The position numbers were made by a program, and so were the translations under genes. The notes under the pieces were generated by a model that was not told where the DNA came from, ran no database searches, and saw only the letters and a program-made list of their open reading frames with translations. Shown in pieces: positions 1-64,000 of a stretch of 64,000 nucleotides of DNA. The DNA comes from Rhizaria sp. SCN 62-66 (lineage: Eukaryota). Where the stretch lies: positions 1 through 64,000 of the forward strand of contig MEDY01000164.1 of the NCBI GenBank assembly GCA_001724265.1, given 5' to 3'. Numbering within the stretch: the stretch's first letter is position 1; every line of letters begins with the position of its first letter.

Positions 1-36
1 ATCGTATATAGTTCGATTTTTCCGCGGGTGCCATAC

Positions 37-423
37 CTGGGCGAGGAAACGGCGCTTGTGTTCGTCGGCGGTGCCCGGGGCGGGCCACGCGGCGAGCAAA
101 TGGGCCTGGCCGGCGGCGAGCAGCGTCTGGCAGGACTGCAGCTCAATGGGGGTAAGCAGGGCGGTGTGGGCGGCGATGACGGCCTCTGGGGCGGGAGGGA
201 AACAGCGGAGCAAAGCATGATGACAAAGCCAAGGCGAGGAGAGTGAGAGGCGTGCATACGAAGGCAAAAGCAGTCAAGACAAGTGGCATAGCGACGACCC
301 AAGGCGTAATAAAGAGCCCACATGCGTGTAAAAAGGCCGAGACAAGGAAAGAAACGTACTGGCAGCCTCCTCGAGGACCGGCGGCGCCGTCACTGCAGCC
401 GTCGGTGCTGTGAGCGTAGCCAT
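37..423 (-). CDS. USP: UDP-sugar pyrophosphorylase (USP-like), 5' exons only; gene continues beyond the left window edge
   Basis: Exon 1 423-360 (MATLTAPTAAVTAPPVLEEAA), intron 359-186 (GTACGT...CCCAG), exon 2 185-37 followed by donor GTATGG. The spliced frame gives LLTPIELQSCQTLLAAGQAHLLAAWPAPGTADEHKRRFLAQ, which matches the GQxHLxxxWPxxGxxDxxK N-terminal signature of plant/protist USP as I recall it. Confidence 0.75.
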
Positions 424-1234
424 CGGCTGCAACAGCGGCTCGGGGGCTTGGGATCTGAAGATGAGGTTAGTGCGGTGTCGCGGGACTAGAGCGGGTGCGT
501 GTCGGAGTGTGCTTTCTTGGAGCTGGGCGAGAGACGGGGAAGAGTGTGTTTGTAGGGACCGGGATTGGCAGGGAGGGGCGAGTGGCAGGAGGAAGTTGTG
601 ACGTGTAAGGGGGCGATTCTTAATGCCGAGATATGGCAACCTATATCTCAGGTTTTAGAAGTAATGTTGAATTCTAATACACTAAATAAACGTTTCTAAC
701 GATATACCACTCGTTTTTAGACGCTGACGATTGATGTAGCTAGAACGACATTGTCGTATCTTGGCCATCGCAACCCCCTTGGAGGAAGCTTCGGCTCACA
801 GTCACATCCATAGGCGAACTGAGAACCATCTCGCGACACTCCTGTGATCGTCATTCTGTGATAAAATTACATTGTTAGGTTATAACACACTAATTCACAT
901 TTATTTTCCTTTTTACGCACTCTGATTCACCCACTGCATCCTCCCCGCACCCCACTCTGCCTTGCCTTTCACACAGTCGTTGCGAGAGGCTGCTGCACCT
1001 CATCTCGCTACACGCCTGATACTCTCTGTCTCAGACTCCTTGCACTGCTCTGCCCCACACTGCTCTGCCTTGCACCTGCACCCACGGCCGCGCACCCTGC
1101 AACAGCCGCACTACCTGTGACTGTCTGCGTCTGGCGTCTGCCTGCACGGACTTCAGTTGCACTTGCTCGCTCTCGCACTCGCACTCACGCTAGAGGCACG
1201 ACAGCAACGACGACGCACACGAGCGACGACGACG

Positions 1235-4200
1235 ATGTACCAGGCGCGTCTCCCACATGCGCAGCTGCGTCTCATCGCCAGCACTGCCACCTCAACAGCG
1301 TCCGCCCTCTCACTGACACACCGCGCCAAGAATGCCACAACCACTACAACTACGACCGCCAATTAGCATTCGACTGCAACTGCGACTACGCTGCGCTCAA
1401 CTCCCCGCCGTTGTCTCTCCGTCTCTGCTTTATTACCACCGCTGGCGCCGCCGCCGCCGCTGGCGTTTCCCCCGCCGCACCTGCCCGCGTCTCTGTCCGC
1501 GCTCGCTGGCCCCACAGTCCTGACGCCGTCCCGGTTCCCCCTCGCCGTCGCGCTGGTAGCGCCGCAGCAGCCCGTCAACACGGGCGCCGTCGCGCGGCTT
1601 ATGTCCGCCTTCGGCCATGCCGAGCTGTACATCTCGCCCACCGACAGCGGCTTCGATGCGCTCTTGCCGGGGGAGATGCTCGCGGACTTTGACGGGGATG
1701 GCACTAAGCTGTCTCTCACGCTCGCCCCGCTCCACTTGCACAGCGAGGCCAGGGGAGGCGACAACATGGCTGCTGCTCCCGACACTGCGACTTACGCTGC
1801 GGCTGCTGCTGCTGCGGCTGCAGGCGTGCCGTTGAAGCTGGGTCAGTGGATCGAGCGGGGCTGGGTGACTCTGCTGCCTCATAGTAACGAGGCGGGGGAC
1901 GTGTGTGGCGACAGTGTCGACAACGACACCGACTCTGTCTTATCCGTGACTCCTTCACAGTTGCGCCCACAGCCACAGTTGCAGTCGCACTCGCCCTTAG
2001 ACTCTGCGGACTCCCTGATGCCGCCGCTGCTGCGCTTTCTCGACTTGCCCGCGTCTGCGCCCCTGTCCCCGCTGCTGCTGACGCTAGCGCGGCCAGCGCT
2101 GTTGCCGCAGCTGCTGCCGCCATCGCTGCTCTGCCCTGCTTGGCTTGCGGGCGCAGACAGGGCCTATGTAAGCAGGTACTTAGACGGCCACAGCAGCGGC
2201 GGTGTCAGTGGTGGCAGCGACGGCTTTGTGGGGGCCGTTTACGCCAGCGAGGCCACCGGCAGCGAATGCCGCCGCGGGTTCCGCGACGTCAGCGTTCTAA
2301 GGGGTAAGGTACTTTCACCCGAGCTCGCGCTGTCGAGCCGTCCGAGCGACGAAGCCCTTAGATCGTCCGAGGCGGCTAAGCACCTTGACGTCCAAACACC
2401 TATCGTCCCCTCTACCCCTTACATCAACAACAACACCACCCGCAGCGGCGGCAACAACGACGGCCATAACAGCAACGTTTTTAACCCTTTTTTCCCGCTC
2501 GCGTCGTGCTTCCTGCGCGACCGCAACGGCGTCGCCCTGGCCCCCCACAGCCCCCACGCGACGGCCTGGTCGCCGCACTGCGAGCTGGTCCTGCGCCTGC
2601 CCCTCGCCGCGCTCGCGCCAGAGGCCGCAGCCGTCGCAGTCGCCGCCGCCGCAGCAGCATCGCAGCCGCCGCCGCAGTCTCAGGCACAGCAGTCGAAGGC
2701 GCAGTCTCTGGGCTTCGTCGAGTTCGTGTGGGCGGCGGCGCGCGTGGGCGTGGCTGAGTTCCAAGGCGCGCACTTGACGCACTGGTCCCCGCCCTACGTC
2801 ACCGCTGCGCTGCACGGGAGTAGCAGCAGCAATAACAGCGGTGGCGAAAAGGGAGGCGATGGTGCTTCCTCATCAGGTTCCTGCTCGGGTGAGGAAAAGT
2901 CGGGATGTATCGCTGATAATGCAGAGTTGCAGGATGTCAACAATGAAAATAGTAATAACACGACTAACTCTAATACTTCCAACGGTTTCTTTTCTGAAAC
3001 TAGCGCTTCTGCTGGCGCTGCAGTCGACTCCCGTCCATGCTTGTCGCTGCCGTTCGCTCGCTCGCACCCGTGTGTTGCCGTCACCGCGCTGTCCTACTCG
3101 ACCGCCACCACCAACGGCTCCCGCGTGCTGCACCGCGCGCGGCTGTTTTCGCACCTGGAGGAGCTGCTCCCGTCGTTCGACGTCGTGATCGGCACTTCGG
3201 CGATGCTGCGGCCGTCGCCGGAACACCTCCGGGCCCCGGTCAGGCTGCCCTGGGAGTTTGACTGGCCCGCCATCTTCAACGCCAATACGACCTTAAACAA
3301 CAACAACAACAACAACGACAACAACGCTGTTGCTAATGAGAGCGCGACATACAACGCGGCTAGAGTTGGAGACGAGGACACGGCGAAACTTGAGTTCCAA
3401 GAGCGCATCAACACCGTAGTCGCATCCGTCCTCGCTTCCCGCTCAAACGCGAGCTCTAGCTCTGACTCGGGCTCTGACTCGGGCTCTGGCTCTGGCTCTG
3501 GCGCTGAGTCTAGCCCGCAGTCTCCGACGAGCGTCCCCCATCCCTTGCCTTCCGCCAGCCGCGCCCCGTCGGTGCTGCTGGTGCTGGGGCGCGAGTCTCA
3601 CGGCTTAACTTCGCGCGAGCTGTCCCTCTGCGACGCGATCGTCACCATCCCGGGCCCTGCGGCGTCGGGGGGCACGAACCACTCGCTTAACCTGGCCCAG
3701 GCCGCCGGCTGCGTGCTGTATGAGGCCGCGCGCGCGGAGTCTCAGTGGCGCAGTCTAAGCGCGAACAACAACAACAACAACAACAAAAACAATAACAACA
3801 ATCGCAACAAAAACAGCGGTCACGATCGTCACAACACGAGTGCCGGCTTTGTTGTAAGCCAAAGCCCTCATGCTGCTGCTACAGACGCGTCGAAGAGTGA
3901 TGCGAGGACGGCGACGGGCTGGTTTGATCCCCACGCACCTGCTGATCTAAGTACCCCCTTAGACGGCGCACTGGACCAGCCTCCTGCCTGGGCCCTTACT
4001 CCCCAGGGCTTTGACGCAACTCTTAATAGCAGCAGCAGCAGCAGTGAGAGTACCTCTAAAAAGTCTTTTTTTAAGCCCAAGACCCCGTCTCATGTTGCTG
4101 CGACTGATCCAGCTGGTGTAGACCCTGCGAGCGCCGGATTTGGCTACCCGGGCTCTGCGCTGCACTGCCCTGCGCCCGCCGCGCTGGCGGTGCCGCCGCA

Positions 4201-4939
4201 GGCCCGCGCGGCGCTGTACCGCGTCGCCCGCTCGCTGTTCGCGTTGCTGGACCCGGCGCTGCTGGTCAAGGGCGACCGGCCGCTGCGGCCGCTGCGGGGC
4301 GCCGACCCCGCGGCCGCCGACGCCGAGGACCTGCGCAGCGACCGGCTCTGCGGCCGCGGGTTTGGCACGGGTGCCGGTGGTGGTGGCAGTGTTTTGGCGG
4401 CGTCAATGGCGGCGTCCTTAGCGGCAGCGGTGGGGCCGGGGGGCGCGCTGCCGCGGCGCCACCACTTAGACCTCCGCCGCAGCGGCCTAAGTACCCCCTT
4501 AGACCAGAGCACCGCCTCTGACGCGAGCAGTGAGAGCACTAACTCCGACGACGGCGACAGTGCGGCTGCGTCTGTGTCTGTGTCGACGTCGTCGTACGCC
4601 GCCCCGCTGCCCGCCAGCCGCGGCCTGCCTTCGAACGCGCAGGGCCGTTCCCACGCCGAGGACCTGGCCGTGGCGGTGCGCAAAGTGCTGCTGTCGGTGC
4701 GGCTGTCCCGGGGCGAGTTTGGCGCCACCAAGCGGCTGTTCGAGTGGCTGGCCAAGCACGTGCGGCTCATGCGAGTTGCGGTTGCCGAGGCCGAGGCCGA
4801 GGCCGCCGCGGCTAAGGCCGAGGTTGCGGTGGCAAAGGCAGAGGCGGCTGCTGCGAAGGCCGAGACGGCTGTGGCGAAGAAGGAAGCTGATGCTGCGAAG
4901 GCTGAGCTGGCGCGGTTGAGCTAGACTGCGAGCAAGTAA
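1235..4939 (+). CDS. TrmJ/LasT-like SPOUT (SpoU) RNA 2'-O-methyltransferase with a putative mitochondrial presequence and very large low-complexity insertions; contains two in-frame TAG codons (1364-1366, 4922-4924)
   Basis: SPOUT motif 1 LAVALVAPQQPVNTGAVARLMSAFGHAELYI starts at 1541, upstream of the ORF-track ATG at 1601. Later motifs: FDVVIGTSA, motif 2 LVLGRESHGLTSRELSLCDAIVTIP, motif 3 SLNLAQAAGCVLYEA. The nearest in-frame upstream ATG is 1235. If TAG is sense, the CDS is 1235-4939 (TAA), 1234 aa. The family call is firm; the boundaries depend on the TAG interpretation. Confidence 0.8.
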
Positions 4940-7900
4940 ATGCTTGAACGACCACGTTTTGCTTTGTTTCATATTTTCTATGTCATGTTATTTAGAGCAC
5001 GCGAGATTCTTTATTTAGTTCAATCTAAACATATTTATTCATTCAAATACAGTGATGTAAAAGTGATCTTTAGCTTATTTTTCACCAAGTCGCAGAGTCT
5101 CCCACTTTTATCAACAACTCTTTTGCGTTCCGTTCGCCCAAACGTTCTGACATATAAGAATGATTTAATATAGCACAAGCTTGAGTAGATGCCCGGCAGA
5201 TAAGCTTATTGTGCATTGATGTTTACTGTTTATTCATAAATACTATCTACCCCGCCGGAATAAAACGTACTGGAGTAGGTAAGCTCATCCCCGCTGATCC
5301 ATCCGATCTCATCCGAGTAGTAAGTATCCTTTCATAAAATGGTTTCTAAAGTAAAATGATTTCAAGCATTTAAGCGTTGCGTTACTTGTCACGTCTGAGT
5401 AGTTATACGTGTGGTTTGAGTTCTGCGAAATAAACTTAGATATCTTCCTCAAACTCGCGTGCGAGCGCGTAATACGCGTCTAGGGCTCCAAGCCCGTCCT
5501 CGTCCTCCTCTGCACCACGGTCACCGGCGACAACATCAACATGGCCACTGCTCACAGTGCTGCCACGAGCATCAGTGTTGCCGTTGGCGCCGTCGTCAGT
5601 GGCTCCGCCGTGCCAGCGGGTGTTAGCAACCAGGCTGTCGCTGTTGTCGTTGCTGGAGTCGAAAGCGCGGGTCACTGCAGCAGCCTCCGCCACATCCTCA
5701 GCCTCCGGCTCCGGCTCCGGCTCGGCAAAGAGATACGAGTCTTCATACAAGTCGCTGTTATCTGCACCGTCGTCTGCGCGGGCAACAAGGGACTCCGTGT
5801 TGTTTCCACCCTCGTTATACGCAGCGTGAGCCGCATCAGCGTCAGCTTCAGCTTGATTCCTCGCAGCAGCAGCAGCAGCAGCAGCGGCGGCAGCAGCCTC
5901 AGCCTCAGCAGCATCAAGTTCAGCGTCGTTGTACTCATCAATGTAAGTACCTTGCTCCTCAGTGTAAGCATCCTGGTCTCCAGTGTAAGGTTGGTACGAC
6001 TCTTCGCCCATTGCAGCACCAGTATGATCAGTATCGCTGGGAGTGCTAACGCCGTCTTCAATGGAGGTATATGTACCCTCGTTCAAGCCATTAGAAGCTG
6101 TTGTCGCAGCAGCTGCATCAGTCTCAACCTCGGCAGCAACCTCAGCATCAGCGTTGTACATGTGATCACCAATAGCGTTGTTGTAATTCTGACCGTCCTT
6201 GGCGTAGCTAGCCTTCACGGTGGCCAACGGATCATAGGTACTGAGATCAAAGTCACGACTCGACACAACACCCTTGCTCTTGCGGCCACTATTGGAGGCA
6301 CCAGCGTTCAGACTGCTGTAGCCGCTCGAGCCCCCCATAACGCGCGCCTGCCTCGGCGTCGGCTTGATGTGGCTCGTCGGGTGGAGGTATATGACGCGGC
6401 CCGGCGACTGAGAGCCGCTGCGCCGCGCGACCGTGCCCGCCGCCGCCGCTACCGCGGACCGAGCTCGCGCCCGCGCCGCGCCGGTCAGCGCGCCCGCGCC
6501 AGAGCCCGCGCCCGCGGAAAGCACCGCCGCAGCCGAGCCGGTCAGGCCAGCGCCGCTGCTGCCCGCTGCGGAGCCCGCGGCGGAAGCGGCAGCGGCGGCG
6601 GCGGCGGCGTTGATGGCGGCGGTGAGAGAGCGCTGCCGAGACGGGTGCAGTGTGATGTTAGGGGAGATTGACGTGCGGGGGGAGACGATGAATGGCGACC
6701 GCAAGGGGTGAATGTGAGCGGCAGAGTGACCGTGAGCAGCAGCGTTGGCGTGGCCGTGAGCGCTGGTCTTGGTGCTAGTGCTGCTGAAGCTCATGGTGCC
6801 GTTGGCCTTGCTCATCGCTTGCGCCTGTCGCAAGGCCTGCGTGTGCGAGACAAGCGTACCCGTGACCATGGGTCCCTGCCCCAGGTGCCACCACGACCGG
6901 TCCGTCAGCACCGACTCTGGTCCGGTCAAAGCCACGCCAACGCCAGTCAAAGCTGCACTGGCACCGGTCAGAGCGGGCTGGTAGTCAAAGGCAGCAGTGG
7001 AGCGATTGTTGCTGTGAGCCACAGCAGCGTTGCTGGTTGAGTAGCTGTTGTGAACCAAGCTATCGTCGGTCATGGGCACGTAGTCTAAGTACTCAGCGTC
7101 TAAGCGGCCTGCGCCCGGATAAGTTCCCAGCTGCTGAGCAGCGGGAGCGTTCCGACTGGTGTTGAGCACGGCAGCAGCAGCTTCGGCCGCAATAATTGCC
7201 GCCGCCTCAGCCTCGGTCTCGGCCGCCTGCGCCCACTTGTGCGCTCGCGCAGCCTTTTCGGCAACACTTACATTCGCAGCGGGAGTGCTTACACTCGCAT
7301 TGGGAGTCAATGTGATACCGTTGTTTAAGTACTCAGCAAGATCCCACGTAGAAGCCGCCTTGCTCCCGCCACGCTGGGCCCTTAGATCCCTCTCCGCGGC
7401 CCTTAGCCCGCCGTCCCCGAGCTCACGGTCACCCAAACTAATGTTTGTCGGCTCACGGAACGCAGACTCAGGCCGCAGCCGCTGGCCCTCAGTGTAGCCC
7501 CAGTCGGATTTAAGGTTGGCCGCCTCATTGGCGAGCATATTTGCGATCTCGCGGTCCGGTGGCACAAGCGACAACGCCTCATTCACGGCAGCAGTAGCAG
7601 CGCCACCGGCGGTCGTTGTGTTGTACATGTATGCAGGCCGGCCTGTGGCCCTTAGACTGTCGACCCGGCGCACGGCGTCTGCGAGCGCGGCCTCAGAAGC
7701 GGCCGCGGCGGCGCGCGCGGCGGCCGCAGTTTCGGCGGCCGAGGAAGCAGAGGCAGCGGCCGCGGCGGCGCGGGCGGCGGCGGCAGCGGAGCGAGGGGAC
7801 AGAGGTACAGGAGCAGGGGTAGGAGCGACGGAAACAACAGCAGCAGTAGTAGCAGGAACAAAGACAGCATCATTGTTGTCCTCAGAGGTCTTAGCATCAG

Positions 7901-10900
7901 TCTTTGCCTTGTTGGCAGCAGCTGCTGCTGCTCCAGCAGTGCTAGCAGCAGAAGCAGCAGCAACAGCAGCAGCAGCCTTCGCCTCAGCCTGTGCAGCAGC
8001 CTTTGCATTGCTGCTGAAGCTTTGACCGTTATTGTTTGCAGCCAGAGCGTCAGTCCACTTCTGCCACACCACACGCATGGCCCTTTGATCGCGGATATTG
8101 ACAAACTTCCCGACCCTTACCCGCAGCTTACTCAGCGCCGCCCATGCCCTGAGTGCCGCGCGCGCGCGCCGTGCCTCTGACCGCGCGGCAAGCAGGCGTC
8201 CGCGCGCGCGCAGAGCAGCCGTCTGGCGCCAGGCCTGGAAGTTCAGCCGGGAGAGGGTTTGCCGGCGGTGCAGGAAGGCAACGGCAAGAGAGCGCGGGGA
8301 CGGCGGTTGATCGAACTCATCACCGTTGGCCGTGGAGTCGTCGCCGGTGCCGTACGCGTGGCGCTCACGGCCACCCGTAAAGTTCAGACTGTCGTCGTGG
8401 CTGTCGCTGCCCTGGGCGTTGGCGCTGTTTGGGTTAGGAGCGATGCCGGCGAGGTCATTGTAGAGCGTGGCTCTATGCGTCTCCGCGTGGGAGCCTGTGC
8501 GGGCCCCGACCGACACAACGTCGCCAACAGAGCCACTCTCGCCGTTCACAGGGCCGCCAGTGCTGCCATGAGCAGTGTTGGTGTTATTGTTAGCCAAAGC
8601 GGCGAGCGCTGTTTCAGCAAGTGTGGGCTCAAGCCAGAGAGCGCTGGGGACAACACCGAAAACACGCTGTTGCGGGGCACTTAGACTTGAGCTGCCACTA
8701 TTTGCGCCAGAACTGACAAGGCCGTGATAGTTGTTGTTGTTGTTGCCATTGGCATTCCAGTGCTCGATGAACGACACATCGCCAAGGACCGAAAAAAGAG
8801 GCCCGTCAGTCGGCCCCATAGCTGCACCATTATTAGCACTGCTAGCGGCAGCAGGGGGGTCGCCGCCGCTGTCCTTGTCCGCCAGCCAGCGTTCGCGCTC
8901 CCGCTGCTCGTACCACAGTGGCAGCGGCACGTGGATCAGCAAACCCTGGGAAATGGCGCGGTGAGCGGCCGCGGCGGCGGCGGAGGCCGCGGCGGGAGTC
9001 GCGGGCCGGCGCAATGCCAGCGTAAGCGCGACCGACGCGGCGTGGGCGCGCGCGATTGGGTCGATGTACACGTTCGTGCTACTAAGACTTTGACCATCCG
9101 CGTTCTCGTAGGCGTTGCTGGGGCCGCCAAGACCGATAGAGACAAGGGCGCTTACAAACGCACCGAACGACGTCTGAGGGTCCAGGGTAAGTGTCTGGGG
9201 GTTGCTGTAAGGGTATCCGTCCCACCGCAGCGCGAGCAAGTAAGGGTCCTTGTCCCAATCAAAGTTAGGCCGCACATACGTGCGACGACTCACGAAGCTG
9301 CTATGAACACCGCCGTTCGTGGTTGTGAGAGCGTTGTTGTTGCCGTTAGCGCTAGCGTTGCTGTTGTTGTTGTTGTTGTTGTTGTAGCGTGTGACACGCG
9401 CAGCGGTAGTGGCGGCCACCCAGTGCTTCAGCGCGGCGGCAGCGACACTGCGCGCTTGCGCCTGCAACGCGAGCCGCGTCGACAGCGCCTTCTGGCGCCG
9501 CAGGAGGGAGTAGGCGCGCAGGCGGGCGAAGAGGGACTGTGCGCGGGCGCGCTCACGGTCACCGCGGTGCGCGGCCGCCAAGGAGCTGTGGTGGAGATGT
9601 AAACAAAAAGAAGTAAAATTAAGATGAGAAATGACGCGAGCAAAGAATACAATGCACAAAAATCAATTTTAACGCATAAAAACTCGATTATGTTTGATTT
9701 GTTCAATACTTGTTATATTACGTACGCAAAATGCTTGCAGAGGGCTGCGTTGGCCTTCAGTGCAGCCACCGCCCTGCGCATGATCCAGTCCGCAGCCACC
9801 ATGGCAGCCGTCTCACGGGCGCCGCGGCGGGCGCGCGCGGCGTCGGCGGCGGCGGCCAGCGCGCGGAGCCCGCGGGCAAGGCCATTGCGGCGCGCTGCGG
9901 CCGCAGGCGCGGCGACGGCGAGGCTGCGCGGCAGAGCTATCCTTGAAAGAGTTCTACCTCCGCTGGAGCGGGCACTGTTCACAGTGCTTGTGGTGTTCGC
10001 GCCAGCAGTAGTGCTGTCGAAGCCGGCGTAGTGGAGCCAGCGTGCAAGCGCGCGCTTTGTCGCCACCATCTTAAACGCCTTGTCAGCGGTGGCGTTGACC
10101 TTGGCCTGAGCCTTGAGGCCGGCCCAAGAGCGCCAGGCGCCGAAGGAGGAGACTAGCTCGACCTTGCGGCGCAGGGCCAGGCGCCGGCTAGATATGATAT
10201 GTACGCACCAAGAATGACGTATTTGTAAATGATTTTAAAATTTTGAGTGTAAAACAATTTGTGTTAGTTAAAAACAATAGAAATTTTGTAAAATAAAAAA
10301 ATTCAAAGTATGTAGGCTCGTTTTAAGGAATCAACACGTTCGTAACAGGTTAAACCACAACTAGTTAGCAAGTTTTTATCTTTTCATAATTAAAGAACGT
10401 ACCTCGTGACGTCGCGCCACCTTCTGAGCGCCTCCGCAGCAAGCGCGCCGTTCCTGCGCGCGGCCACCTCTTCCCCGGCCTCCGCGAGCGTCTGCACTCG
10501 CGCGCGCCACAACTTCACCCCGCGAGCCAAAGCGACCGCGCGGCGGAAGCAGCGCGCCTTGGCCTCTGCCTCGCCCGCCGCGCGCGCCGCGACGAAGGCC
10601 GTGGCCCAGGCAGTCAGCGCTGCGGCGGCGAGGCGGCGCCGCTGCAGCGCGGCGACGGCGGCAGCGGGGGCGGCCAGCCGCGCCAAGGGGGCGGCGGCCG
10701 CAGCGGCCCAGTGATTCAGCGCGGCCCGGGGCAGCACGCGGGCGCGGGCGCGGGCCAGCGCAGTGCACAGACGGCGGGCGGCGGCGCGGCGGCGGCGGGC
10801 AGCCAGCCAGAGAGCAAGGTAGCGGCGCAAGAGAGAACGCGGGAGCACGTGGGAGGAAGTTAGGCCGCCGAGGAGAAAAGTGCTCTCATTAGTCGTCATG

Positions 10901-13900
10901 GTGCCGTTGACACTCGCGTTGTTGCTGTTGCGGGCGTTGTGGATAAAGGAGAACGAGGGCTCTTGCTGAGTATGCACCAAGTAAAACGACGTCTCGACAA
11001 CACCATTGGCATTTGGGCTCGTCACATCGGTTCCGCCATTCACGCTGCTGTTAACTCCGTCCTCGTCATCGTCGTCTTGCAAGAACAGAGCCGCAGCAGC
11101 CTCGGCAACAGAGCGGTTGCCAACATTCACCTTCGCAGGTCCCCTCCGATTGCCAGCGTTGTAAACAGCTGCAGCAGCAGTAGAGCTAGAGCTCGAGTTA
11201 GCGCGAGCACTGCTAGAGATGGTCTTTTGCTGGTTCATCTGGTCTTGCTTCTGCTGCACAAACTCCCTCAGCTTGCTCTCGAGCTCCCCTTCCTTCTCCT
11301 TGCTGCCCGCCGTTACCCGCCGCCACTGCGCCACCGCCGCCGCCACGGCGTCTTTGCGCTGCCGGACTGCGACGCGCCGCGCCAGCGCCGCGGCGGCAGC
11401 GGCAGCGCGCCACCCCCGCAGCGCCGCCGCCGCCGCCGCCGAGGCCGAGGCCGACTGCCGCCAGCGGCGCGTTGCCGCTGCGGTGGCGGCGGCGGCGGCG
11501 GCGGCGTTGCGCTGCCAGACGGCGAAGGCGGCGCGTAACCGCAGCCGCTTGGAGGCCGCGGGCAAAGCAACAGCAGAGCCAGCGCCCGCAGCGCCAGACT
11601 GCGAGTGCGGATGCGAGTGCTGCTGGGAGGGCGAGCGGTGAGCTGTGAGGGGACTGAGGCGCTGCTGACGAGAGGGGGTGCCGGGACCGAAAAAGTCCCC
11701 GCCGCTGCTGCTGCCACCACCAACGGCAAATGCATTATTCGTGCCGTCGCTGATGTTGTCGCCGCCGTTGTTGGCAGTGGAGGAGTAGGGGTAATAAAAG
11801 GCAGCCGCAGTAGTGGCGGACTGGTCGGCAGCGTCACGGGGTGGCTGGGCAGTGTAAGTAGAACTTAGAGCGCTGCCGTGTTGAGCCTGCAAGTAAGCCT
11901 GGCTGGCGTTCACGGCTGTCGTGTTGCCGTGGACGTTGTCAGCGCCGTTTGCGTTGTTGTTGATTGCGGAGAGATCAACAGATACATCACAGAGACCATT
12001 GTCACCAATAACGTTGACACAATTCGTGTTGATGTAATTGCTGGCTCTGACAGGAGGCCTAGAGCTCGGGCGAGCCAGTGAAATCGACGTATTGCCGTTC
12101 ACATTGTTGTTAAAAGCAGTAGCATTGTTTGTACTGACATTATTATTGTTGTTGCTGCTGTTGACAGCATAGTTCTTAGCCAGCGACAACATGGCAACAC
12201 TCAAATCGTTCACATTGTCACTGTTCGCGCTGCCGATGTTGACGCTACTCCCTGCTGTGGTATTGTTGCCGTCCAAGTGCCCCGGCCGAGGCAGCGTACG
12301 GCGAGACAGCGACAGCATATTGACGCCGTTTATGCCGGCGCCAACACCAGTGGCCACAGCGCTAGCAGAGCCATTGCCGGTTGCGTTAGTTGCCCCACGC
12401 GTCCCATGTGTACCGTGAGAACTCGTGTTCATCGTCGTCGCGGGGCCCGTGTTAGTGCCGACGCCGCCGATAACGACGCCGCCTAGAGTGACCGCCGTCG
12501 TCGTCGAGTTCATGTTGCCAGCACCGGCGTTAAGCTGTGCGTTGCCTGTGTTGGCAGTTGAGTGCAGCGCGCCGATCGCGCGGCCGTTGTTCTGAAGGTA
12601 AGCCACATGCTGCATGTGTAAGGGGGTACTTAGATTCACAAACCCGAACGCAGCAGTGCCCGCGCTAGTACTCGCGGCAGCGCTGTTGTTAGTTGCGGTA
12701 ACAGTGGCATTTGCAGCAAGAGGCGCAGCGACAGGGGTCGGTGTCGGAGCGAGGATGGGAGTCAGTCTAGGCGAAGGGATCTTCGTAGCGTTGAGACCAC
12801 CATTAACAGCAGTAGCCGTGGCAGCGGTACTATTGCGGCTATTTGCGGCATTCCCGGAGCTGTAAGTGGGAACGGGCGCGAGCATCGACCCCTTACCCAG
12901 CCCCGGCAGCGCGGCTAAGGGTGCGGCAGCTAAGGGGGTACTTACACTGAGGCTGGCATTTGCAGCGGCGACGCTAGTGTTGGCGTACGCTGCGGCCGAT
13001 GACGAGGGGGGACGCAGTGCAGTCTGAGACTTCTGGGGCGGCGCGCGGGCCTGCAGGGGCAGCGCCTGACCCTGACTCTGGTTCTGGTTTAGACTCTGAC
13101 CGTAAGCCTGCGCCTGCGCCTGCGCCTGCGCCTGGGCCTGGGCTTGGGCCAGGGCCGCAGTGTGGGCCTGAGCATGCGCGTGCGCCTGCGACTGGACAGC
13201 GTTCATATGGCTGTTATTAGAGGCGCTGAAGTCGTGGTTTTCATTGGTGTTGTTCTTAAGGAAATGCAAGAGGGCGGCAGCTTGAATCAGCTTGCCGACG
13301 GCAATCTCCTTCTGTTCCTCATCTAAGTGGGGGTTTCCCCTGACAATGCCCACGACTCGGCTTAAGTTTCCACGCGTGACCGTGGCTGCGAGCTTCAACA
13401 GCACCGACGGCTCCCACGCAACACCCTTAAATCCATCGTTCGCGTCTAAGGGGTACTTAGACCCGCCTGGCGTCGAATTATGACGGAACCACTGGTTGGT
13501 ATTGCTATTGTACTGCTGCGCCCCGCCTAAGGGTGACTGCTGCTGGTGTAAGTAGCTGTGGTGGCCGTCATCGCCCTCCGGAAGCAGGTCCCACTCTCCG
13601 GCGTACCGGTGCAAGTGGGCTGGCGCGGGAGAAAACCAGACACCCTTAGACTTGGTGTAAGTGCCTTTAGCGTCATTATGAACAGCACTGTTATTGTTGT
13701 TGTTATTATAACGACGGGAGCGGGCGGCTTCGAGACTCGCGAGGTAGCCAGCGGTCGCTGGCTGCGACTGGGCCGTGTGAGGGTCCTGGATCAGATCTAA
13801 GTACCTCGCCAGCTGCTCGGCACTTACATTCGCGCCGAGAGCGCCATTGGCACCGCTAAACACACTGCCGTCGCCGCTGCTGCCCTTGGCGCTGCGGCCG

Positions 13901-14364
13901 CGCGATTGCGACCGCGACCGAGACCGTGAGCGTGAGCGGCTGGTATCGCCCTTGCTGTTAGCGTCGCCGGCGGGGCGGCCGTTGATGGTGAAGTAGCGCG
14001 AACGTTCGCGCACTTTGCCCGGGGATAGCGAAGACGCCAACACCGGCGGGGGCCGGCCGGAGAAGCTGCTGTTGTTGACGCGCATTACGACGCTCACGTC
14101 GTGGCTCTTCTCAAGAGCGGCACCGCTCGTATTGACGCCGTTGTTGGCGCTGTGCACGTTCTCATCGTTGTCAACGCCGTTATTCTTGTTGTTGTTGTTG
14201 TTGTTGTTGTCGTTGTGAGTGGAGACAATGCCTGATCCGTACGGGGCAGCGACGGCTCCGTTTTCGTCGCTATCAAGACTGGTATTGTCGTGATTGTGGC
14301 TGTAGATCGCACTGGTGTGCAGCTGAGCGCGGGACACGCTGAGGTCTGTAAGGGGGTACTTACA
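3946..14364. repeat. Dispersed 17-18 bp quasi-palindrome (T)STAAG-TACCC(C)-CTTAS(A), six copies
   Basis: + strand copies at 3946-3963 and 4486-4503; - strand copies at 12617-12634, 12929-12946, 13445-13461 and 14347-14364. Many half-sites elsewhere. Confidence 0.8.
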
Positions 14365-14468
14365 TTTGGCGACGCTGCCAGGACTGCGGCTGCGATTATA
14401 GCTCTTGTTGTTATTGTTAGAGCCGTTACCAGTCATACTGTTGGAGTGATTTCCGTGAATGTCAGCTT

Positions 14469-14502
<34 letters not shown>

Positions 14503-16563
14503 GTTGTAGTGGCTGTTGTCAAAGCGGCGGTGTCCATGGGCGGTACCGTTGCTGTTGTCATTGCGGTGGCGCTCGCGACCGCGCCGACTGCTGCTGACAC
14601 TCGCATTGCCACTGTTGTTGTTGTTGTTGCCGTCGTGATTGTTGTCGTTGTCACTGCTACTGTAGCTATCGTTGCTGTCACTTAAGTAATACTGCTCGTT
14701 GAAGTGACCGCGAGCAGAGTGACCGTGAGCAGAGTGACCGTGAGCGTCGTCGTCATCCGTCACAGTAGCCCGCGGCAGCTTACTCTGACTAGGCCTGTGA
14801 CTTATCAGACTGTGACCAAGGCCTGCCTCAGCCGCCGCCGCCGCCGCCGCCGCAGTAGCAGCAGCAGCGGCGCTAGCATTGTAACGCGACTGCGGGCGTG
14901 AATGTGACTGTTCGTGCGAGTTGTTGCTGTGACGACTGTGCATGTTGGGAGTCGACAGCAAGTTGTGACCGTGAGCAGCATGTGTCCCGGCAAGGTGGCC
15001 GTGAGGAGCAGGACTACGCTGCACCAGTAGCCCAATATCGGCCAAAACCCCCGCCACTGACCGCGACAATTCATTTTTGTTGCCATCGTGATCACTAGCC
15101 CCTTCCAGCTCCCTGTCTAAGCGACGAGGCGTCTTATTGGGAACATCAGTCATATTATTGCTATTTGTGTTATTGGCAGTCGCAGTCACGTTGAGCAAGG
15201 CACCAGCAGCATCCTCCTCGTCGTCGCTGTTGTTAGTGTAGTGACCGTGAGCAGCAGAGTGACTGTGACCGTGGCCGTGGCCAGGACTGACCATGTAAGT
15301 ACTGCCTTCTAAGGGGGTTGCAAGCCCGTTATGCCCGAAAACACCGCTCTGTTGCTGCGAATGCATCTGCGACTGTTGTTGCAGCCGCAACTGTTGTTGT
15401 TGCTGCAACAACTGCTGTTGCTGCAGCTGCAGTTGCAACTGCATCTGTTGCTGCTGCTGTTGTTGCTGTTGCGCCAACAGCAGCGCACGCGTATGCTCTT
15501 GCTCCTGTTGCTGCAGCAAACTTACATTAGCCGCGTCCAGATCACGTTCACGCCTGCGGGCAGCCGTCACCGCCGCCGCCGCCATCGCCGCCGCCGCAGC
15601 TGCCTTGGCCTGTGACTTCGCCTCAGCAGCGGCGGCGGCGGTGGCAGCGGCGCCATTGTGGACCCCTGATAGCCTTTTGCTGTTGAGGTTGCGAGAGGAG
15701 GGGCCGTTCGTCGCACTCGATTTCGCACTTACTGCCTTGGTCGCAGCAGCTGACGCAGCAGCAGCAGTGGCGGCGGCGGCGGCAGCGGCGGCCTCGGCAG
15801 CCTCAGCGGCTAATAGCGCAGAGTGGGAGCGGCTTAGCTTCTCGCTCTCTGCGGCGCGGCGCGCGCTGAGAAAGCCGAGGCTTGTCATAGCAGCGGCAGT
15901 GACACTGTTATTGCTCGCGCTTGTGTTTAGATTGGTGTTACCATTGCTGTCAAATTGATTTAAAAATGACGAAGTTGACGGCGATGCAAACGGACGGCTA
16001 GTCAGCGGCGGCGGCGGCGGCGGCAGAGCGGGGCCAGCATAGTAGCCGTTGCCATTGCCAAACTGTTGCTGCTGCAGCTGCTGTTGCTGTTGATAGTGGC
16101 CTCCAAGACTCAGCGCAGTCGCACCCAGCGCGTTGGCGTTGTTGTACATGAGCATGTTGTTGCTGGCACTGGTGTTCGCGGGCCCGCTGCTGTTCACAGA
16201 GCCAACCGACATGCTGAGGCTCGTGTTGTGGCCGGCAGGCGCAAGGCCGGGGTAAAGCGCGTTCAGCAGCGAGCCGTGTCGCAGAGCCTCGGACGCAATC
16301 TCCGAGCGGCTTGAATTCAAGTACGCGTCGACCGCGCGCCCCACACTGGAGCCAGCCGCAGCCGCTGAAGCAGCCGTGGAGGCAGAGGCGGCAGGGGCGG
16401 CAGAGGCTGAGGGGCGGCGGGTGCCGGAGACGGAGGGCCGGCGCACTGCGGCGCTGCCGGATCGTGTGGGTTTGTGAGGCGGGGCAACCGGCTTGCTAGT
16501 GACCGTCGTGAATTTGGGCACGGGGGGCTTTTCGCGGCCCAGGAGGTAGCCGTGGGAGGCCAT
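5436..16563 (-). CDS. Giant (~3590 aa) low-complexity protein with Sfi1-like (centrin-binding) Trp repeats
   Basis: Exons 16563-10403, 10187-9726 and 9585-5436. Introns 10402-10188 and 9725-9586 are both GTACGT...AG, phase 2. Total 10773 nt, in frame, ending TAA. About 15 helical repeats of type L/AxxxF/LxxW[RK], e.g. LRAAFAVWQR, LAAEALRRWRD, LVSSFGAWRS, SRLNFQAWRQ, MRVVWQKWT. Confidence 0.7.
14468..14507 (-). repeat. (AAC)n trinucleotide microsatellite encoding poly-Asn; representative of many exonic AAC, GCN and CAR tracts
   Basis: (GTT)n run on the + strand; similar tracts at ~3297-3325, 3764-3800, 9362-9385 and 14187-14215, and poly-Gln at ~15370-15470. Confidence 0.85.
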
Positions 16564-17022
16564 TGAGAGCGTAGAAAGCGGGCCAGGGGATCAGGGCGGA
16601 ACCGATGGGATATGCGCACTGGAAAGACTATGTAGGGGAATATTAAAACAGTAAGATGATACAATATGCCAGGTTAATATTTGTTTGTGCTGCTATTTTC
16701 GAATTACACGGACTTTAACGCCTCATGATCTTGCTTGAGATTTTCTGTTCGTTGGGACTAAAATAGAGCCGTTGGCTTGCCACGACTGGCATTACTGTAG
16801 GTCGTGAGCCCATTTCCTGCTTATACTGAGTACATCTCTTGGTTGTTGTCATATTCTCGTTTAAATTGGAGATATATGATTTATTGTTACGCAAATATTA
16901 TTAATTTAGCCCACGAAGTATACAATGACCTTTTTCACTGACATTTACCATGAGCACAAGCAAGATGTTCAAGTTGTCTCAATTCACACACAGTACTCAA
17001 CAGAGCTCAGTCTTTCACTCAT

Positions 17023-20000
17023 TCAAGCGTTACCGCTGTTCTTGCCCGTCGACGTCGCCGCTGCCGTCGCAGCAGTAGCACCAGCGGCGGCGGCGCCCTC
17101 GCCGGCCTTCTTGACCCTGCGCCAGAGCGTCATGGGGACAAAGCGGTTGCGTTTCTGCCACAACCCGTGCACGTAAAACGCCCGATGGAGCGACCCGGAG
17201 CGGTCGATGTCGATGAGGGGCGCCGAGGTCACGGCCCACCACTCGCCGCTCTTGTCCAGCCCGGTCTGCACGGCGCTGGCGTGCGAGCCCGAGCCGGCCG
17301 CCGCGGGGGACGCCGCGCGGCTCGCCCAGGCGTCCTTAGGGTGGGTACGGTCGGGCCCAAGGTCCGTGTCGACGACGAAGTCGCACTCGGAGAGCGGGAT
17401 GAAGCGGTCCTCCTCGCGGCGGTTCAGCTCGTTCATGTGCTTCGCGGCGGGCGCGGTCGCGCCACGGACCGAGGAAGCCGTGATGTTGGAGCCGAAGTGC
17501 TGCGGGAGCAGGCCGCCGAAGTCGCAGTCGATGAAATATAAGTCCAGCCGGGGGCGAACGAGACGGGAGTAGCCAGCGGCGATCTTCGAATACCCATCGG
17601 CAGCAGCAGCAGAATCCCCCGCCTTGGTACTATGGGGCTGGTTCGTGAAGATGCGACCGACAGCGCTGCCGAGAGCAAACACATTGTCCTCACCAAAATC
17701 ACCACCATTAGCACTGGAGCTAGAGCTAGAGCGAGAGCTGGAGCTAGCCTTGTTATTGCTGTTACTCTCATAGTGGGTGGTAATGATGGTGGGCAGGCCG
17801 TCGCGGCTGTCGCGCTCTGACTGGGCCTTGGCGACTTCGGCCTCAGTCACTGGGGCCCACGCGGCCTCGGGCAGGTAGAAGTACGAAGGGAAACGGTACC
17901 ACTCTTTGCCGACGCAGACGCGGGCAACAGAGGACTGCTCTGCAAGGAGCTTCGCGTCCGCAAGCGAGAGGCCGGCGACGGAGACGAGGGGCTCGGGGGT
18001 CTTGGCCTCCGCCATAGTGACGAGGCGGGGCATCGTCTCGCGCGCGTAGCCCAGCGGGGGGCGGCCGGTCAGGTTGAAGTAGTTATTCGCCGCAGTGATG
18101 GCCCCCATCAGGGTCGTGTCAGTCTTCAGAGCGCCGGCGACGGCCAGCGTCGGGTCACTACTGTCAACAACGCCGGAGCTCGCGACGCCGAGGCGAGCAC
18201 CGCTAGCGCTGGCAGCATGGGAAGCCTTGTCACCGTGACTGTTGTTGTTGCGATCGTCATTGCCGCTGCTGTTGCTGCTGTTGGCGCTGGAGTTGGCGTT
18301 CTGGTTGCTGTCGGTAGCGGCAGTGCTCTGCACGGTGTGGAAGGCGGCAAACGCGACGAGGCCCGGTGTCGTGGCAGAGGACACCTGTGCATACAGGGTG
18401 AAGAACGTCACGGCTGGCGCGGAAAAGTTGTACAGCACAGCGAAGGCGCGCGAGACTGAGAGCGTGCAGTGCAGGATGAACAGAGTAACCGCGACGATCC
18501 AACTCGCGAGACGCCAGGGCGCGCGGCGGCGACGGCGAAGCGTCGCAAGCGAGCCGCGAACAGACGCAATCGGGCCGCACACAGCGTTAGCCGCGGAGGC
18601 GCTCGCAGAGCTGGCGTTTGTGGAGGCGGTGGCAGAGCTGGAGCTGGAGCTGGTAGGACTGGCGGCAGTGCCAGCGCTAAAGTTGTTGCTACCGCTGCCG
18701 TTGTTGTTATTGTTGTTGCTGAGCCCCGCGTTGTTGGCGCTAGCGGTGTCGCGGGCGCGGAAGACGATGATCTTGAAGTAGAGCATAATCCGCTCCCACG
18801 CGGGCCGCGCCACAAAGGCCGCGCGCGCGGCGCTGAGACTTGCACTCACACCACTGCTGTTGCCGCCGCCGCTGTTGTGCGACAGAGACGATGAGCGAGA
18901 CCGGCCGTTGGCATTGGAAGAAACAGAACTTGCATTCGCGGCACTGTCGCTAGCGCTGTTATTCGCGCTCTTAGGGTCACAGTCGCTGCCACTAGCAGTC
19001 TTGGCGCTACTGTTGTTGCTGCTGTTGTTGTCGGAGCCAGAGGTGGGCTCGTTCAACGCGGACTGGACGAGGGCCGTGTCCAACACACTGGGGTTGAAGC
19101 CGACGGCGACGGAGGCCGCGTCAGCCGCAACCTGGACACACGCCAGCAGGATCTCGAGGCCAAACGCAGCAGCCAAGCACAGCAGAGGGTAGATAACGTA
19201 GAGAAAGCGCTCTTCTTTGTGAGGCTGGGGGAACATCACGAGTACCCACAGGTACATTGGCGTGAGCAGCCACGCCTGCGCAATCAATGAACACGACCAA
19301 TCGGCTAAGTAGGACGCCGCGCGCGCCGAGAAGGTACTTAGACCGGAGCGCGGGGTACTTACACCAGGAGCGGGGAAGCCCAGCAGCGCGCGGGTGTAAG
19401 TGGGCCAGCCCCTGAGAGCGCCGAAGACGACCATGCCGGCGCCTGAGATGAGCGCCAACGCGAAATGCGCGACTGCGAGACCAAACGCAACACCGAAGTT
19501 GAGAAAAAGATTGACGAAGTAGTAGGTCCATGGCTCCGTGCCATAAAGCTGCTGACCAGCGCCGTCGTCATTGTCGTCGCCAGCGAAATTGCTGTTGTAC
19601 ATCGCAATGTTCCAGACCGCGATTACCGGCGCGCGGTTGTAGTAGTGCCAATCGACAAGCACTGACAAACCCAGGATGCCGGCGGCGGACGCGGCGGCGG
19701 CGGCGGCGAGGTATAGCAGAGACCACTGACGCGCGCGCGCAGGCTCGAAGGAGACATACGGCGACGTGAGGGCCAGGGGGGCCGCGGCCGAGGCCGAAAG
19801 GCCGATAGGGTTGACGAAGAAGCGCAAAAGCCAGCCCAGGGAGAGCGGGGGCAGCGTCAAAGCAGCGCGAACAGCCAGTACACTGCTTGAATTGACACTC
19901 GCGGCGGCCGCAGCGGCGTTGCTTGCGATGATTTCGGCCTGGGAAATGCTGCTGCGACGGCTGTTAGCGACTGAGCTGGCGGCGGAGCTGTTGGCTGAGC

Positions 20001-21432
20001 TGTTGGCTGAGCTGCTATTGCTGCTGTTGCCGGAGTAAGGCCCGTGCCGCTGCCGCAGCGTGCTCATGTTGAGACTGCTCTCGTAGCTCAACACACTTGC
20101 GCTCCCATTGACAGAGCCCACAGTAACAACGCTGTTGTTGTCGCCAGCGCTGGCATTGGGGCTCGCGAAAGCGCCGGACTTTGCGTGGCTGGTTCTCGGC
20201 GTGCTGAGCCCGCTGTTGTTCGCGCTATTGCCCGCGCTCGCATTTGCACTGCCATTCGCACTCGGATTCGCGCTACCGTCGGCGCTGGCGATGCCGTTAG
20301 CACCAGAGCTGCTCTGAGAGCCTGTGGCGGCGTCTGTGACAGCGGGGGCCGGGGGCAAGACGCCAGCGGCAATCGCGGCGGCAGCGCCCTGAGGCAGCGA
20401 GGCCCAGTAAGGCAGTGGCGCGTCAGACCAGTCCCAGGGACGGTAGGTTTTGAGGGCCTGCCAACCCATGGGCAGCACCATGAAGACGATGAATGGCCAG
20501 CCGAGCAGCCCGGCGAGCGCGACCCAGAAGATCATGAGGGCGAAGTGGCGACGCACGTACGCGGGGGCCGCGCGCGGGTCGCTGGCGTTGACCCAGGCCG
20601 CCCAGGCCAGCGTGAGCGTGTTCATAGTGAAGGACTGGGGAAGAATGGCGTGCCCGGCGTGGTCGAAACCGCTCGAGAAGAGCAGGAATACGAACAGGAG
20701 ATTAGATACGCGGCGGCCGAAGCGGCGCGCGATGGCTGCAATAAAGATAGCTTGGGCCAGAGCGCAGTACATGGCGCTGATGACCTTAATCACGAAGAGA
20801 ACGCCGATCTTGCCGAACTCCTGCTCGACACCGAGGTACCTGGGATTGAAGAGAAGGAAACCCAACAATATAGATACATGAGACATTTAGATTTTTAAGT
20901 GAAAGCAGGAAGGACGGTAAAACATACACATATGCGCACTACAACTCAATGATGTCGCAACATAAAATAATTACGACCGATTTAGGCAGAGAGGATGTGG
21001 AAACATGACGTACTTCGCGATGTATCCGATGATGGCATAGGGCCAGAGAAAGAGATAGGAGCGCAGAGAGTATTCGCTGCTGTACTCCCACGTCTGGAGT
21101 CCGCGACCGTACATAAGCAGGTGCAGCGGCTCGACGTAGTTAAACGTCTCATCGCAGTCCATGACCGGGGAGAAGAATGCGGAGAGAGCACGGAAGCAGA
21201 ATAGCGCGATCAAGTGCACCACCAGAGGCCAGGCGGGCTCCAGGGGGGCAGGGGAGGCCGTCAAACGCGACGCACAGCTGCCAAGCATACTACTGCCGGA
21301 GCCAGAGGGGCCGGAGCCAGCGCCGCCGTTGCCGGTGCCGTTGGCGGCGTTGGAGACGTTGCCGTTGATGGCGGTGTCGGGCGCCGAGGGCCGGCGGGAC
21401 CCACCCGCTCCAGAGAGGCGCCGGGCCGACAT
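17023..21432 (-). CDS. ALG9: Dol-P-Man alpha-1,2-mannosyltransferase ALG9 (GT22), ~1411 aa with long insertions
   Basis: Exons 21432-21014 and 20839-17023, intron GTACGT...CCCAG, TGA stop. Motifs DCDETFNYxEPLH, GLQTWEYS, LRSY, QPHKEERFLYVIYP, VCVGKEWYRFPS, GLLPxxF and MNxLNxxExDR, plus multiple TM segments. Confidence 0.93.
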
Positions 21433-22223
21433 TAGACTGGGGGCACAGCGACGGCTGCAACGGCGGACGCGCTAAGGCACAGATGCAGCGTGGGGGGTTG
21501 TCGCACGCGCGCACACAGACTCGTTTGCAGTCACTCGTTTGCAGGCACAGCTGCGAGATACGAGCTGACGAGCAAGCGGGGGCACAGGATGGAGGCGAGG
21601 GCTCTTGAGAACAGGAACCTACGCAACCCGCGCACAAGGGGTGTCTGCAGGTGTTCGATTAGAGTCAGAGAAGAAGAGGAAGTAAGGGAGAGTAAGCGTT
21701 TGAGTTGAAGGGAAAGGAAGGGGCAACTTACGGTCAAGCGAGGTGATAGCAAAGGCAGGATATGACGACCAGTACTGAGAGTTAAAAACGCCTAATAACA
21801 AATCTACACAGAAAATAATTCAACATATACCTGTACATCGTATTCACCGCAAACGACAGATGCTGCACTGCAATACAGACTCCATTCGAAAGGCCTAATA
21901 AGTCACATGCTTGTCGTCGAGGTTATCGCGTCGGTCGACGGTTGCATCCCATACAAACTGGAGTTCAGTTCTAAAAGCAGGCATATCTCGCCGTAATCAG
22001 CCATGGTCATGATAAAAATGCGACAAGGAGATCAAAATAAGCATTATGTTTTATTTTTGTGTGTTTTGATATAATATTCAACTAGTATAATGCGCCTATC
22101 GCGCGTTAGGTGTTTTGTTACTGACAGGCAACCGTTCCCTTCGCGCATCACTCATGATCGCGGCTTCGTTTTCACTCTAAAACAGAGGAGTTAGCTCGCA
22201 ATGGCAACGTCGCGCCGCCATCT

Positions 22224-23150
22224 TTACGCGTCGCGCTTAGCCCACATCACCTTGCTGGCGATCTCGGCGTCCTTCTGCAACATTTTCGCGAACAGTGGCA
22301 GCAGCCCCGCCGCGCCCAGCCCCGCGGCCGCCTGACTGTGCTTCTCCCCGTTGCCCTATTTGCGCGCCGCGGCGTCGCACTGCGCCTGCGCCGCGCCAAC
22401 GACCTTGGACAGCAGCTTCGTCAGGTCGTTCTGCGCACGCGTCACGACCGCGGGCGCGGCTGCGGCGGCGTCGGCGTCAGAGTCGGCGGCTGCATTAGCC
22501 GAAGAGCTAGTGGCAGCGGCAGTGCCGCGCATGCGGTTCCACTCAGCGCACTCCTTGGCGGCGACGTCCTTGTCGTTGCCGCCCGTGTAGGCGACGCTGG
22601 GCACCGTCACGAGTGGGTACATCGGGTGCAGCGAGGTGGGGGGGATGGTGTTGCTCTGGCGGACGTGGGTGGTGAAGTTGGGCGCTGGCTTGCTGGCCTC
22701 GGGGAGCGCCTTGAGCGCCACAGCAATAAGCGCGTGGGCCGCGGTAATAACCTGCTGGGCCTGCGCGAACTGCACCTCCTGGTCCTGGCCCAGGGTGCGG
22801 AACCAGTGCGCGCGGTCCGCCTCAGGCACGTCCTTGAGCCAGGGCGCCTGGGCCAGCAGGGACGACTGCGAGACGCCGCCGTTGTGACTGGAACCGGGCT
22901 TGCTAGAGTGCGCGGTGGAGCCTTCAATAATGAGCGCAACAGTGGGGCTGCCTGCGGTGATGCCCGCGGCGGCGAGCGTGGCGCTGTCGTCGTTGACAGC
23001 CTTGTTCTTGACGAGAAGACGCTGCTTGGAGTAGGGCGCAAGCTCGGCGGTGGCGATGCGGGCACGCAGCTCGCCAATCGTGGCCGAGGCGGGCAGAGTG
23101 AAGGTGCGGGAGTCGCCACCATTGACCTTGACGGAAACCTCGAGGGACAT
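22224..23150 (-). CDS. Ubiquitin-like-domain protein, probable compact BAG6/Scythe-like protein; in-frame TAG at 22358-22356
   Basis: N-terminal Ubl (VSVKVNGGDSRTFTLPASATIGELRARIA...QRLLVKNKAVNDDSATLAAAGIT). The ORF track ends at TAG 22356, but the frame continues for 43 codons (39/43 ending G/C) to TAA at 22226-22224. PWLKDVP..W...QD and the C-terminal helix resemble BAG6 C-terminal elements. Confidence 0.7.
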
Positions 23151-23718
23151 TAGCCGCGGAGTCTAGTCCGGGGGCCAGGGAGCAGGGGATCGGGGGAGGA
23201 AGGGAGCGAACGGGTGAGATTCGGCAGGCGAGACGCAGCAAGGGATATCTGAAGATATTCGCATTTTAAGAACATATTATATTCAAGATATCATACCAAA
23301 CCATATAAATTCTATATACGAAGTTACATGAAATTTGACGCAGATATGACCGCGCTAGATATGATTTAAGGCAGTCTTCAGATTGAGAGCGTCAGCAAAG
23401 AGAAGACGCTCGGCGACTTTTTAGGAACCAGTCTCTCCGTCCGTCCGACCTACGCCCCCGACGATGAAACGGCTCGATCGAGTGGCCAACTTTGAGAAGC
23501 CGCAGAGACTTCATATATCCGTTGTTGTGCATTTAGACATTAGAATCAAACCTATGCGGCAATAGTGTATTGTTTTTTCTATTACTGTGTCTTCAAGTGC
23601 TCTCACTGTCCCGCTACATATTATCCCGACAATCGTCTCTTCTGTCTGTGTTCCACCACTCCACTCCACCCGGTTTCTTCCTGTCATTCCTCAACGCAAC
23701 CAGAACAGTCCTCCACTG

Positions 23719-26700
23719 ATGAGCGGTCTCACACGAGATGTGCTCAAGTGGATCCAGAGTCTTGATCTCAGCTTCTCGATCAAAAACGTCAAGCGGTACG
23801 TCCCTCATCTCTCTTCGCATTACAACAACAATAACCGATGCTACGTGAGCCCTCTCAACTGCTAGCTTAACACAACAAAGAGACACAACTCTATAGCTCC
23901 GACGTCGATGTTATCAAACATATATCCCCACTATATCAATTTTTTACCTGGATTTGCGCCAGTATCATACGACTACCACTCACTTTTTTCCTTGACACTT
24001 CAATTCTGTCCACTTGGAATTGCTTCTCTTTCTTTAGCGACTTCGCGAATGGTTTCCTGATCGCCGAGATCCTCTCGCGCTACTACCCGCACGACATTCA
24101 GCTTAGTGCCTTTGCTAACGCGTCTTCGGTGCTCAAGTGCAAGTCCAACTGGTCCCTGCTGCGCAAGTTCTTCTCCCGCAACAAGATCACAATCCCCGAG
24201 CCTCTGATCAACGCCGCGCTGCACTCGGAGGCCGACGCCGCTATCCCAATCATCAATCACCTGTACACCCACCTCACGCGCAAGCAAGTGCACTCCGTCT
24301 TTGCCTCCACCGCCGCCTCAGCCTCCCAGCTCTTCACCCTCACGGCTAATGCTGACGGGGCCGCCGCGGCCCCCGGCGCCGCCACTCTGCTCGCCCTCAG
24401 CGGCAGCGGCGGCCACGCCGGCTACGGGCTCCAGGTCTCCGCAGCGCACCAGGGCCCCTCGTTTGCCGCCCCCACGACCTCGCAGGCCATTGCGGCGCGG
24501 CTGAACAAGGCCGACGCGCGCGACACGAACGATCGTAGCACGCTCGCCGGACACGCCGCCGACGCCGCCGCCGCACACAGCCGCGCGGCGCACCAGCAGG
24601 CGCTGCTGGCTCGGCAGGCGCTGCCGATGTTTGTCTCGCGGCAGCACACTTTGCGCCGCGGCACCGGCCCCAAGGCGGTGCCGTCAGCGGCGCCCGCGTC
24701 GTCGCCGCTCTCGTTCACCGCGGTTACTGTCAAGTCGGTGGCTGAGAGCGAGCTTTCCGCCGAGCTTGCGACCACCCTCGCCATCGCCACCCACGGTGAC
24801 AGTGGCGTTAGGAGTACCAACAGCAGCAACGGCAACGGTGGCACGTCAGCGGTCGGCCTCCAGCAGTATAACAGCAGCGGCAGTGGCGCCAACACCGCGG
24901 CCGGCGCCGCCGCCGCCGCCGCCACCAACGGCCTCTGCTTCGGCGTCGGCGGCCGCCCCTCAGCCCCCGTTGCGCTCGCGGCCGCGCTCTGCTCGCGCGC
25001 GCACAGGGCCCGCTTTGCCGAGCCGCTGCTGTCTCCAGCCATCGCCGTCGCCGCCTTCGCCGCCGCCGACGCTGTAGTGGCCAGCAACTACGCGACCGTG
25101 ACGACTGCAGCGACCGACGCCCTCGACGCTGCTTGGGCTGCACTTGTCACCGTGATCGCCAACGCCAGCAACAACCGCGGTAGCGATGGCAGCGCGCTGG
25201 CGACTGCCAACGACGCCCAGTTGGCGAGCTTCGCTGAGATTGTCACCGCGACTGCACCGATGTACTCCCCGACTCCGCTCGCTTCTGCTTCCGCCGCAGT
25301 CTCAAGCTCCAGCTCCAGCTCTTGCCCTAGCTCTAGTTCTAATACGAACACTGAAAACACGACGATTGAGACTGCGACGGCGGCTTACCTGGCCGGCACG
25401 TCGGTCTCAGTTTCACCCAAGCAGAGCTGGCTCCTGGCCAAGCTATACCTGCGCCTCTTCGCCGCCGCCCCCGCGCGCTCCCCTCTGGTGCGGTCTCTGG
25501 CGCTGGCGCTGGCAGGGCTGGCTGAGTGCCTCTGGGCTGCTGGTGAGGCGCCGACCGCCGTTGCTGACGCTTTCTCCGACTCAGTCGCCCCCGGCTTGTT
25601 CCTCATCCTGCGCTCCGCCCCCGAGAAGACGGCCCTCGCAGGTCTGATCACCGCCGCATTCGTACCAGACGCGGCCGAGCTGTTCGCCCGCGTTACCCCG
25701 GCCGCCGCGCCGAAGCCGCTCGCACCCTTAGACGTCGAGGGCGGGTACTTAGCCACCCACTTGCTTGCACACGCACTCGCGGCTTCCCCTGCCCCCGCGG
25801 CGGCAGCGGCGCGACCCCAAGTCTGGGCTGCCGCTATGGCGCTCACCGCCCCGATGCTGGCTGCTGAGGCCGAGGCTGAGGCAGGCGCGACCGGCACTGC
25901 CGCCGCCGCCGCCACGCTGTTGGCCGCCGCGCTCGCGCCCTGGGCCCATAGTAGGGGGGCGGGGGCGGGGGCCACTGTCGTGGCTGACCTCGAGGCCCTG
26001 CTGCCGCAGCTGCTGTCCCGCGCGATCAACTGCATCCGCAACGCCGCCGCCGCCACGGCCGACGCTGACGCTGAGGCGAGCGAAGACGCCCAACTGGAGG
26101 TGTCCGACTCAATGGCGCTGGCCGCTGCGGCCGTAAAGCTCACCGCGGCCACCGCGAATGCGTTTTCGGGCTCGATCTCGCTCGGTCCGCTGCTTGGCCA
26201 GACGGCCGAACTGCTGCACTCGGCCGACATCTCCGGCTACGTCCTTGCAGTCGAGACGTGCCTGGTGGCGCTCATGGCAGACCCCGCGCGCGTCGCCGCC
26301 GCTGCGCAGGCTCCTTTGACCGCCCGCTGCCCCAGCCTTGCTGTCCGCGTCGCGAAGCTAACTCAAGCAGCCTCCTCTCCGGCGTCTGCGGAGGCCGTGA
26401 TGAGCCCCTTCGAGCGGTCGCCCAGCGTGCAGGCACTGGTTCTGTCGCGGCTCGAGCTGTTCGCCGCCTCAGCGCAAGGCTCGCCCCCCGCGCCCGGCTC
26501 CGTCTCGGGCGCCTCAGCCGCGGCCGGCTTGTCCCTGGCGAGGCAGATGTTGTCCCGCACCGCCGGCATCGTGCTCCAGGAGGGCGGCCCCACCGAGCCC
26601 CCGCTGGCCGAGGCGTGGCGCGCCGCGGGCGTGCTGGCTGTGATGCTGCCCACGCTCGCGGCCGGCGAGACGCTCGAGCGCTCGCAGACGGCCGTGCTGG

Positions 26701-27503
26701 CCGCGCTGTACGAGGCCCTGTACTCTGCGAATGGCAGTGGGAGCAGCGGCGTCACTGGGGCTGAGCCTGTGTGGACTCAGGCGATTGCACAACTTAAAGT
26801 ACGTGCTCCTTTAAAAACATACGTTTGTTTAATTTCGAATTATCACGTCTTTATCTCACTTTCTTCACTCGATTCTTTTTGTTTTGCGGAAATCTCTAGT
26901 CGCATATCATCGCCGCAGCCATGGACGCGGCGACCGCTGGCGACATCGCTCTGCTCCTCCACGCAGCTCTGCTCTGTCCTTCTGTGGCGCCTGCGCTCAC
27001 CCAGCAGGGACCCAAAAACTCGGTACGCTAATTTATTATACTCTCGATATATTTTACCTCTCTATGTTGCGCATTGTTAACACTATACAGTCACATTCGA
27101 GACCTTTCACTGTCTCTTGCACTCTCTCGCACTCACACTCTCACATCTGCTGTGGTTCTCGCGTATGATACCTTAGCCTTCGACGCTGCGCGCGCTGCTT
27201 TCCCTGGTCATGTCCCGAGGCGCGCCCCACGCTTCCCGCGCGATCCTGGCCTCCCTCAGCTTCGTGCTCGACCCCCACGCCGCCTCGGCCTCCGGCGGCG
27301 TCATCTGCGAGCCCCCCATCGACGCCGACGACGACGCCGACGCCGAGACCACCGCGCTGTCCGCCGCGGCCGTCGACGCCGGGCTTGCCGCGGCCGAGAG
27401 CCTGCGCGCCCCCGTGCGCGCGACTGTGATGGCGCTCGTCGAGGGCGGCGGGCTGGCCCCGGAGCAGGTCGGCCGCCTCCGCGGCGTGGCGGCCGTGTAT
27501 TGA
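23719..27503 (+). CDS. SPATA4/SPEF1-family CH-domain (CH_2/DUF1042) flagellar protein with long Ala-rich helical C-terminus, ~1095 aa
   Basis: Exons 23719-23795, 24038-26798, 26900-27022 and 27177-27503 (TGA); all donors GTACGY; 3288 nt in frame. The N-terminus [43 protein letters not shown]...NW is typical of SPATA4-type CH domains. Confidence 0.85.
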
Positions 27504-28184
27504 GCGATTGACCATGATGAATCATCACTGTATAAAGTCACTCCTAAAATCAAGCTCAAGTCAATGATCAGTTGGAGCTGCGATGCTTAAGATGTGTTAT
27601 CTCTACTGCCGCTGTTGAGTTTGTTTGCTCGTCATCGATACTCTTGTATCTTATACTATTTGTTTTACATTTGTCGTGTGCTTGTTGCAGTGCTGTTTGC
27701 AGTTTTCCGTGACAGGGCCATTGTTATTGTTGTACATATATGTACAGTACATGTATATTAAAACGCCTCAGTCTGAACGGTGCTTGTCACTCTGCAGTAC
27801 TAATACAAATAGAATGCTTTTGCAGTGGTGGTTGGTTTTGATCGAGTTGTGTAAAACCTTGTATGTATTGGTTGAGTTCGTTTTTGTTTAACGCTGCCGT
27901 CTTCATTTGCACATGCTTACTGGTGGGAATAATATTAGGTTAACAGCACGCAAGGCGCAATGAAAAGAGAAATGATACGTCAACCAAGCAGCAAAACGAA
28001 GTAAATAAATGATGTTTCGAGTTCTCGAGAGCGAGCAACGACCATCACAGCAAAGACACTGCTACATCCCTCAAAGCCACAAAACGCGTTTTCGAGCACA
28101 CTCACTCAGCATGGTTAATTGGCTGTCCCATACTTCCTGGTTATTGTTGCACGCATGTTGGTGCTGTCTGTCACATTTGTGAGC

Positions 28185-28862
28185 TTACTGCTTGTCGTTG
28201 TTAAGGATGGCAAGGATGTCGTCCTCGCGGTAGAGGAAGTAGGCCTTGGAGTCCAGCTTGACCTCGACGCCGCCGTACTCAGGAAGGAGGACGTCGTGGC
28301 CAACCTTGACCAGGGGCTCGATGGTCTTGCCCTCCTGGTTGCGGAGGCCGGGGCCGACGGCGACGACGGTGGCCTGAGACGCAGAGAGCGTGGTGTAATG
28401 TGTACAATGGAAGAAAGAGAGATAAGGCGGTGCTAATGCATGCGGTTTCATGCTAAGAGAAACAGTTACAGGATGGTAGCTAACGGGCAACACAAGGGCG
28501 AACACGCGTGTTGTACCGGAGCTTATTACGGGGACGTACGGTGTTGGACTTGTCGGCGTTGGGGAGGAGGATGCCGGCAGCGCTCTTGGCGGGAGCGAGG
28601 GCCTTGTCGACGAGGACGCGGTTCAGGGTGGGGAGGAACTTGCGGAGAGACTAAACGACACACAAAAGTGCAGCGGAGAGCGGTTGGGTGGTATGGTGAG
28701 ACAACGAAGCGGGACAGATGCGAGTGCGGGGTGAGGGGAGCGGACCGACTCAGTGCTGAGACCAGAAAGTGGGCATCACGTTTTGGAATACAGCACGCGC
28801 AGTTGATCGTCGAGAGGATTTGTTTAGATATATGCAATTATACGAACGTAGGTACGTACCAT
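28185..28862 (-). CDS. HSP10: 10-kDa chaperonin (HSP10/Cpn10, GroES family), 100 aa
   Basis: Exons 28862-28860 (ATG only), 28650-28540 and 28373-28185 (TAA). Protein MSLRKFLPTLNRVLVDK...AGILLP...ATVVAVGPG...VKVGHDVLLPEYGGVEVKLDSKAYFLYREDDILAIL. Confidence 0.95.
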
Positions 28863-29241
28863 TGTAAAAAGAGAAAGATCTATACGAGCTCAATCTGAGT
28901 CACGAAGTCTCGGCCTCGTGAGCTGCTTGTCGAGAACATTCGGCCTTCCCTCTCCCTCGCCGCTGCTGTCGGTCGACTTTTTGCGAACCGCTACGGTTGG
29001 CTCTTGTTTGCTTGCTTTGTGACCGGTAACCGACAATTTTCAAGCTATCATATCTCAGGCTATACTCGTTCAATTGAAATGTAGCACTGATATACCTTCT
29101 GAATATATTTTTCACATATATATTTCTTATAATATGTCTTCAATCTTTGGCGCCGCCTCGCTGCAGCTTCTTTCCTCCCCCCACTCGTTCTGACCTGTTT
29201 CACTTCTCCAGCTTCTCACAGACGCTTCGTGCTCCGCCAAG

Positions 29242-32200
29242 ATGCACCGCAACGGGCCGCCATACGGCCCAGCCGCATCCCCGACAGCCAGTGACGCGTC
29301 CCTGGCCATCAACGCGCGCCCCGTGCCTCGCCTGCCCACGCGCGCGCACCAAACCGCATCCTCTGCCGCCAACGCAGGCTCATTCCCATCAAGCAGCTTC
29401 GGCGCGACCGCTCTCTCTGGGACAAGCACCGGCCGCAACCGCGGCTTTGCAGGCCCGTCTGTTCTGGCTGGCACTACTGGTGGCCACGGCGATGGCGGTG
29501 CAGGAGGCAACGGTCGCGCTCTGCTCTCGCCGACGGACTCGGCCTCGGCTCCTCCTGCTTCGGTACGTATCAGTCGCACTTAACATTCTACAGCTCTCTT
29601 GAACGACTGACCATTGATATCATTATTCAGCAACAATCAACCTATATATGTCATATATATCATTACGCTGCTGATTTCTCTTGCGACACCGTCGATCTGC
29701 GTGTTATACTCTCGCCTTTTCAGAGGGATGTGCTGGACCTCAGCGGCCGCGGCTACATCAACTGTCTGGTGCTGCACGAGCAATACCTTCCACCGCCGCC
29801 GTCCGCGCTGTCACCGGCGCCAATTCCGGCGTCGACGCTGCTTATCCCAACCTCTGCAGCCGTAGCAGCAGCAGCGGCGGCGTCAGGGGACGGCAACGAT
29901 CCGACAACAGCAACTTCGGCAACAGACCTCGCGACCCGTGGCCGTCTGCTAGCCTCGTCGTACCCGTGGTCACTGCTGATCTTACAGAGCAACATGATCA
30001 CGGACCTGACTGGCATCCACCTCTGCACGCGCCTGCGCAAGCTCGACGTTTCTCGCAACGCAATCGTCACACTGCCGAACGCAAACTTCTGGGCCGCTCT
30101 TCCGCGACTAGAAACCCTGCTTATGAACGATAACAGGATCGACTCGATTCACGCGCTACAGGCGCTATCAGAGCTCAAACAACTCAAGATCATGACTCTC
30201 TACGGCAACGCTGTCGAGTTTCACCCTTCGTACCGCCACTTGCTCGTAAACACACTGCCGTCGTTGATTTTGCTCGACTTTTACGTCGTCTCCGACCAAG
30301 AGCTTATCGAAGGTGCACAATTCGGACCGATCTACGGCACATTTAGCCGCAACCTCGAGTGCGTGCTGCCGCGCTACGCCGCACTGCCACACTTAGACCA
30401 GCTCAGTGTAAGTACCTTCGAACTGAGGCACGTGGCCCGTCTCCGCTCCCGCTACAGCCCTGTGATCCGGATTCAATCGTGGTGGCGAGGTGTTCTAGTC
30501 CGCCGCGCTCTGGCCGCGTACAGGGGCGCCGCGACGACGATTCAGCGCGCGTTCCGTCGGTTTAGCATGCGCAAAGAGGCGCGCGCTATGGCGAACCCTA
30601 AGGCTGCAGCCGCGATCTTCGGACTCTCGGTCACTACGGCGAACGCAAACGCAAATAACACAACTTCTGTCGCAATGTCAGCTGATAATGTTGTTGTCGC
30701 AACTCCACAGCATCAACAGCAACAACAGTTGCAACAGTATGAGTCTGCTCTTGGCGGGTATGGTAACAACATCGTGGCTAATGGTGCTTACACGGGGCCA
30801 GGATCTAAGGGCGGCTTGTCTAAGGCGACCGTGGACAACATCCGTTCGCGCACGATCTATTTAGTTGCGCATTCGCCCGTCGCTGTGCAGATTTTCAACC
30901 AAATCGTGCGCAAAGTCGAGCTTTCACAGGGCTTTTCCGCCGCTCCATTGCGCGACGCTGGCCTCGTGCTGCTTTCACAGCCAAACACGCTCGACGACAC
31001 GCCGCTCGTGCGCAAGGATATCCTCCGGGCGTTTACTATCAGTCCACCCGTGTCTAAACGCGAGCAGCGGCAGCAGCTGCGCGCACAGGCGCAGTCGCAG
31101 TCTACCGGCGCACAGACCCAGTCGCTGGGCTGGGATCCAACACGGCCCCTTACCGCCCACGGTCACCCCAGCCCGGCCCTGCACTACTCCCACTTACACC
31201 TTCCTCCAGCGGTCCGGATTCGCCCCGGCCCGCTGTGTCCGCCGTCGTTAGCCCAGTCCCTGCAGCACACGCACACCCGGCCTCTCGGCCGGTCTGTGCC
31301 CGCCCCCGCCGCTCTCGCCGCGGAGGCCGTCGCGGCCGTCGCGGCGCAGTACAACGGCTACCTCGCGCTCGCGGACGCGGTGGCGGCGACGGGGGACGCC
31401 GGGCTGGACATCCGAGTGCGCGTCGGCGGGCCGTCAGGCTACTGCCCGGGGCCATTGGTTGATCCGCTCACTGGCGCGTCCTGCGCTGGCTCACAGTCAC
31501 TAGCTCAAAACACCGCCGCCGTCGCCGCCGCCGCCACCGCTGGCAACACGCATCAACAACAACAGCAGCATTTTGAACCACACTATCAGCATCCGTTGTC
31601 GTCATACATTACCGGCGCCAAGAGCAAGAACAAGAGCAAGAGTGTACTTGACGACAACGTTGCTGATGACAGCAACGCCAGCGAGGCCGCGCTGCTGGCT
31701 GCGTTCAGGCTGCGGCTTGCGCGCGCCGCGAGGGCGACAATGCCGGCGCACCGCCCAAGGCTGCTGCGGCTGACGTCCCCCACGTCCCGCTTTCACGAGG
31801 CCCTGGTACGGACTCTGTACAGGTTCAACGCTGACGTCGCACAGAAAAACCCGAAGAGCGCAGATTTGGGCGAGAATAACACACAAGGTTCGGCTAACTC
31901 CACAATATTACATTTCATGTGTTTATTCATATCCAAATATATTGCTTATTATTGGATTCGCTGTCAGTATGTTTCTATACCTTGAGATTAGTCCTCGGTT
32001 TCTTCCCCATGATCCCTCACCCTTTTCACTGCTCTCGAACCATATTCTCTCCCCATCGCACGTCCTTCAGAGACGACGGCGCTCTCCCTGATCATCTACC
32101 CCGAGCCGACGATCCGCGTCATGACCGCCGTCGTCACGATCCAGCGCGTGTGGCGTTCCTTCCTCGCCCGTCGCGCGCTGAGCCCCGCCCCCGGGCTCAC

Positions 32201-35200
32201 GGTCGCCCGCCGCCGCGCCGCGGTGACCATCCAGCGCGCCTTCCGCGTCCACCTGCTTAAGGTCCGCGTCGCCTTTTTTGCCGGCCTGCGCCGCTACCTC
32301 GCGTCCATCCACGACAACGCGCTCTACATGCGCGGCGACGCGTACGCCATCCTCCGCGCGTCACCCAACGCCTTCCTCCGCCGCGGGCTCTGGCCAGAGC
32401 ACCGCGTGCTCTGCGACGTCGACGTCGCCAAGTGCGCGCGTACGCTTGCGCCGCCCGCGCGCGGGCTCCCACTGCTGCCGCCTGCCATCACCCACCCGCT
32501 GCTCTTCTCGCCGGCCACTGCGACGCTGCCAGTCGGCGTCAGCCCCGCGGTCGTGGCCGCCGCGGCCGCCGCGCACGGACACAGGCTCTCGCGGCCCGGC
32601 GCGGCGGCCAGCGGGGGCGCCGGGACCGGGGCGAGCCACCCGCTGACTGTGTACCCCTATGGCGGCGAAGCAGACTCGGACGCAGACTCACTGTGGGCCA
32701 AGGGACCCCGCGGCAGGCTGTTTCCGTTCCCGCTCTGGGCCATTCAGCAGCAGCAGCAACAACAGCAGCAACATCAGCAGTTGCTCGTGGCCGAAGACGA
32801 CGGCGACGGCGACGGCGACGGCGACCTTGCCAGCGGCACCGCCTTGCCCTCAATCGGTCCCAGTCCCGATGACGCCGGCCACGAGCGCACACACTACGGG
32901 ACCAACAACAGCAACACAGACGGCGAACTGCTCGCCTCGGCGCTCGCGCACTTGGAGCGCGGCAACGGATACGAAACGCTGACGCCGGCCCAGGCGCGCG
33001 CGCTGCGTCCGTGGCACTTGCCGTTGAAGGACCGCTTGCTCAACATCATCTCAATCGACGTTAACGTGTCGTTTGTGCGTGATTTGTTTGCACAAACGAT
33101 CACGAACTCGACCAACTCCGTGACGGCAGCATTGACAGGACCTGCGGGCGGCGTGCAGTCAATGTCAGCTGCGGCTGCTGCTGCTGCTGCTGCGAGTAGC
33201 GGCGGTGTTTTGGGCGGATTCTTCGTGAAACTCACATTTCCGTCGCTGGCCGAGGCGCGTCTAAGGGCCGCTGCGCTCTGTCTAAGTACCTTCGACCCTT
33301 TAGAGCCGCACTGGCTGTTCACTCTGCTTTCACCAAAGCACATCGACTGCTTGGACGCCGCGCGCGGCCGCTTACACAAGCTCATGCTGGCTAACCCCAA
33401 CGCCGCCGCATCCTACATGACTGGCGGCGCAAACAGCGGCAACGGCGACGCCAAAAATGCCAATGCGAGCACTGACCCGAGTCTTAACGACCCGCTGTTC
33501 CGCGCTGTGTGCGCCGCGGCCGCCGCGCTGCCGTCGGGCGTTGATCTGGGCGCAATGACCGCCAAGAGTTCTCTGTTGCGATCCGCTCTTGCCTCTGGCA
33601 GCAACAACAGTAACGGTAACAATACGGTTGGTCCTTCAGGAGTAGTCGATAGCTGGATCCTCGGCGCGCGCGAGCGGCTTTCGGTGCACGAACTTTACTG
33701 GGGCAAGCGGCGTCATAACACTGGCAGCATCAGCAACAACGGTGCTCATAGTAGCATTCAGCAGCACGGCGTTGCCGGCCGCAGCAATGGTGTGATGGGC
33801 GGTGACTTGTTGCCTTCCGACATGCTTGTTCTGGGGCCTACAACTGCAAACAATACTGTCAACAACATCGCTTATCTCAATAATACCAAGCAGCAGCAAC
33901 AGCAGCAGCAACACCGGCCTTTCACGTCGTCTCTGTTCTCACAACAGCAGCAGAACACTGCCAGAAGCAACGCAGCACTGCAATCGCCGCATATTCAGTC
34001 GCCCGCCGCCGCCGCGATGGCCGCTGCCGCCGCCAACAACCCCAACCAGGGCATCTCTCTCACCGCGACCGCGGCGGCCACGGCCACTGCCGCGGCGGCC
34101 GCCGCAGCCAGCAGCGCCGCGGCGCGCGCGCATACCGCAGCGCTGCGCCGCGAGTGGGCCTCCGCGCAGCGCGGCGCGCTGTCCGCGCTGTCGGCGACGC
34201 GCCGCGCGATGGACAGCATGGCGGCGGCGCGCGCGCGTAGCAAAGTGCTTGATGCAACGGTGCAGCACCGCGTCCGCAAGGAACACGTCGCCGTGCGTGC
34301 CGCGCTCGTGCGCGCAGTGCGGCAGCGCGAAACCGTCGAGGAGGGGGCACAGCTGCAGGCGCGCCGCGAGCACAACGAGGCCGTGGCCGCGGCGGCGGCA
34401 GCGGCGGCGCGGCGGGCGCAGCGCGCGGACTCGGAGCTGGCCAGTCTGGAGCGCAGGGTTGAGCTGCGCGACCTGCGCCGCACTGTGGCCGCCGAGCGGG
34501 CGCACGCCAAGTACGTCAAGGAGGCCGGCAGGGAGGCCGAGGCGCGGAAGCTGCTTGAGCAGCGCGCGGCGCGGCGCACCGAGTGGCAACGGCGTGCGCT
34601 GTCGCAGGCGGAGGCGCAGGCGACGCTGCGGTTCGTCGGGCAGCAGCAGCTGGTGGCGCGGCACTTGCAGCGTGGGCTGGCCGCTGAGGAGCAGGCGCGG
34701 CGGCAAGTGGAGGCGATGCAGCGCGTGGGCGAGACCAAAGCGCAGCAGGCGCAGCGCAGGCAGTACGTGGAGCACGTGGCGGCGGTCAATGCCGAGAGGC
34801 GCCGCGCAGCAGTCACCATGATGAAGGAGGAAACGCAGCAGAATATCGAGGTATGTGCGCTTTCATGACATTAAAGCACCACTTATCGGACCTATTATAT
34901 TTTTTTATATCGTTTTGTCGTAAGATCTCTTCGCTTACGCTTTGTTAATTCCAAATTTTCCCGTGTTATTTGTCTTTCTCACACAGGCCCGCGAGCGGCA
35001 CAACGAGGCCAAGCTCAGTCTGGCGCGCGCTCATCGGGAGCAAGACCAGCTCGCATGGAGCCTCGCGGCCTCCGACGCGGCTCTCGTGCAGTTGCTGCTT
35101 CCACTCACAGCGCCCGGTAGCGGCGGCGGCGGTGGCGGTGGTGCGGGCAGCGTCGGGGTTGCAACGGGAGTAACCATACCGGCAGCCCTCGGCGGCGGTG

Positions 35201-35544
35201 CTGGCTCTGGCTCGGCCGGCGGCCGAAGGGGAGAGGTCTCCTATGCCGAGGTCGCGGCAGCGGCGACCGCAGCTGCGACGGCGACCGAGGTTGCGGCCAT
35301 CATCATCCCCACGACGGCCCCACCGTCTTCGGCGGGCGCCGCGGCGAGGGGGGCGGCCCCGGCGTTTTTGCCTCCAGTACCAGGTGCTGGGCGGACTGGC
35401 CAGACCGGGGCGGCCGCGGTGTCGCTGGACCGCCAGATGGAGCTTCAACTGAGCGCCCTGGCCGATTTGGCGGGGCAACTAAGGGAAAAATACGAGTCTG
35501 TGACGCTGCCGGCCTCGGCACAGGGCGGGAGAGGCGGGGTTTAA
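29242..35544 (+). CDS. Leucine-rich-repeat + IQ-motif + coiled-coil protein (LRRIQ3-like), ~1940 aa
   Basis: Exons 29242-29562, 29724-31887, 32071-34850 and 34987-35544 (TAA); 5823 nt in frame. SDS22-like LRRs (LILQSNMITDL, LRKLDVSRNAIVTL, LETLLMNDNRI), LRRcap (YRHLLVNTLPSLILLD), four IQ motifs (IQSWWRG, IQRAFRR, IQRVWRS, IQRAFRV) and a C-terminal R/E/Q/A coiled coil. The intron 2 donor is the atypical GTTCGG. Confidence 0.75.
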
Positions 35545-36196
35545 GGCGAAAGCCGAGACCGAGAGGGGTTCACGCGGGCGCTAGAGACGGTCTCCTTCGA
35601 TTTGAGTACCGTAATTCGAGGTCTTCACAACATATTCCAATGATACATAATTTTAGTTTTGACTCTTTATTGATTTCTTTCATTGAATCACGCTCCATGG
35701 GGCTAATGAGGTCATTTTTTGACCTTGACAAAGGGTCGAAATCGGGATGGTGGCCACACTTGAACATAAATTGTCATACTAGCTAGTGTCAGCATCTAGC
35801 ACGTGTTGGGGATTATACAGTGCTTCCTTCATGAAAAAAAATCAGCATTACCTTATGGTTTTACTTTTATCAACTGGCGCGGGACTGCCAGTGCACAATC
35901 AAACGCTTTAAGTTCGAGTATAAACGTAGGCAAGCTGCAACAAAGGCTTCTGCAACGCTTGAAGGGCATGAGTTAAAATGTTATGAAAACAGCATTCTGG
36001 ATGTCTTGGCGCAATATGTCTGTTTTATATCGCTATAGCGCGTTGTCAGTAGTATTTCCTCAATTTCCGAAAGCGAACTAGCGCGGAAATCAATGCGTGA
36101 TGTCTCGTCTTCGTTTCTCCTGGTCAGATCGTCCTCATGTCTTGCTCTCGCTCTCATCTTCCTTGCCCCGCTGGTCTCTTTAGCTTCATCGCGCTT

Positions 36197-38192
36197 ATGT
36201 CGGCAGACTTGCGCGATACTGTAGGCACAGGCTTGAAAGGTATGTCTCCACTCACTTGATAGCTAACCCAGTTTGAGTTTTGCATTACTTTTCCTCCCAT
36301 CAGAGCTTCCTCCCAGTCTGAACTCACCCACTGACAAGTTGTGACACCGTCTTGGAAGCGTCGTACAATTTCGATTTTTGTTGTTTAAGTTATCTCTTCT
36401 CATCAACACAACCAAGCTCTCACATCAATCATCCACTTTTCACACTCGCCTGTCTGTTTTTACTCACAATCGTCAATGAATCTTCACAACCTTCAGCGGC
36501 CGCCGCAGCCGCAGTTGCAGCGGTGCCAACCACGGCCGCCGCGGTCCTCAATGCCGGCGCCGCGGCCGGCCCCGGCGGTATGCTCCCGCGGCCGACTGGC
36601 GTCGCGCACCAGCCTGGCGAGCCCGGTCACGGCGAGAAGACACCCGGCAAGTCCTTGCGGCAGCTGCTGTTCGAGAAGAGCCAAATCAACGTCGCCAAGG
36701 GCATCAAGCCGCCATTCAACCCGCTGCTCCTCGGCGGTGGCGGCGGCAGCGGCGGCGGGCTGGAACGTGACGCTAAGCGCCCACTGCCGTTTTCGGCGCC
36801 CCCGCCAGCGCCCGCGCCCGCTTCCGCGGCGCGCACGGCGAAGCGGCCCTGCAAGACGCGACAGGAGCAGCAGAAGGTGGTGCGCATGGTGAAGCGCCGG
36901 AAGGACACGCTGGAGGAGGTACAACCAGCGGCGGGTCAGCAGGACCCGGAGAACTACGAGTGGGTCGCGGTCGAGGAGACGGTACGTTGCACTGCTTTAA
37001 CATTCGCCGCATTTTGATGATAAGGTAGTGGTGAACTGTGACTAATGTTGACTACAATTTAATAATGAACTATAAAGATGATGTGATGCGGTTGTTGCAC
37101 TGCTGTTGTAATGTTGTGCTGCTGTACTTTCACGCTGTAGCTGCTCCAGTTGCTTCACTTGACGTACACTCGGACACTCAGCTGCGCTTGCCGTCAGTCG
37201 TGTCTCTCAGTGACTTAGTAACTCAGACGCGCGCACAATCACCCAGTCCATCTGTCGGTCTGCGTATGCTGCTCACGGTCACTGCCACCAGACTGTTCCA
37301 GTCACTTGTGACTGCGGGTGAGTGTCATGAAACATTTAAACTTGTTTTCACTATAGTTCTCACTGACACCAATTACGCTCTTTAAAAGGTATGTCACTCA
37401 CATTATTTCTATCTTGTCACTGTATTCATTTGCTACCAGGTCACCATCACCGTGCCAGCCACAGACTCCGAGTCCGATTCAGAAGACGCCGACGCCGACG
37501 CCAAAGCTGACTCTGGCTCTGGCTCTGGCTCTGGCTCCGGCGACTCGTCGTCCTCGTCGTCCTCCTCAGACTCAGACTCGGACCTCAGCTCTGGCTCTGA
37601 GAGCGGCTACAGCGACAGCGATGTCAGCAGTAGCAGCGAGTCCGACTCCGAGTCCGAGTCCGAGTACGAGGAGGGCAGCCCAAGGCGCGGCGAGGGCGGC
37701 GGCGGCAACGGCGGGGGCGTGGACAAACGCAATGCGACTCAGCCGAAGCGGGGCCTTGTGTCATACGAGCAGCGCGGCGGCACTGCTACGGGCAGGGGCA
37801 GGATGAGGCGCCCTCAAGTTGACCCCTTCACTGATCCCATTCCACCGTCAATGCGCAAGAAATGCGGCAAAAGCTCGACGGAGGCATACATCCGCGAGAT
37901 TTGGGCTAGGACCCTTAAGGCGGCGCGAGAGCACAACCAAACCGAGACGCGCAAAGAATATTTTCGCAGGTACCAAGCGACTGAGAAGAAGAAGAAGTAT
38001 TGGCGCGACTACTTACAGAGTGAGGAGGTCATTAATAAAAGGCGCGAGCACCAGAGGACTGAGGAGTACAAGAAGCGTAGGCGCGAGCTCCGCGGACAGG
38101 CTCGGGGGGACGCCAAAGCCGCTGCTGTCGCCCCGGCTTCTGCCACCTCGAGCATCAACAAGGGCAGCACCACCAAGCCTGCGTCCAAGTGA
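36197..38192 (+). CDS. Hypothetical protein (~426 aa) with acidic Ser/Asp tract and basic helical C-terminal repeats
   Basis: Exons 36197-36239, 36497-36981 and 37440-38192 (TGA); donors GTATGT and GTACGT; 1281 nt in frame; exons GC-rich. No family recognised; exon 1 is the least certain part. Confidence 0.55.
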
Positions 38193-39059
38193 GGTGTTCT
38201 CTAAGCCAACAGCAGGATTCGAGTGACTGCAACAGTGTCTGATGTAATCGCATCGGCGCAGTCGGGTTGCAGTAACTCTAACTCTCTAGCCCACCTCCCC
38301 CTCCCCCCTTGGCTTAACAGCGAAGACAATGTTAACACATCTTACGACGTATATAAGCAGTATTGTTTCTTAGTTTTAGCTCTCTTGGAGGTCGTTTTGA
38401 AACGACTATAGGCATCGATTTCTTCATTTAACTCTTCAGCGCAGCATATGTGAAGGTGTTTGTTCGCTCTATTGTGTTGTTTGAAAACGACGCATGTTGT
38501 GAGACAATACGATAAATACTAATAAAATTATATTGTTGTCTGAAAAAGAAGCGATTGCTAATCTCGATCTCACGCTTACAACGCACAACTCACGGTCACG
38601 GTTGCTGCGACTGGAGACAACTTTCACACACGTCCACTGAACACATAAATCTCATTGGGAAACTGAATGTAATACAACTCTAGGCTTCTTGTATTGCACA
38701 TCTGAGACAACGATTATAAAACAATCACATTCGATAGATAGGGACGTTGAACTGTTTTAACCGTAGTCGCGGCCACACTATAGCCAGCAACAAAGGCTGT
38801 TAAACGTGCTGACTTACAAGTCAATCAAACATAACACAAAAAGAAATTAAGTACAAAACAACACCTTCCTCTCACAATGACACACTCGTCTGCGGAGTTA
38901 GCAACAAGGGAGAGGTTTGAAACTACGGTCATTAGAGCAATGTACGCTATCAATCGATTTGTCTCTGGGGACAACCCAGTCCATAGCGGTATCAAAGCAA
39001 TCACAGACAGGCTCAGCAATTAGGACCTCCGCCACATTTTCCCCCGCTCATTCGCGGCT

Positions 39060-41164
39060 TCACACTTTGCGCGGGTTTTTGGGGCAGTACGGCGGCTGCA
39101 GCAGATGCGCGCGCCAGGCCTCCTCGCTGTCCTGTTCCAGCGGCGCCAGACAGAGCGGACAGACGCACGCCTGAGGGTTCGCGGGCGTCAGCTGTGCTAC
39201 TAGCGCGCGGCCACGGTCGCTCGCAGCCTCTGCACACTCCTCGGAGACGTGCTCACGCATGGCCGCGATCTCGATGATCTGGTCGCAGAGGTGGCACTGG
39301 GCGAGCGACGGGCAGGACTGCCAGTAGTGGAGGTCCATCGAGTCCTCGCTGAGGCCAGAGACAAGACCGCAAAACTGGCACGAGGACGCTGTGTCGTGGA
39401 AGCAGAGTGAGGGCGGCGTTAGAGAATGGCAAGGTTAGGCGAAGATAAAACAGTAAGATTGATCGAGAATGAGTGAGTGGGTAAATATGGGACACATTCA
39501 GGGCGTACAGCAAGATAATCAAACAAAAAGAAAAGAGTTATATCGAGGTGATAAAATTCGGCGTTACTACAAAATCAAATTAGTCCAAAGATATGAACAG
39601 ATTTACGAAATATGAGTTTGTTCAGTTATACGTACACTCGGCAGTGTCAATGTCAGTCTCAGGCCCCACAACAGCAGCAGCAGCAAGAGCAGCAGCAGCA
39701 GCAGGCGCAGGCACAGGCTCGGGGGCGGGGGCAGACACAGCATCCTTCTTCTTCCCCGCTACGGCTTCTTTCTCTTTCCCCTTTGCCTGTGCAGGACCAG
39801 TTCCAGCAGCAGCAGCAGCGGCGGCAGCGGCGAGCTTCTTAGCTCCAGGTGCGCTTGCCGCCGCGCCAGCCTTCGCACTGCCTCGCTTTGCTGCCGCAGC
39901 GTCGCCGCTCTTCGCTGGCGAGGCCGCACTCGAAGGCCCAGCAGAGCCAGATCCAGCGCCAGAGGCAGTCGATTTGCCCTTCGGCCCAGCCGCCGCCGCG
40001 GCACTAGCAGCGGCCGCAGCACCGGCCTTAGCCTTGGATCCGGCCGCAGCGGCAGCAGGAGCAGGAGCAGCGGCGGCCGCGGCAACTGCAGGATTAGTGT
40101 TTGCACTCGGGGCCGGCACAGCGGGCGCCCCCGGCAAGTCCCCGTCCTCGAACACTGACTGGGGCAGGTTCTTGCCGATTTGCCGCACCAGCTTTGCACC
40201 GCAGCGGTCGATTGCGAGCCGCGCCAGCTTGCCCATCGCCTCCCGGACGGCGCCGTCGCGGTGACCAATGCTGGCCGAAACCAGTGCGATCACGGGGGAG
40301 ACCGAAGGCGCATTGGGCAGCGGTGCGGGGCCGGCGGTGGCCTCGGCAAAAGACGTGAGGGCGCAGATGTCGGCAAGCACGGCGGCGCGCGGCCGCAGCA
40401 CGAGGGGCTTGTCGGCGTCCTTCTTGGGGATGGCGCGGAGTAGCGGCTGGGTGATGAGGCCCGTGTCGAGCCCGCTGTCGCGGACGAGCTCCAGCAGCAC
40501 GTCGTGCGCCGCTGCATGCACGCGCGCGTTGGACGACGCCAGCAGAGGGATCACGTGCGGAGCCAGCAGAGCGTCCAGGTGCATTGCGCAGTCGGAGACC
40601 GGCAGGTGCGCGGGCGAGGACGAGAAAAAGTACCGACGCGCGAGCGCGGATACGGCCTGATATAGAAAAATATATCGAGAAACAAAGATCAAAGCAAAGA
40701 GAAGTCAGTAATAGAAATCTCGGCTTTCAAAACACTTTTTTGTGTTGAAATAATCAATAGGAATTAAAATAAAAACACGAGAAAATACAACCAAGTAAAC
40801 AAAACAGTGCTAGTTTTAGCGCGTGAAAGCATATGCGGCGCGAGATATACGGCTATATTTAGAAAGTGACGTACCCCTAGCGCGGCGAGTGCGATCACAG
40901 GCGCACTGTCCAGGAGCCTCTTGATCACGCGCACCACAGCGAATACGACTTCGCCGTTGCTGGGGTTCGTGCCGGGGGCGGGGACGCCAACGGGCGTGCC
41001 GTTTGCGAGTGCGTCTGCGATGTCCTTCGCTGCTTGCTGGCGGAAGGGAAGGCCCTTGGAGTAGGAGCAGCGGACGAGCCTGTCGCCGAGAATAGGCAGC
41101 ACCGGCTCAGCATCCTTGGCGTTCGCGAGCGAGAGCTGCTCAGGATCATCGCTGTTATTGCTAC

Positions 41165-41205
<41 letters not shown>

Positions 41206-42861
41206 GAACTAAAGCTGGGTCCGGAATTAGCCGGGAAGGCGTCATCGCGAGCAGTGTCGTACTTGCCAACCGCACTCCCGCCGAGCGGCCTGTTGTCCGC
41301 CGCGTCATAACCGCCGCCGACACTGGCGTAGGCGCTGACACCAGCAGCAGCGGACTGGGGCAGCAGAGCTACTGCCGAGGGCGAGGAACCCAGACCGCCG
41401 CCGACGCTGCCTGTGATGTTGCCGGCGTCGCCGGCTGCCCCCCAGTCTCCGTGACCGTGGGCGCTCGCAGACGTGGCGGAGTCCGCGCCGTAGGCATCGT
41501 AGCCGCCGCCGTAGCCGCTGTTGTCGCCGACAGAGGCAGAGCCAGCACCAGCAGCAGCGGCCGCAGCGGCGGCGGCACGCGTAGCTGGGAACGGGGCGTG
41601 CGCAGCGATAGCACTAGCGTTGGAGTATGACTGGTTGCTGCTGTTGGGATTATAGCCGCCGCCGCCGCCGCCGCCGTTGCCCGCAGCCACAGTCGACGAC
41701 GCGGGGGCTCTGCCGGCGCCAACGGGGGGCATCGCGCGGCCCTCGGAGACGGCAGCGACACTGTCCCTGAGAGCCTCGGCCTCAACCTTGCAGCGTTTGG
41801 CGCCGTCAAAGTCGTCGGCTTCGATGCAGCGGCCCTTGTCCTTCTCCAGCTGTGCAATTCGGGGTGCCACAGAGCGGAGGTAGTCGATCGCGAGCTTGGC
41901 CCGCTTGGCCTCGTCGAAGTCTTCCAGTTGCACCGCCACATTCTTCCGCTGGATTAGAGCAGCCAGTTGACGTGAAGTGCGCTCGTCAAGCCCGCCGGCG
42001 GCCGCGGAGGCTGCGGCCGCGGCGACCGGGTCCTGTGCGCCCGCGACTGCGGAGACAGCAGCATCCGCGCCCAGCGGCAGACGCGAGGGGAGAGTGAAGG
42101 TGCTGAGGTCTCCGACCACATTGACGGCAACAAAAGCGACCTGCTTGAACAGATTGTGCTCATTAATGTGGCAGTCTTGGATGACAAGCTTGACGTACAT
42201 GGCGCGCGCGTTGATGTACACGGTCTTAAGCTCGCGCGCCTGGTAGTTGGTGCGCTCGTTTGAGTACAGCGACAGGTGGCCGAGGTGGGTCATGCGGGCG
42301 CTTGTGTGGGAGGGGGGCAGTCCAGGGCTAGGAACACCAACGAAGACGTCGACTGTGGTGGCGATGAGCGACTCGTGGGAGAGAATCTGAAGCTTGCGGA
42401 CGTCGACGACACCGCCTAAGTCGAGGACAAGGACTTGCGGGAAAGAGCAGAATCTACGAGTGCAAAACGAATAGAAGCAACAAACAAGTAATACAGATCA
42501 AGCAAATAAAGAGAAAAACAAGGATGTGTGAGTTGATAGCAAAGCAAGAGACAGGCGCGAGCTATGGTGAGCATAAGTGACGCAGTGATTCGAGACTACG
42601 AGACTAGAGTCGCTGAGTCTAAGGCTTGACGACGTACTTCTTGGAGTACCAGCCCTTGGTTTGCGAGGTGTGCGTCTCAAGCTCTGTGTAGGAGTGCTCC
42701 GGGTCAAACGAGGAGCACGACACAACCTTGAAGTTGATCTTAGAGAGCTGCTGCTGCTGGGGCGCGGCGCCAGCAGCGCCGGCCGAGGCGGCGGCGGCGG
42801 CGGCGGGGGCATATGACATCGGACCGGGGGGTGCTGAGTAGGGTCCGACGCGCTCAGACAT
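39060..42861 (-). CDS. CEP104: Centrosomal/ciliary-tip protein CEP104 (FAP256), ~1050 aa
   Basis: Exons 42861-42638, 42453-40875, 40656-39636 and 39388-39060 (TGA); all donors GTACGT; 3153 nt in frame. N-terminal jelly-roll (GWYSKKFCSFPQVLVL...KLQILSHE...SNERTNYQARELKTVYI...NLFKQV), UVR-like coils (KNVAVQLEDFDEAKRAK), TOG/HEAT region and C-terminal zinc fingers (CQFCG...DLHYWQSCPSL...CPLC...WRAHL...CPKNPR). Confidence 0.92.
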
Positions 42862-43820
42862 GGGAGCGACTGCAAGAGTGCGGGGGGAAGCGGCACAAGT
42901 GCGAGGGCAATGGAGAGCGTGCGCCGAGTTGAGGCGGTCCGGCGGCGGGTGGCAGGCTGACAACGCGAGTGCGTTCGGTCGGTGAGGGGGAGAGTTAGGG
43001 AATGCAAGGGCAAGTCAGGAAGGGGGAAGATCGCGTCCTTATAGGGTGAGAATTGATGAGAAGATATAATAATTAAGAGAAATTATGATAATCAAAATGT
43101 GGGATCAATAGCTATGGATTCACCGATGTAGACCCGCTGGGAGGGTTGATGTTCGAGGCAGAGAAGTGGGCTTGAGAGAGGGAGGAAAAGAGTCGCACTA
43201 GCTCGGCGAGTCCGCTGTTTGAAATGAATTCTAAGGAGGGAAACCACCCCATCAAGGTCCAAGTAGCTGTAAAATTCAAAGCCAATATTCCATGACGAAT
43301 CTTCCTGTGCGCCACCGTTTCTCCTCTGCCCAACACGACCAATTCGACCAACCCAGTTCAAATTGACCGTTGAGCCGACAGGGCCGAAAAAAACAAAGGT
43401 CGACAGCGGTGAAATTTTCGGTTACCGAGTCGTCCATTTCGAAAAAGCTAATTGAGTTCGATCAAGTTAGGTCTGATACGAGACACACGCGCATCCAAGT
43501 GGCATCGCAATTATCAGTATGATTATCCCATCGAGTGATTTGTTTTGTTTTGCATTTGGTTTCGCTATTTGAGTCCGCTTTCTGGCTCTGTTAATGCCTT
43601 TTAGTTCCACCGGTTACTCAACCCCCTAGAGCTCGATCTAGCGCTTGCTGACAAGGTCTTTGCGGCCTCTCCCTTCACTCCTAAAGGCATGTATGCTCAC
43701 TTTTCGAATTATTTCATGCTTTTCTTTACTCTATATTTTGTTCTCATAGACTCCAGCTTCGGTCCTACCTCGCGTTTGTGACCGGCCGGAATCCACCCCA
43801 CCCCCAAGGCCTTCCCGCTC
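42862..43820. promoter_or_regulatory. Probable bidirectional promoter region between CEP104 (-) and the dynein beta heavy chain (+)
   Basis: Head-to-head starts 959 bp apart, lower GC, no credible ORF. Inferred from gene geometry only. Confidence 0.5.
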
Positions 43821-46800
43821 ATGAGTTCGTCCAAGGGCTCTTCGGAGCACCCCGAGGACGTTCGCGGTTCCGTGGACAAGGTGTACGATGACATCCGTCT
43901 CCGTGCGGCTGACTGCTTCGTCGAGCAGGGCAAGGCGGACAAGTTTCTTAAGCTTCTCGACGAAGTTCAGAACGCCCAAGTGATCGAAGACTTCGTCAAG
44001 GACCCCGAGATTCCGATCCTCTTTATCTTCTATCGCTCCGACAAGCTCTTTGCTTCCTCGTCGTTCCCCACGAACCTGAAGAAGAAGGCGCTGTACTTTA
44101 TGAAGGACAAGCACATCAAGGACTCACTTACTCCGGCGACTCTGCGCGACCACGTTTTGATCAACGAGGTGACTGAGGCGGCACTCAAGAACCTTGCTAT
44201 GATCGCTCAGGTATGTCTTACATCAAGCAAACATATTTGTTCCGTTTGCACCCATTTTCAATTTACAGATAGTATATTGCATATTCTATATGAATAGTTC
44301 TTTTTTTCTCTTCAAAAGTCTCTCTTGCTTTACCGTTACCCCGCTTTCCCTTTGCTCAATCTCTCACAGGAGGTCTACTACCCCCTGCTGGCCAACCCCA
44401 GCAACCGCGAGGGCTGGTCCGGCCCCACGTCCAAGGACATCATGCTCAAGCTCTCCTCCTTCCTCGCCTCGGTCACCATGACCGTGGGCCAGAGTAACGG
44501 CCAGACGATCCTGCCCCCGCCTCCGCCCGAGGCGTTCGACGAGGACAACATCCCCGAGAAGGAACGTGAGCACCTCCTCGAGACGTCGGTCGTGCGCTGG
44601 GCCGAGCGCATGCGCTTCGCCATCGAGCGCACTCCCGAGAGCCTGCAGGACGCGCCCGGTGGCCAGTACCCCGACCCCAGCGCCGAGGTCGACTTCTGGC
44701 TCGCTAAGGCCCAGGACCTCAAGTCACTCGAGGGCCAGCTCGCGTCGCCCACGATGCAGACGGTGTTGACGGCGCTCACGGACTTCAAGTCGCCCTTTGC
44801 GGCACAGCTCAAGGCGCTTGCGGGCGACGTCGAGCGCGCGTACGTGACTGCGGCCGAGAACTACCGCTACCTGCGCGCGCTGCAGTCGCACTTCCGCAAG
44901 ATCCGCAACACGGTCGACTTCCCTACCGTGGTCGATGCGCTGCAGCCGATGATGCACTGCGTGATGCTCGTGTGGAAAACGTGCCCGACGTACAACACCA
45001 CCGAGCGCCTCACCGTGCTTATCCAGGAGGTGTGCAACTCGCTCATCACCGAGGCCGAGAAGTACGTAAACGGCGAGCTCGTTTTCCGCCAGATCGAGGA
45101 CGAGAACGTCACTGACGCCGTGCACCTACTGCGCTCCACCGTCGTCGTCTGCCAGAAGTTTAAGAACGTCTTCTTCAAGTTCCAGGCACGCGCCGCCAAG
45201 GTGCTTCCACCCGCGCAGGCGTGGAATGTCAACACCGCCGTCGTGTTCGAGCGTCTCGACGCGTACCTGCAGCGCTTGGCCGACATCCTCGACTTCTGCA
45301 AGATCGTGCAGGAGTTCAACAAGCTGGAGAAGATCTACATCGGTGGCACCAAGGGTAACCACCTCACTGCGATGGTGCGCCAGATCTTCGCCGACTTCGG
45401 CGCCGCCGTGCGCGACTTCCAGAAGGTTCCTTACGACATCCTCGACGTCACACAGACGCGCTTCGACGACGACTTCTACCAGTACCGCTGCAAGGTCAAG
45501 GAGCTCGACGGGCGCCTCGCCGCCGTGCTGTCCTCTGCGTTCGACGACTCGGCGACGCTGACGGCACAGTTCAAGCTGCTCGACTCGTTCGAGGGCCTGA
45601 TCGAGCGCCCCATCATCAAGGACGAGCTCGACCGCAAGCACAGCCACATGCTGCGCGCGTACCTCGCCGACATCCTCAAGGTGCAGGAACACTTCCACAG
45701 CTACCGCAACACGCCGTTCATCGACAGCAACATGCCTCCCGTGGCCGGCGCAATCGGCTGGTGCCGCTCGCTGCGCAACCGCATCACCGAGCCCCGTGAG
45801 CGCTTGCAGCCGATCCTCGACGCCAACAACACCGAGGAGGCCAAGGAGGTCGTCCACTGCTACGAGGCGACGCTGGCGCAGCTGCTCGCCTACGAGTCTG
45901 CGCAGGTCGACGCATGGACCGCGGCCATCGACACGGTGCAGGAGAAGCTGCGCCAGTCTGTGCTCGCGCGCGAGAAGGACGGCCGCCGTCTCCGCGTCAA
46001 CTTCGACGACATGCTGGTGCGTCTGCTCCGCGAGGTCAAGTACCTCCGCGGGTTTGGCATCCAGGTCTCGCAGCAGGCGGCGCAGATCTACGACAAGTCG
46101 CTCACGTTCCGCCAGCAGATCGGCGCCCTCTCGCAGATCGTTAACATGTACAACGAGATCGTCGACACGCTGCTGCCGTACGAGCAGCCTCTGCTCGAGA
46201 AGGACGTCGCGCACCTCAACGAAGTGCTCGACAAGGGCCTCACCGAGTACCACTGGAAGATCCCCGCCGTGCCCGACTTCATCGCTGAGGCCATGGCCAC
46301 GGTCAAGCAGGTCTACGGCACGGTCAAGGTGATGAAGAACAACTTCGCCTTCATCGAGAAGGTCATCTTCGACTTCGCCAAAGAGCCCCTTGTGGAGCGC
46401 AAGAACAAGAGCATCTCCCCGGCCGACTTCGAGGAGAACATGAAGAAGCTGTGGGAGGCCCGCTACAAGGTGCTTCAGCAGCATCACGAGGTCTTCACGG
46501 CCAAGGTCGACGAGACGCTGAAGACGCTCAACGCCAACAAGACGAGCGGCCACTGGCGCAAGTATATGGAGGCGGTGCAGGAGAAGATCCGCGACGGACT
46601 CGTGCAGACCATCATTAACAGCATCAAGTTCCTCACGGACCAGATCGACCCCGTGGCGATCGAGAAGAACCAGACGCCTCCGATGCTCGAGATCAAGCTT
46701 GGCTTCTACGCCAACGACGTGCTGTTCAACGCCGACGAGTCTTCCTCCACGGCCACCAGCTCCGCCGCCGCCGCCGCTGCCGCCGCCGCCAACAACGGCG

Positions 46801-49800
46801 CCGTTGCTGCTGGCGGCGCCGCTGGGTCTGCGTCTGGCCTGCACAGCTCTGGCGCGGCGGGCGGCAGCAGCAGCGGCTTCGGCCTCTACGGCGGGCTCGC
46901 GCTGGACGAGAAGGGCGCGCGCAAAGCCAAACGTGACGTCTGGCTTTACATCACTGACTGGGTTGAGGGCTTCTTCGAGGTCGGCAACAAGATTTCCCGC
47001 GCCGATAACTCGACCTACATCGGCGAGCTCAAGAAGACCGACTCGATCGGCCGCAACCTGGGCGTGCTGAAGAAGTTCTCCGAGCATAACCAGCGCGAGT
47101 GCGAGGGTCTGCGCCAGGAGTACATGCGCTACGACCACCTCTACAAGCTTGACCGCAACTCCGAGTTCAACAAGTTCCTCCAGGCCGCCATCGCCTCTGC
47201 GAAGCGCGAGTCTGCCGCCAGCAACGAGTTCAAGTCCAACGGCGCTACGGGTTCCAACAACTCCAACAGCAACAGCAACAACAGCGGCGCCTCCGGCCCC
47301 GGCGGCGCCGACGGCGATGACGGCGCCGCCGGCGACGACGACAGCTTCTCTTCTGACTCCGCCGACGTGGCGCTGCCGCTGGACCGCTTCGAGGAGCGCA
47401 TCCAGTACTACAAGATGCTGCAAGCCGAGATCAGCGAGAAGAAGAACGTCGTTGAGGTTGGCTTCCTCAAGATCAACGCCGCGCCCATCAAGCAGGCGCT
47501 GTCGACGCTCGGCGCGCGCTGGATCGCAACCTACACCAGCTACCTCTACAACGAGGTGACCCGCAAGCTCACGCAGGTCGAGTCGCTCATGCGCCAAGTC
47601 TCGGACGGCGTGCAGATCGACGTCCACGATGGCGACTCCGAGACCCTCAAGCGCGTACTCGGCTACATCCACCAGGTCCGCTCTAAGGAGCGCTCGACGA
47701 ACAAGATGTTCGAGCCTCTGCGCGCGGCCGTGGCGGTGCTGAAGAAGCACGGTAAGTCGCTCGACGAGCAGGAGCTCAAGCTGCTGTCCGAAGCGCCCAT
47801 GAAGTGGGAGAGCGTTGTCAACATGGTGTACAAGGTTAAGGAGAAGGTCAACGTTCTGCAGAACGACGAAGTCGACAAGATCAAGCAAAAGGTGGCCAAC
47901 TTCAACCTCGAGCTGCTCGACTTCCGCGAGCAGTTCAAGGACGAGGCCCCGTTCCACTACGAGATCGAGGTGCACGAGGCGTACGACGACATCTACATGT
48001 TCCACCGCCGCATCAACCAGATGGAGGTCAAGGCGGCCAAGCTCACCGACCTCGAAAAGGTCTTTGAGCTCACCGTCTCCAAGCACCTCGAGATCAAGAA
48101 GAACCGCTCCGAGAACAAGCTCCTGAAGCAGATCTGGGACATGGTGGGCATCGTGCGCACCACGTTCGCCGACTGGCGCAAGACGCCCTGGAACAAGATC
48201 GACACCGACGTGCTCATCTCCGAGTCCAACAAGCTCAAGCGCCAGATCGCGCTGCTGTCACCCGAGGTCCGCTCGTGGCCCGTGTACGAGGGCCTGGTTG
48301 CTGAGGTGAAGAACCTGTCAGTGGTGCTGCCCATGGTGGACCTGCTGCACTCGCCCTTCATGCAGGACCGCCACTGGGACCAGATCAAGAAGGCGACGCA
48401 CAAGAACTTCGAGAAGGGCGAGGACTTTTGCCTGGCAGACCTGCTGGAGCTGGAGCTGCACAAGTACGTCGACGACGTCGAGTACATCGTCGAGCTCGCC
48501 AAGAAGGAGTCCAACATCGCGTCGCAGCTGGAGAAGATCGACCTCAAGTGGGTCGGTCTCAAGCTCGACTTCGGCGTCCACCCCAAGAAGGCCGACCTGC
48601 AGGTGATCCACCGCCCCGACGAGATCCTCAGCACGCTCGAGGAGCACATGTCGCAGCTGCAGAACATGCAGGGCCAGGGTAAGTACGTCGAGCACTTCAT
48701 CGACCGCGTGACGATGTGGCAGCAGCGCCTCAACGTCGTCGAGACCGTGCTCAACAACTGGCTCGACGTGCAGAAGAAGTGGGGCTCGCTCGAGCCCATT
48801 TACGTTGGCTCCATGGACATCAAGACCCAGCTGCCCGAGGACTCGAACCGTTTCGAGGAGATCGACGCCACCTGGCGCGACCTCATGCTCCACGCCGCCG
48901 AGACCCCCATGGTCCTCAACGCCTGCCAGGTACGCATTTTAGCAATTGTATCGCGCTATTTCTGAAGCATTCTTATCTTAACTATTTACATTAGCTGTTA
49001 TTCTCTGTTTTCTATCTCTATTTTCAAATTTGCTTTATTTCTCACATATAATGTCTATTTTATCTCCCTTTTTTTTTCGTTTCAGGCTCCTGGTCGCGCC
49101 GAGATGCTCGCGACGCTCAAGATCGGCCTCGAGCAGTGCGAGAAGTCGCTCTACCAGTACCTCGAGATGAAGCGCAAGTCGTTCCCTCGCTTCTATTTCA
49201 TCGCCAACGCGGCCCTGCTTGACATGCTGTCGAGCGGTGACGACCCGCACGCCGTGCAGCGCCACATCTCCGAGTGCTTCGATAACCTCCAGCACCTCGA
49301 GTTCAAGCCGCTTAAGGACGTCGACGCCTCGGCCGACCCCGCGCTCGCCAACAGCGCCAGCAACGGATCTGGCGACTCGCTCGACGGCGGCGCCATCACT
49401 GTCAGCACCGACGACGCCGGCGCCCGCACCAGCTCCGCCTCGTCCTCCAAGCGCGCCGGCTCCGCGTCCACCGGCTCCTCCTTGTCCGCCACTGCTGGCG
49501 GCGCGGCGGGTGCCGTGGCCGCGGTCAAGGAGTACTTGCGCTCGGCGGGCGCGCCGGTCAACTCGCCCGACGAGCCGCTGTCGCGCATCGCTGTCGGCAT
49601 GCACTCGAAGGAGGGCGACGAGTATGTCCCGCTGCATGAGGAGTTCCTGTGCGCCGGCGCCGTCGAGAACTGGCTTACGCGACTTGTGCAGCGCATGCGC
49701 GACACGCTCAAGGACATCCTTGCGCGCGCCAAGTTCACGGCTGACCACTGGGAGATCGAGAAGCCGCGCCACCGCTGGCTCTTTGACTACCCCGCGCAGA

Positions 49801-52800
49801 TTGCGCTGACGGCGAGTCAGATCATCTGGACCGAGGAAGTGGGCTCGCAGTTCGACGCCTTCCAGGACGGCAACGAGCAGGCGATGAAGGACTACTCCAA
49901 GGTACTTGCGATGCGCCTCGAGGAGCTCATCTCGCTCGTTCTCGGCGAGCTCGACCCCTGCGACCGTATCAAGATCATGACGCTCATCACTGTCGACGTT
50001 CACAACCGTGACGTTGTTGCCAAGCTCATCGACCAGAAGGTGACCGAGCCAAACGCCTTCACCTGGCAGTCGCAGATGCGCTACTCTTGGGAGGACCAGG
50101 ATATCACGTCTGAGGCCGCCGAGGGCAAGACCGGCGACGACCTCAAGGAGTGCTACATCAAGGTCGCCGACGGCGCGTGGGCCTACAGCTACGAGTACGT
50201 TGGCAACACCGGCCGCCTCGTCATCACGCCGCTCACTGACCGCTGCTACATCACGCTGACCCAGGCGCTGCGCCTCATCCTCGGTGGCGCGCCCGCCGGC
50301 CCCGCCGGCACGGGTAAGACCGAGACCACGAAGGACCTCGGTCGCGCGTTCGGTCTCCCCGTCTACGTGTTCAACTGCTCTGAGCAGATGTCCGTGCTCT
50401 CGATGAGCGCCATCTTCAAGGGTCTCTCGCAGACTGGCGCGTGGGGCTGCTTCGACGAGTTCAACCGTATCCAGATCGAAGTGCTGTCCGTCATCTCGAC
50501 CCAGGTCGCGACCGTGCTCAACGCTATCCGCGCCAAGCGCGAGGAGTTCGACTTCATGGGCGACATCTGCCGCCTCGTGCCCTCGGTCGGCATGTTCATC
50601 ACCATGAACCCCGGCTACGCGGGTCGTACCGAGCTGCCCGAGAACCTCAAGGCGCTTTTCCGCTCGTGCGCCATGGTTGTGCCCGACATGGACCTCATTT
50701 GCGAAAACATGCTCATGTCCGAAGGCTTCCTTCAGGCGCAGCGCCTCACGAAGAAGTTCGTCACCCTGTACTCGCTCTGCTCTGACCTGCTGTCGAAGCA
50801 GCGCCACTACGACTGGGGTCTCCGTGCCTTTAAGGCCGTTCTGCGCGTTGCCGGCGGCCTCAAGCGCGCAGAGCCCGATGTCGACGAGAACCGCATCCTG
50901 ATGCGTGCGCTGCGTGACTTCAATATCCCCAAGATTGTTGACGAAGACAAGCCCATCTTCAAGCAGCTCATCGACGACCTCTTCCCGGGGCTCGGCAATA
51001 CGGCGCGCAAGTTCGACAAGACGCTCGAGGCCGCGGTGCAGCGCATCGCCGTGCAGAAGCGCAAGCTGCAGGCCGAGGAGAAGTTCGACCGCAAGTGCAT
51101 CGAGCTCTCCGAGCTGCTCGTGATCCGCCACTCCGTCTTCGTCGTCGGCCCGGCGTCCTCCGGCAAGTCCGAGATCTGGAAGACGCTCGCCGACGCTTTC
51201 AACGACCTCGGCAAGGAGACCGTCTACGACGTCATCAACCCCAAGGCCGTGCTGAACCGCGAGCTGTACGGCTGGCTCAGCAAGACCGACTGGCACGACG
51301 GTATCCTGTCGACGATGATGCGTAACATGTCGCACAACAACGCGCCCTACACGGACCAACAGTTCTACAAGTGGATCGTGCTCGACGGTGACATCGACCC
51401 GAACTGGATTGAGTCCGCCAACTCCGTCATGGATGATAACAAGATGCTCACGCTCGTGTCCAACGAGCGTATCCCTCTCACCAAGTCGATGCGGCTTATG
51501 TTCGAGATCTCCAACCTCGATAATGCCACGCCCGCCACCGTCTCCCGTGCGGGTATCCTGTACATCAACGCCTCGGATATCGGCTCCAAGCCTTTCCTTG
51601 ACTCCTGGGTCGAGCAGCGCACCAACGACAAGGAGAAGTCTTCTCTGCTCGCGCTGCTCAACCGCTACACAACCCCGGAGTCGCTGAACGAGATCATGAC
51701 GACGTTCCAGCGCATCATCCCCATCTCGGAGATCAATCTCATCCGCACCATGTGCTACCTTCTCGAGGGCCTGCTCGAGGGCCTCAACGAGAACGCCAAG
51801 GAGCACAAGAAGAAGAACATCGTCCTCACTGCGGCGCAGGAGAAGGAGGCCTTCGAGGCCACCTTCGTCTTCGCCTGCGTGTGGGCGTTCGGTTCGGCCG
51901 TCTTCTCGGACAAGGTCAAGAACTCTCGCTCCGAGTTCTCCGAGTGGTGGAAGCGCGTCTTCACCACGGTCAAGTTCCCGGGCTCCGTTTACGACTACTT
52001 CGTCGACGACAAGGGCAAGCTCACCCCGTGGACCGCGATCCTCAACAACTACGTCCCGCCGCCGGACGCGTACCTCGTCACGCAGGTCTTCGTGCCCACC
52101 GTCGAGTCCGTCCGCCTCCGCTACCTGCTCGACCTGCTGGTGGAGAAGGAGCGCCCGGCCCTGCTCGTCGGCTCGGCCGGCACGGGCAAGACCAAGCTCA
52201 TGATGGAGTACCTCCGCGGGTTGCGCGCGCGCGACGACCGCAAGGTGTTCGCCACAGTCAACATCAACTACTACACTGACGCCAAGGCGCTGCAGAAGAT
52301 CTTCGAGTCGCATATCGAGAAGCGCGCTGGCCGCATCTACGGTCCCCTCGGCAACAAGAAGCTCATCTACTTCATCGACGACCTCAACATGTCCCAGGTC
52401 GACCTATTCGGCACGCAGAGCACTGTGCAGCTCATCAAGCAGCAGATGGATTACGGCTTCTGGTACGACGTGGCGAAGCTGGAGAAGAAGGAGATCCACG
52501 ACGTGCAGTACCTCGCGTGCATGAACCCCACCGCGGGCTCCTTCGTCGTCTCGGACCGCCTCCAGGGCCAGTTCGCTACCTTCGCGGTTATGATGCCCGA
52601 GGTGTCCGAGCTCAAGAGCATCTACGGCACCGTCATGCACCACCACTTCTCCGACTTCACCCTCGGCCAGGAGCGCGAGGTGGTCGAGCTGTGCGAGCCC
52701 CTCGTCAAGGCCACGATCGACCTCTACGACAGCGTCGCGACCAAGTTCCTGCCGTCGACCAAGAAGTTCCACTACCAGTTCAACCTGCGCGACTTGTCGT

Positions 52801-55800
52801 CGATCTTCCAGGGCCTGTGCATGTCCACCTCACGCTCTGGCTACACGCCCGCGATGATGGTGCAGCTGTGGCAGCACGAGTGCGCGCGTGTCTTCTCCGA
52901 CCGCCTCGTTGACGTCAAGGACATCCAGACCTACGACACGCTTGTCGAGTCTCGCATCCGCGACAACTTCCGCAAGTACATCCCTGCCGACGTCGGCGGA
53001 TTGTCTGGCAACGAGCTCGTCGCGCCCATCTTCGCCTCATTCGTGCACAACCCCGAGGCCGGCACTTACCTGCCGGTCGAGGACATGGGTCTGCTCAAGT
53101 CCGTGCTCACGGCCAAGCTGGAGGAGTACAACGCCAGCAACGCAGTCATGAACCTCGAGCTGTTCAACATCGCCATGCAGCACATCTCGCGCATCGTCCG
53201 CATCATCGAGAACCCCCAGGGCAACGCGCTGCTGGTCGGTGTCGGTGGCTCCGGCAAGCAGTCGCTGTGCCGCCTCGCCGCCCACATCTCAGGCTACTCC
53301 GTCGTCCAGCTCTCGGTGTCGCAGGAGTACACGCTCCACGACCTCCGCACCGACCTGCAGGAGCTGTACCGTAAGGCTGGCGTTAAGCGTATCCCTCTGC
53401 TCTTCATGCTGACCGACACGCAGATCCTCGATGACCGCTGGCTCAGCATGATCAACGACCTGCTCTGCTCCGGCAACATCCCCGGGCTGTTTAACGACGA
53501 AGACATGGACGGCATCCTCGCCGCCGTGCGCACTGAGGCCAAGGCAAAGGGCGTGTCGGACTCGCGCGAGAGCCTCACCGAGTTCTTCATCTCGCAGGTC
53601 CGCGCCAACCTGCACGTCGTGCTGTGCTTCTCCCCCGTCGGCGAGGTTTTCCGCGTGCGCTGCCGCAAGTTCCCCGGCATCATCAACTGCACCGTCATCG
53701 ACTGGTTCCACGCCTGGCCGCACGACGCCCTCGTCTCGGTCGCCAAGCGCTTCATGCAGGACATGGAGCTGGGCGGGCCCGACGCGCTCAGCGCGATCGC
53801 GGACCACATGGCGCGCGTGCACATGTCGGTTGACGACGTCTCGGTGCAGTACCGCACGGTGCAGCGCCGGTACAACTACACCACGCCCAAGTCGTTCCTC
53901 GAGCTCATCTCGTTCTACCGCATGCTGCTGGGCGAGAAGCGCTCGGAGCTGATGCGTCAGGTCGCGCGCCTGCAGAAGGGTATCCAGACGCTCAACAACA
54001 CGCACGCCGACGTCGAGCGCCTCAAGGACATGCTCGCGCAGAAGCTCATCGTGGTCGGCGAGAAGAAGGAGGCGACCGAGGAGATCATCGCCAAGATCTC
54101 TGTCGAGCGCAAGAAGGTCGAGGAGCAGCAGGCCATCGCGGCCGTCGAGGCCGGCAAGGCCAAGGCCGTGGCCGAGGTCGCGTCGCGCATCTCCGAGGAG
54201 TGCCGCCGTGACCTCGAGGCCGCGATGCCGATCAAGGAGGCCGCGCTCGAGGCCGTCAAGGTGCTCAAGTCGAACCAGCTCACTGTGCTCAAGAACCTCG
54301 CGAACCCGACTGTTGACATCACGTTTGTCACACAGGCCGTGATGATCATGCGCAACTTCCCCGGCAAGCGCACGTGGGCCAACGCTAAGATCATGATGAA
54401 GGACGTGAACCGCTTCAAGCTCGAGCTCGAGCAGTTCGACGCCACGTCCATCACCGAGGACACGCTCAAGAAGCTCCAGCCCATCCTCCAAAAGGACTTC
54501 TTCACCCCCGAAGGCATGGCTACTAAGTCCGAGGCCGCTGCCAACCTGTGTACCTGGGTTGTCAACATCGTCAAGTACAACGAAGTGTGGAAGATGATCA
54601 AGCCCAAGATGGACGCTGAGGCCGCGGCCAAGGCCGACTACGACGCCGCGGCCGCCAAGCTGCAGATCGTCGAGGACAAGGTCGCCGCCATGCAGGCCAA
54701 GCTCAAGGCCGTCACGGACCAGTTCGAGCGCAAGCTGGCCGAGAAGAACCAGGTCGAGCAGGAGGCGCGTGACTGCCAGGACCGCCTCGCGCTCGCCAAG
54801 CGCCTCGTCGACGGCCTCGCCGACGAGAACACGCGCTGGAACAAGAGCGTCGGCGAGATGACGGAGAAGTCGCGCACGCTGGTCGGCGACGTCATGCTCG
54901 CCGCTTCCTTCGTGTCGTACCTCGGCGCGTTTGACCAGGAGTTCCGCGTGTCGCTGTGGGAGAAGACATGGATGCCCGACCTCGTGGAGAAGCAGATCCC
55001 GCTCACGCCGCGCGTTGACCCCCTGCGCGTGCTCGCCAACGAGTCCGACTTCGCCAAGTGGAAGAACGAAGGACTCGCCGCGGACCGCAGTTCGCTGGAG
55101 AACGGTGCTATCATCACACAGTGCGCGCGCTGGCCGCTGATGATCGACCCGCAGCTGCAGGGCGTGCAGTGGATCCGCGGCCGCGTCAAGGGCCTCATCA
55201 CCACGCAGCAGAACCAGCCCGGCTACATCAACACCGTGGTGCAGGCTATCCAGCAGGGCCACACGCTGCTGCTCGACAACTGCCCTGAGGACCTGGACGC
55301 GACGCTCGACCCCGTGCTGTCGCGCTCCATCATCCAGCGCGGCTCGCGCAAGTTCGTCCGCGTCGGCGCTGATGAAGTTGAGTTCAACGACAATTTCCAG
55401 CTCTACCTGCAATGCAAGCTTGCGAACCCGCACTACCGCCCCGAGATCTTTGCCCAGTGCACGCTGATCAACTTCATCGTCACCGAGAGCGGTCTCGAGG
55501 ACCAACTGCTGGCCATCGTCGTCGATCGCGAGCAGCCCGAGCTCGAGGAGAAGCGCACGTCGCTCGTCCGCGCTATCAACGACTACATGGTGTCGCTGAC
55601 TGACCTCGAGACGGAGATCCTCACGCGCCTCATGGACGCGCCCCCGGACATCCTCTCCGACGTCGGCCTCATCGAGGGCTTGGAGAAGACCAAGAGCGCG
55701 TCGATGGAGATCGAGCTCAAGGTCGCCCAGTCCCGCGACCAGGAGGTGTCGATCAACGCGGCGCGTAACGAGTTCCGCTCCGTCGCCGCCGAGGGCTCGT

Positions 55801-58280
55801 GGCTCTACTTCATCCTCATCCAGCTCAACGCTGTCGACCACATGTACCAGTTCTCGCTCAACGCCTTCGTGTCCTTCTTCCGCAAGGCGATGAACCGCAC
55901 GGCCAAGGTCGACTCGCCGCAGGAGCGCGTGCGTCTGCTGCGCGAGTCGATCCGCATCGTCGTCTTCACCTGGGTCACGCGCGGCCTGTTCGAGCGCCAC
56001 AAGCTTATCTTCTCCTCGCAGCTCTGCTTCAAGCTCATGATGAAGGGCGCGCTGCGCGAGGCGTACAACCCCGACTACTACGACTTCTTTGTCCGCGCGC
56101 CGCGCAAGACCTCGAACACGGAGAAGTGCCTCGACTGGCTTACGCGCCCCTCGTGGGAGGCCATCCTGCACTTGTCCTCGCTCGAGGGCTTCGAGAAGCT
56201 CTCTAAGGAGATGGCCAACTCGCCCAACCGCTTTAAGGAGTGGTACAACAAGCCGCGCCCCGAGGCGGCGCCTCTGCCGCTCGAGTGGCGCAAGCTCGAC
56301 GAGAACGCGCCCTTCATGAAGCTGCTTATCGTGCGCGCGCTGCGCCCCGATCGCATGATCACGGCCATGGAGACGTACGTCGCTAACGCGCTACCTGACG
56401 GCAAGGCTTTCGTCGAGTGCGACGCCGGCAAGTCGTTCCTCGAAGTGCTTTCGTCCTCGCTCGACGACAGCACGACGCAGAACCCCATCTTCTTCATTCT
56501 GTCTCCCGGCGCGGACCCCGTGGCGTCGGTCGAAGTCCTCGCCAAGCGCCAGGGCATGTACGACCACCGTTTCCACCGCGTTGCGCTCGGCCAGGGCCAG
56601 GACATCGTGGCGTCACAGCGCCTCGCCGCGGGCGCACGCGAGGGTCACTGGGTGGTGCTGGAGAACATCCACCTCATGCCGGCCTGGCTTAAGGTGCTGG
56701 AGAAGATGCTCGACGACCTCGACCACGCCGGCACGCACGCCGACTTCCGCGTCTTCCTCTCAGCCGAGCCCGCCGAGTGGATCCCCATCGGCATCCTCGA
56801 GCGCTCACTCAAGCTCACGAGCGAGCCTCCGCAGGGCCTCAAGCAGAACCTCAAGCGTGCTTTCGCGACCTTCGACAAGGAGCACTTTGACTACGTTGAC
56901 AGCAAGGTTAAGAGCATCCTGTTCGGCCTGTGCCACTTCCACTCGATCATCATTGAGCGCTGCAAGTTCGGCCCCAAGGGCTGGAACCGCGTGTACCCGT
57001 TTAACACCGGTGATCTGCTCAACTCTGCCATCGTCATCCAGACGTACCTGGAGGCCGCCAACGCCAACGACGCCGTGCCGTGGAAGGACCTGCGGTACAT
57101 GGTCGGCGAGATCCTCTACGGTGGCCACATCACCGACGACTGGGACCGTCTGTTGTGCGTTACCTACCTCAAGTTCTACCTCCGCGACGAGCTGCTGGAC
57201 GAGATGGAGCTCTACCCCTTCATCGAGGCCAACTCCGAGGACCACTTCCGCTCGCCGCCCATCCTGCCCTACGAGCAGTACTTCGACTACATCGACTCGC
57301 AGCTGCAGAACGAGTCGCCCACGGCGTTCGGCATGCACACCAACGAAGACATCGCCGTCATGACTTCGCAGGCCACTATTCTCTTCAACCGCATCCTCGA
57401 GCTCCAGCCGCCCACCTCCACCACGGGCGCCGCGTCCTCCGAGGCCACGTCGGTGCAGTCGCGCGTCCAGATCGTCGCCGACGGCATCCTCGAGCGCATT
57501 AAGGGCATCAATTTCCACCTCGACGACATTGCGCAGCAGATCGTCGACGAGCGCGGCCCGTTCCAGAACGTATTCCTGCAGGAGTGCGACCGCATGAACA
57601 TTCTGATCCGCGAGATGAATCGCTCGCTGAAGGAGCTCTCACAGGGCCTGGCGGGCGAGCTGCAGATGAGTGAGCGCATGGAGCAGCTCCAGAACGCGCT
57701 CTTCTTCAACCGCGTGCCGCCGTCGTGGGAGAGTCTGGCGTTCCCCTCGGAGCGCGGACTGCTCTCCTGGGTCGAGAACCTCGTCGACCGCGCGTCGCAG
57801 CTCCAGGACTGGACCGAGGAGCCCAGCCAGGTGCCCGTCGTCGTGGCGATCGACAAGCTCTTCAACCCTCAGTCTTTCCTCACGGCCATCATGCAGAAGA
57901 CTGCGCAGAAGCAGAAACTGGAGCTTGACAAGCTCGTAATCCAGACCGAGGTGACTCGCAAGACCCCCGAGGAGGTCGATACGCGCTCGCGCGAGGGCGC
58001 CTACATCACCGGCCTCTACCTCGAGGGCGCGCGCTTCAACGTCACCTCGGGCGTGCTCGAGGACGCCGCGCCGCGCGAGATGTTCTTCACCATGCCTGTC
58101 ATCCAGTGCAAGGCCATCCTCGTCGACAAGATGGAGCGCTCGGGCTTCTACCGCTGCCCCGTGTACAAGACGGAGAAGCGCGGCGGCACCTACGTCTTCA
58201 CCGCCAATCTGCGCACCAAGCAGCCCGCGGAGAAGTGGATCCTCGCCGGCACCACGCTCGTGATGGAAACCGCCGAGTAA
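43821..58280 (+). CDS. Axonemal outer-arm dynein heavy chain, beta type (ODA4 / DNAH9-11-17 class), ~4714 aa
   Basis: Exons 43821-44210, 44370-48929 and 49086-58280 (TAA); 14145 nt in frame. DHC_N1/N2 tail; P-loops GPAGTGKT, GPASSGKS, GSAGTGKT, GVGGSGKQ; WGCFDEFNRI, FITMNPGYAGRTELPENLK, HYDWGLRA, RWPLMIDPQLQG and C-terminal KWILAG. The P1 context KDLGRAxGxxVYVFNCSEQM is characteristic of the beta class. Confidence 0.96.
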
Positions 58281-58922
58281 GCGCGCAGTCTAATCATCGC
58301 TCTTGCGAACGATCACGTTTTATTTTGGTGATGTTGATGCTTTTCTATAGTTGTTATACTCTCGTTCAACGCAGCTGCGTTGGTGCCGCCTGACGCGACT
58401 GCTGTGCGCGTTTGAAGCAACAACAATCAAGCTTATCATCATCACACGTGAACCTGACGATAGCGAGTCTGCCTTCTCTTTTTCACTTTTGTTTTGTTTT
58501 AATTTCTTCGACATTTCTCTCATACTATTTTTGTAACATGATAACCTTGCCTAATAAGAGGCGTTCTTTTTAAACTTTGTATCATTTCATATTGTTCAAT
58601 ACAAATCAAGTTGACATTCACTTTTACCTTCGCCGCTCGCCGTTCGATATTATGTCACGCAATGCTTCGCTTTCAGAACTATTGTTCCAAAGATAGTTTA
58701 TTCCTGTTTAAGACAACGGTTGTATTGATTTTATACTTTTATAACATCACTGGCTAAAAACAAAGCCAAGTTTTTAGTTAAGCATTCCCTGCTGTGTACT
58801 TGTACGTGCCGCATGCCCCTAAAAACCTGTCATTGCTCTTTCTGTCTACTCTACTTGGCAGACTCACATCACACTCCCACTCACGCACGCACTCACACCT
58901 GCATTATAACTCTGACAGACGC

Positions 58923-60690
58923 TTAGTTGAGCAGGCGGCGCAGCATCGGGAGCTTGCTGTACGAGAGCCCGCGAGGCTTCTTCTCAGACAGCAGCGCCGT
59001 GATGTTGAACGCGACCCAGGGGCGGTACATGGCCTTGCCGCGCTCGACGTAGGCGAAGTCGTTGTCGGTAAGGCCGATCGAGTAGTAGACCGTGTCGGTG
59101 TTGCCGTCGAAGAGCTGCATGTGCACGTCGCCCGTGTTGGTCGGCGTGGGCACAGACTGCAGTTAGGGTTGAAATGAAGAGAAGTGATTAGAACATGAGA
59201 AAAAGGCGTTGCGTGAGTTATGAAACGTGAGACAAAGGTACTTATTCATTATCCAAACAAAATTAATACAAACACTCATAATAATGTGCATTATATAGAT
59301 GTGAAAACAGCTGATTGCTGCGATCAATAGAGCGGTCGACGTACGTGAAGGATGAACTTAGTGTCGATGCCGCCCTCCTTGATCTTCTCCGCGAGCATGG
59401 TGGCCATGGGCGACTCCTTCGACGGCTGCGGGTGCCGGTCCACGTGGATCACGCCGGGCATCACGGGCGCCTCGGTGATCATCGTGATGTTGGTGTCGTC
59501 GTACACAAACGCGCTCTCGTGCTTGTACCCGATGATGTTCATGGGCTTAGCTGTGCCGCGCTGTTCGCGGTCACCGAAGCCGAGGAAGATGGACCACGTG
59601 CGGTACGTGTTCTTAATAATCTCGTGGGCCTCCTCCTTGGTGTTGGCCAGCTCCATGATGCGGCGGATAACGAACACGGCGGTGTGGCCGTCGTAGGTGC
59701 CGGGCTATAAGCAGAAGAAGGCGAGAAAAATGAAGAAACCAGGAAATGAGGAAAACGAACGCGCGTAGTGATGACATAAACATATTTCGATCTAAAACCA
59801 ACGCAAAATAAACAAAACACGATTGAATGTTAAATCGTTAACGATACGTGAATATTAAAAGAGATATGGAGACGTACCTGGAAGCCCTGGTGATTCATGA
59901 AGAGCTTCTCGGTCTGCGTAATCTTCTCCGAGATCGAGGTCACGACGCCCATGATGCCGTAGAAGCTCAACGACGCAAACGCGTTGCCGTTGTCGGGATG
60001 CTCGACCAGCACGACGTGGTTATTCGCCCAGGGCCCATCGCCGAAGTCAAGCGCGCGCAGCTGGATAAGGTTCGGGCAGCTGGGATCGTTCGCGGGGCCC
60101 CAGGAGCCGACGATGGAGCACCCCATGCGGACGAACTCGGGGAAGATGTTGATCACGGAGACCTCGTGGATCATCTCGGCAACGTCGCAGGTCTTGTCGC
60201 CGTCGCAGAGGCCGATCGCGAGTCCCTTGAGTGCGTCCAGCGGCTTGGCGGGGTCCGCCGCGAGGTAGTACTCCTGCTGCGCGTAAACCCACTCCATCGC
60301 CTCGTACATCGCTGGCCACGTCGCGTCACCGCGCGCGGCCTTAAGGCGCTCCTGCATATGGCGCGGGAGGTACTCGTTGGCGACCTTGGGGCCGATGTTC
60401 TGCGCGTTGAAGTAGCGCGGCACATGCTCGCGCATCATGGCCAGGATCTGCTTCTTGAACAGGCGGCCGTACGCCTGACCGCGCTCGAACGGCGCGCCAT
60501 AGACGTGCGCAACGCTAAACGTCACGCGCGCCTGCGGGTCCGTGGAGCTGTTAGCAGGGGAGTTGTAGACGTAGGAGTGACCGTTGAGAACCGCGTTGGT
60601 CAGCGTGAGGCCGGAGAAGCCGTCGTAGACGGGGGCGGCGGATGCCAGGGCCGCGAGCGCCGCGATCAAGATAGACAAGAGCACGCGCAT
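58923..60690 (-). CDS. Secreted/lysosomal Ntn-hydrolase (peptidase C45 / acid-ceramidase-like, Dictyostelium dcd1-like), ~468 aa
   Basis: Exons 60690-59878, 59704-59345 and 59156-58923 (TAA), all phase 0 with GTACGT donors. Signal peptide MRVLLSILIAALAALASA; GxPFERGxAYG; nucleophile region MG|CSIVGSWGPA...LIQLRALDF. Confidence 0.75.
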
Positions 60691-61406
60691 TCTGCAAGGG
60701 TATTCGAGAGAGCATACGGTTGCGCGATAATAGAGTTGCAGATAGATTGAGTGAGATTTGGCTGAGCTAGAGAACGCGAAGGAGTTTGGGCGGCTCGGAG
60801 AAAGAGGCAATGTTTCTCAAGACTGCTTGGCATTCCAAACTTCTGATACATCAATGACAATTATAGAATTAGAGAGCCCACACTATACTAATGACAGCTT
60901 TGGTATCCACATTTACGTTGGCGGATTTTTCGTCGTGGTATGCTGTTGCAGAGATTGGGCGACGTGCCCTGGCTCGTCATCTCGGAGAGGGGCTGCGATA
61001 ATTTGTAAAGATATCACGCTAAAACAATTGCGGAACACGGACTTGGCCAAGCTTCAATGAATTAATTGAACCACGTGCGCTTTAAGCTATAAAATAGTTT
61101 ATTCTTGGTTTTTCAACGATTGGTCATTAGAAAACGCTTCAAAATAGTCAGTACATGTAAAAAGAAATCTTGACACATCACACAAGACAAAACAAGATCA
61201 TACGACAAAACAGCTACGTGGTTAAAAAAAAAAAACATAACACAACAAACAACACATGGCATTACATCAGCATCACATATATACAATGAATCAGACACGA
61301 TTACAAACCTGTCTCCTGTTGTCAGTCGCCGACCAGCAACAGCGACGTTAAAGCCATCACCTGACGTGCAAGCGACTGAGATGAGAGCAAGGCGAAGCGA
61401 CTTAGC

Positions 61407-63950
61407 TTAGTCCTTGCCGCCGAACATGAGGCGGAGCGCAACGACAAGGACGGCAAACAACAGCAAGGGAAACACCCACGCCGGCAGGGGCTCATCAGGC
61501 TTCTTGTCCTTCTCCTTCTTGGTTGCAGCAGGAGTGGCAGCGGCAGCAACAGCGGCAGGAGCGGCGGAGACGGCGGGGACGGCGCGAGCGCGCAGTTCGC
61601 TTTCCTTATTCTCATTCTCAGCCTTTTCAGCAGCAGCCTTAGCCTTGGCCTCGGCCTGAGCCCTTGCCTTCGCATCAGCCTCAGCCTCAGCAGCGGCGGC
61701 CGCGGCGGCAGCAGCCTCCTCATCAGCCTTGACCTTCGCTTGAGCAGCAGCCTTAGCGGCAGCGGCCTCGGCAGCAGCAGCAGTCTCCTCCTCAGCCTTC
61801 TTGACAGCAGCAGCAGCAGCCTCCTCCTCGGCCTTTGCCTTGGCAGCAGCCTCAGCCTCGGCCTCAGCAGCAGCCTTAGCAGCAATCGACTCCTCCTCAG
61901 CCTTCTTGGCGGCGGTGGCAGCCTCTGCCTCAGCCTGAGCCTTGGCAGCAGCCTCAGCAGCTGCCTTGGATTCGGCATCGGCCTCAGCGGCAAGACGAAC
62001 AGCCTCAGCCTCCTCCTCAGCCTTGATGCGGGCAGCTTCGGCAGCCGCCTCCTCCTCAGCCTTGATGCGAGCAGCTTCAGCAGCCGCCTCCTCAGCCTTC
62101 TTGGCGGCGGTGGCAGCCTCTGCCTCAGCCTGAGCCTTGGCAGCAGCCTCAGCAGCAGCCTTGGATTCGGCATCGGCCTCAGCGGCAAGACGAACAGCCT
62201 CAGCCTCCTCCTCAGCCTTGATGCGGGCAGCTTCGGCCGCCGCTGCCGCAGCAGCCTCCTCCTCAGCAATGAGTGCAGCCGCAGCCGCAGCCTCGGCCTT
62301 AGCAGCAGCCTCGGCAGCAGCCTCGGCAGCAGCCTCCTCTTCAGCCTTAGCAGCAGCCTCAGCAGCAGCAGCGGCAGCAGCAGCAGCGGCGGCGGCCTCA
62401 GCCTCAGCGTCGTCATTGCCGCTGGTCTCCTCAGCGTTGGCAGTGCTGATGCTGTCAAACGAGGCAGTCGTGGTAGCCTTGCGACGCATAGTGCCGAACT
62501 TAGGCTTCAGCGTGTGCTTAAGCACAGGCGCTGCGTTCTCAATCTCAGCCGCAACGTCCGCCGTCTCCACCGTATCCGCTGTCTCAGCAGCCTCGGCCTC
62601 GGCAATGCCGGCGGTCACGGTCTCCAACTCAACCTTGGCAGCCTCAGTTTCGCCGGTAGTAGCGTTAGCGGCCGCGGCGGCCTTAAGCTGATTGATCTGA
62701 GCTACGGTCAGACTGCCCGCGCCCGCGCCCGCGCCGCCGATTGCCGCGACGCCGATTGCGCCGATACCGGCAAGGCGGGAGGCGTCGAGCCTCTTCGGCT
62801 TGAGGCCACTGCTGGTGGTGTTCGCAGCCGTGACGGGGACCGGCTGCTCTTCGGAGTCGGCCTCGGGGAGGGTGCCCAGGGCTGGGGCGCCGGGGACTAT
62901 GCGGGAATCACTGTTGTTGAACGGGGTTGCGTTGCGATCGATGGAGAGACGGCCTGGCTGCTGCTTCTCAGAGCCAGCGGCGTTGTTGTTGCTGTTGTTG
63001 AGGAATGAAAGATCGCCGAGCTTGCCAGGAGTGCGCTTGACGTCGGAGCCGTCGTTGCCCTCAGCGTTTGTACTGTTGGTCAGGAAAGAAACATCGGTGA
63101 TCTTGCCAGGAGTGCGTTTGTTACTATCACTATCAGCGTTGCTGCTGTTGTTGCTGTTAGCAGTCAGGAATGACACGTCACCGATGCGGCCAACAGTGCG
63201 CTTGTTACTGTCACCGTCAGTGTTGTTGCTGCTAGCGTTGCTGTGCTGAAGGAATGACAGGTCACCAAGCTTGCCAGGCGTCCGCTTACTGCTAGCGCCG
63301 CCGCCCTCGCTATCGCTGTCTGCGCCGCCGGCGTTGGCAGCGGGCTTGGCCCCGCTCTTGGTCAGGAAAGCGAGCTTGTCCTCGGTGAACTTGTTCGCGC
63401 TGCTTGCGCTGCCGCTCGCGTTGTGGTTGTTACTGCTGCTTGGAGCTGGAGTGATCGCAGTCAGAAAGCCGAGCTTGTCGTCGCTGATCTTGCTAACGCT
63501 GCGGGAGCGGCTGGGCGTGGTGGCGAAGTGCGCAGAGTCGACGTCCGCACTCGCCGTCGCGCCTGGGGTTGTGAGGAAGCCAAGCTTGTCTTCGCTGATC
63601 TTACCAACGCTTTTCGGCTGCGGCTGCGGCGCGTCGCCGTCGTCGGTGCCCGCGGCGAGCCCCGCGGTGGAGATGGCGGCGCTGGCACTGCGGACGCGCC
63701 CCGTGGACGAGAAGATTGACGCGTCCGGCCCCGTAGGCAGCGCGATGCCGCGCGCAGTTAGGCTGGCGTCGTTGACCTCCTCGCCGTCGGGGAAAACGAG
63801 CTGGCCGACGTCGTTCAGGCGGATATCGTAGCCGCGGTAGCGGATGTCGAGAAGATCGTCATCGAGGCGGCCGGGTGTGATGCCTGGGCTGGGCTTGTAG
63901 GCCGAGTCGGCGCGCGCCTTGTCCAGCGCGGCGATGCGGTCCTTGATCGA
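61407..63950 (-). CDS. Last exon (847 aa) of a tail-anchored membrane protein with PGKL/DxSFL repeats and an Ala/Glu/Lys-rich helical stalk; 5' part lies beyond the window
   Basis: Acceptor TCTGCAG ends at 63951 after a pyrimidine-rich tract. The frame is open from 63950 to 61407 (TAA), extending the ORF-track call upstream (SIKDRIAALDK...). Single C-terminal TM segment WVFPLLLFAVLVVALRLMF followed by GGKD. Confidence 0.75.
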   Translation of the reverse strand, partial: SIKDRIAALDKARADSAYKPSPGITPGRLDDDLLDIRYRGYDIRLNDVGQLVFPDGEEVNDASLTARGIALPTGPDASIFSSTGRVRSASAAISTAGLAAGTDDGDAPQPQPKSVGKISEDKLGFLTTPGATASADVDSAHFATTPSRSRSVSKISDDKLGFLTAITPAPSSSNNHNASGSASSANKFTEDKLAFLTKSGAKPAANAGGADSDSEGGGASSKRTPGKLGDLSFLQHSNASSNNTDGDSNKRTVGRIGDVSFLTANSNNSSNADSDSNKRTPGKITDVSFLTNSTNAEGNDGSDVKRTPGKLGDLSFLNNSNNNAAGSEKQQPGRLSIDRNATPFNNSDSRIVPGAPALGTLPEADSEEQPVPVTAANTTSSGLKPKRLDASRLAGIGAIGVAAIGGAGAGAGSLTVAQINQLKAAAAANATTGETEAAKVELETVTAGIAEAEAAETADTVETADVAAEIENAAPVLKHTLKPKFGTMRRKATTTASFDSISTANAEETSGNDDAEAEAAAAAAAAAAAAEAAAKAEEEAAAEAAAEAAAKAEAAAAAALIAEEEAAAAAAAEAARIKAEEEAEAVRLAAEADAESKAAAEAAAKAQAEAEAATAAKKAEEAAAEAARIKAEEEAAAEAARIKAEEEAEAVRLAAEADAESKAAAEAAAKAQAEAEAATAAKKAEEESIAAKAAAEAEAEAAAKAKAEEEAAAAAVKKAEEETAAAAEAAAAKAAAQAKVKADEEAAAAAAAAAEAEADAKARAQAEAKAKAAAEKAENENKESELRARAVPAVSAAPAAVAAAATPAATKKEKDKKPDEPLPAWVFPLLLFAVLVVALRLMFGGKD
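61893..62237 (-). repeat. Near-identical internal duplication of ~150 bp with 195-bp (65-codon) period
   Basis: 61893-62042 matches 62088-62237 almost exactly; encodes two copies of EAARIKAEEEAEAVRLAAEADAESKAAAEAAAKAQAEAEAATAAKKAEE. Confidence 0.9.
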
Positions 63951-64000
63951 CTGCAGAGTACGTAGAACGAATGAGCAACAGGATAATAGTAAAAGTGAGT

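Follow-up and report, generated by a model that had tools for sequence, protein, structure and literature searches.

An in-frame TAG in the predicted targeting peptide of a TrmJ-like SPOUT methyltransferase gene, and an allele that lacks it

Enzymes of the TrmJ/YjtD family (TIGR00050), for which those of Escherichia coli and Sulfolobus serve as references here, carry SPOUT motif I with its arginine at the start of the domain and a knot at the C-terminal end. The E. coli TrmJ variant R23A and the Sulfolobus variant R21A are inactive (PMC4105751). As regards stop codons, UAG-CAR-YYA is given as the stimulatory hexamer of the tobamovirus type, and the viral cases cited there extend a replicase or a coat protein (PMC3542737). 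In yeast, non-AUG starts are reported to create mitochondrial isoforms (PMC6582344). A further point of comparison is the class of premature-stop and indel polymorphisms of low-complexity coding repeats, which are ordinary loss-of-function alleles.

The gene described here is encoded in a window of 64,000 nt, which is the whole stretch of DNA analysed. Its predicted product resembles TrmJ/YjtD by the position of motif I at the domain start, by the arginine and by the C-terminal knot, but the domain is split by a lineage-specific insert of several hundred residues, partly of low complexity, and the protein has an extra N-extension of ~100 residues and a long C-terminal region with a coiled-coil-like tail. 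A TAG stands in frame inside the N-extension. As in tobamovirus readthrough, the codon is UAG, CA follows, the next triplet starts with two pyrimidines and the frame is open on both sides; however, the third base of each triplet (CAU UCG) departs from the consensus, the sister allele and the relatives do not keep the stop, and it lies in a putative N-terminal targeting peptide, whereas the viral cases extend a replicase or coat protein. The yeast isoforms are reported to have in common with this locus a targeting-like peptide upstream of the first usable in-frame AUG (PMC6582344); here, in contrast, an AUG at 1235 heads the extension, the relatives use AUG and the oddity is the stop inside. 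With the premature-stop and indel polymorphisms of low-complexity coding repeats the locus shares an indel of a length divisible by three in an imperfect codon repeat, its occurrence in one strain and not in another, and an otherwise undecayed gene; no feature that distinguishes it from this class was found.

Gene layout and the encoded enzyme

The host of the window is a GC-rich eukaryote from bioreactor and wastewater metagenomes. The window has spliceosomal introns with GTACG-type donors and encodes genes of a flagellated cell, namely those for a dynein heavy chain, CEP104, a CH-like sperm-protein domain (Pfam CH_2) and an Alg9-like mannosyltransferase.

On the + strand, the frame opened by ATG 1235-1237 runs for 43 codons to the TAG 1364-1366, and past this TAG it is open for 1185 codons, to the TAG 4922-4924 (Table 1). 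The codon listing holds no in-frame ATG, GTG or TTG between 1367 and 1601, and VALVAPQQPVNTGAVARLMSAFG is confirmed in the window sequence, in the SPOUT frame. ATG1235, the first ATG after 734, is probably the true start codon, and the leader upstream of it is probably the 5' UTR of the SPOUT gene; 500 nt free of ATG have P ~0.006 in mononucleotide shuffles, and the GC skew of the leader is negative. Two out-of-frame ATGs occur before 1601, at 1257 and at 1332 (A at -3), and are open for 19 and 63 codons, respectively. As for the gene's own terminator, an in-frame TAA follows five codons later, so the terminal TAG taken alone is indecisive on the meaning of TAG. The database gene call P0001 (1107 aa) starts at ATG1601, is 100% identical to the window frame and sits on a 6,423-nt ENA contig. 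A comparison of the 43-aa upstream peptide with longer database proteins produced no match at E up to 10 (27 candidates), which is a weak indication that no database protein starts at ATG1235.

Table 1. Coordinates of the SPOUT gene, its leader and the segment that differs between alleles
Feature	Coordinates	Strand	Remarks
ATG-free C-rich leader	735..1234	+	nearest + strand ATG upstream of 1235 is that at 734
Start codon candidate	1235..1237	+	context ACGACGATGT, A at -3; same frame as the SPOUT domain
N-extension, first part	1235..1363	+	43 codons; basic, Ser/Thr/Ala-rich, no acidic residue
30-nt segment present in the window and not in X4	1341..1370	+	may equally start at 1342
In-frame TAG	1364..1366	+	context AAT TAG CAT TCG
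N-extension, second part	1367..1540	+	58 codons; contains the RRCL/S site
SPOUT motif I region, first strand and N-x-G-x-x-x-R	1544..1633	+	TIGR00050 positions 6-35
Motif I arginine codon, CGG	1595..1597	+	upstream of ATG1601
Internal conserved Met	1601..1603	+	context CGGCTTATGT, C at -3; M123, invariant in the family
C-terminal SPOUT knot motifs	3557..3721	+	residues 731-785 of the 1185-aa frame
Gene's own terminator, TAG	4922..4924	+	AT-rich intergenic DNA after it

The segments on the two sides of the in-frame TAG are free of Asp and Glu (0 in 101 residues, 43 encoded at 1235-1363 and 58 at 1367-1540). The first 40 residues from ATG1235 include 4 R+K, 0 D+E and 14 S+T, and the maximum hydrophobic moment over 11 residues is 0.57 by a heuristic calculation. 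The RRCL/S site presumably corresponds to a cleavage motif with arginine at -3. Judged by its composition, the extension of ~100 residues may thus be an organelle targeting peptide, most likely a mitochondrial one.

A Pfam SpoU_methylase match (E-value 1.1e-15) and the collinearity with relatives, which extends up to a shared C-terminal RSHAED block, mark the gene as a real one. The best family profile is TrmJ/YjtD TIGR00050, at 64.5 bits, which is far below the curated cut-off of 167.15 bits (two relatives, P0003 and P0004, reach 84.5 and 80.6 bits). The motif I region corresponds to residues 60-89 of the post-TAG protein, and the C-terminal knot aligns with Pfam SpoU_methylase positions 92-142 and with TIGR00050 positions 92-163. 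Since the family cut-off is missed and a large insert interrupts the domain, the enzyme is filed as TrmJ-like rather than as TrmJ, and it is predicted to be an RNA 2'-O-methyltransferase. TrmJ itself acts by 2'-O-methylation of tRNA position 32, and the substrate of the present enzyme may be another one. In an alignment of the family, all 6 members share N115, G117 and R121; on this comparison, the motif I arginine is to be read as the equivalent of the catalytic arginine of TrmJ. The fragment that starts at ATG1601 has no family profile match. A phmmer comparison of the motif I region with PDB sequences returned chance-level rows only (E of 0.8 and above). In the ESM Atlas, eukaryotic SpoU-type clusters appear at 0.84, under the level that counts, and are a lead only.

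The structural statements of the preliminary description are borne out by these results. Indeed, the frame from ATG1235, the TAG at 1364-1366 and the lack of an in-frame ATG before 1601 were all recovered at the positions that it gave; the absence of acidic residues on both sides of the TAG was confirmed, and the two sides read as a single N-extension from ATG1235 with the composition of a targeting peptide. The comparison with TrmJ places the motif as it had supposed, and a protein begun at ATG1601 would indeed miss the essential motif I arginine.

Relatives of the gene are few. L001 is one related locus from a scan of JGI metagenome contigs; it shares 57% identity with the window protein over query residues 59-122 (tblastn; 56% by BLASTP for its protein, P0002), and its frame opens with an AUG 82 residues ahead of the VALVAPQQ strand, with no stop. 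With the L001 protein as the query, the family comprises 6 proteins at E up to 0.001 (HMMER, 1.84 billion representatives). Among these, (i) L001/P0002, P0003 and P0004 start with an AUG located 73-90 residues before VA(V/L)ALVAPQQ and have no stop in between, their first 40 residues holding 10, 8 and 1 R+K, respectively, (ii) P0005 is a 175-aa fragment and (iii) P0006 begins with the domain. The N-extensions of the window and of L001 are not significantly similar (500 of 2000 shuffles reach the score), so the support given by the relatives is architectural and not residue by residue; an 'ARLP' match between the two, considered as a sign of homology, was dropped, the similarity of the extensions not being significant. 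When the whole window protein was used in a word-index search, the gene call of the window itself was the only match; P0003 as the query added neither members nor names, and an exact 50-nt search of genome_contigs gave 0 hits. The family is a eukaryotic offshoot of the SPOUT superfamily that has rarely been sampled; it is TrmJ-like, with a large insert that splits the domain, and apparently targeted to an organelle.

The X4 allele and the 30-nt segment

Logan contigs of four runs were compared with window positions 1-5200; such contigs drop rare variants. X4, an independent run of 2025 whose library kind is not on record, carries an allele ~99.5% identical to the window. Its record 4 (898 nt, on 1303-2227) has 4 substitutions over 895 aligned nt and a single gap, 30 nt being absent at 1341, and the TAG 1364-1366 is gone with them; the TAG-less allele is represented by this one Logan contig, from one run, at depth 5.2. 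The loss amounts to ten codons, and ATG1235 stays in frame with the SPOUT domain. In X4, the frame leads from ATG1235 into the enzyme without a TAG where contigs cover it, the listed pieces missing 1260-1302.

X4 behaves as DNA, since it has depth in 30 of 30 bins, including the AT-rich intergenic DNA at 577-1259 and the 3' spacer, and since it retains the intron 186-359 of the upstream gene; a contig of the X9 run has this intron spliced out (185 joined to 360, GT..AG on the minus strand). X4 has one other indel, at 1190 and thus ahead of ATG1235; its length, 16 nt, is not divisible by three, which is in keeping with an untranslated leader. The 30-nt segment contains no GT and none of its boundaries resembles a splice site, which identifies it as an indel in the genome rather than a very small intron. 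It resembles imperfect ACN/GCN codon repeats on both of its flanks, the scores being reached by 73 of 2000 and by 17 of 2000 shuffles, and an ACN/GCN (Thr/Ala) tract is the kind of place where slippage indels arise. Seven in-gene differences between X4 and the window are listed (21 further ones are not among them), and a hand count gives 2 synonymous and 5 non-synonymous changes; the synonymous ones include the motif I Asn codon at 1579, and the 5 listed non-synonymous ones are all located in insert regions.

The source runs X1-X3 have a word share of 0.99 with the window, but this share does not discriminate between the alleles, as no more than ~6 of the 480 words sampled would extend across the 30 nt. 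Poly(A) contigs of X6, located at 1632-2153 and 2754-3405, have the variants of the X4 type at 1990 and 1992; these RNA contigs therefore speak for the other strain. The RNA contigs, those of X9 and X5 included, do not cover 1219-1392, and the TAG region is outside the RNA data. Depth at 1393-1566, the extremely high depth at 3307-3654 and numerous joints whose sides measure 20-30 nt were left out as GC-rich simple repeats of other organisms.

Use of TAG, splice signals and non-AUG starts

TAG is an ordinary stop in the window. In 14,961 codons of 11 long ORFs it is found 0 times in frame, against 136 times in the other two frames, and the dynein heavy chain, of ~4,660 codons, has Pfam matches from end to end with the standard code and no frameshift. 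No tRNA genes were found in the window. A C after the stop codon is the leakiest neighbour, and the TAG 1364-1366 is followed by CAU UCG, which agrees with UAG-CAR-YYA at 4 of 6 positions. RNA structure downstream of the TAG was not found in a fold of 1364-1483 (120 nt; z of 0.61, 144 of 200 shuffles folding at least as well). Programmed readthrough sites are recognised by a conserved stop and by a stimulatory hexamer or a 3' structure: the stop is absent in X4, L001/P0002, P0003 and P0004, and neither a full hexamer nor a structure accompanies it in the window. The main proposal of the preliminary description, that translation passes through this TAG, is therefore unsupported, as the codon is absent from the X4 allele and from the three AUG-started relatives; the imperfect hexamer, the lack of 3' structure and the strict use of TAG as a stop elsewhere in the window also speak against it. 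Some leak through the UAG-C stop, at a low level, may occur.

The same description had set the region apart from the introns as GC-rich and devoid of GTAYG. The second part holds, there being no GTAYG on the + strand in 700-1700, whereas the contrast in GC is less sharp than was implied: GC is 0.58-0.60 around the TAG, 0.33 in the intron starting at 48931 and 0.53 in the intron 186-359. An intron ending at the AG of the TAG (1365-1366) would be in frame with 0 of the 4 upstream GTs. The only in-frame GT..AG pairs, derived by hand, are 1248-1517 and 1269-1517, and either would remove most of the extension. Between the TAG and the first strand, there are eight in-frame near-cognate codons (CTG or ACG), of which five stand in a middling context and 0 of 8 have both a purine at -3 and a G at +4.

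Explanations of the in-frame TAG

The explanation that we regard as rather probable is that an organelle-targeted TrmJ-like methyltransferase has its true start at ATG1235 and that the window strain has a premature stop in an indel-prone tract, its allele being null or weak. The 30-nt segment 1341-1370, placed in an imperfect ACN/GCN repeat, would bring the in-frame TAG into the window strain. Ribosomes starting at ATG1235 would terminate after 43 codons, reaching ATG1601 would require passing AUG1257 and AUG1332, both out of frame, and the product from ATG1601 would be made without the catalytic arginine; early termination together with such a product would leave a null or strongly weakened allele. 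We infer the loss of function of the window allele, the organelle targeting and which of the two alleles is derived. The TAG allele could be a recent lesion or a segregating polymorphism. The 1185 downstream codons are fully open and collinear with the relatives, which would point to a recent lesion or to one masked by another allele or by leak, and which fits a still-expressed gene equally.

Functional readthrough, in which a near-cognate tRNA would decode UAG and supply the full-length organelle-targeted enzyme, appears doubtful. It would account for a protein-like open frame on either side of the TAG, for the lack of an alternative in-frame AUG ahead of the essential motif and for a downstream gene without decay, and it could draw on the C after the TAG and on the fit of the first two bases of each downstream triplet to UAG-CAR-YYA. 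However, a stop that is absent from the X4 allele and from all three extension-bearing relatives is not a conserved recoding site, 2 of 6 context positions are off the consensus, no 3' structure was found, and TAG is otherwise never in frame in the 14,961 codons. There is only a slim chance that UAG-C is read through at a useful rate and that the enzyme is still made in the window strain; were this true, two natural alleles would differ in the throttling of an organelle RNA methyltransferase by a leaky stop in its targeting peptide. A variant code with TAG as a sense codon is close to refuted: nothing beyond the TAG 1364-1366 itself suggests it, and it is opposed by the count of 0 in-frame TAG against 136 in the two other frames, by the dynein domains, which are matched end to end in the standard code, and by the lack of any tRNA gene in the window, hence of a suppressor tRNA to point to.

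It is improbable that the 43 codons are a uORF and that translation of the enzyme begins downstream of the TAG, at a near-cognate start in 1388-1523 (e.g. CTG1391, A at -3) reached by leaky scanning or reinitiation, with the RRCL/S part kept. Such a start could be at any of eight in-frame CTG/ACG codons, of which five have a middling context, the segment after the TAG is basic and lacks acidic residues in its own right, and non-AUG mitochondrial isoforms are described for yeast (PMC6582344); but 0 of the 8 codons combine a purine at -3 with a G at +4, the AUGs at 1235 (A at -3), 1257 and 1332 (A at -3) stand ahead of or among the candidates, and the relatives and the X4 allele have a plain AUG-started frame. 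An assembly or consensus error of the window contig, affecting the 30 nt or the TAG in them, is likewise unlikely. The only independent sample examined, X4, is without the segment, and the region is an imperfect repeat. Against this, the consensus quality is high elsewhere, as seen from the ~4,660-codon dynein heavy chain without a frameshift, an insertion of 30 nt of non-repeated sequence would be an unusual assembly error, and the P0001 call is exactly the 1107 aa expected from the TAG allele, although it may come from the same sample. As for a cryptic intron that removes the TAG, the pairs 1248-1517 and 1269-1517 would keep the frame, but their donors are GTCTC, as opposed to the GTAYG or GTAAG of introns here and in L001, no GTAYG occurs in 700-1700, the acceptor at 1365-1366 is in frame with no upstream GT and its AG is missing in X4, and no spliced contig was seen among RNA contigs that miss the site; this explanation is very improbable.

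The locus illustrates that, for an in-frame stop in a single metagenome contig, other strains should be compared before recoding is proposed. It also calls for a correction of annotation: the database model P0001, of 1107 aa from ATG1601, is truncated and is without the putative catalytic arginine.

A sparsely sampled TrmJ-like SPOUT family

The reading frame at window 1367-4921, the related metagenomic locus L001 (which encodes P0002) and the family proteins P0002-P0006 belong to one eukaryotic TrmJ-like SPOUT family that is very sparsely sampled: only six proteins were recovered at E <= 0.001 among 1.84 billion representatives. In this family, several hundred residues lie between motif I (the N-x-G-x-x-x-R region) and the remaining knot domain, and a conserved C-terminal block (RSHAED...) is followed by a coiled-coil-like tail. 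The relatives differ by the presence or absence of one intron, the window gene being continuous where L001 is interrupted.

Features of the window and of the related locus L001
Feature	Sequence	Positions	Strand	Remarks
Intron of upstream, divergent gene	window	186-359	minus	spliced in X9 contig, retained in X4
16-nt indel	window	1190-1205		window vs X4 strain; GAC/GACGA-rich leader shortly upstream of ATG1235
GTACGT...ATAG intron	L001	1674-1762		after PWELAD block
Dynein heavy chain gene	window	44298-58280	plus	~4,660 codons; one intron

Introns and composition of neighbouring genes

The intron of the upstream gene served as a control on the nature of run X4. A contig of run X9 joins 185 to 360 and skips 174 nt, whose minus-strand boundaries are GT..AG with GTACGT as the donor, whereas the contigs of X4 retain this intron, showing that X4 behaves as DNA. 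The single interruption of the dynein heavy chain gene is an AT-rich intron starting with GTACGC at 48931, and the GC3 of this gene is much higher than that of the SPOUT gene (0.91-0.92 versus 0.75).

Contig depth and strain differences

At window 3307-3654, the summed contig depth of each of the four runs reached hundreds to thousands, and numerous loose contig ends fall at 3466-3511. A simple repeat coding for (GSGSDS)n in this segment draws in contigs of unrelated organisms, and the depth there is therefore uninformative on the SPOUT gene. Furthermore, a joint across window 1993-2631, present in both the poly(A) RNA run X6 and the DNA run X5, skips 637 nt, with nine other letters between its sides, the shorter of which is just 22 nt; it may reflect a deletion that a strain carries within the low-complexity insert, or else a repeat of another organism that matches by chance.

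Follow-up and report, generated by a model that had tools for sequence, protein, structure and literature searches.

Genetic codes in which UAG alone is reassigned to glutamine, with UAA and UGA kept as stops (NCBI table 15), are described for Iotanema spirale (PMC5304391) and for Hartmannula sinica and Trochilia petrani (PMC11687900). These lineages use UAG widely, with several codons per gene, and suppressor tRNAs were found in them (PMC5304391; PMC11687900). In-frame stops followed by conserved coding sequence also occur in programmed readthrough (the UAG-CAR-YYA type, or C-terminal extension isoforms), and amber alleles occur as natural polymorphisms in microbial eukaryotes.

The locus compared here with these systems is a 64-kb stretch of DNA (the window) from an uncultured eukaryote of wastewater. 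The original prediction held that this organism decodes UAG as an amino acid, and cited three in-frame TAGs (1364, 4922 and 22358). All three were recovered at these coordinates and in the frames assigned to them, and no further in-frame TAG was found in the window gene models; TAGs at 44295 (plus strand) and 42621 (minus strand), seemingly in frame in a list of stop-to-stop open reading frames (ORFs), lie inside introns. As in the described UAG-to-Gln codes, a TAG here aligns with Gln, TAA is a true terminator, and no gene strictly needs TAG as its stop. Unlike in those lineages, there are at most 3 TAGs in about 17,000 codons, and the sole well-supported site is polymorphic. Among the points in favour of the prediction is that TAG 22358 interrupts conserved coding sequence, whereas the polymorphism of that site and the scarcity of TAG speak against UAG as a sense codon. 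The likeliest reading, which we consider probable, is that the stop codons are standard and that each of the three in-frame TAGs has an ordinary cause of its own; a change of the genetic code, although possible, is not the favoured reading. As this one 64-kb window illustrates, a strain-specific amber allele, a TAG terminator near a TAA and a doubtful start codon can mimic a code change.

A polymorphic TAG in a ubiquitin-like gene

The TAG at 22358 lies in a gene encoding a ubiquitin-like protein (gene E), with the following features:

22224..23150, minus strand: ubiquitin-like gene E, intronless, with an N-terminal ubiquitin-like domain and its ATG at 23150
22356..22358, minus strand: in-frame TAG, codon 265 of gene E; CAG in L002, X4 and X7, TAG in X3 and L001
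22227..22355, minus strand: 43-codon tail past the TAG, with a GC3 of 0.91, conserved in the orthologue
22224..22226, minus strand: TAA, the ancestral terminator of gene E; the frame of the orthologue ends there to within a few codons

Gene E comprises 308 codons when the TAG is read through and 264 when it is not. Stop triplets on both strands of the window (1,784 TGA, 872 TAA and 806 TAG) were scanned using codon-usage log-odds trained on 12,985 window codons, and each flank was required to hold 25 or more open codons and to exceed 0.2 bits per codon. Among these 3,462 triplets, only 22358 had coding-like codons on both sides (16.0 and 14.7 bits for the 40 codons on each side), and no TAA or TGA did. 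The tail itself scored +16.0 in frame, versus -57.6 and -22.7 out of frame. The sole orthologue, from the relative L002, has CAG (Gln) at the position of the TAG and retains the tail motifs GNGE, GLLPLFAK and KDA.IASKVMWA. Compared with this orthologue, the protein is most strongly conserved in its tail (approximately 70% identity, 28/40 by hand count on the alignment, versus 60% for the whole protein).

An exhaustive HMMER search with gene E returned 107 matches, and those outside its own cluster were all mainly on the ubiquitin-like domain, leaving the tail without distant relatives for comparison. A metagenome scan with the gene E alignment yielded just two contigs, one of 2,175 nt from the same strain and one of 1,432 nt from the relative. 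In the AlphaFold model (mean pLDDT 48), the ubiquitin-like domain alone is confident. The protein record P0003, which ends at TAG 22358, was seen on 7 contigs; a 108-kb contig is reported for it.

Strains were compared over a 20 kb stretch that includes 4922 and 22358, with 1364 lying outside it, at depths of about 5-8 per contig. The original prediction had named reads with CAG at the TAG sites as a possible refutation, and CAG was indeed present at 22358 in contigs from two other runs, X4 (depth 6.7; approximately 0.4% diverged from the window) and X7 (depth 7.76), both with G for A on the plus strand. In contrast, L001 and X3, the latter from another study, retain TAG. Since the orthologue, X4 and X7 all have CAG, the C>T allele at TAG 22358 is derived and belongs to one strain; it is a single-base change from an ancestral sense codon that segregates among strains. 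The allele is not an assembly error. The RNA-library contigs X6 and X7 belong to the other strain: the 931-nt X7 contig, with CAG, is collinear across 22358, whereas X6 carries the variants of X4 but does not span the site. The X6 contigs cover short parts and give no measure of expression level. The many joints and loose ends in the contig comparison coincide with low-complexity repeats and were set aside.

The strains differed at 56 positions, with a transition:transversion ratio of 38:15. The 40 differences listed comprised 12 synonymous and 14 missense changes, the TAG/CAG change and 13 changes outside coding models. Judged from these sequence differences, the strains are under no more than moderate selection. 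The three indel differences in coding sequence were all multiples of three, hence loss-of-function variants are not rampant.

TAG 22358 resembles a natural amber polymorphism: one C>T transition separates it from CAG, it is derived relative to the outgroup and other strains, and it is located at 86% of the length of a lineage-specific protein, within the final 14%. Nonsense variants that are tolerated are typically found near such late protein positions. Two points are unlike such polymorphisms, namely that conservation is strongest in the tail that is lost, and that a neighbouring gene has a second in-frame TAG near its start, which is not readily put down to chance. We propose that TAG 22358 is a young CAG>TAG allele of the window's strain, and that it would shorten the protein from 308 to 264 residues, with loss of a conserved C-terminal helix. 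As the change would be young, the downstream frame is still intact. The mRNA would probably escape nonsense-mediated decay because gene E has no intron, and the allele may persist because the loss is tolerated or sheltered.

Two TAGs bounding a SpoU methyltransferase frame

The other two TAGs bound the ORF of a SpoU-type methyltransferase (gene A):

1235..1237, plus strand: first ATG in the leader of the SpoU gene, sharing the frame of the SpoU ORF and with A at -3
1364..1366, plus strand: in-frame TAG, 43 codons past ATG 1235 and 59 codons ahead of the SpoU domain, in the context TAG CAT
1367..4921, plus strand: SpoU-type methyltransferase ORF, 1,185 codons, bounded by TAGs 1364 and 4922
1541..1639, plus strand: SpoU motif-1 region (Pfam PF00588 profile positions 2-34)
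4922..4924, plus strand: TAG, most simply the SpoU gene terminator, unchanged in the X3 and X4 contigs
4937..4939, plus strand: in-frame TAA, four codons after TAG 4922, where AT-rich 3' sequence begins

Only four codons (T A S K) separate TAG 4922 from the TAA, so this TAG is uninformative on the code and is indistinguishable from a normal terminator. It would most simply be the plain terminator of the methyltransferase gene, and TAA 4937, in AT-rich 3' sequence, would be there by chance or as a back-up. The two flanks of TAG 1364 score 1.6 and -11.9 and are not coding-like by this measure. The expectation that the frame stays coding-like past each TAG is borne out at 22358, but not at 4922 or, by codon usage, at 1364. 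The suggestion that glutamine is the decoded residue is favoured by the CAG of the orthologue at 22358, whereas no orthologue was found for the gene with the other two TAGs: a protein search with the SpoU gene returned its own record (P0007) alone, a search with a 46-residue region returned nothing, and viral contigs searched with the SpoU protein gave no match.

TAG 1364 is nonetheless hard to place outside coding sequence. The motif-1 region begins 20 codons upstream of ATG 1601, the first in-frame ATG past the TAG, and the motif-1 residues N, G and R are all upstream of this sole downstream AUG. A large low-complexity insertion separates motif 1 from the C-terminal half of the ORF. No ATG occurs in the 501 nt preceding ATG 1235, and three follow it; among other genes with a placeable start, 7/9 begin after 71 to 391 nt without an ATG, while in genes I and J an ATG precedes the start by only 55 and 25 nt, respectively. 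Within the leader, in-frame codon log-odds are about -0.3 per codon; over the 43 codons past ATG 1235 they turn to +3.8. Another frame scores better in 1336-1530, which is due to GCC repeats, and that frame has no ATG.

Under the standard code, TAG 1364 would end a 43-codon frame that begins at the first AUG of the SpoU mRNA. The weakest step in our proposal is what follows: either this TAG may be a second amber allele, disabling the N-terminus of a probably dispensable enzyme, or the enzyme may start at a non-AUG codon between 1367 and 1541.

Terminators and the scarcity of TAG

Complete 3' ends were available for 13 genes, 11 of which end in TAA (genes B, C, Cpn10, dynein, J and K) or TGA (genes D, F, G, I and CEP104); gene A has its TAG four codons before a TAA, and gene E ended ancestrally in TAA. 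The original prediction had counted ten other terminators, and was correct on six TAA, while the TGA ends number five rather than four and the total eleven. It had also stated that no gene convincingly ends in TAG. It is true that no gene needs a TAG stop, yet TAG 4922 passes as a normal terminator, and one TAG-ending gene in 13 (gene A counted) is not significantly few and is compatible with either code. That UAA remains a stop is well founded. The dynein alignment reaches residue 398/400 and its TAA lies 1-12 residues from the ends of solved outer-arm heavy chains, and the TAA of Cpn10 is only a few residues away from where solved HSP10 chains end. TGA is less certain than TAA as a true stop because the TGA ends fall in unconserved tails. 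TAA is the commonest terminator despite a GC3 of 0.79.

The rarity of TAG was likewise confirmed, including its absence from the 4,714 dynein codons (exons 43821-44210, 44370-48929 and 49086-58277). The 14,172 confident codons include 456 CAG, 472 CTG and 110 TTG, and a neutral C/T first-position synonym of CAG would give roughly 100 TAG. TAG thus falls short of a neutral Gln synonym by a factor of about 30-100. Given at most 3 TAG to 456 CAG, versus 110 TTG to 472 CTG, TAG behaves like a selected-against variant rather than an established synonym. In-frame UAG was not seen at many conserved Gln positions; one of the three TAGs could be aligned to an orthologue, and it falls on Gln. The exclusive presence of TAG among the three in-frame stops is to be expected under the standard code, where TAG accounts for approximately 70% of one-step nonsense mutations by a hand weighting at GC3 0.79 and the 38:15 ratio, in which the counts of several codons were estimates. 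The same code makes two internal amber codons among 13 genes improbable, at 0.5% or less by a rough estimate.

Alternative readings of the in-frame TAGs

A table 15-like code, with UAG as Gln and UAA and UGA as stops, would have to be very young or weakly decoded with TAG almost unused, and we consider it unlikely. Two of the TAGs would then be sense codons, and the third a former terminator past which translation continues to TAA 4937. Such a code would explain why TAG 22358 aligns with Gln in the orthologue and CAG in other strains, with a conserved and strongly coding tail behind it (CAG<>TAG would be a synonymous polymorphism), and why motif 1 of the SpoU gene has no AUG of its own, as ATG 1235 would be the expected start. 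It also accords with TAA ending dynein and Cpn10 close to the ends of solved homologues, with the dispensability of TAG as a stop, with the precedents of Iotanema (PMC5304391), Hartmannula and Trochilia (PMC11687900), and with splicing, as no canonical intron can remove either TAG 1364 or TAG 22358. Against it, orthologue support comes from one site, TAG use falls 30-100 times under the neutral level where known UAG-reassigned lineages have several in-frame UAGs per gene (PMC5304391), and such a code has a low prior probability outside ciliates. Moreover, the change would have to date from about the time of the strain split, or selection against TAG would have to be almost as strong as that against a stop, in which case the polymorphism no longer favours the Gln reading. 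There is a small chance that the window captures the very start of a UAG-to-glutamine reassignment in a GC-rich, flagellated wastewater-reactor eukaryote, with UAA and UGA as stops, TAG almost purged, and the first TAG sense codons arising as CAG>TAG polymorphisms served by a new or weak amber decoder. If true, this would be a rare UAG-only reassignment outside ciliates, at an early and nearly codon-free stage, with direct bearing on the mechanism of stop-codon capture. Neither tRNA genes nor Rfam matches were found within the 64-kb window (0 and 0).

Less probable still is that UAG is a leaky stop, through a near-cognate tRNA-Gln(CUG), a weakened eRF1 or a recent amber suppressor tRNA, so that in-frame TAGs are partly read through and tolerated while TAG terminators carry back-up stops. 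Two internal TAGs tolerated within 13 genes, the in-frame TAA four codons past TAG 4922 and the preference for TAA at a high GC3 are consistent with this, as is the C next to TAG 1364. C is the leakiest +4 base in eukaryotes. Conserved coding sequence after an in-frame stop and this C at +4 also recall programmed readthrough. In contrast, TAG 22358 is followed by G (UAG-G), which is a good termination context and not readthrough-promoting, and unlike at programmed readthrough sites, the stop is not conserved, with the orthologue encoding Gln outright and CAG in other strains. The absence of tRNA genes from the window is a further point against leakiness. Sequencing or assembly errors, or removal of the TAGs by splicing or editing, are very improbable. 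Depth is low, and each TAG ends in AG, in principle a possible 3' splice site, but the consensus sequences of the window, L001 and the X3 contig, the last from another study, all carry TAG 22358, P0003 recurs on its 7 contigs, and the X7 contig shows no break at the site. A frame-compatible GTA[CT]G donor marks 11 window introns (GC 0.29-0.47), whereas none lies near TAG 1364 or 22358 (none on the plus strand in 700-1700) and both flanks of 22358 are GC-rich coding sequence. Splicing out of these two TAGs, named in the prediction as a possible refutation, is thus improbable. Four candidate introns, identified by eye and frame-checked, were rejected because their donors (GTCTCC, GTCTCA, GTCCGC and GTCGTT) do not fit GTA[CT]G: 1248-1517 or 1269-1517 from ATG 1235, 1300-1517 from ATG 1257, and a 48-nt in-frame GT..TAG intron around 22358. 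The junctions B2-B and D2-D, which are outside the 11, had no frame-compatible GT-AG pair in the ranges scanned.

Genome contigs searched with the dynein query and with a 38-nt exact pattern from the window gave no match. ESM Atlas matches of the dynein motor fell into dynein clusters of mixed taxa.

Stop triplets and gene content of the window

The original prediction held that UAG is read as an amino acid in this organism while UAA and UGA still act as stops, and the three TAGs on which it drew (1364, 4922 and 22358) are all present. Codon log-odds were trained on the long open reading frames of the window and then applied to the 40 codons before and the 40 after each stop triplet. Among the 3,462 stop triplets scored (1,784 TGA, 872 TAA and 806 TAG; both strands), TAG 22358 alone passed a threshold of 25 or more open codons and over 0.2 bits per codon in each flank. 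A coding-like frame was predicted to continue past each TAG, which holds at 22358 (flanks of 16.0 and 14.7 bits, 40 codons each) and, by this measure, fails at 1364 (1.6 and -11.9 bits, 40 codons each); past 4922, the frame does reach a later TAA, but one just four codons away. The observation is partly confirmed, with one site striking.

Genes recognised in the window were:

1367-4921, + strand: gene A, SpoU-type methyltransferase
Minus strand: genes B and C, two long low-complexity genes
Minus strand: gene D, Alg9-like glycosyltransferase
22224-23150, - strand: gene E, ubiquitin-like-domain protein
Gene F, protein with a CH domain of sperm-flagellar type
Cpn10 gene
Gene G, LRR/IQ protein
CEP104 gene
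43821-58280, + strand: axonemal outer-arm dynein beta heavy chain, 4,714 codons with only two introns

With this gene set, the organism is flagellated. The best solved relatives of the dynein are the beta chains of Tetrahymena, human (DNAH17/DNAH9) and Chlamydomonas. Public metagenomes dated 2015 to 2025, from bioreactors, wastewater and activated sludge, contain the stretch; at least half of its words occur in four of them, of which one may be its source. The window is thus a contig of an uncultured eukaryote. Its G+C content is 50-69% per 2 kb, with long GC-rich exons (GC3 0.79, 12,985 training codons) separated by AT-rich spacers and introns. Scans of the 64-kb window found no tRNA and no Rfam match.

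Donor sites vary unusually little across the window. In 11 introns, GTA[CT]G (for the most part GTACGT) is a frame-compatible donor; the positions noted are:

26799, 28538 (-), 36982, 39635 (-), 40874 (-): GTA[CT]G-donor introns
42637 (-), 44211, 48930, 59344 (-), 59877 (-): further GTA[CT]G-donor introns

These 11 introns are 156-458 nt long and far more AT-rich than the exons (GC 0.29-0.47), and each has a pyrimidine-rich 3' half terminating in YAG. For one intron of gene G, GTTCGG is an alternative, equally frame-compatible donor. A twelfth intron, at about 360 (-), was found by eye, and at two further junctions the junction script returned no frame-compatible pair in the ranges supplied. 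Two more TAGs that were in frame in the stop-to-stop list of open reading frames, 44295 (dynein) and 42621 (CEP104), were rejected as lying inside GTA[CT]G-donor introns. In Cpn10 (28374-28538, -), the frame is opened by an acceptor near 28650 and not by an ATG, the start codon being on a separate, very short putative upstream exon. The CEP104 start is preceded by a long C/T-rich leader with 391 ATG-free nucleotides (42862-43252, -).

TAG 22358 in gene E and its variation between strains

Gene E is intronless and starts at ATG 23150. The 43 codons past TAG 22358 have a GC3 of 0.91 and score +16.0 in frame versus -57.6 and -22.7 out of frame; past TAA 22226, log-odds are negative in every frame. 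A search of 5.8 billion proteins returned two entries for gene E. One (P0003; 264 aa, on 7 contigs) is the window's own call truncated at the TAG, and the other (P0004; 312 aa, 60% identity) is its single orthologue. Their alignment spans the TAG, with ...AARK[TAG]GNGEKHSQAAAGLGAAGLLPLFAKMLQKDAEIASKVMWAK in the window and ...QARRQGNGERNAAAAAGAVEAGLLPLFAKALAKDAAIASKVMWAQ in P0004. The contig encoding P0004 (L002) has CAG at this site and TAA as its terminator, and its tail differs from that of the window at many synonymous positions. The region past the TAG is therefore genuine coding sequence under selection, and CAG was the ancestral codon.

We aligned contigs of four public sequencing runs to window positions 3400-23399. 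Those of run X3 (another study, 2017) are near-identical to the window and retain TAG 22358, as does a 2,175-nt contig from a JGI collection (L001). Runs X4 and X7, both dated 2025, have G instead of A at + strand position 22358, that is, CAG; X4 is about 0.4% diverged from the window (53 substitutions). TAG 22358 is therefore a derived, strain-specific C>T change and, as the assembled consensus of two or more studies, it is real. Among the 56 differences, 40 were itemised: 12 synonymous, 14 missense, one TAG/CAG and 13 outside coding models. Selection between strains is no more than moderate. The coding indels that separate the strains, three in all, each have a length divisible by three:

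10574, 13908, 14727: in-frame indels of 3, 6 and 3 bases in low-complexity gene C

The indel at 14727 lies within a repeat of very high summed depth that is probably common to other organisms. In the gene E tail, position 22334 (-) reads CAG in the window and AAG (Q>K) in X4 and X7; this second difference lies in a variable linker, where the relative has Ala.

TAGs flanking gene A and terminator usage

Several features favour a place for TAG 1364 within the coding sequence of gene A. Pfam SpoU profile positions 2-34 match nucleotides 1541-1639, and the match is lost when translation begins at ATG 1601, an ATG within motif 1 but downstream of its conserved N, G and R. No in-frame ATG occurs between TAG 1364 and 1541; the sole upstream one, at 1235, has A at -3. 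The 501 nt ahead of ATG 1235 are ATG-free (the leader, 735-1234, is long and C/T-rich), and three ATGs lie between 1235 and 1601. Seven of the nine other genes with a placeable start have an ATG-free stretch of 71 to 391 nt before it; in genes I and J, an ATG occurs just 55 and 25 nt ahead of the start. In-frame log-odds, about -0.3 per codon in the leader, reach +3.8 across the 43 codons past 1235. However, the 58 codons past TAG 1364 are not coding-like (-9.2 bits; GC3 of the first 24, 0.42), which weakens the case for a TAG inside coding sequence. A canonical intron removing TAG 1364 is excluded, since no GTA[CT]G donor occurs on the + strand from 700 to 1700. Protein searches returned no orthologue of gene A. 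TAG 1364 may be read as sense, may be another amber allele besides 22358, or may lie ahead of a non-AUG start of gene A. Within gene A (1541-3700, +), a low-complexity insertion of about 640 residues splits the methyltransferase between motif 1 (Pfam 2-34) and the C-terminal half (92-142), and contains poly-Asn runs despite the 60% GC genome.

The end of gene A reads ...ELARLS TAG T A S K TAA, with the TAA at 4937 followed by AT-rich sequence. TAG 4922 is unchanged in the covering contigs of X3 and X4, and no feature distinguishes it from a normal TAG stop followed by a TAA that is there by chance or as a back-up. Ten other terminators had been counted (six TAA, four TGA), but our recount gave 11, with TAA in six genes and TGA in five. 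More genes end in TAA than in any other stop (6-7 of 13) despite 79% G+C at third codon positions, and AT-rich sequence starts within a few bases of most stops in the window. The claim that UAA still terminates stands: the dynein alignment extends to residue 398 of the last 400, its TAA lies 1-12 residues from the ends of solved outer-arm heavy chains, and Cpn10 ends within a few residues of solved HSP10 chains, coincidences that mark TAA as a true stop. With 4922 as the terminator of gene A, TAG ends one of 13 genes. TAG terminator usage is typically 20-25%, and such a count would then have a chance of about 0.15-0.2. This tally does not tell the two codes apart: with UAG reassigned, 4922 would be what was once a terminator, and the count is the same either way.

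Standard code or decoded UAG

This window does not decide whether the code has changed, and the ordinary reading is the more probable. We consider it likely that the standard code applies, with ordinary causes for all three TAGs. Against this stand the conservation of the tail that would be lost past TAG 22358, and the expectation that two internal ambers in 13 genes would arise with a chance of roughly 0.5% or less, a rough estimate from the between-strain missense count and rates in yeast isolates. Ordinary nonsense mutation would in any case be expected to make every in-frame stop a TAG, as about 70% of one-step nonsense mutations lead to TAG given codon usage and the observed 38:15 transition:transversion ratio (estimated by hand, with the counts of several codons guessed). 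Leaky UAG readthrough or a strain suppressor seems quite improbable; the UAG-G context at 22358 is not one that promotes readthrough.

Sense decoding of UAG is likewise unlikely in our assessment, which combined a likelihood ratio of perhaps 10-90 with the low prior of a UAG-only code that is sparsely used and found outside the ciliates. The proposed Gln identity agrees with the CAG of the orthologue at 22358; X4 and X7 also carry CAG there. With the comparable C/T first-position synonyms TTG/CTG at 110/472, about 100 TAG would be expected beside 456 CAG under an established Gln assignment, far above the three at most that were seen. Hence, a reassignment would have to be about as young as the strain split, for which the prior is very small, or TAG would have to be selected against almost like a stop, which would make a CAG>TAG polymorphism no more probable than a nonsense allele of the usual kind. 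Published cases of UAG-only reassignment are Iotanema, with Gln, and a rhizarian, with Leu (PMC5304391), as well as phyllopharyngean ciliates (among them Hartmannula and Trochilia with Gln, UAA being the preferred stop) (PMC11687900). These organisms use UAG widely, unlike the window with its three in-frame TAGs at most. Both UAR codons are reported as reassigned in Amoeboaphelidium (PMC5304391), which does not fit the TAA stops of the window, and Amoebophrya is a case in which about half of transcripts can lack the reassigned stops (PMC6394959).

Follow-up and report, generated by a model that had tools for sequence, protein, structure and literature searches.

A TAG inside the conserved frame of a Ubl-domain gene in a probably rhizarian wastewater eukaryote is probably a nonsense allele

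Genetic codes in which UAG alone has been given to an amino acid are the first systems with which an in-frame TAG has to be compared. According to the excerpt of PMC5304391 on which we draw here, UAG is the only reassigned codon in Iotanema spirale, where it encodes glutamine, whereas in the rhizarian exLh it encodes leucine and was counted 384 times in frame in 71 genes; the same excerpt describes the known lineages with a sense UAG as carrying several in-frame UAGs per gene. The locus described below resembles these codes in that a TAG stands at a glutamine position, that TAA serves as stop and that the lineage is probably rhizarian. It differs from what that excerpt describes in its numbers, as many UAGs per gene are opposed here by one in about 16,700 codons, which in addition is polymorphic with CAG.

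The second comparison is with premature termination polymorphism in natural populations, for which a change from CAG to TAG is the commonest route to a nonsense codon. Here, the likeness consists of a single C>T at a CAG, of the CAG that is kept in conspecifics and in an orthologue, and of a downstream frame that is intact and codon-biased. The difference is that the present case concerns an uncultured metagenomic protist and is known from sequence alone. By its domain order, the encoded protein also recalls BAG6/BAT3 and other co-chaperone adaptors that combine a ubiquitin-like (Ubl) domain with a helical tail, as it has an N-terminal Ubl and a C-terminus that is predicted to be helical. Unlike in BAG6/BAT3, no match to a BAG or BAG6 family or chain was obtained outside the Ubl, and by fold the C-terminus matches generic hairpins of two helices, with Z scores of at most 8.1. 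We think that the TAG arose from CAG as a nonsense allele, in one population of a probably rhizarian eukaryote that uses the standard code, and we assign a probability of roughly three in four to this reading. A nonsense allele is an ordinary kind of variant.

The Ubl gene and the frame beyond its TAG

The gene lies on the minus strand of the 64-kb window, which is the whole stretch of DNA that was analysed. In the translation of 23153-22200, the frame runs from 23150 to 22359, meets a TAG at 22358-22356 (CTA at 22356-22358 on the plus strand), continues for 43 codons and ends with a TAA at 22226-22224. It reads MSLEV...AAARK, then the TAG, then GNGEKHSQAAAGLGAAGLLPLFAKMLQKDAEIASKVMWAKRDA, then the TAA. 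The features of the locus are the following:

22359..23150, minus strand: Ubl gene before the TAG, 264 codons with the ATG at 23150-23148, identical to protein P0001
22932..23135, minus strand: ubiquitin-like domain, residues 6-73, from Pfam PF00240 and AF2
22356..22358, minus strand: in-frame TAG, codon 265, which is CAG in the contigs X4 and X5 of other studies and in the orthologue L002, and TAG in the metagenome contig L001
22227..22355, minus strand: conserved 43-codon extension, residues 266-308, from GC3, codon score, identity to P0002 and dN/dS
22224..22226, minus strand: TAA, the presumed ancestral stop of the Ubl gene, with AT-rich sequence beyond it; the orthologue L002 also ends with TAA
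22359..22478, minus strand: first helix, residues 225-264, of a predicted hairpin at the C-terminus, from structure models
22239..22331, minus strand: second helix, residues 274-304, of this predicted hairpin, which would be lost with a stop at the TAG, from structure models
22356..22403, minus strand: candidate 48-nt intron GTCGTT...AAATAG, rejected by comparison of GC, length and splice sites

Third positions in the extension are G or C in 39 of the 43 codons, the exceptions being AGT, CCA, AAA and GCT. The exact translation and the codon list thereby agree with the original prediction, which had reported this reading and this count and had also held the extension to be unlike the AT-richer 3' flanks of other genes, a difference that exceeds chance and that GC, GC3 and codon score all bear out. 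The 150 nt past the TAG have a GC of 0.67 and a GC3 of 0.86, compared to 0.26-0.58 and 0.24-0.68, respectively, past 15 other listed ORF ends. A codon log-likelihood score that sets the true frame against the five other frames, and that was built from nine long ORFs, gives the extension +22.9 bits over its 43 codons. This corresponds to 0.53 per codon, the true-frame mean being 0.54. All 43-codon stretches past 10 other ORF ends score negatively (-6.1 to -48.2), and several of these ends are exon-intron boundaries and not gene ends, which still makes them non-coding comparators. The six frames hold 167 TAG triplets that are free of TAA and TGA for 40 codons on either side, and none of the others comes near the TAG of the Ubl gene in the coding scores of its two flanks (25.3 and 20.0).

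When 5.8 billion proteins were searched, just two matched: P0001, which is the 264-aa product of the window itself and is called on 7 contigs, and the 312-aa protein P0002. Residues 1 to 306 of P0002 align at 60% identity, and the alignment passes through the TAG position, where P0002 has a glutamine, and through the extension. In its DNA (L002), the column of the TAG holds a CAG, and the gene ends with a TAA a few codons past that of the window. P0002 shares 30 of the 43 extension residues in spite of many synonymous third-base differences, and the Nei-Gojobori dN/dS against P0002/L002 is 0.21, compared to 0.37 for the 260 aligned upstream codons. The dN/dS, together with residues kept identical amid synonymous differences, leads us to the view that the extension has been translated through most of the history of the lineage. 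The 43 codons past the TAG are genuine coding sequence under purifying selection. Such selection had been suggested beforehand as a check of the extension, and orthologues that end at the TAG position, with an unconserved extension, had been named as evidence against it; the orthologue at hand instead covers the extension and has CAG.

A scan of 1.84 billion representative proteins gave 107 hits at E ≤0.001. Except for the 264-aa product of the window, all of these hits rest on the Ubl domain, among them ubiquitin repeats and a ubiquilin-like protein, and the four such hits that were aligned (P0104, P0050, P0106 and P0103) have no credible homology in the C-terminal region. Across these two very large protein sets (5.8 billion proteins and 1.84 billion representatives), just one homologue of the non-Ubl part was found.

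The Ubl domain itself is assigned by Pfam PF00240 (E 6.9e-06, 26.2 bits against a cut-off of 25.4). In a full-length AF2 model from the two-sequence alignment it is the sole region with a pLDDT of ≥70, its beta-grasp secondary structure reaching 72-85, and the helix 225-264 stays below 50. A separate model of the last 93 residues has a two-helix hairpin with a mean pLDDT of 67, in which helix H5-49 is at about 60-82. The TAG/Gln codon falls exactly at the predicted turn (Q/stop-G-N) between the two helices, and according to this model the product of the TAG allele would lack helix 2 of the hairpin.

The original prediction had likened this C-terminus to the 'mock BAG' (BAGS) domain of BAG6, which a stop at the TAG would truncate. 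The truncation stands in part, as a conserved helix is predicted to be lost, whereas the BAGS identity lacks sequence support. Neither BAG nor BAG6 families were found in Pfam, with E values up to 1 allowed for the whole protein and up to 10 for the C-terminal 217 aa. A profile search of the PDB found ubiquitins and Ubl domains only, which include the BAG6 Ubl chains 4dwf and 4eew at E about 3e-4, and for the C-terminal 217 aa, with E up to 10 allowed, the sole PDB matches were two proteasome chains (E 0.7), in searches where the HMMER filters drop most matches above an E of about 0.1. Structure prediction, which had likewise been proposed as a check, led to the helical hairpin and to generic helical folds. 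With the C-terminal model, Foldseek had no match at E ≤0.001 (best E 8.4), and VIA-align placed generic helical proteins at the top with a Z of 8.1, which lies within the stated noise for helical models; no BAG or BAG6 entry is among the best 50 VIA-align matches of this hairpin of moderate confidence. A protein atlas had no usable feature match for residues 85-312 of P0002, and its structural rows had a TM of at most 0.34.

The TAG site in other samples

Contigs from four runs of three other studies were compared with the window over 20500-23400, and two of the four cover the TAG site. Both of these, X5 (study P4, depth 7.8) and X4 (study P3, depth 6.7), have an A>G at plus-strand position 22358, which makes the TAG a CAG. 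Two further differences, Q273K and a synonymous one at codon 119, are common to X4 and X5, whose contigs represent a distinct haplotype of the same species, about 0.3% from the window. In 2.9 kb, the X4 contigs differ from the window by 15 single-base differences and 2 indels, and one difference, 20644 A>G, is common to three runs; these differences indicate that several closely related haplotypes exist in different wastewater-type samples. The TAG is kept in L001, a separate metagenome contig of 2175 nt that is 100% identical to the window. As L001 agrees with the window and the 264-aa product is called on 7 contigs, a random sequencing error is unlikely.

The public runs in which the stretch occurs are metagenomes from bioreactors, wastewater and activated sludge, so that the window is a metagenomic contig. 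Every sampled word of it was found in runs dated 2015, 2016 and 2017. These runs may be the source of the window or duplicates of it, and the TAG allele may have persisted across them. Within the Ubl gene, the poly(A) RNA run X8 covers 22455-22651 only, and the run X7 does not reach the TAG. Two joints in X8, 21343>22453 and 22478>22954, were treated as foreign or chimeric, as their short sides have 22-23 nt and their ends are not those of introns.

Use of UAG in the window and the lineage of its host

The window encodes an axonemal-type dynein heavy chain, CEP104, an Alg9-like mannosyltransferase and LRR/IQ proteins, and this gene content together with spliceosomal introns identifies it as eukaryotic. 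The C-terminal 609 residues of the dynein are 59% identical to a Plasmodiophora protein, 59% to one from a chlorarachniophyte transcriptome, 58% to Bigelowiella and 57% to Lotharella, compared to 55% or less for alveolates and stramenopiles. By these sequence matches, the dynein gives a hint of a rhizarian lineage and not a placement. The dynein heavy chain gene occupies 43821-58280 on the plus strand, with roughly 4,700 codons and two AT-rich introns at 44211-44369 and 48930-49085.

The introns are AT-rich, and the four that could be delimited have 135-173 nt, a GC of 0.29-0.36 and a 3' end rich in pyrimidines. There is very little variation among the 5' splice sites (12 sites), GTACGT being used most and GTATGT or GTACGC less often; examples of donors lie at 42636, 59877, 48930, 44211 and at about 10420, 26790, 34856 and 36987. 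Several long ORFs that seemingly end in TAA or TGA run into such donors and are exons of larger genes, as in the case of 10390-16563, which leads to 9722-10180. The Alg9-like mannosyltransferase gene (PF03901) is found at 17023-21432 on the minus strand and has two exons, for whose intron the donors GTAATT and GTCGTA are both in phase; in its second ORF of 1287 codons, the best PF03901 stretch covers residues 383-580, with about 700 residues beyond it. A CEP104-like gene at 39622-42894, also on the minus strand, has at least three exons, and a TAG at 42621 lies past its first exon, in the intron that begins with GTACGT at 42636.

The use of TAG was counted after a six-frame re-segmentation in which only TAA and TGA were treated as stops and a segment had to reach 25 bits in codon score to be kept. 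The sense-strand coding segments sum to about 16,700 codons and contain three in-frame TAGs, at 44295, 59707 and 22358. The TAG at 44295 is inside the dynein intron GTATGT...CACAG (44211-44369), and that at 59707 belongs to the TTATAG 3' end of an intron that opens with GTACGT. Over about 16,700 sense codons, the TAG of the Ubl gene is thus the only one that is truly in frame. Other flagged TAGs are antisense shadows of the dynein gene or segment edges, and the one at 42621 stands just past a GTACGT donor. The 12,128 codons of the training set, in which TAG is zero by construction, include 417 CAG and 62 CAA, and a glutamine TAG would be about 1 in 650 glutamine codons. The original prediction regarded the Ubl gene as a second, independent gene in support of a sense UAG, a role that can hardly be upheld with one in-frame TAG in about 16,700 codons and with CAG elsewhere. 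The gene that it counted as the first may be the dynein gene with its intronic TAG at 44295.

The ten ORF ends with coding potential to within 3 codons of the stop comprise 6 TAA, 3 TGA and 1 TAG. The single TAG, at 4922, ends a SpoU-methylase-like gene at 1601-4924 on the plus strand, the only other TAG-terminated ORF of the window, and is followed by ACT GCG AGC AAG TAA (4922-4939), so that a TAA stands four codons downstream. As the C-terminus of this protein is an Ala/Glu/Lys-rich coil of low complexity, it is unsuited to an orthologue test of TAG termination. Clear TAG terminators are scarce, and the window alone does not prove that TAG terminates. A tRNA scan found no tRNA genes of any kind in the 64-kb window, and there were no Rfam matches in it either. 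Among the literature matches listed, as far as their excerpts go, none describes a code change in wastewater Cercozoa.

A probable nonsense allele and its alternatives

In the reading that we prefer, the Ubl gene would encode a lineage-restricted protein of 308 residues, with an N-terminal Ubl, a conserved middle and two long C-terminal helices, and would end at the TAA. A single C>T transition in the window's population would then have changed the glutamine codon 265 from CAG to TAG. As the organism most likely uses the standard code, this TAG would act as a stop at codon 265, and the last helix would be lost. That the 43 downstream codons still look fully coding would be explained by a recent date of the C>T change, as we propose. 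The helix may be dispensable in the bioreactor, or a CAG allele may be present in the same diploid cell. A third route by which the allele may be tolerated is basal near-cognate read-through, which would restore some full-length protein; glutamine is one of the residues that are inserted at UAG in yeast and mammals. Two observations are what is expected of a nonsense allele. A sense codon, CAG, is one base away in the conspecific contigs X4 and X5 and in the orthologue L002, and purifying selection has acted past the stop (dN/dS 0.21, 30 of 43 residues identical, a codon score close to the true-frame mean).

The same TAG could be a regulated, leaky stop from which a short and a long isoform arise by programmed read-through, as the extension is conserved and in frame and three adenines directly precede the TAG. 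Upstream adenines favour read-through in yeast. However, the stop is not conserved, since the orthologue and two other samples have CAG, the base after the TAG is a G, and the 131 nt around and after it fold no better than shuffled sequences (z = -0.41, with 69 of 200 shuffles as good), so that we regard regulated read-through as very unlikely indeed. Only slightly more credence goes to an artefact of assembly or sequencing, or to a minority variant raised to the consensus, with CAG as the real sequence. This would fit the CAG of other samples, and L001 and the window may share the same or related read sets. Against it stand the two separate contigs, L001 and the window, which agree over 2175 nt with zero mismatch, the exact 264-aa product called on 7 contigs, and the linked differences at codons 273 and 119, which mark the CAG contigs as a different haplotype and not as a corrected version. 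Practically negligible, finally, is a splice that removes the TAG, which the original prediction had named as a possible refutation. The in-frame stretch GTCGTT...AAATAG at 22403-22356 does start with GT, end with AG and have, with its 48 nt, a length that is a multiple of three. But its GC of 0.75, its length and its want of a pyrimidine tract are unlike the four delimited introns (135-173 nt, GC 0.29-0.36), and its GTCGTT donor is unlike the GTACGT, GTATGT and GTACGC of the twelve 5' splice sites. It also consists of 16 codons in frame that are partly conserved as protein in L002, and the contigs of X4 and X5, two runs that are not confirmed as RNA, are colinear here and have no joint. The rejection of this putative intron rests on intron anatomy.

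There is also the view that UAG is a very rare or ambiguous glutamine codon, TAG and CAG being a synonymous polymorphism and the full protein of 308 residues being made. This is improbable, yet it has several points on its side. The TAG aligns with Gln/CAG in P0002/L002 and in the conspecific contigs X4 and X5, and a UAG read as glutamine would make just this exchange, between CAG and TAG, synonymous. The Ubl gene ends with TAA, which dominates the clear termini (6 of 10), and the only other TAG-ended ORF of the window has a TAA four codons on. Moreover, the best named matches of the dynein are from Rhizaria, a group with one known UAG reassignment, to leucine, as far as the excerpt of PMC5304391 describes it. 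On the other side, the roughly 16,700 sense codons hold a single true in-frame TAG as opposed to several hundred CAG and CAA, the dynein gene, which exceeds 4,500 codons, is free of TAG outside its introns, the tRNA scan of the window was empty, and known UAG-sense lineages have several UAGs per gene according to the same excerpt. A reassigned UAG is not supported, and given that a code change has a low prior, that other TAGs are almost absent and that the TAG aligns with glutamine, we put it at about 6-7% by rough reasoning, not by computation. We see likewise little probability, and marginally less than for a rare glutamine UAG as such, in an uncultured, probably rhizarian wastewater protist in which the capture of UAG for glutamine is at an early or ambiguous stage, with TAA and TGA ending nearly all genes. 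If UAG were such a rare glutamine codon, the TAG and CAG alleles of the Ubl gene would segregate as synonymous ones and would offer a rare view of a reassignment in progress.

The reading as a nonsense allele in one population implies a caution for screens for code changes, as a strain-level nonsense allele mimics codon reassignment, with an in-frame stop that is followed by codon-biased and conserved sequence. Three checks separate the two: how often the codon occurs over many genes, what stands at the site in other samples, and what stands there in orthologues. For the protein, the nonsense allele would mean that a lineage-restricted Ubl protein with a conserved C-terminal hairpin is naturally truncated in one population, which, should the organism ever be brought into culture, would provide a natural knock-out of its last helix.
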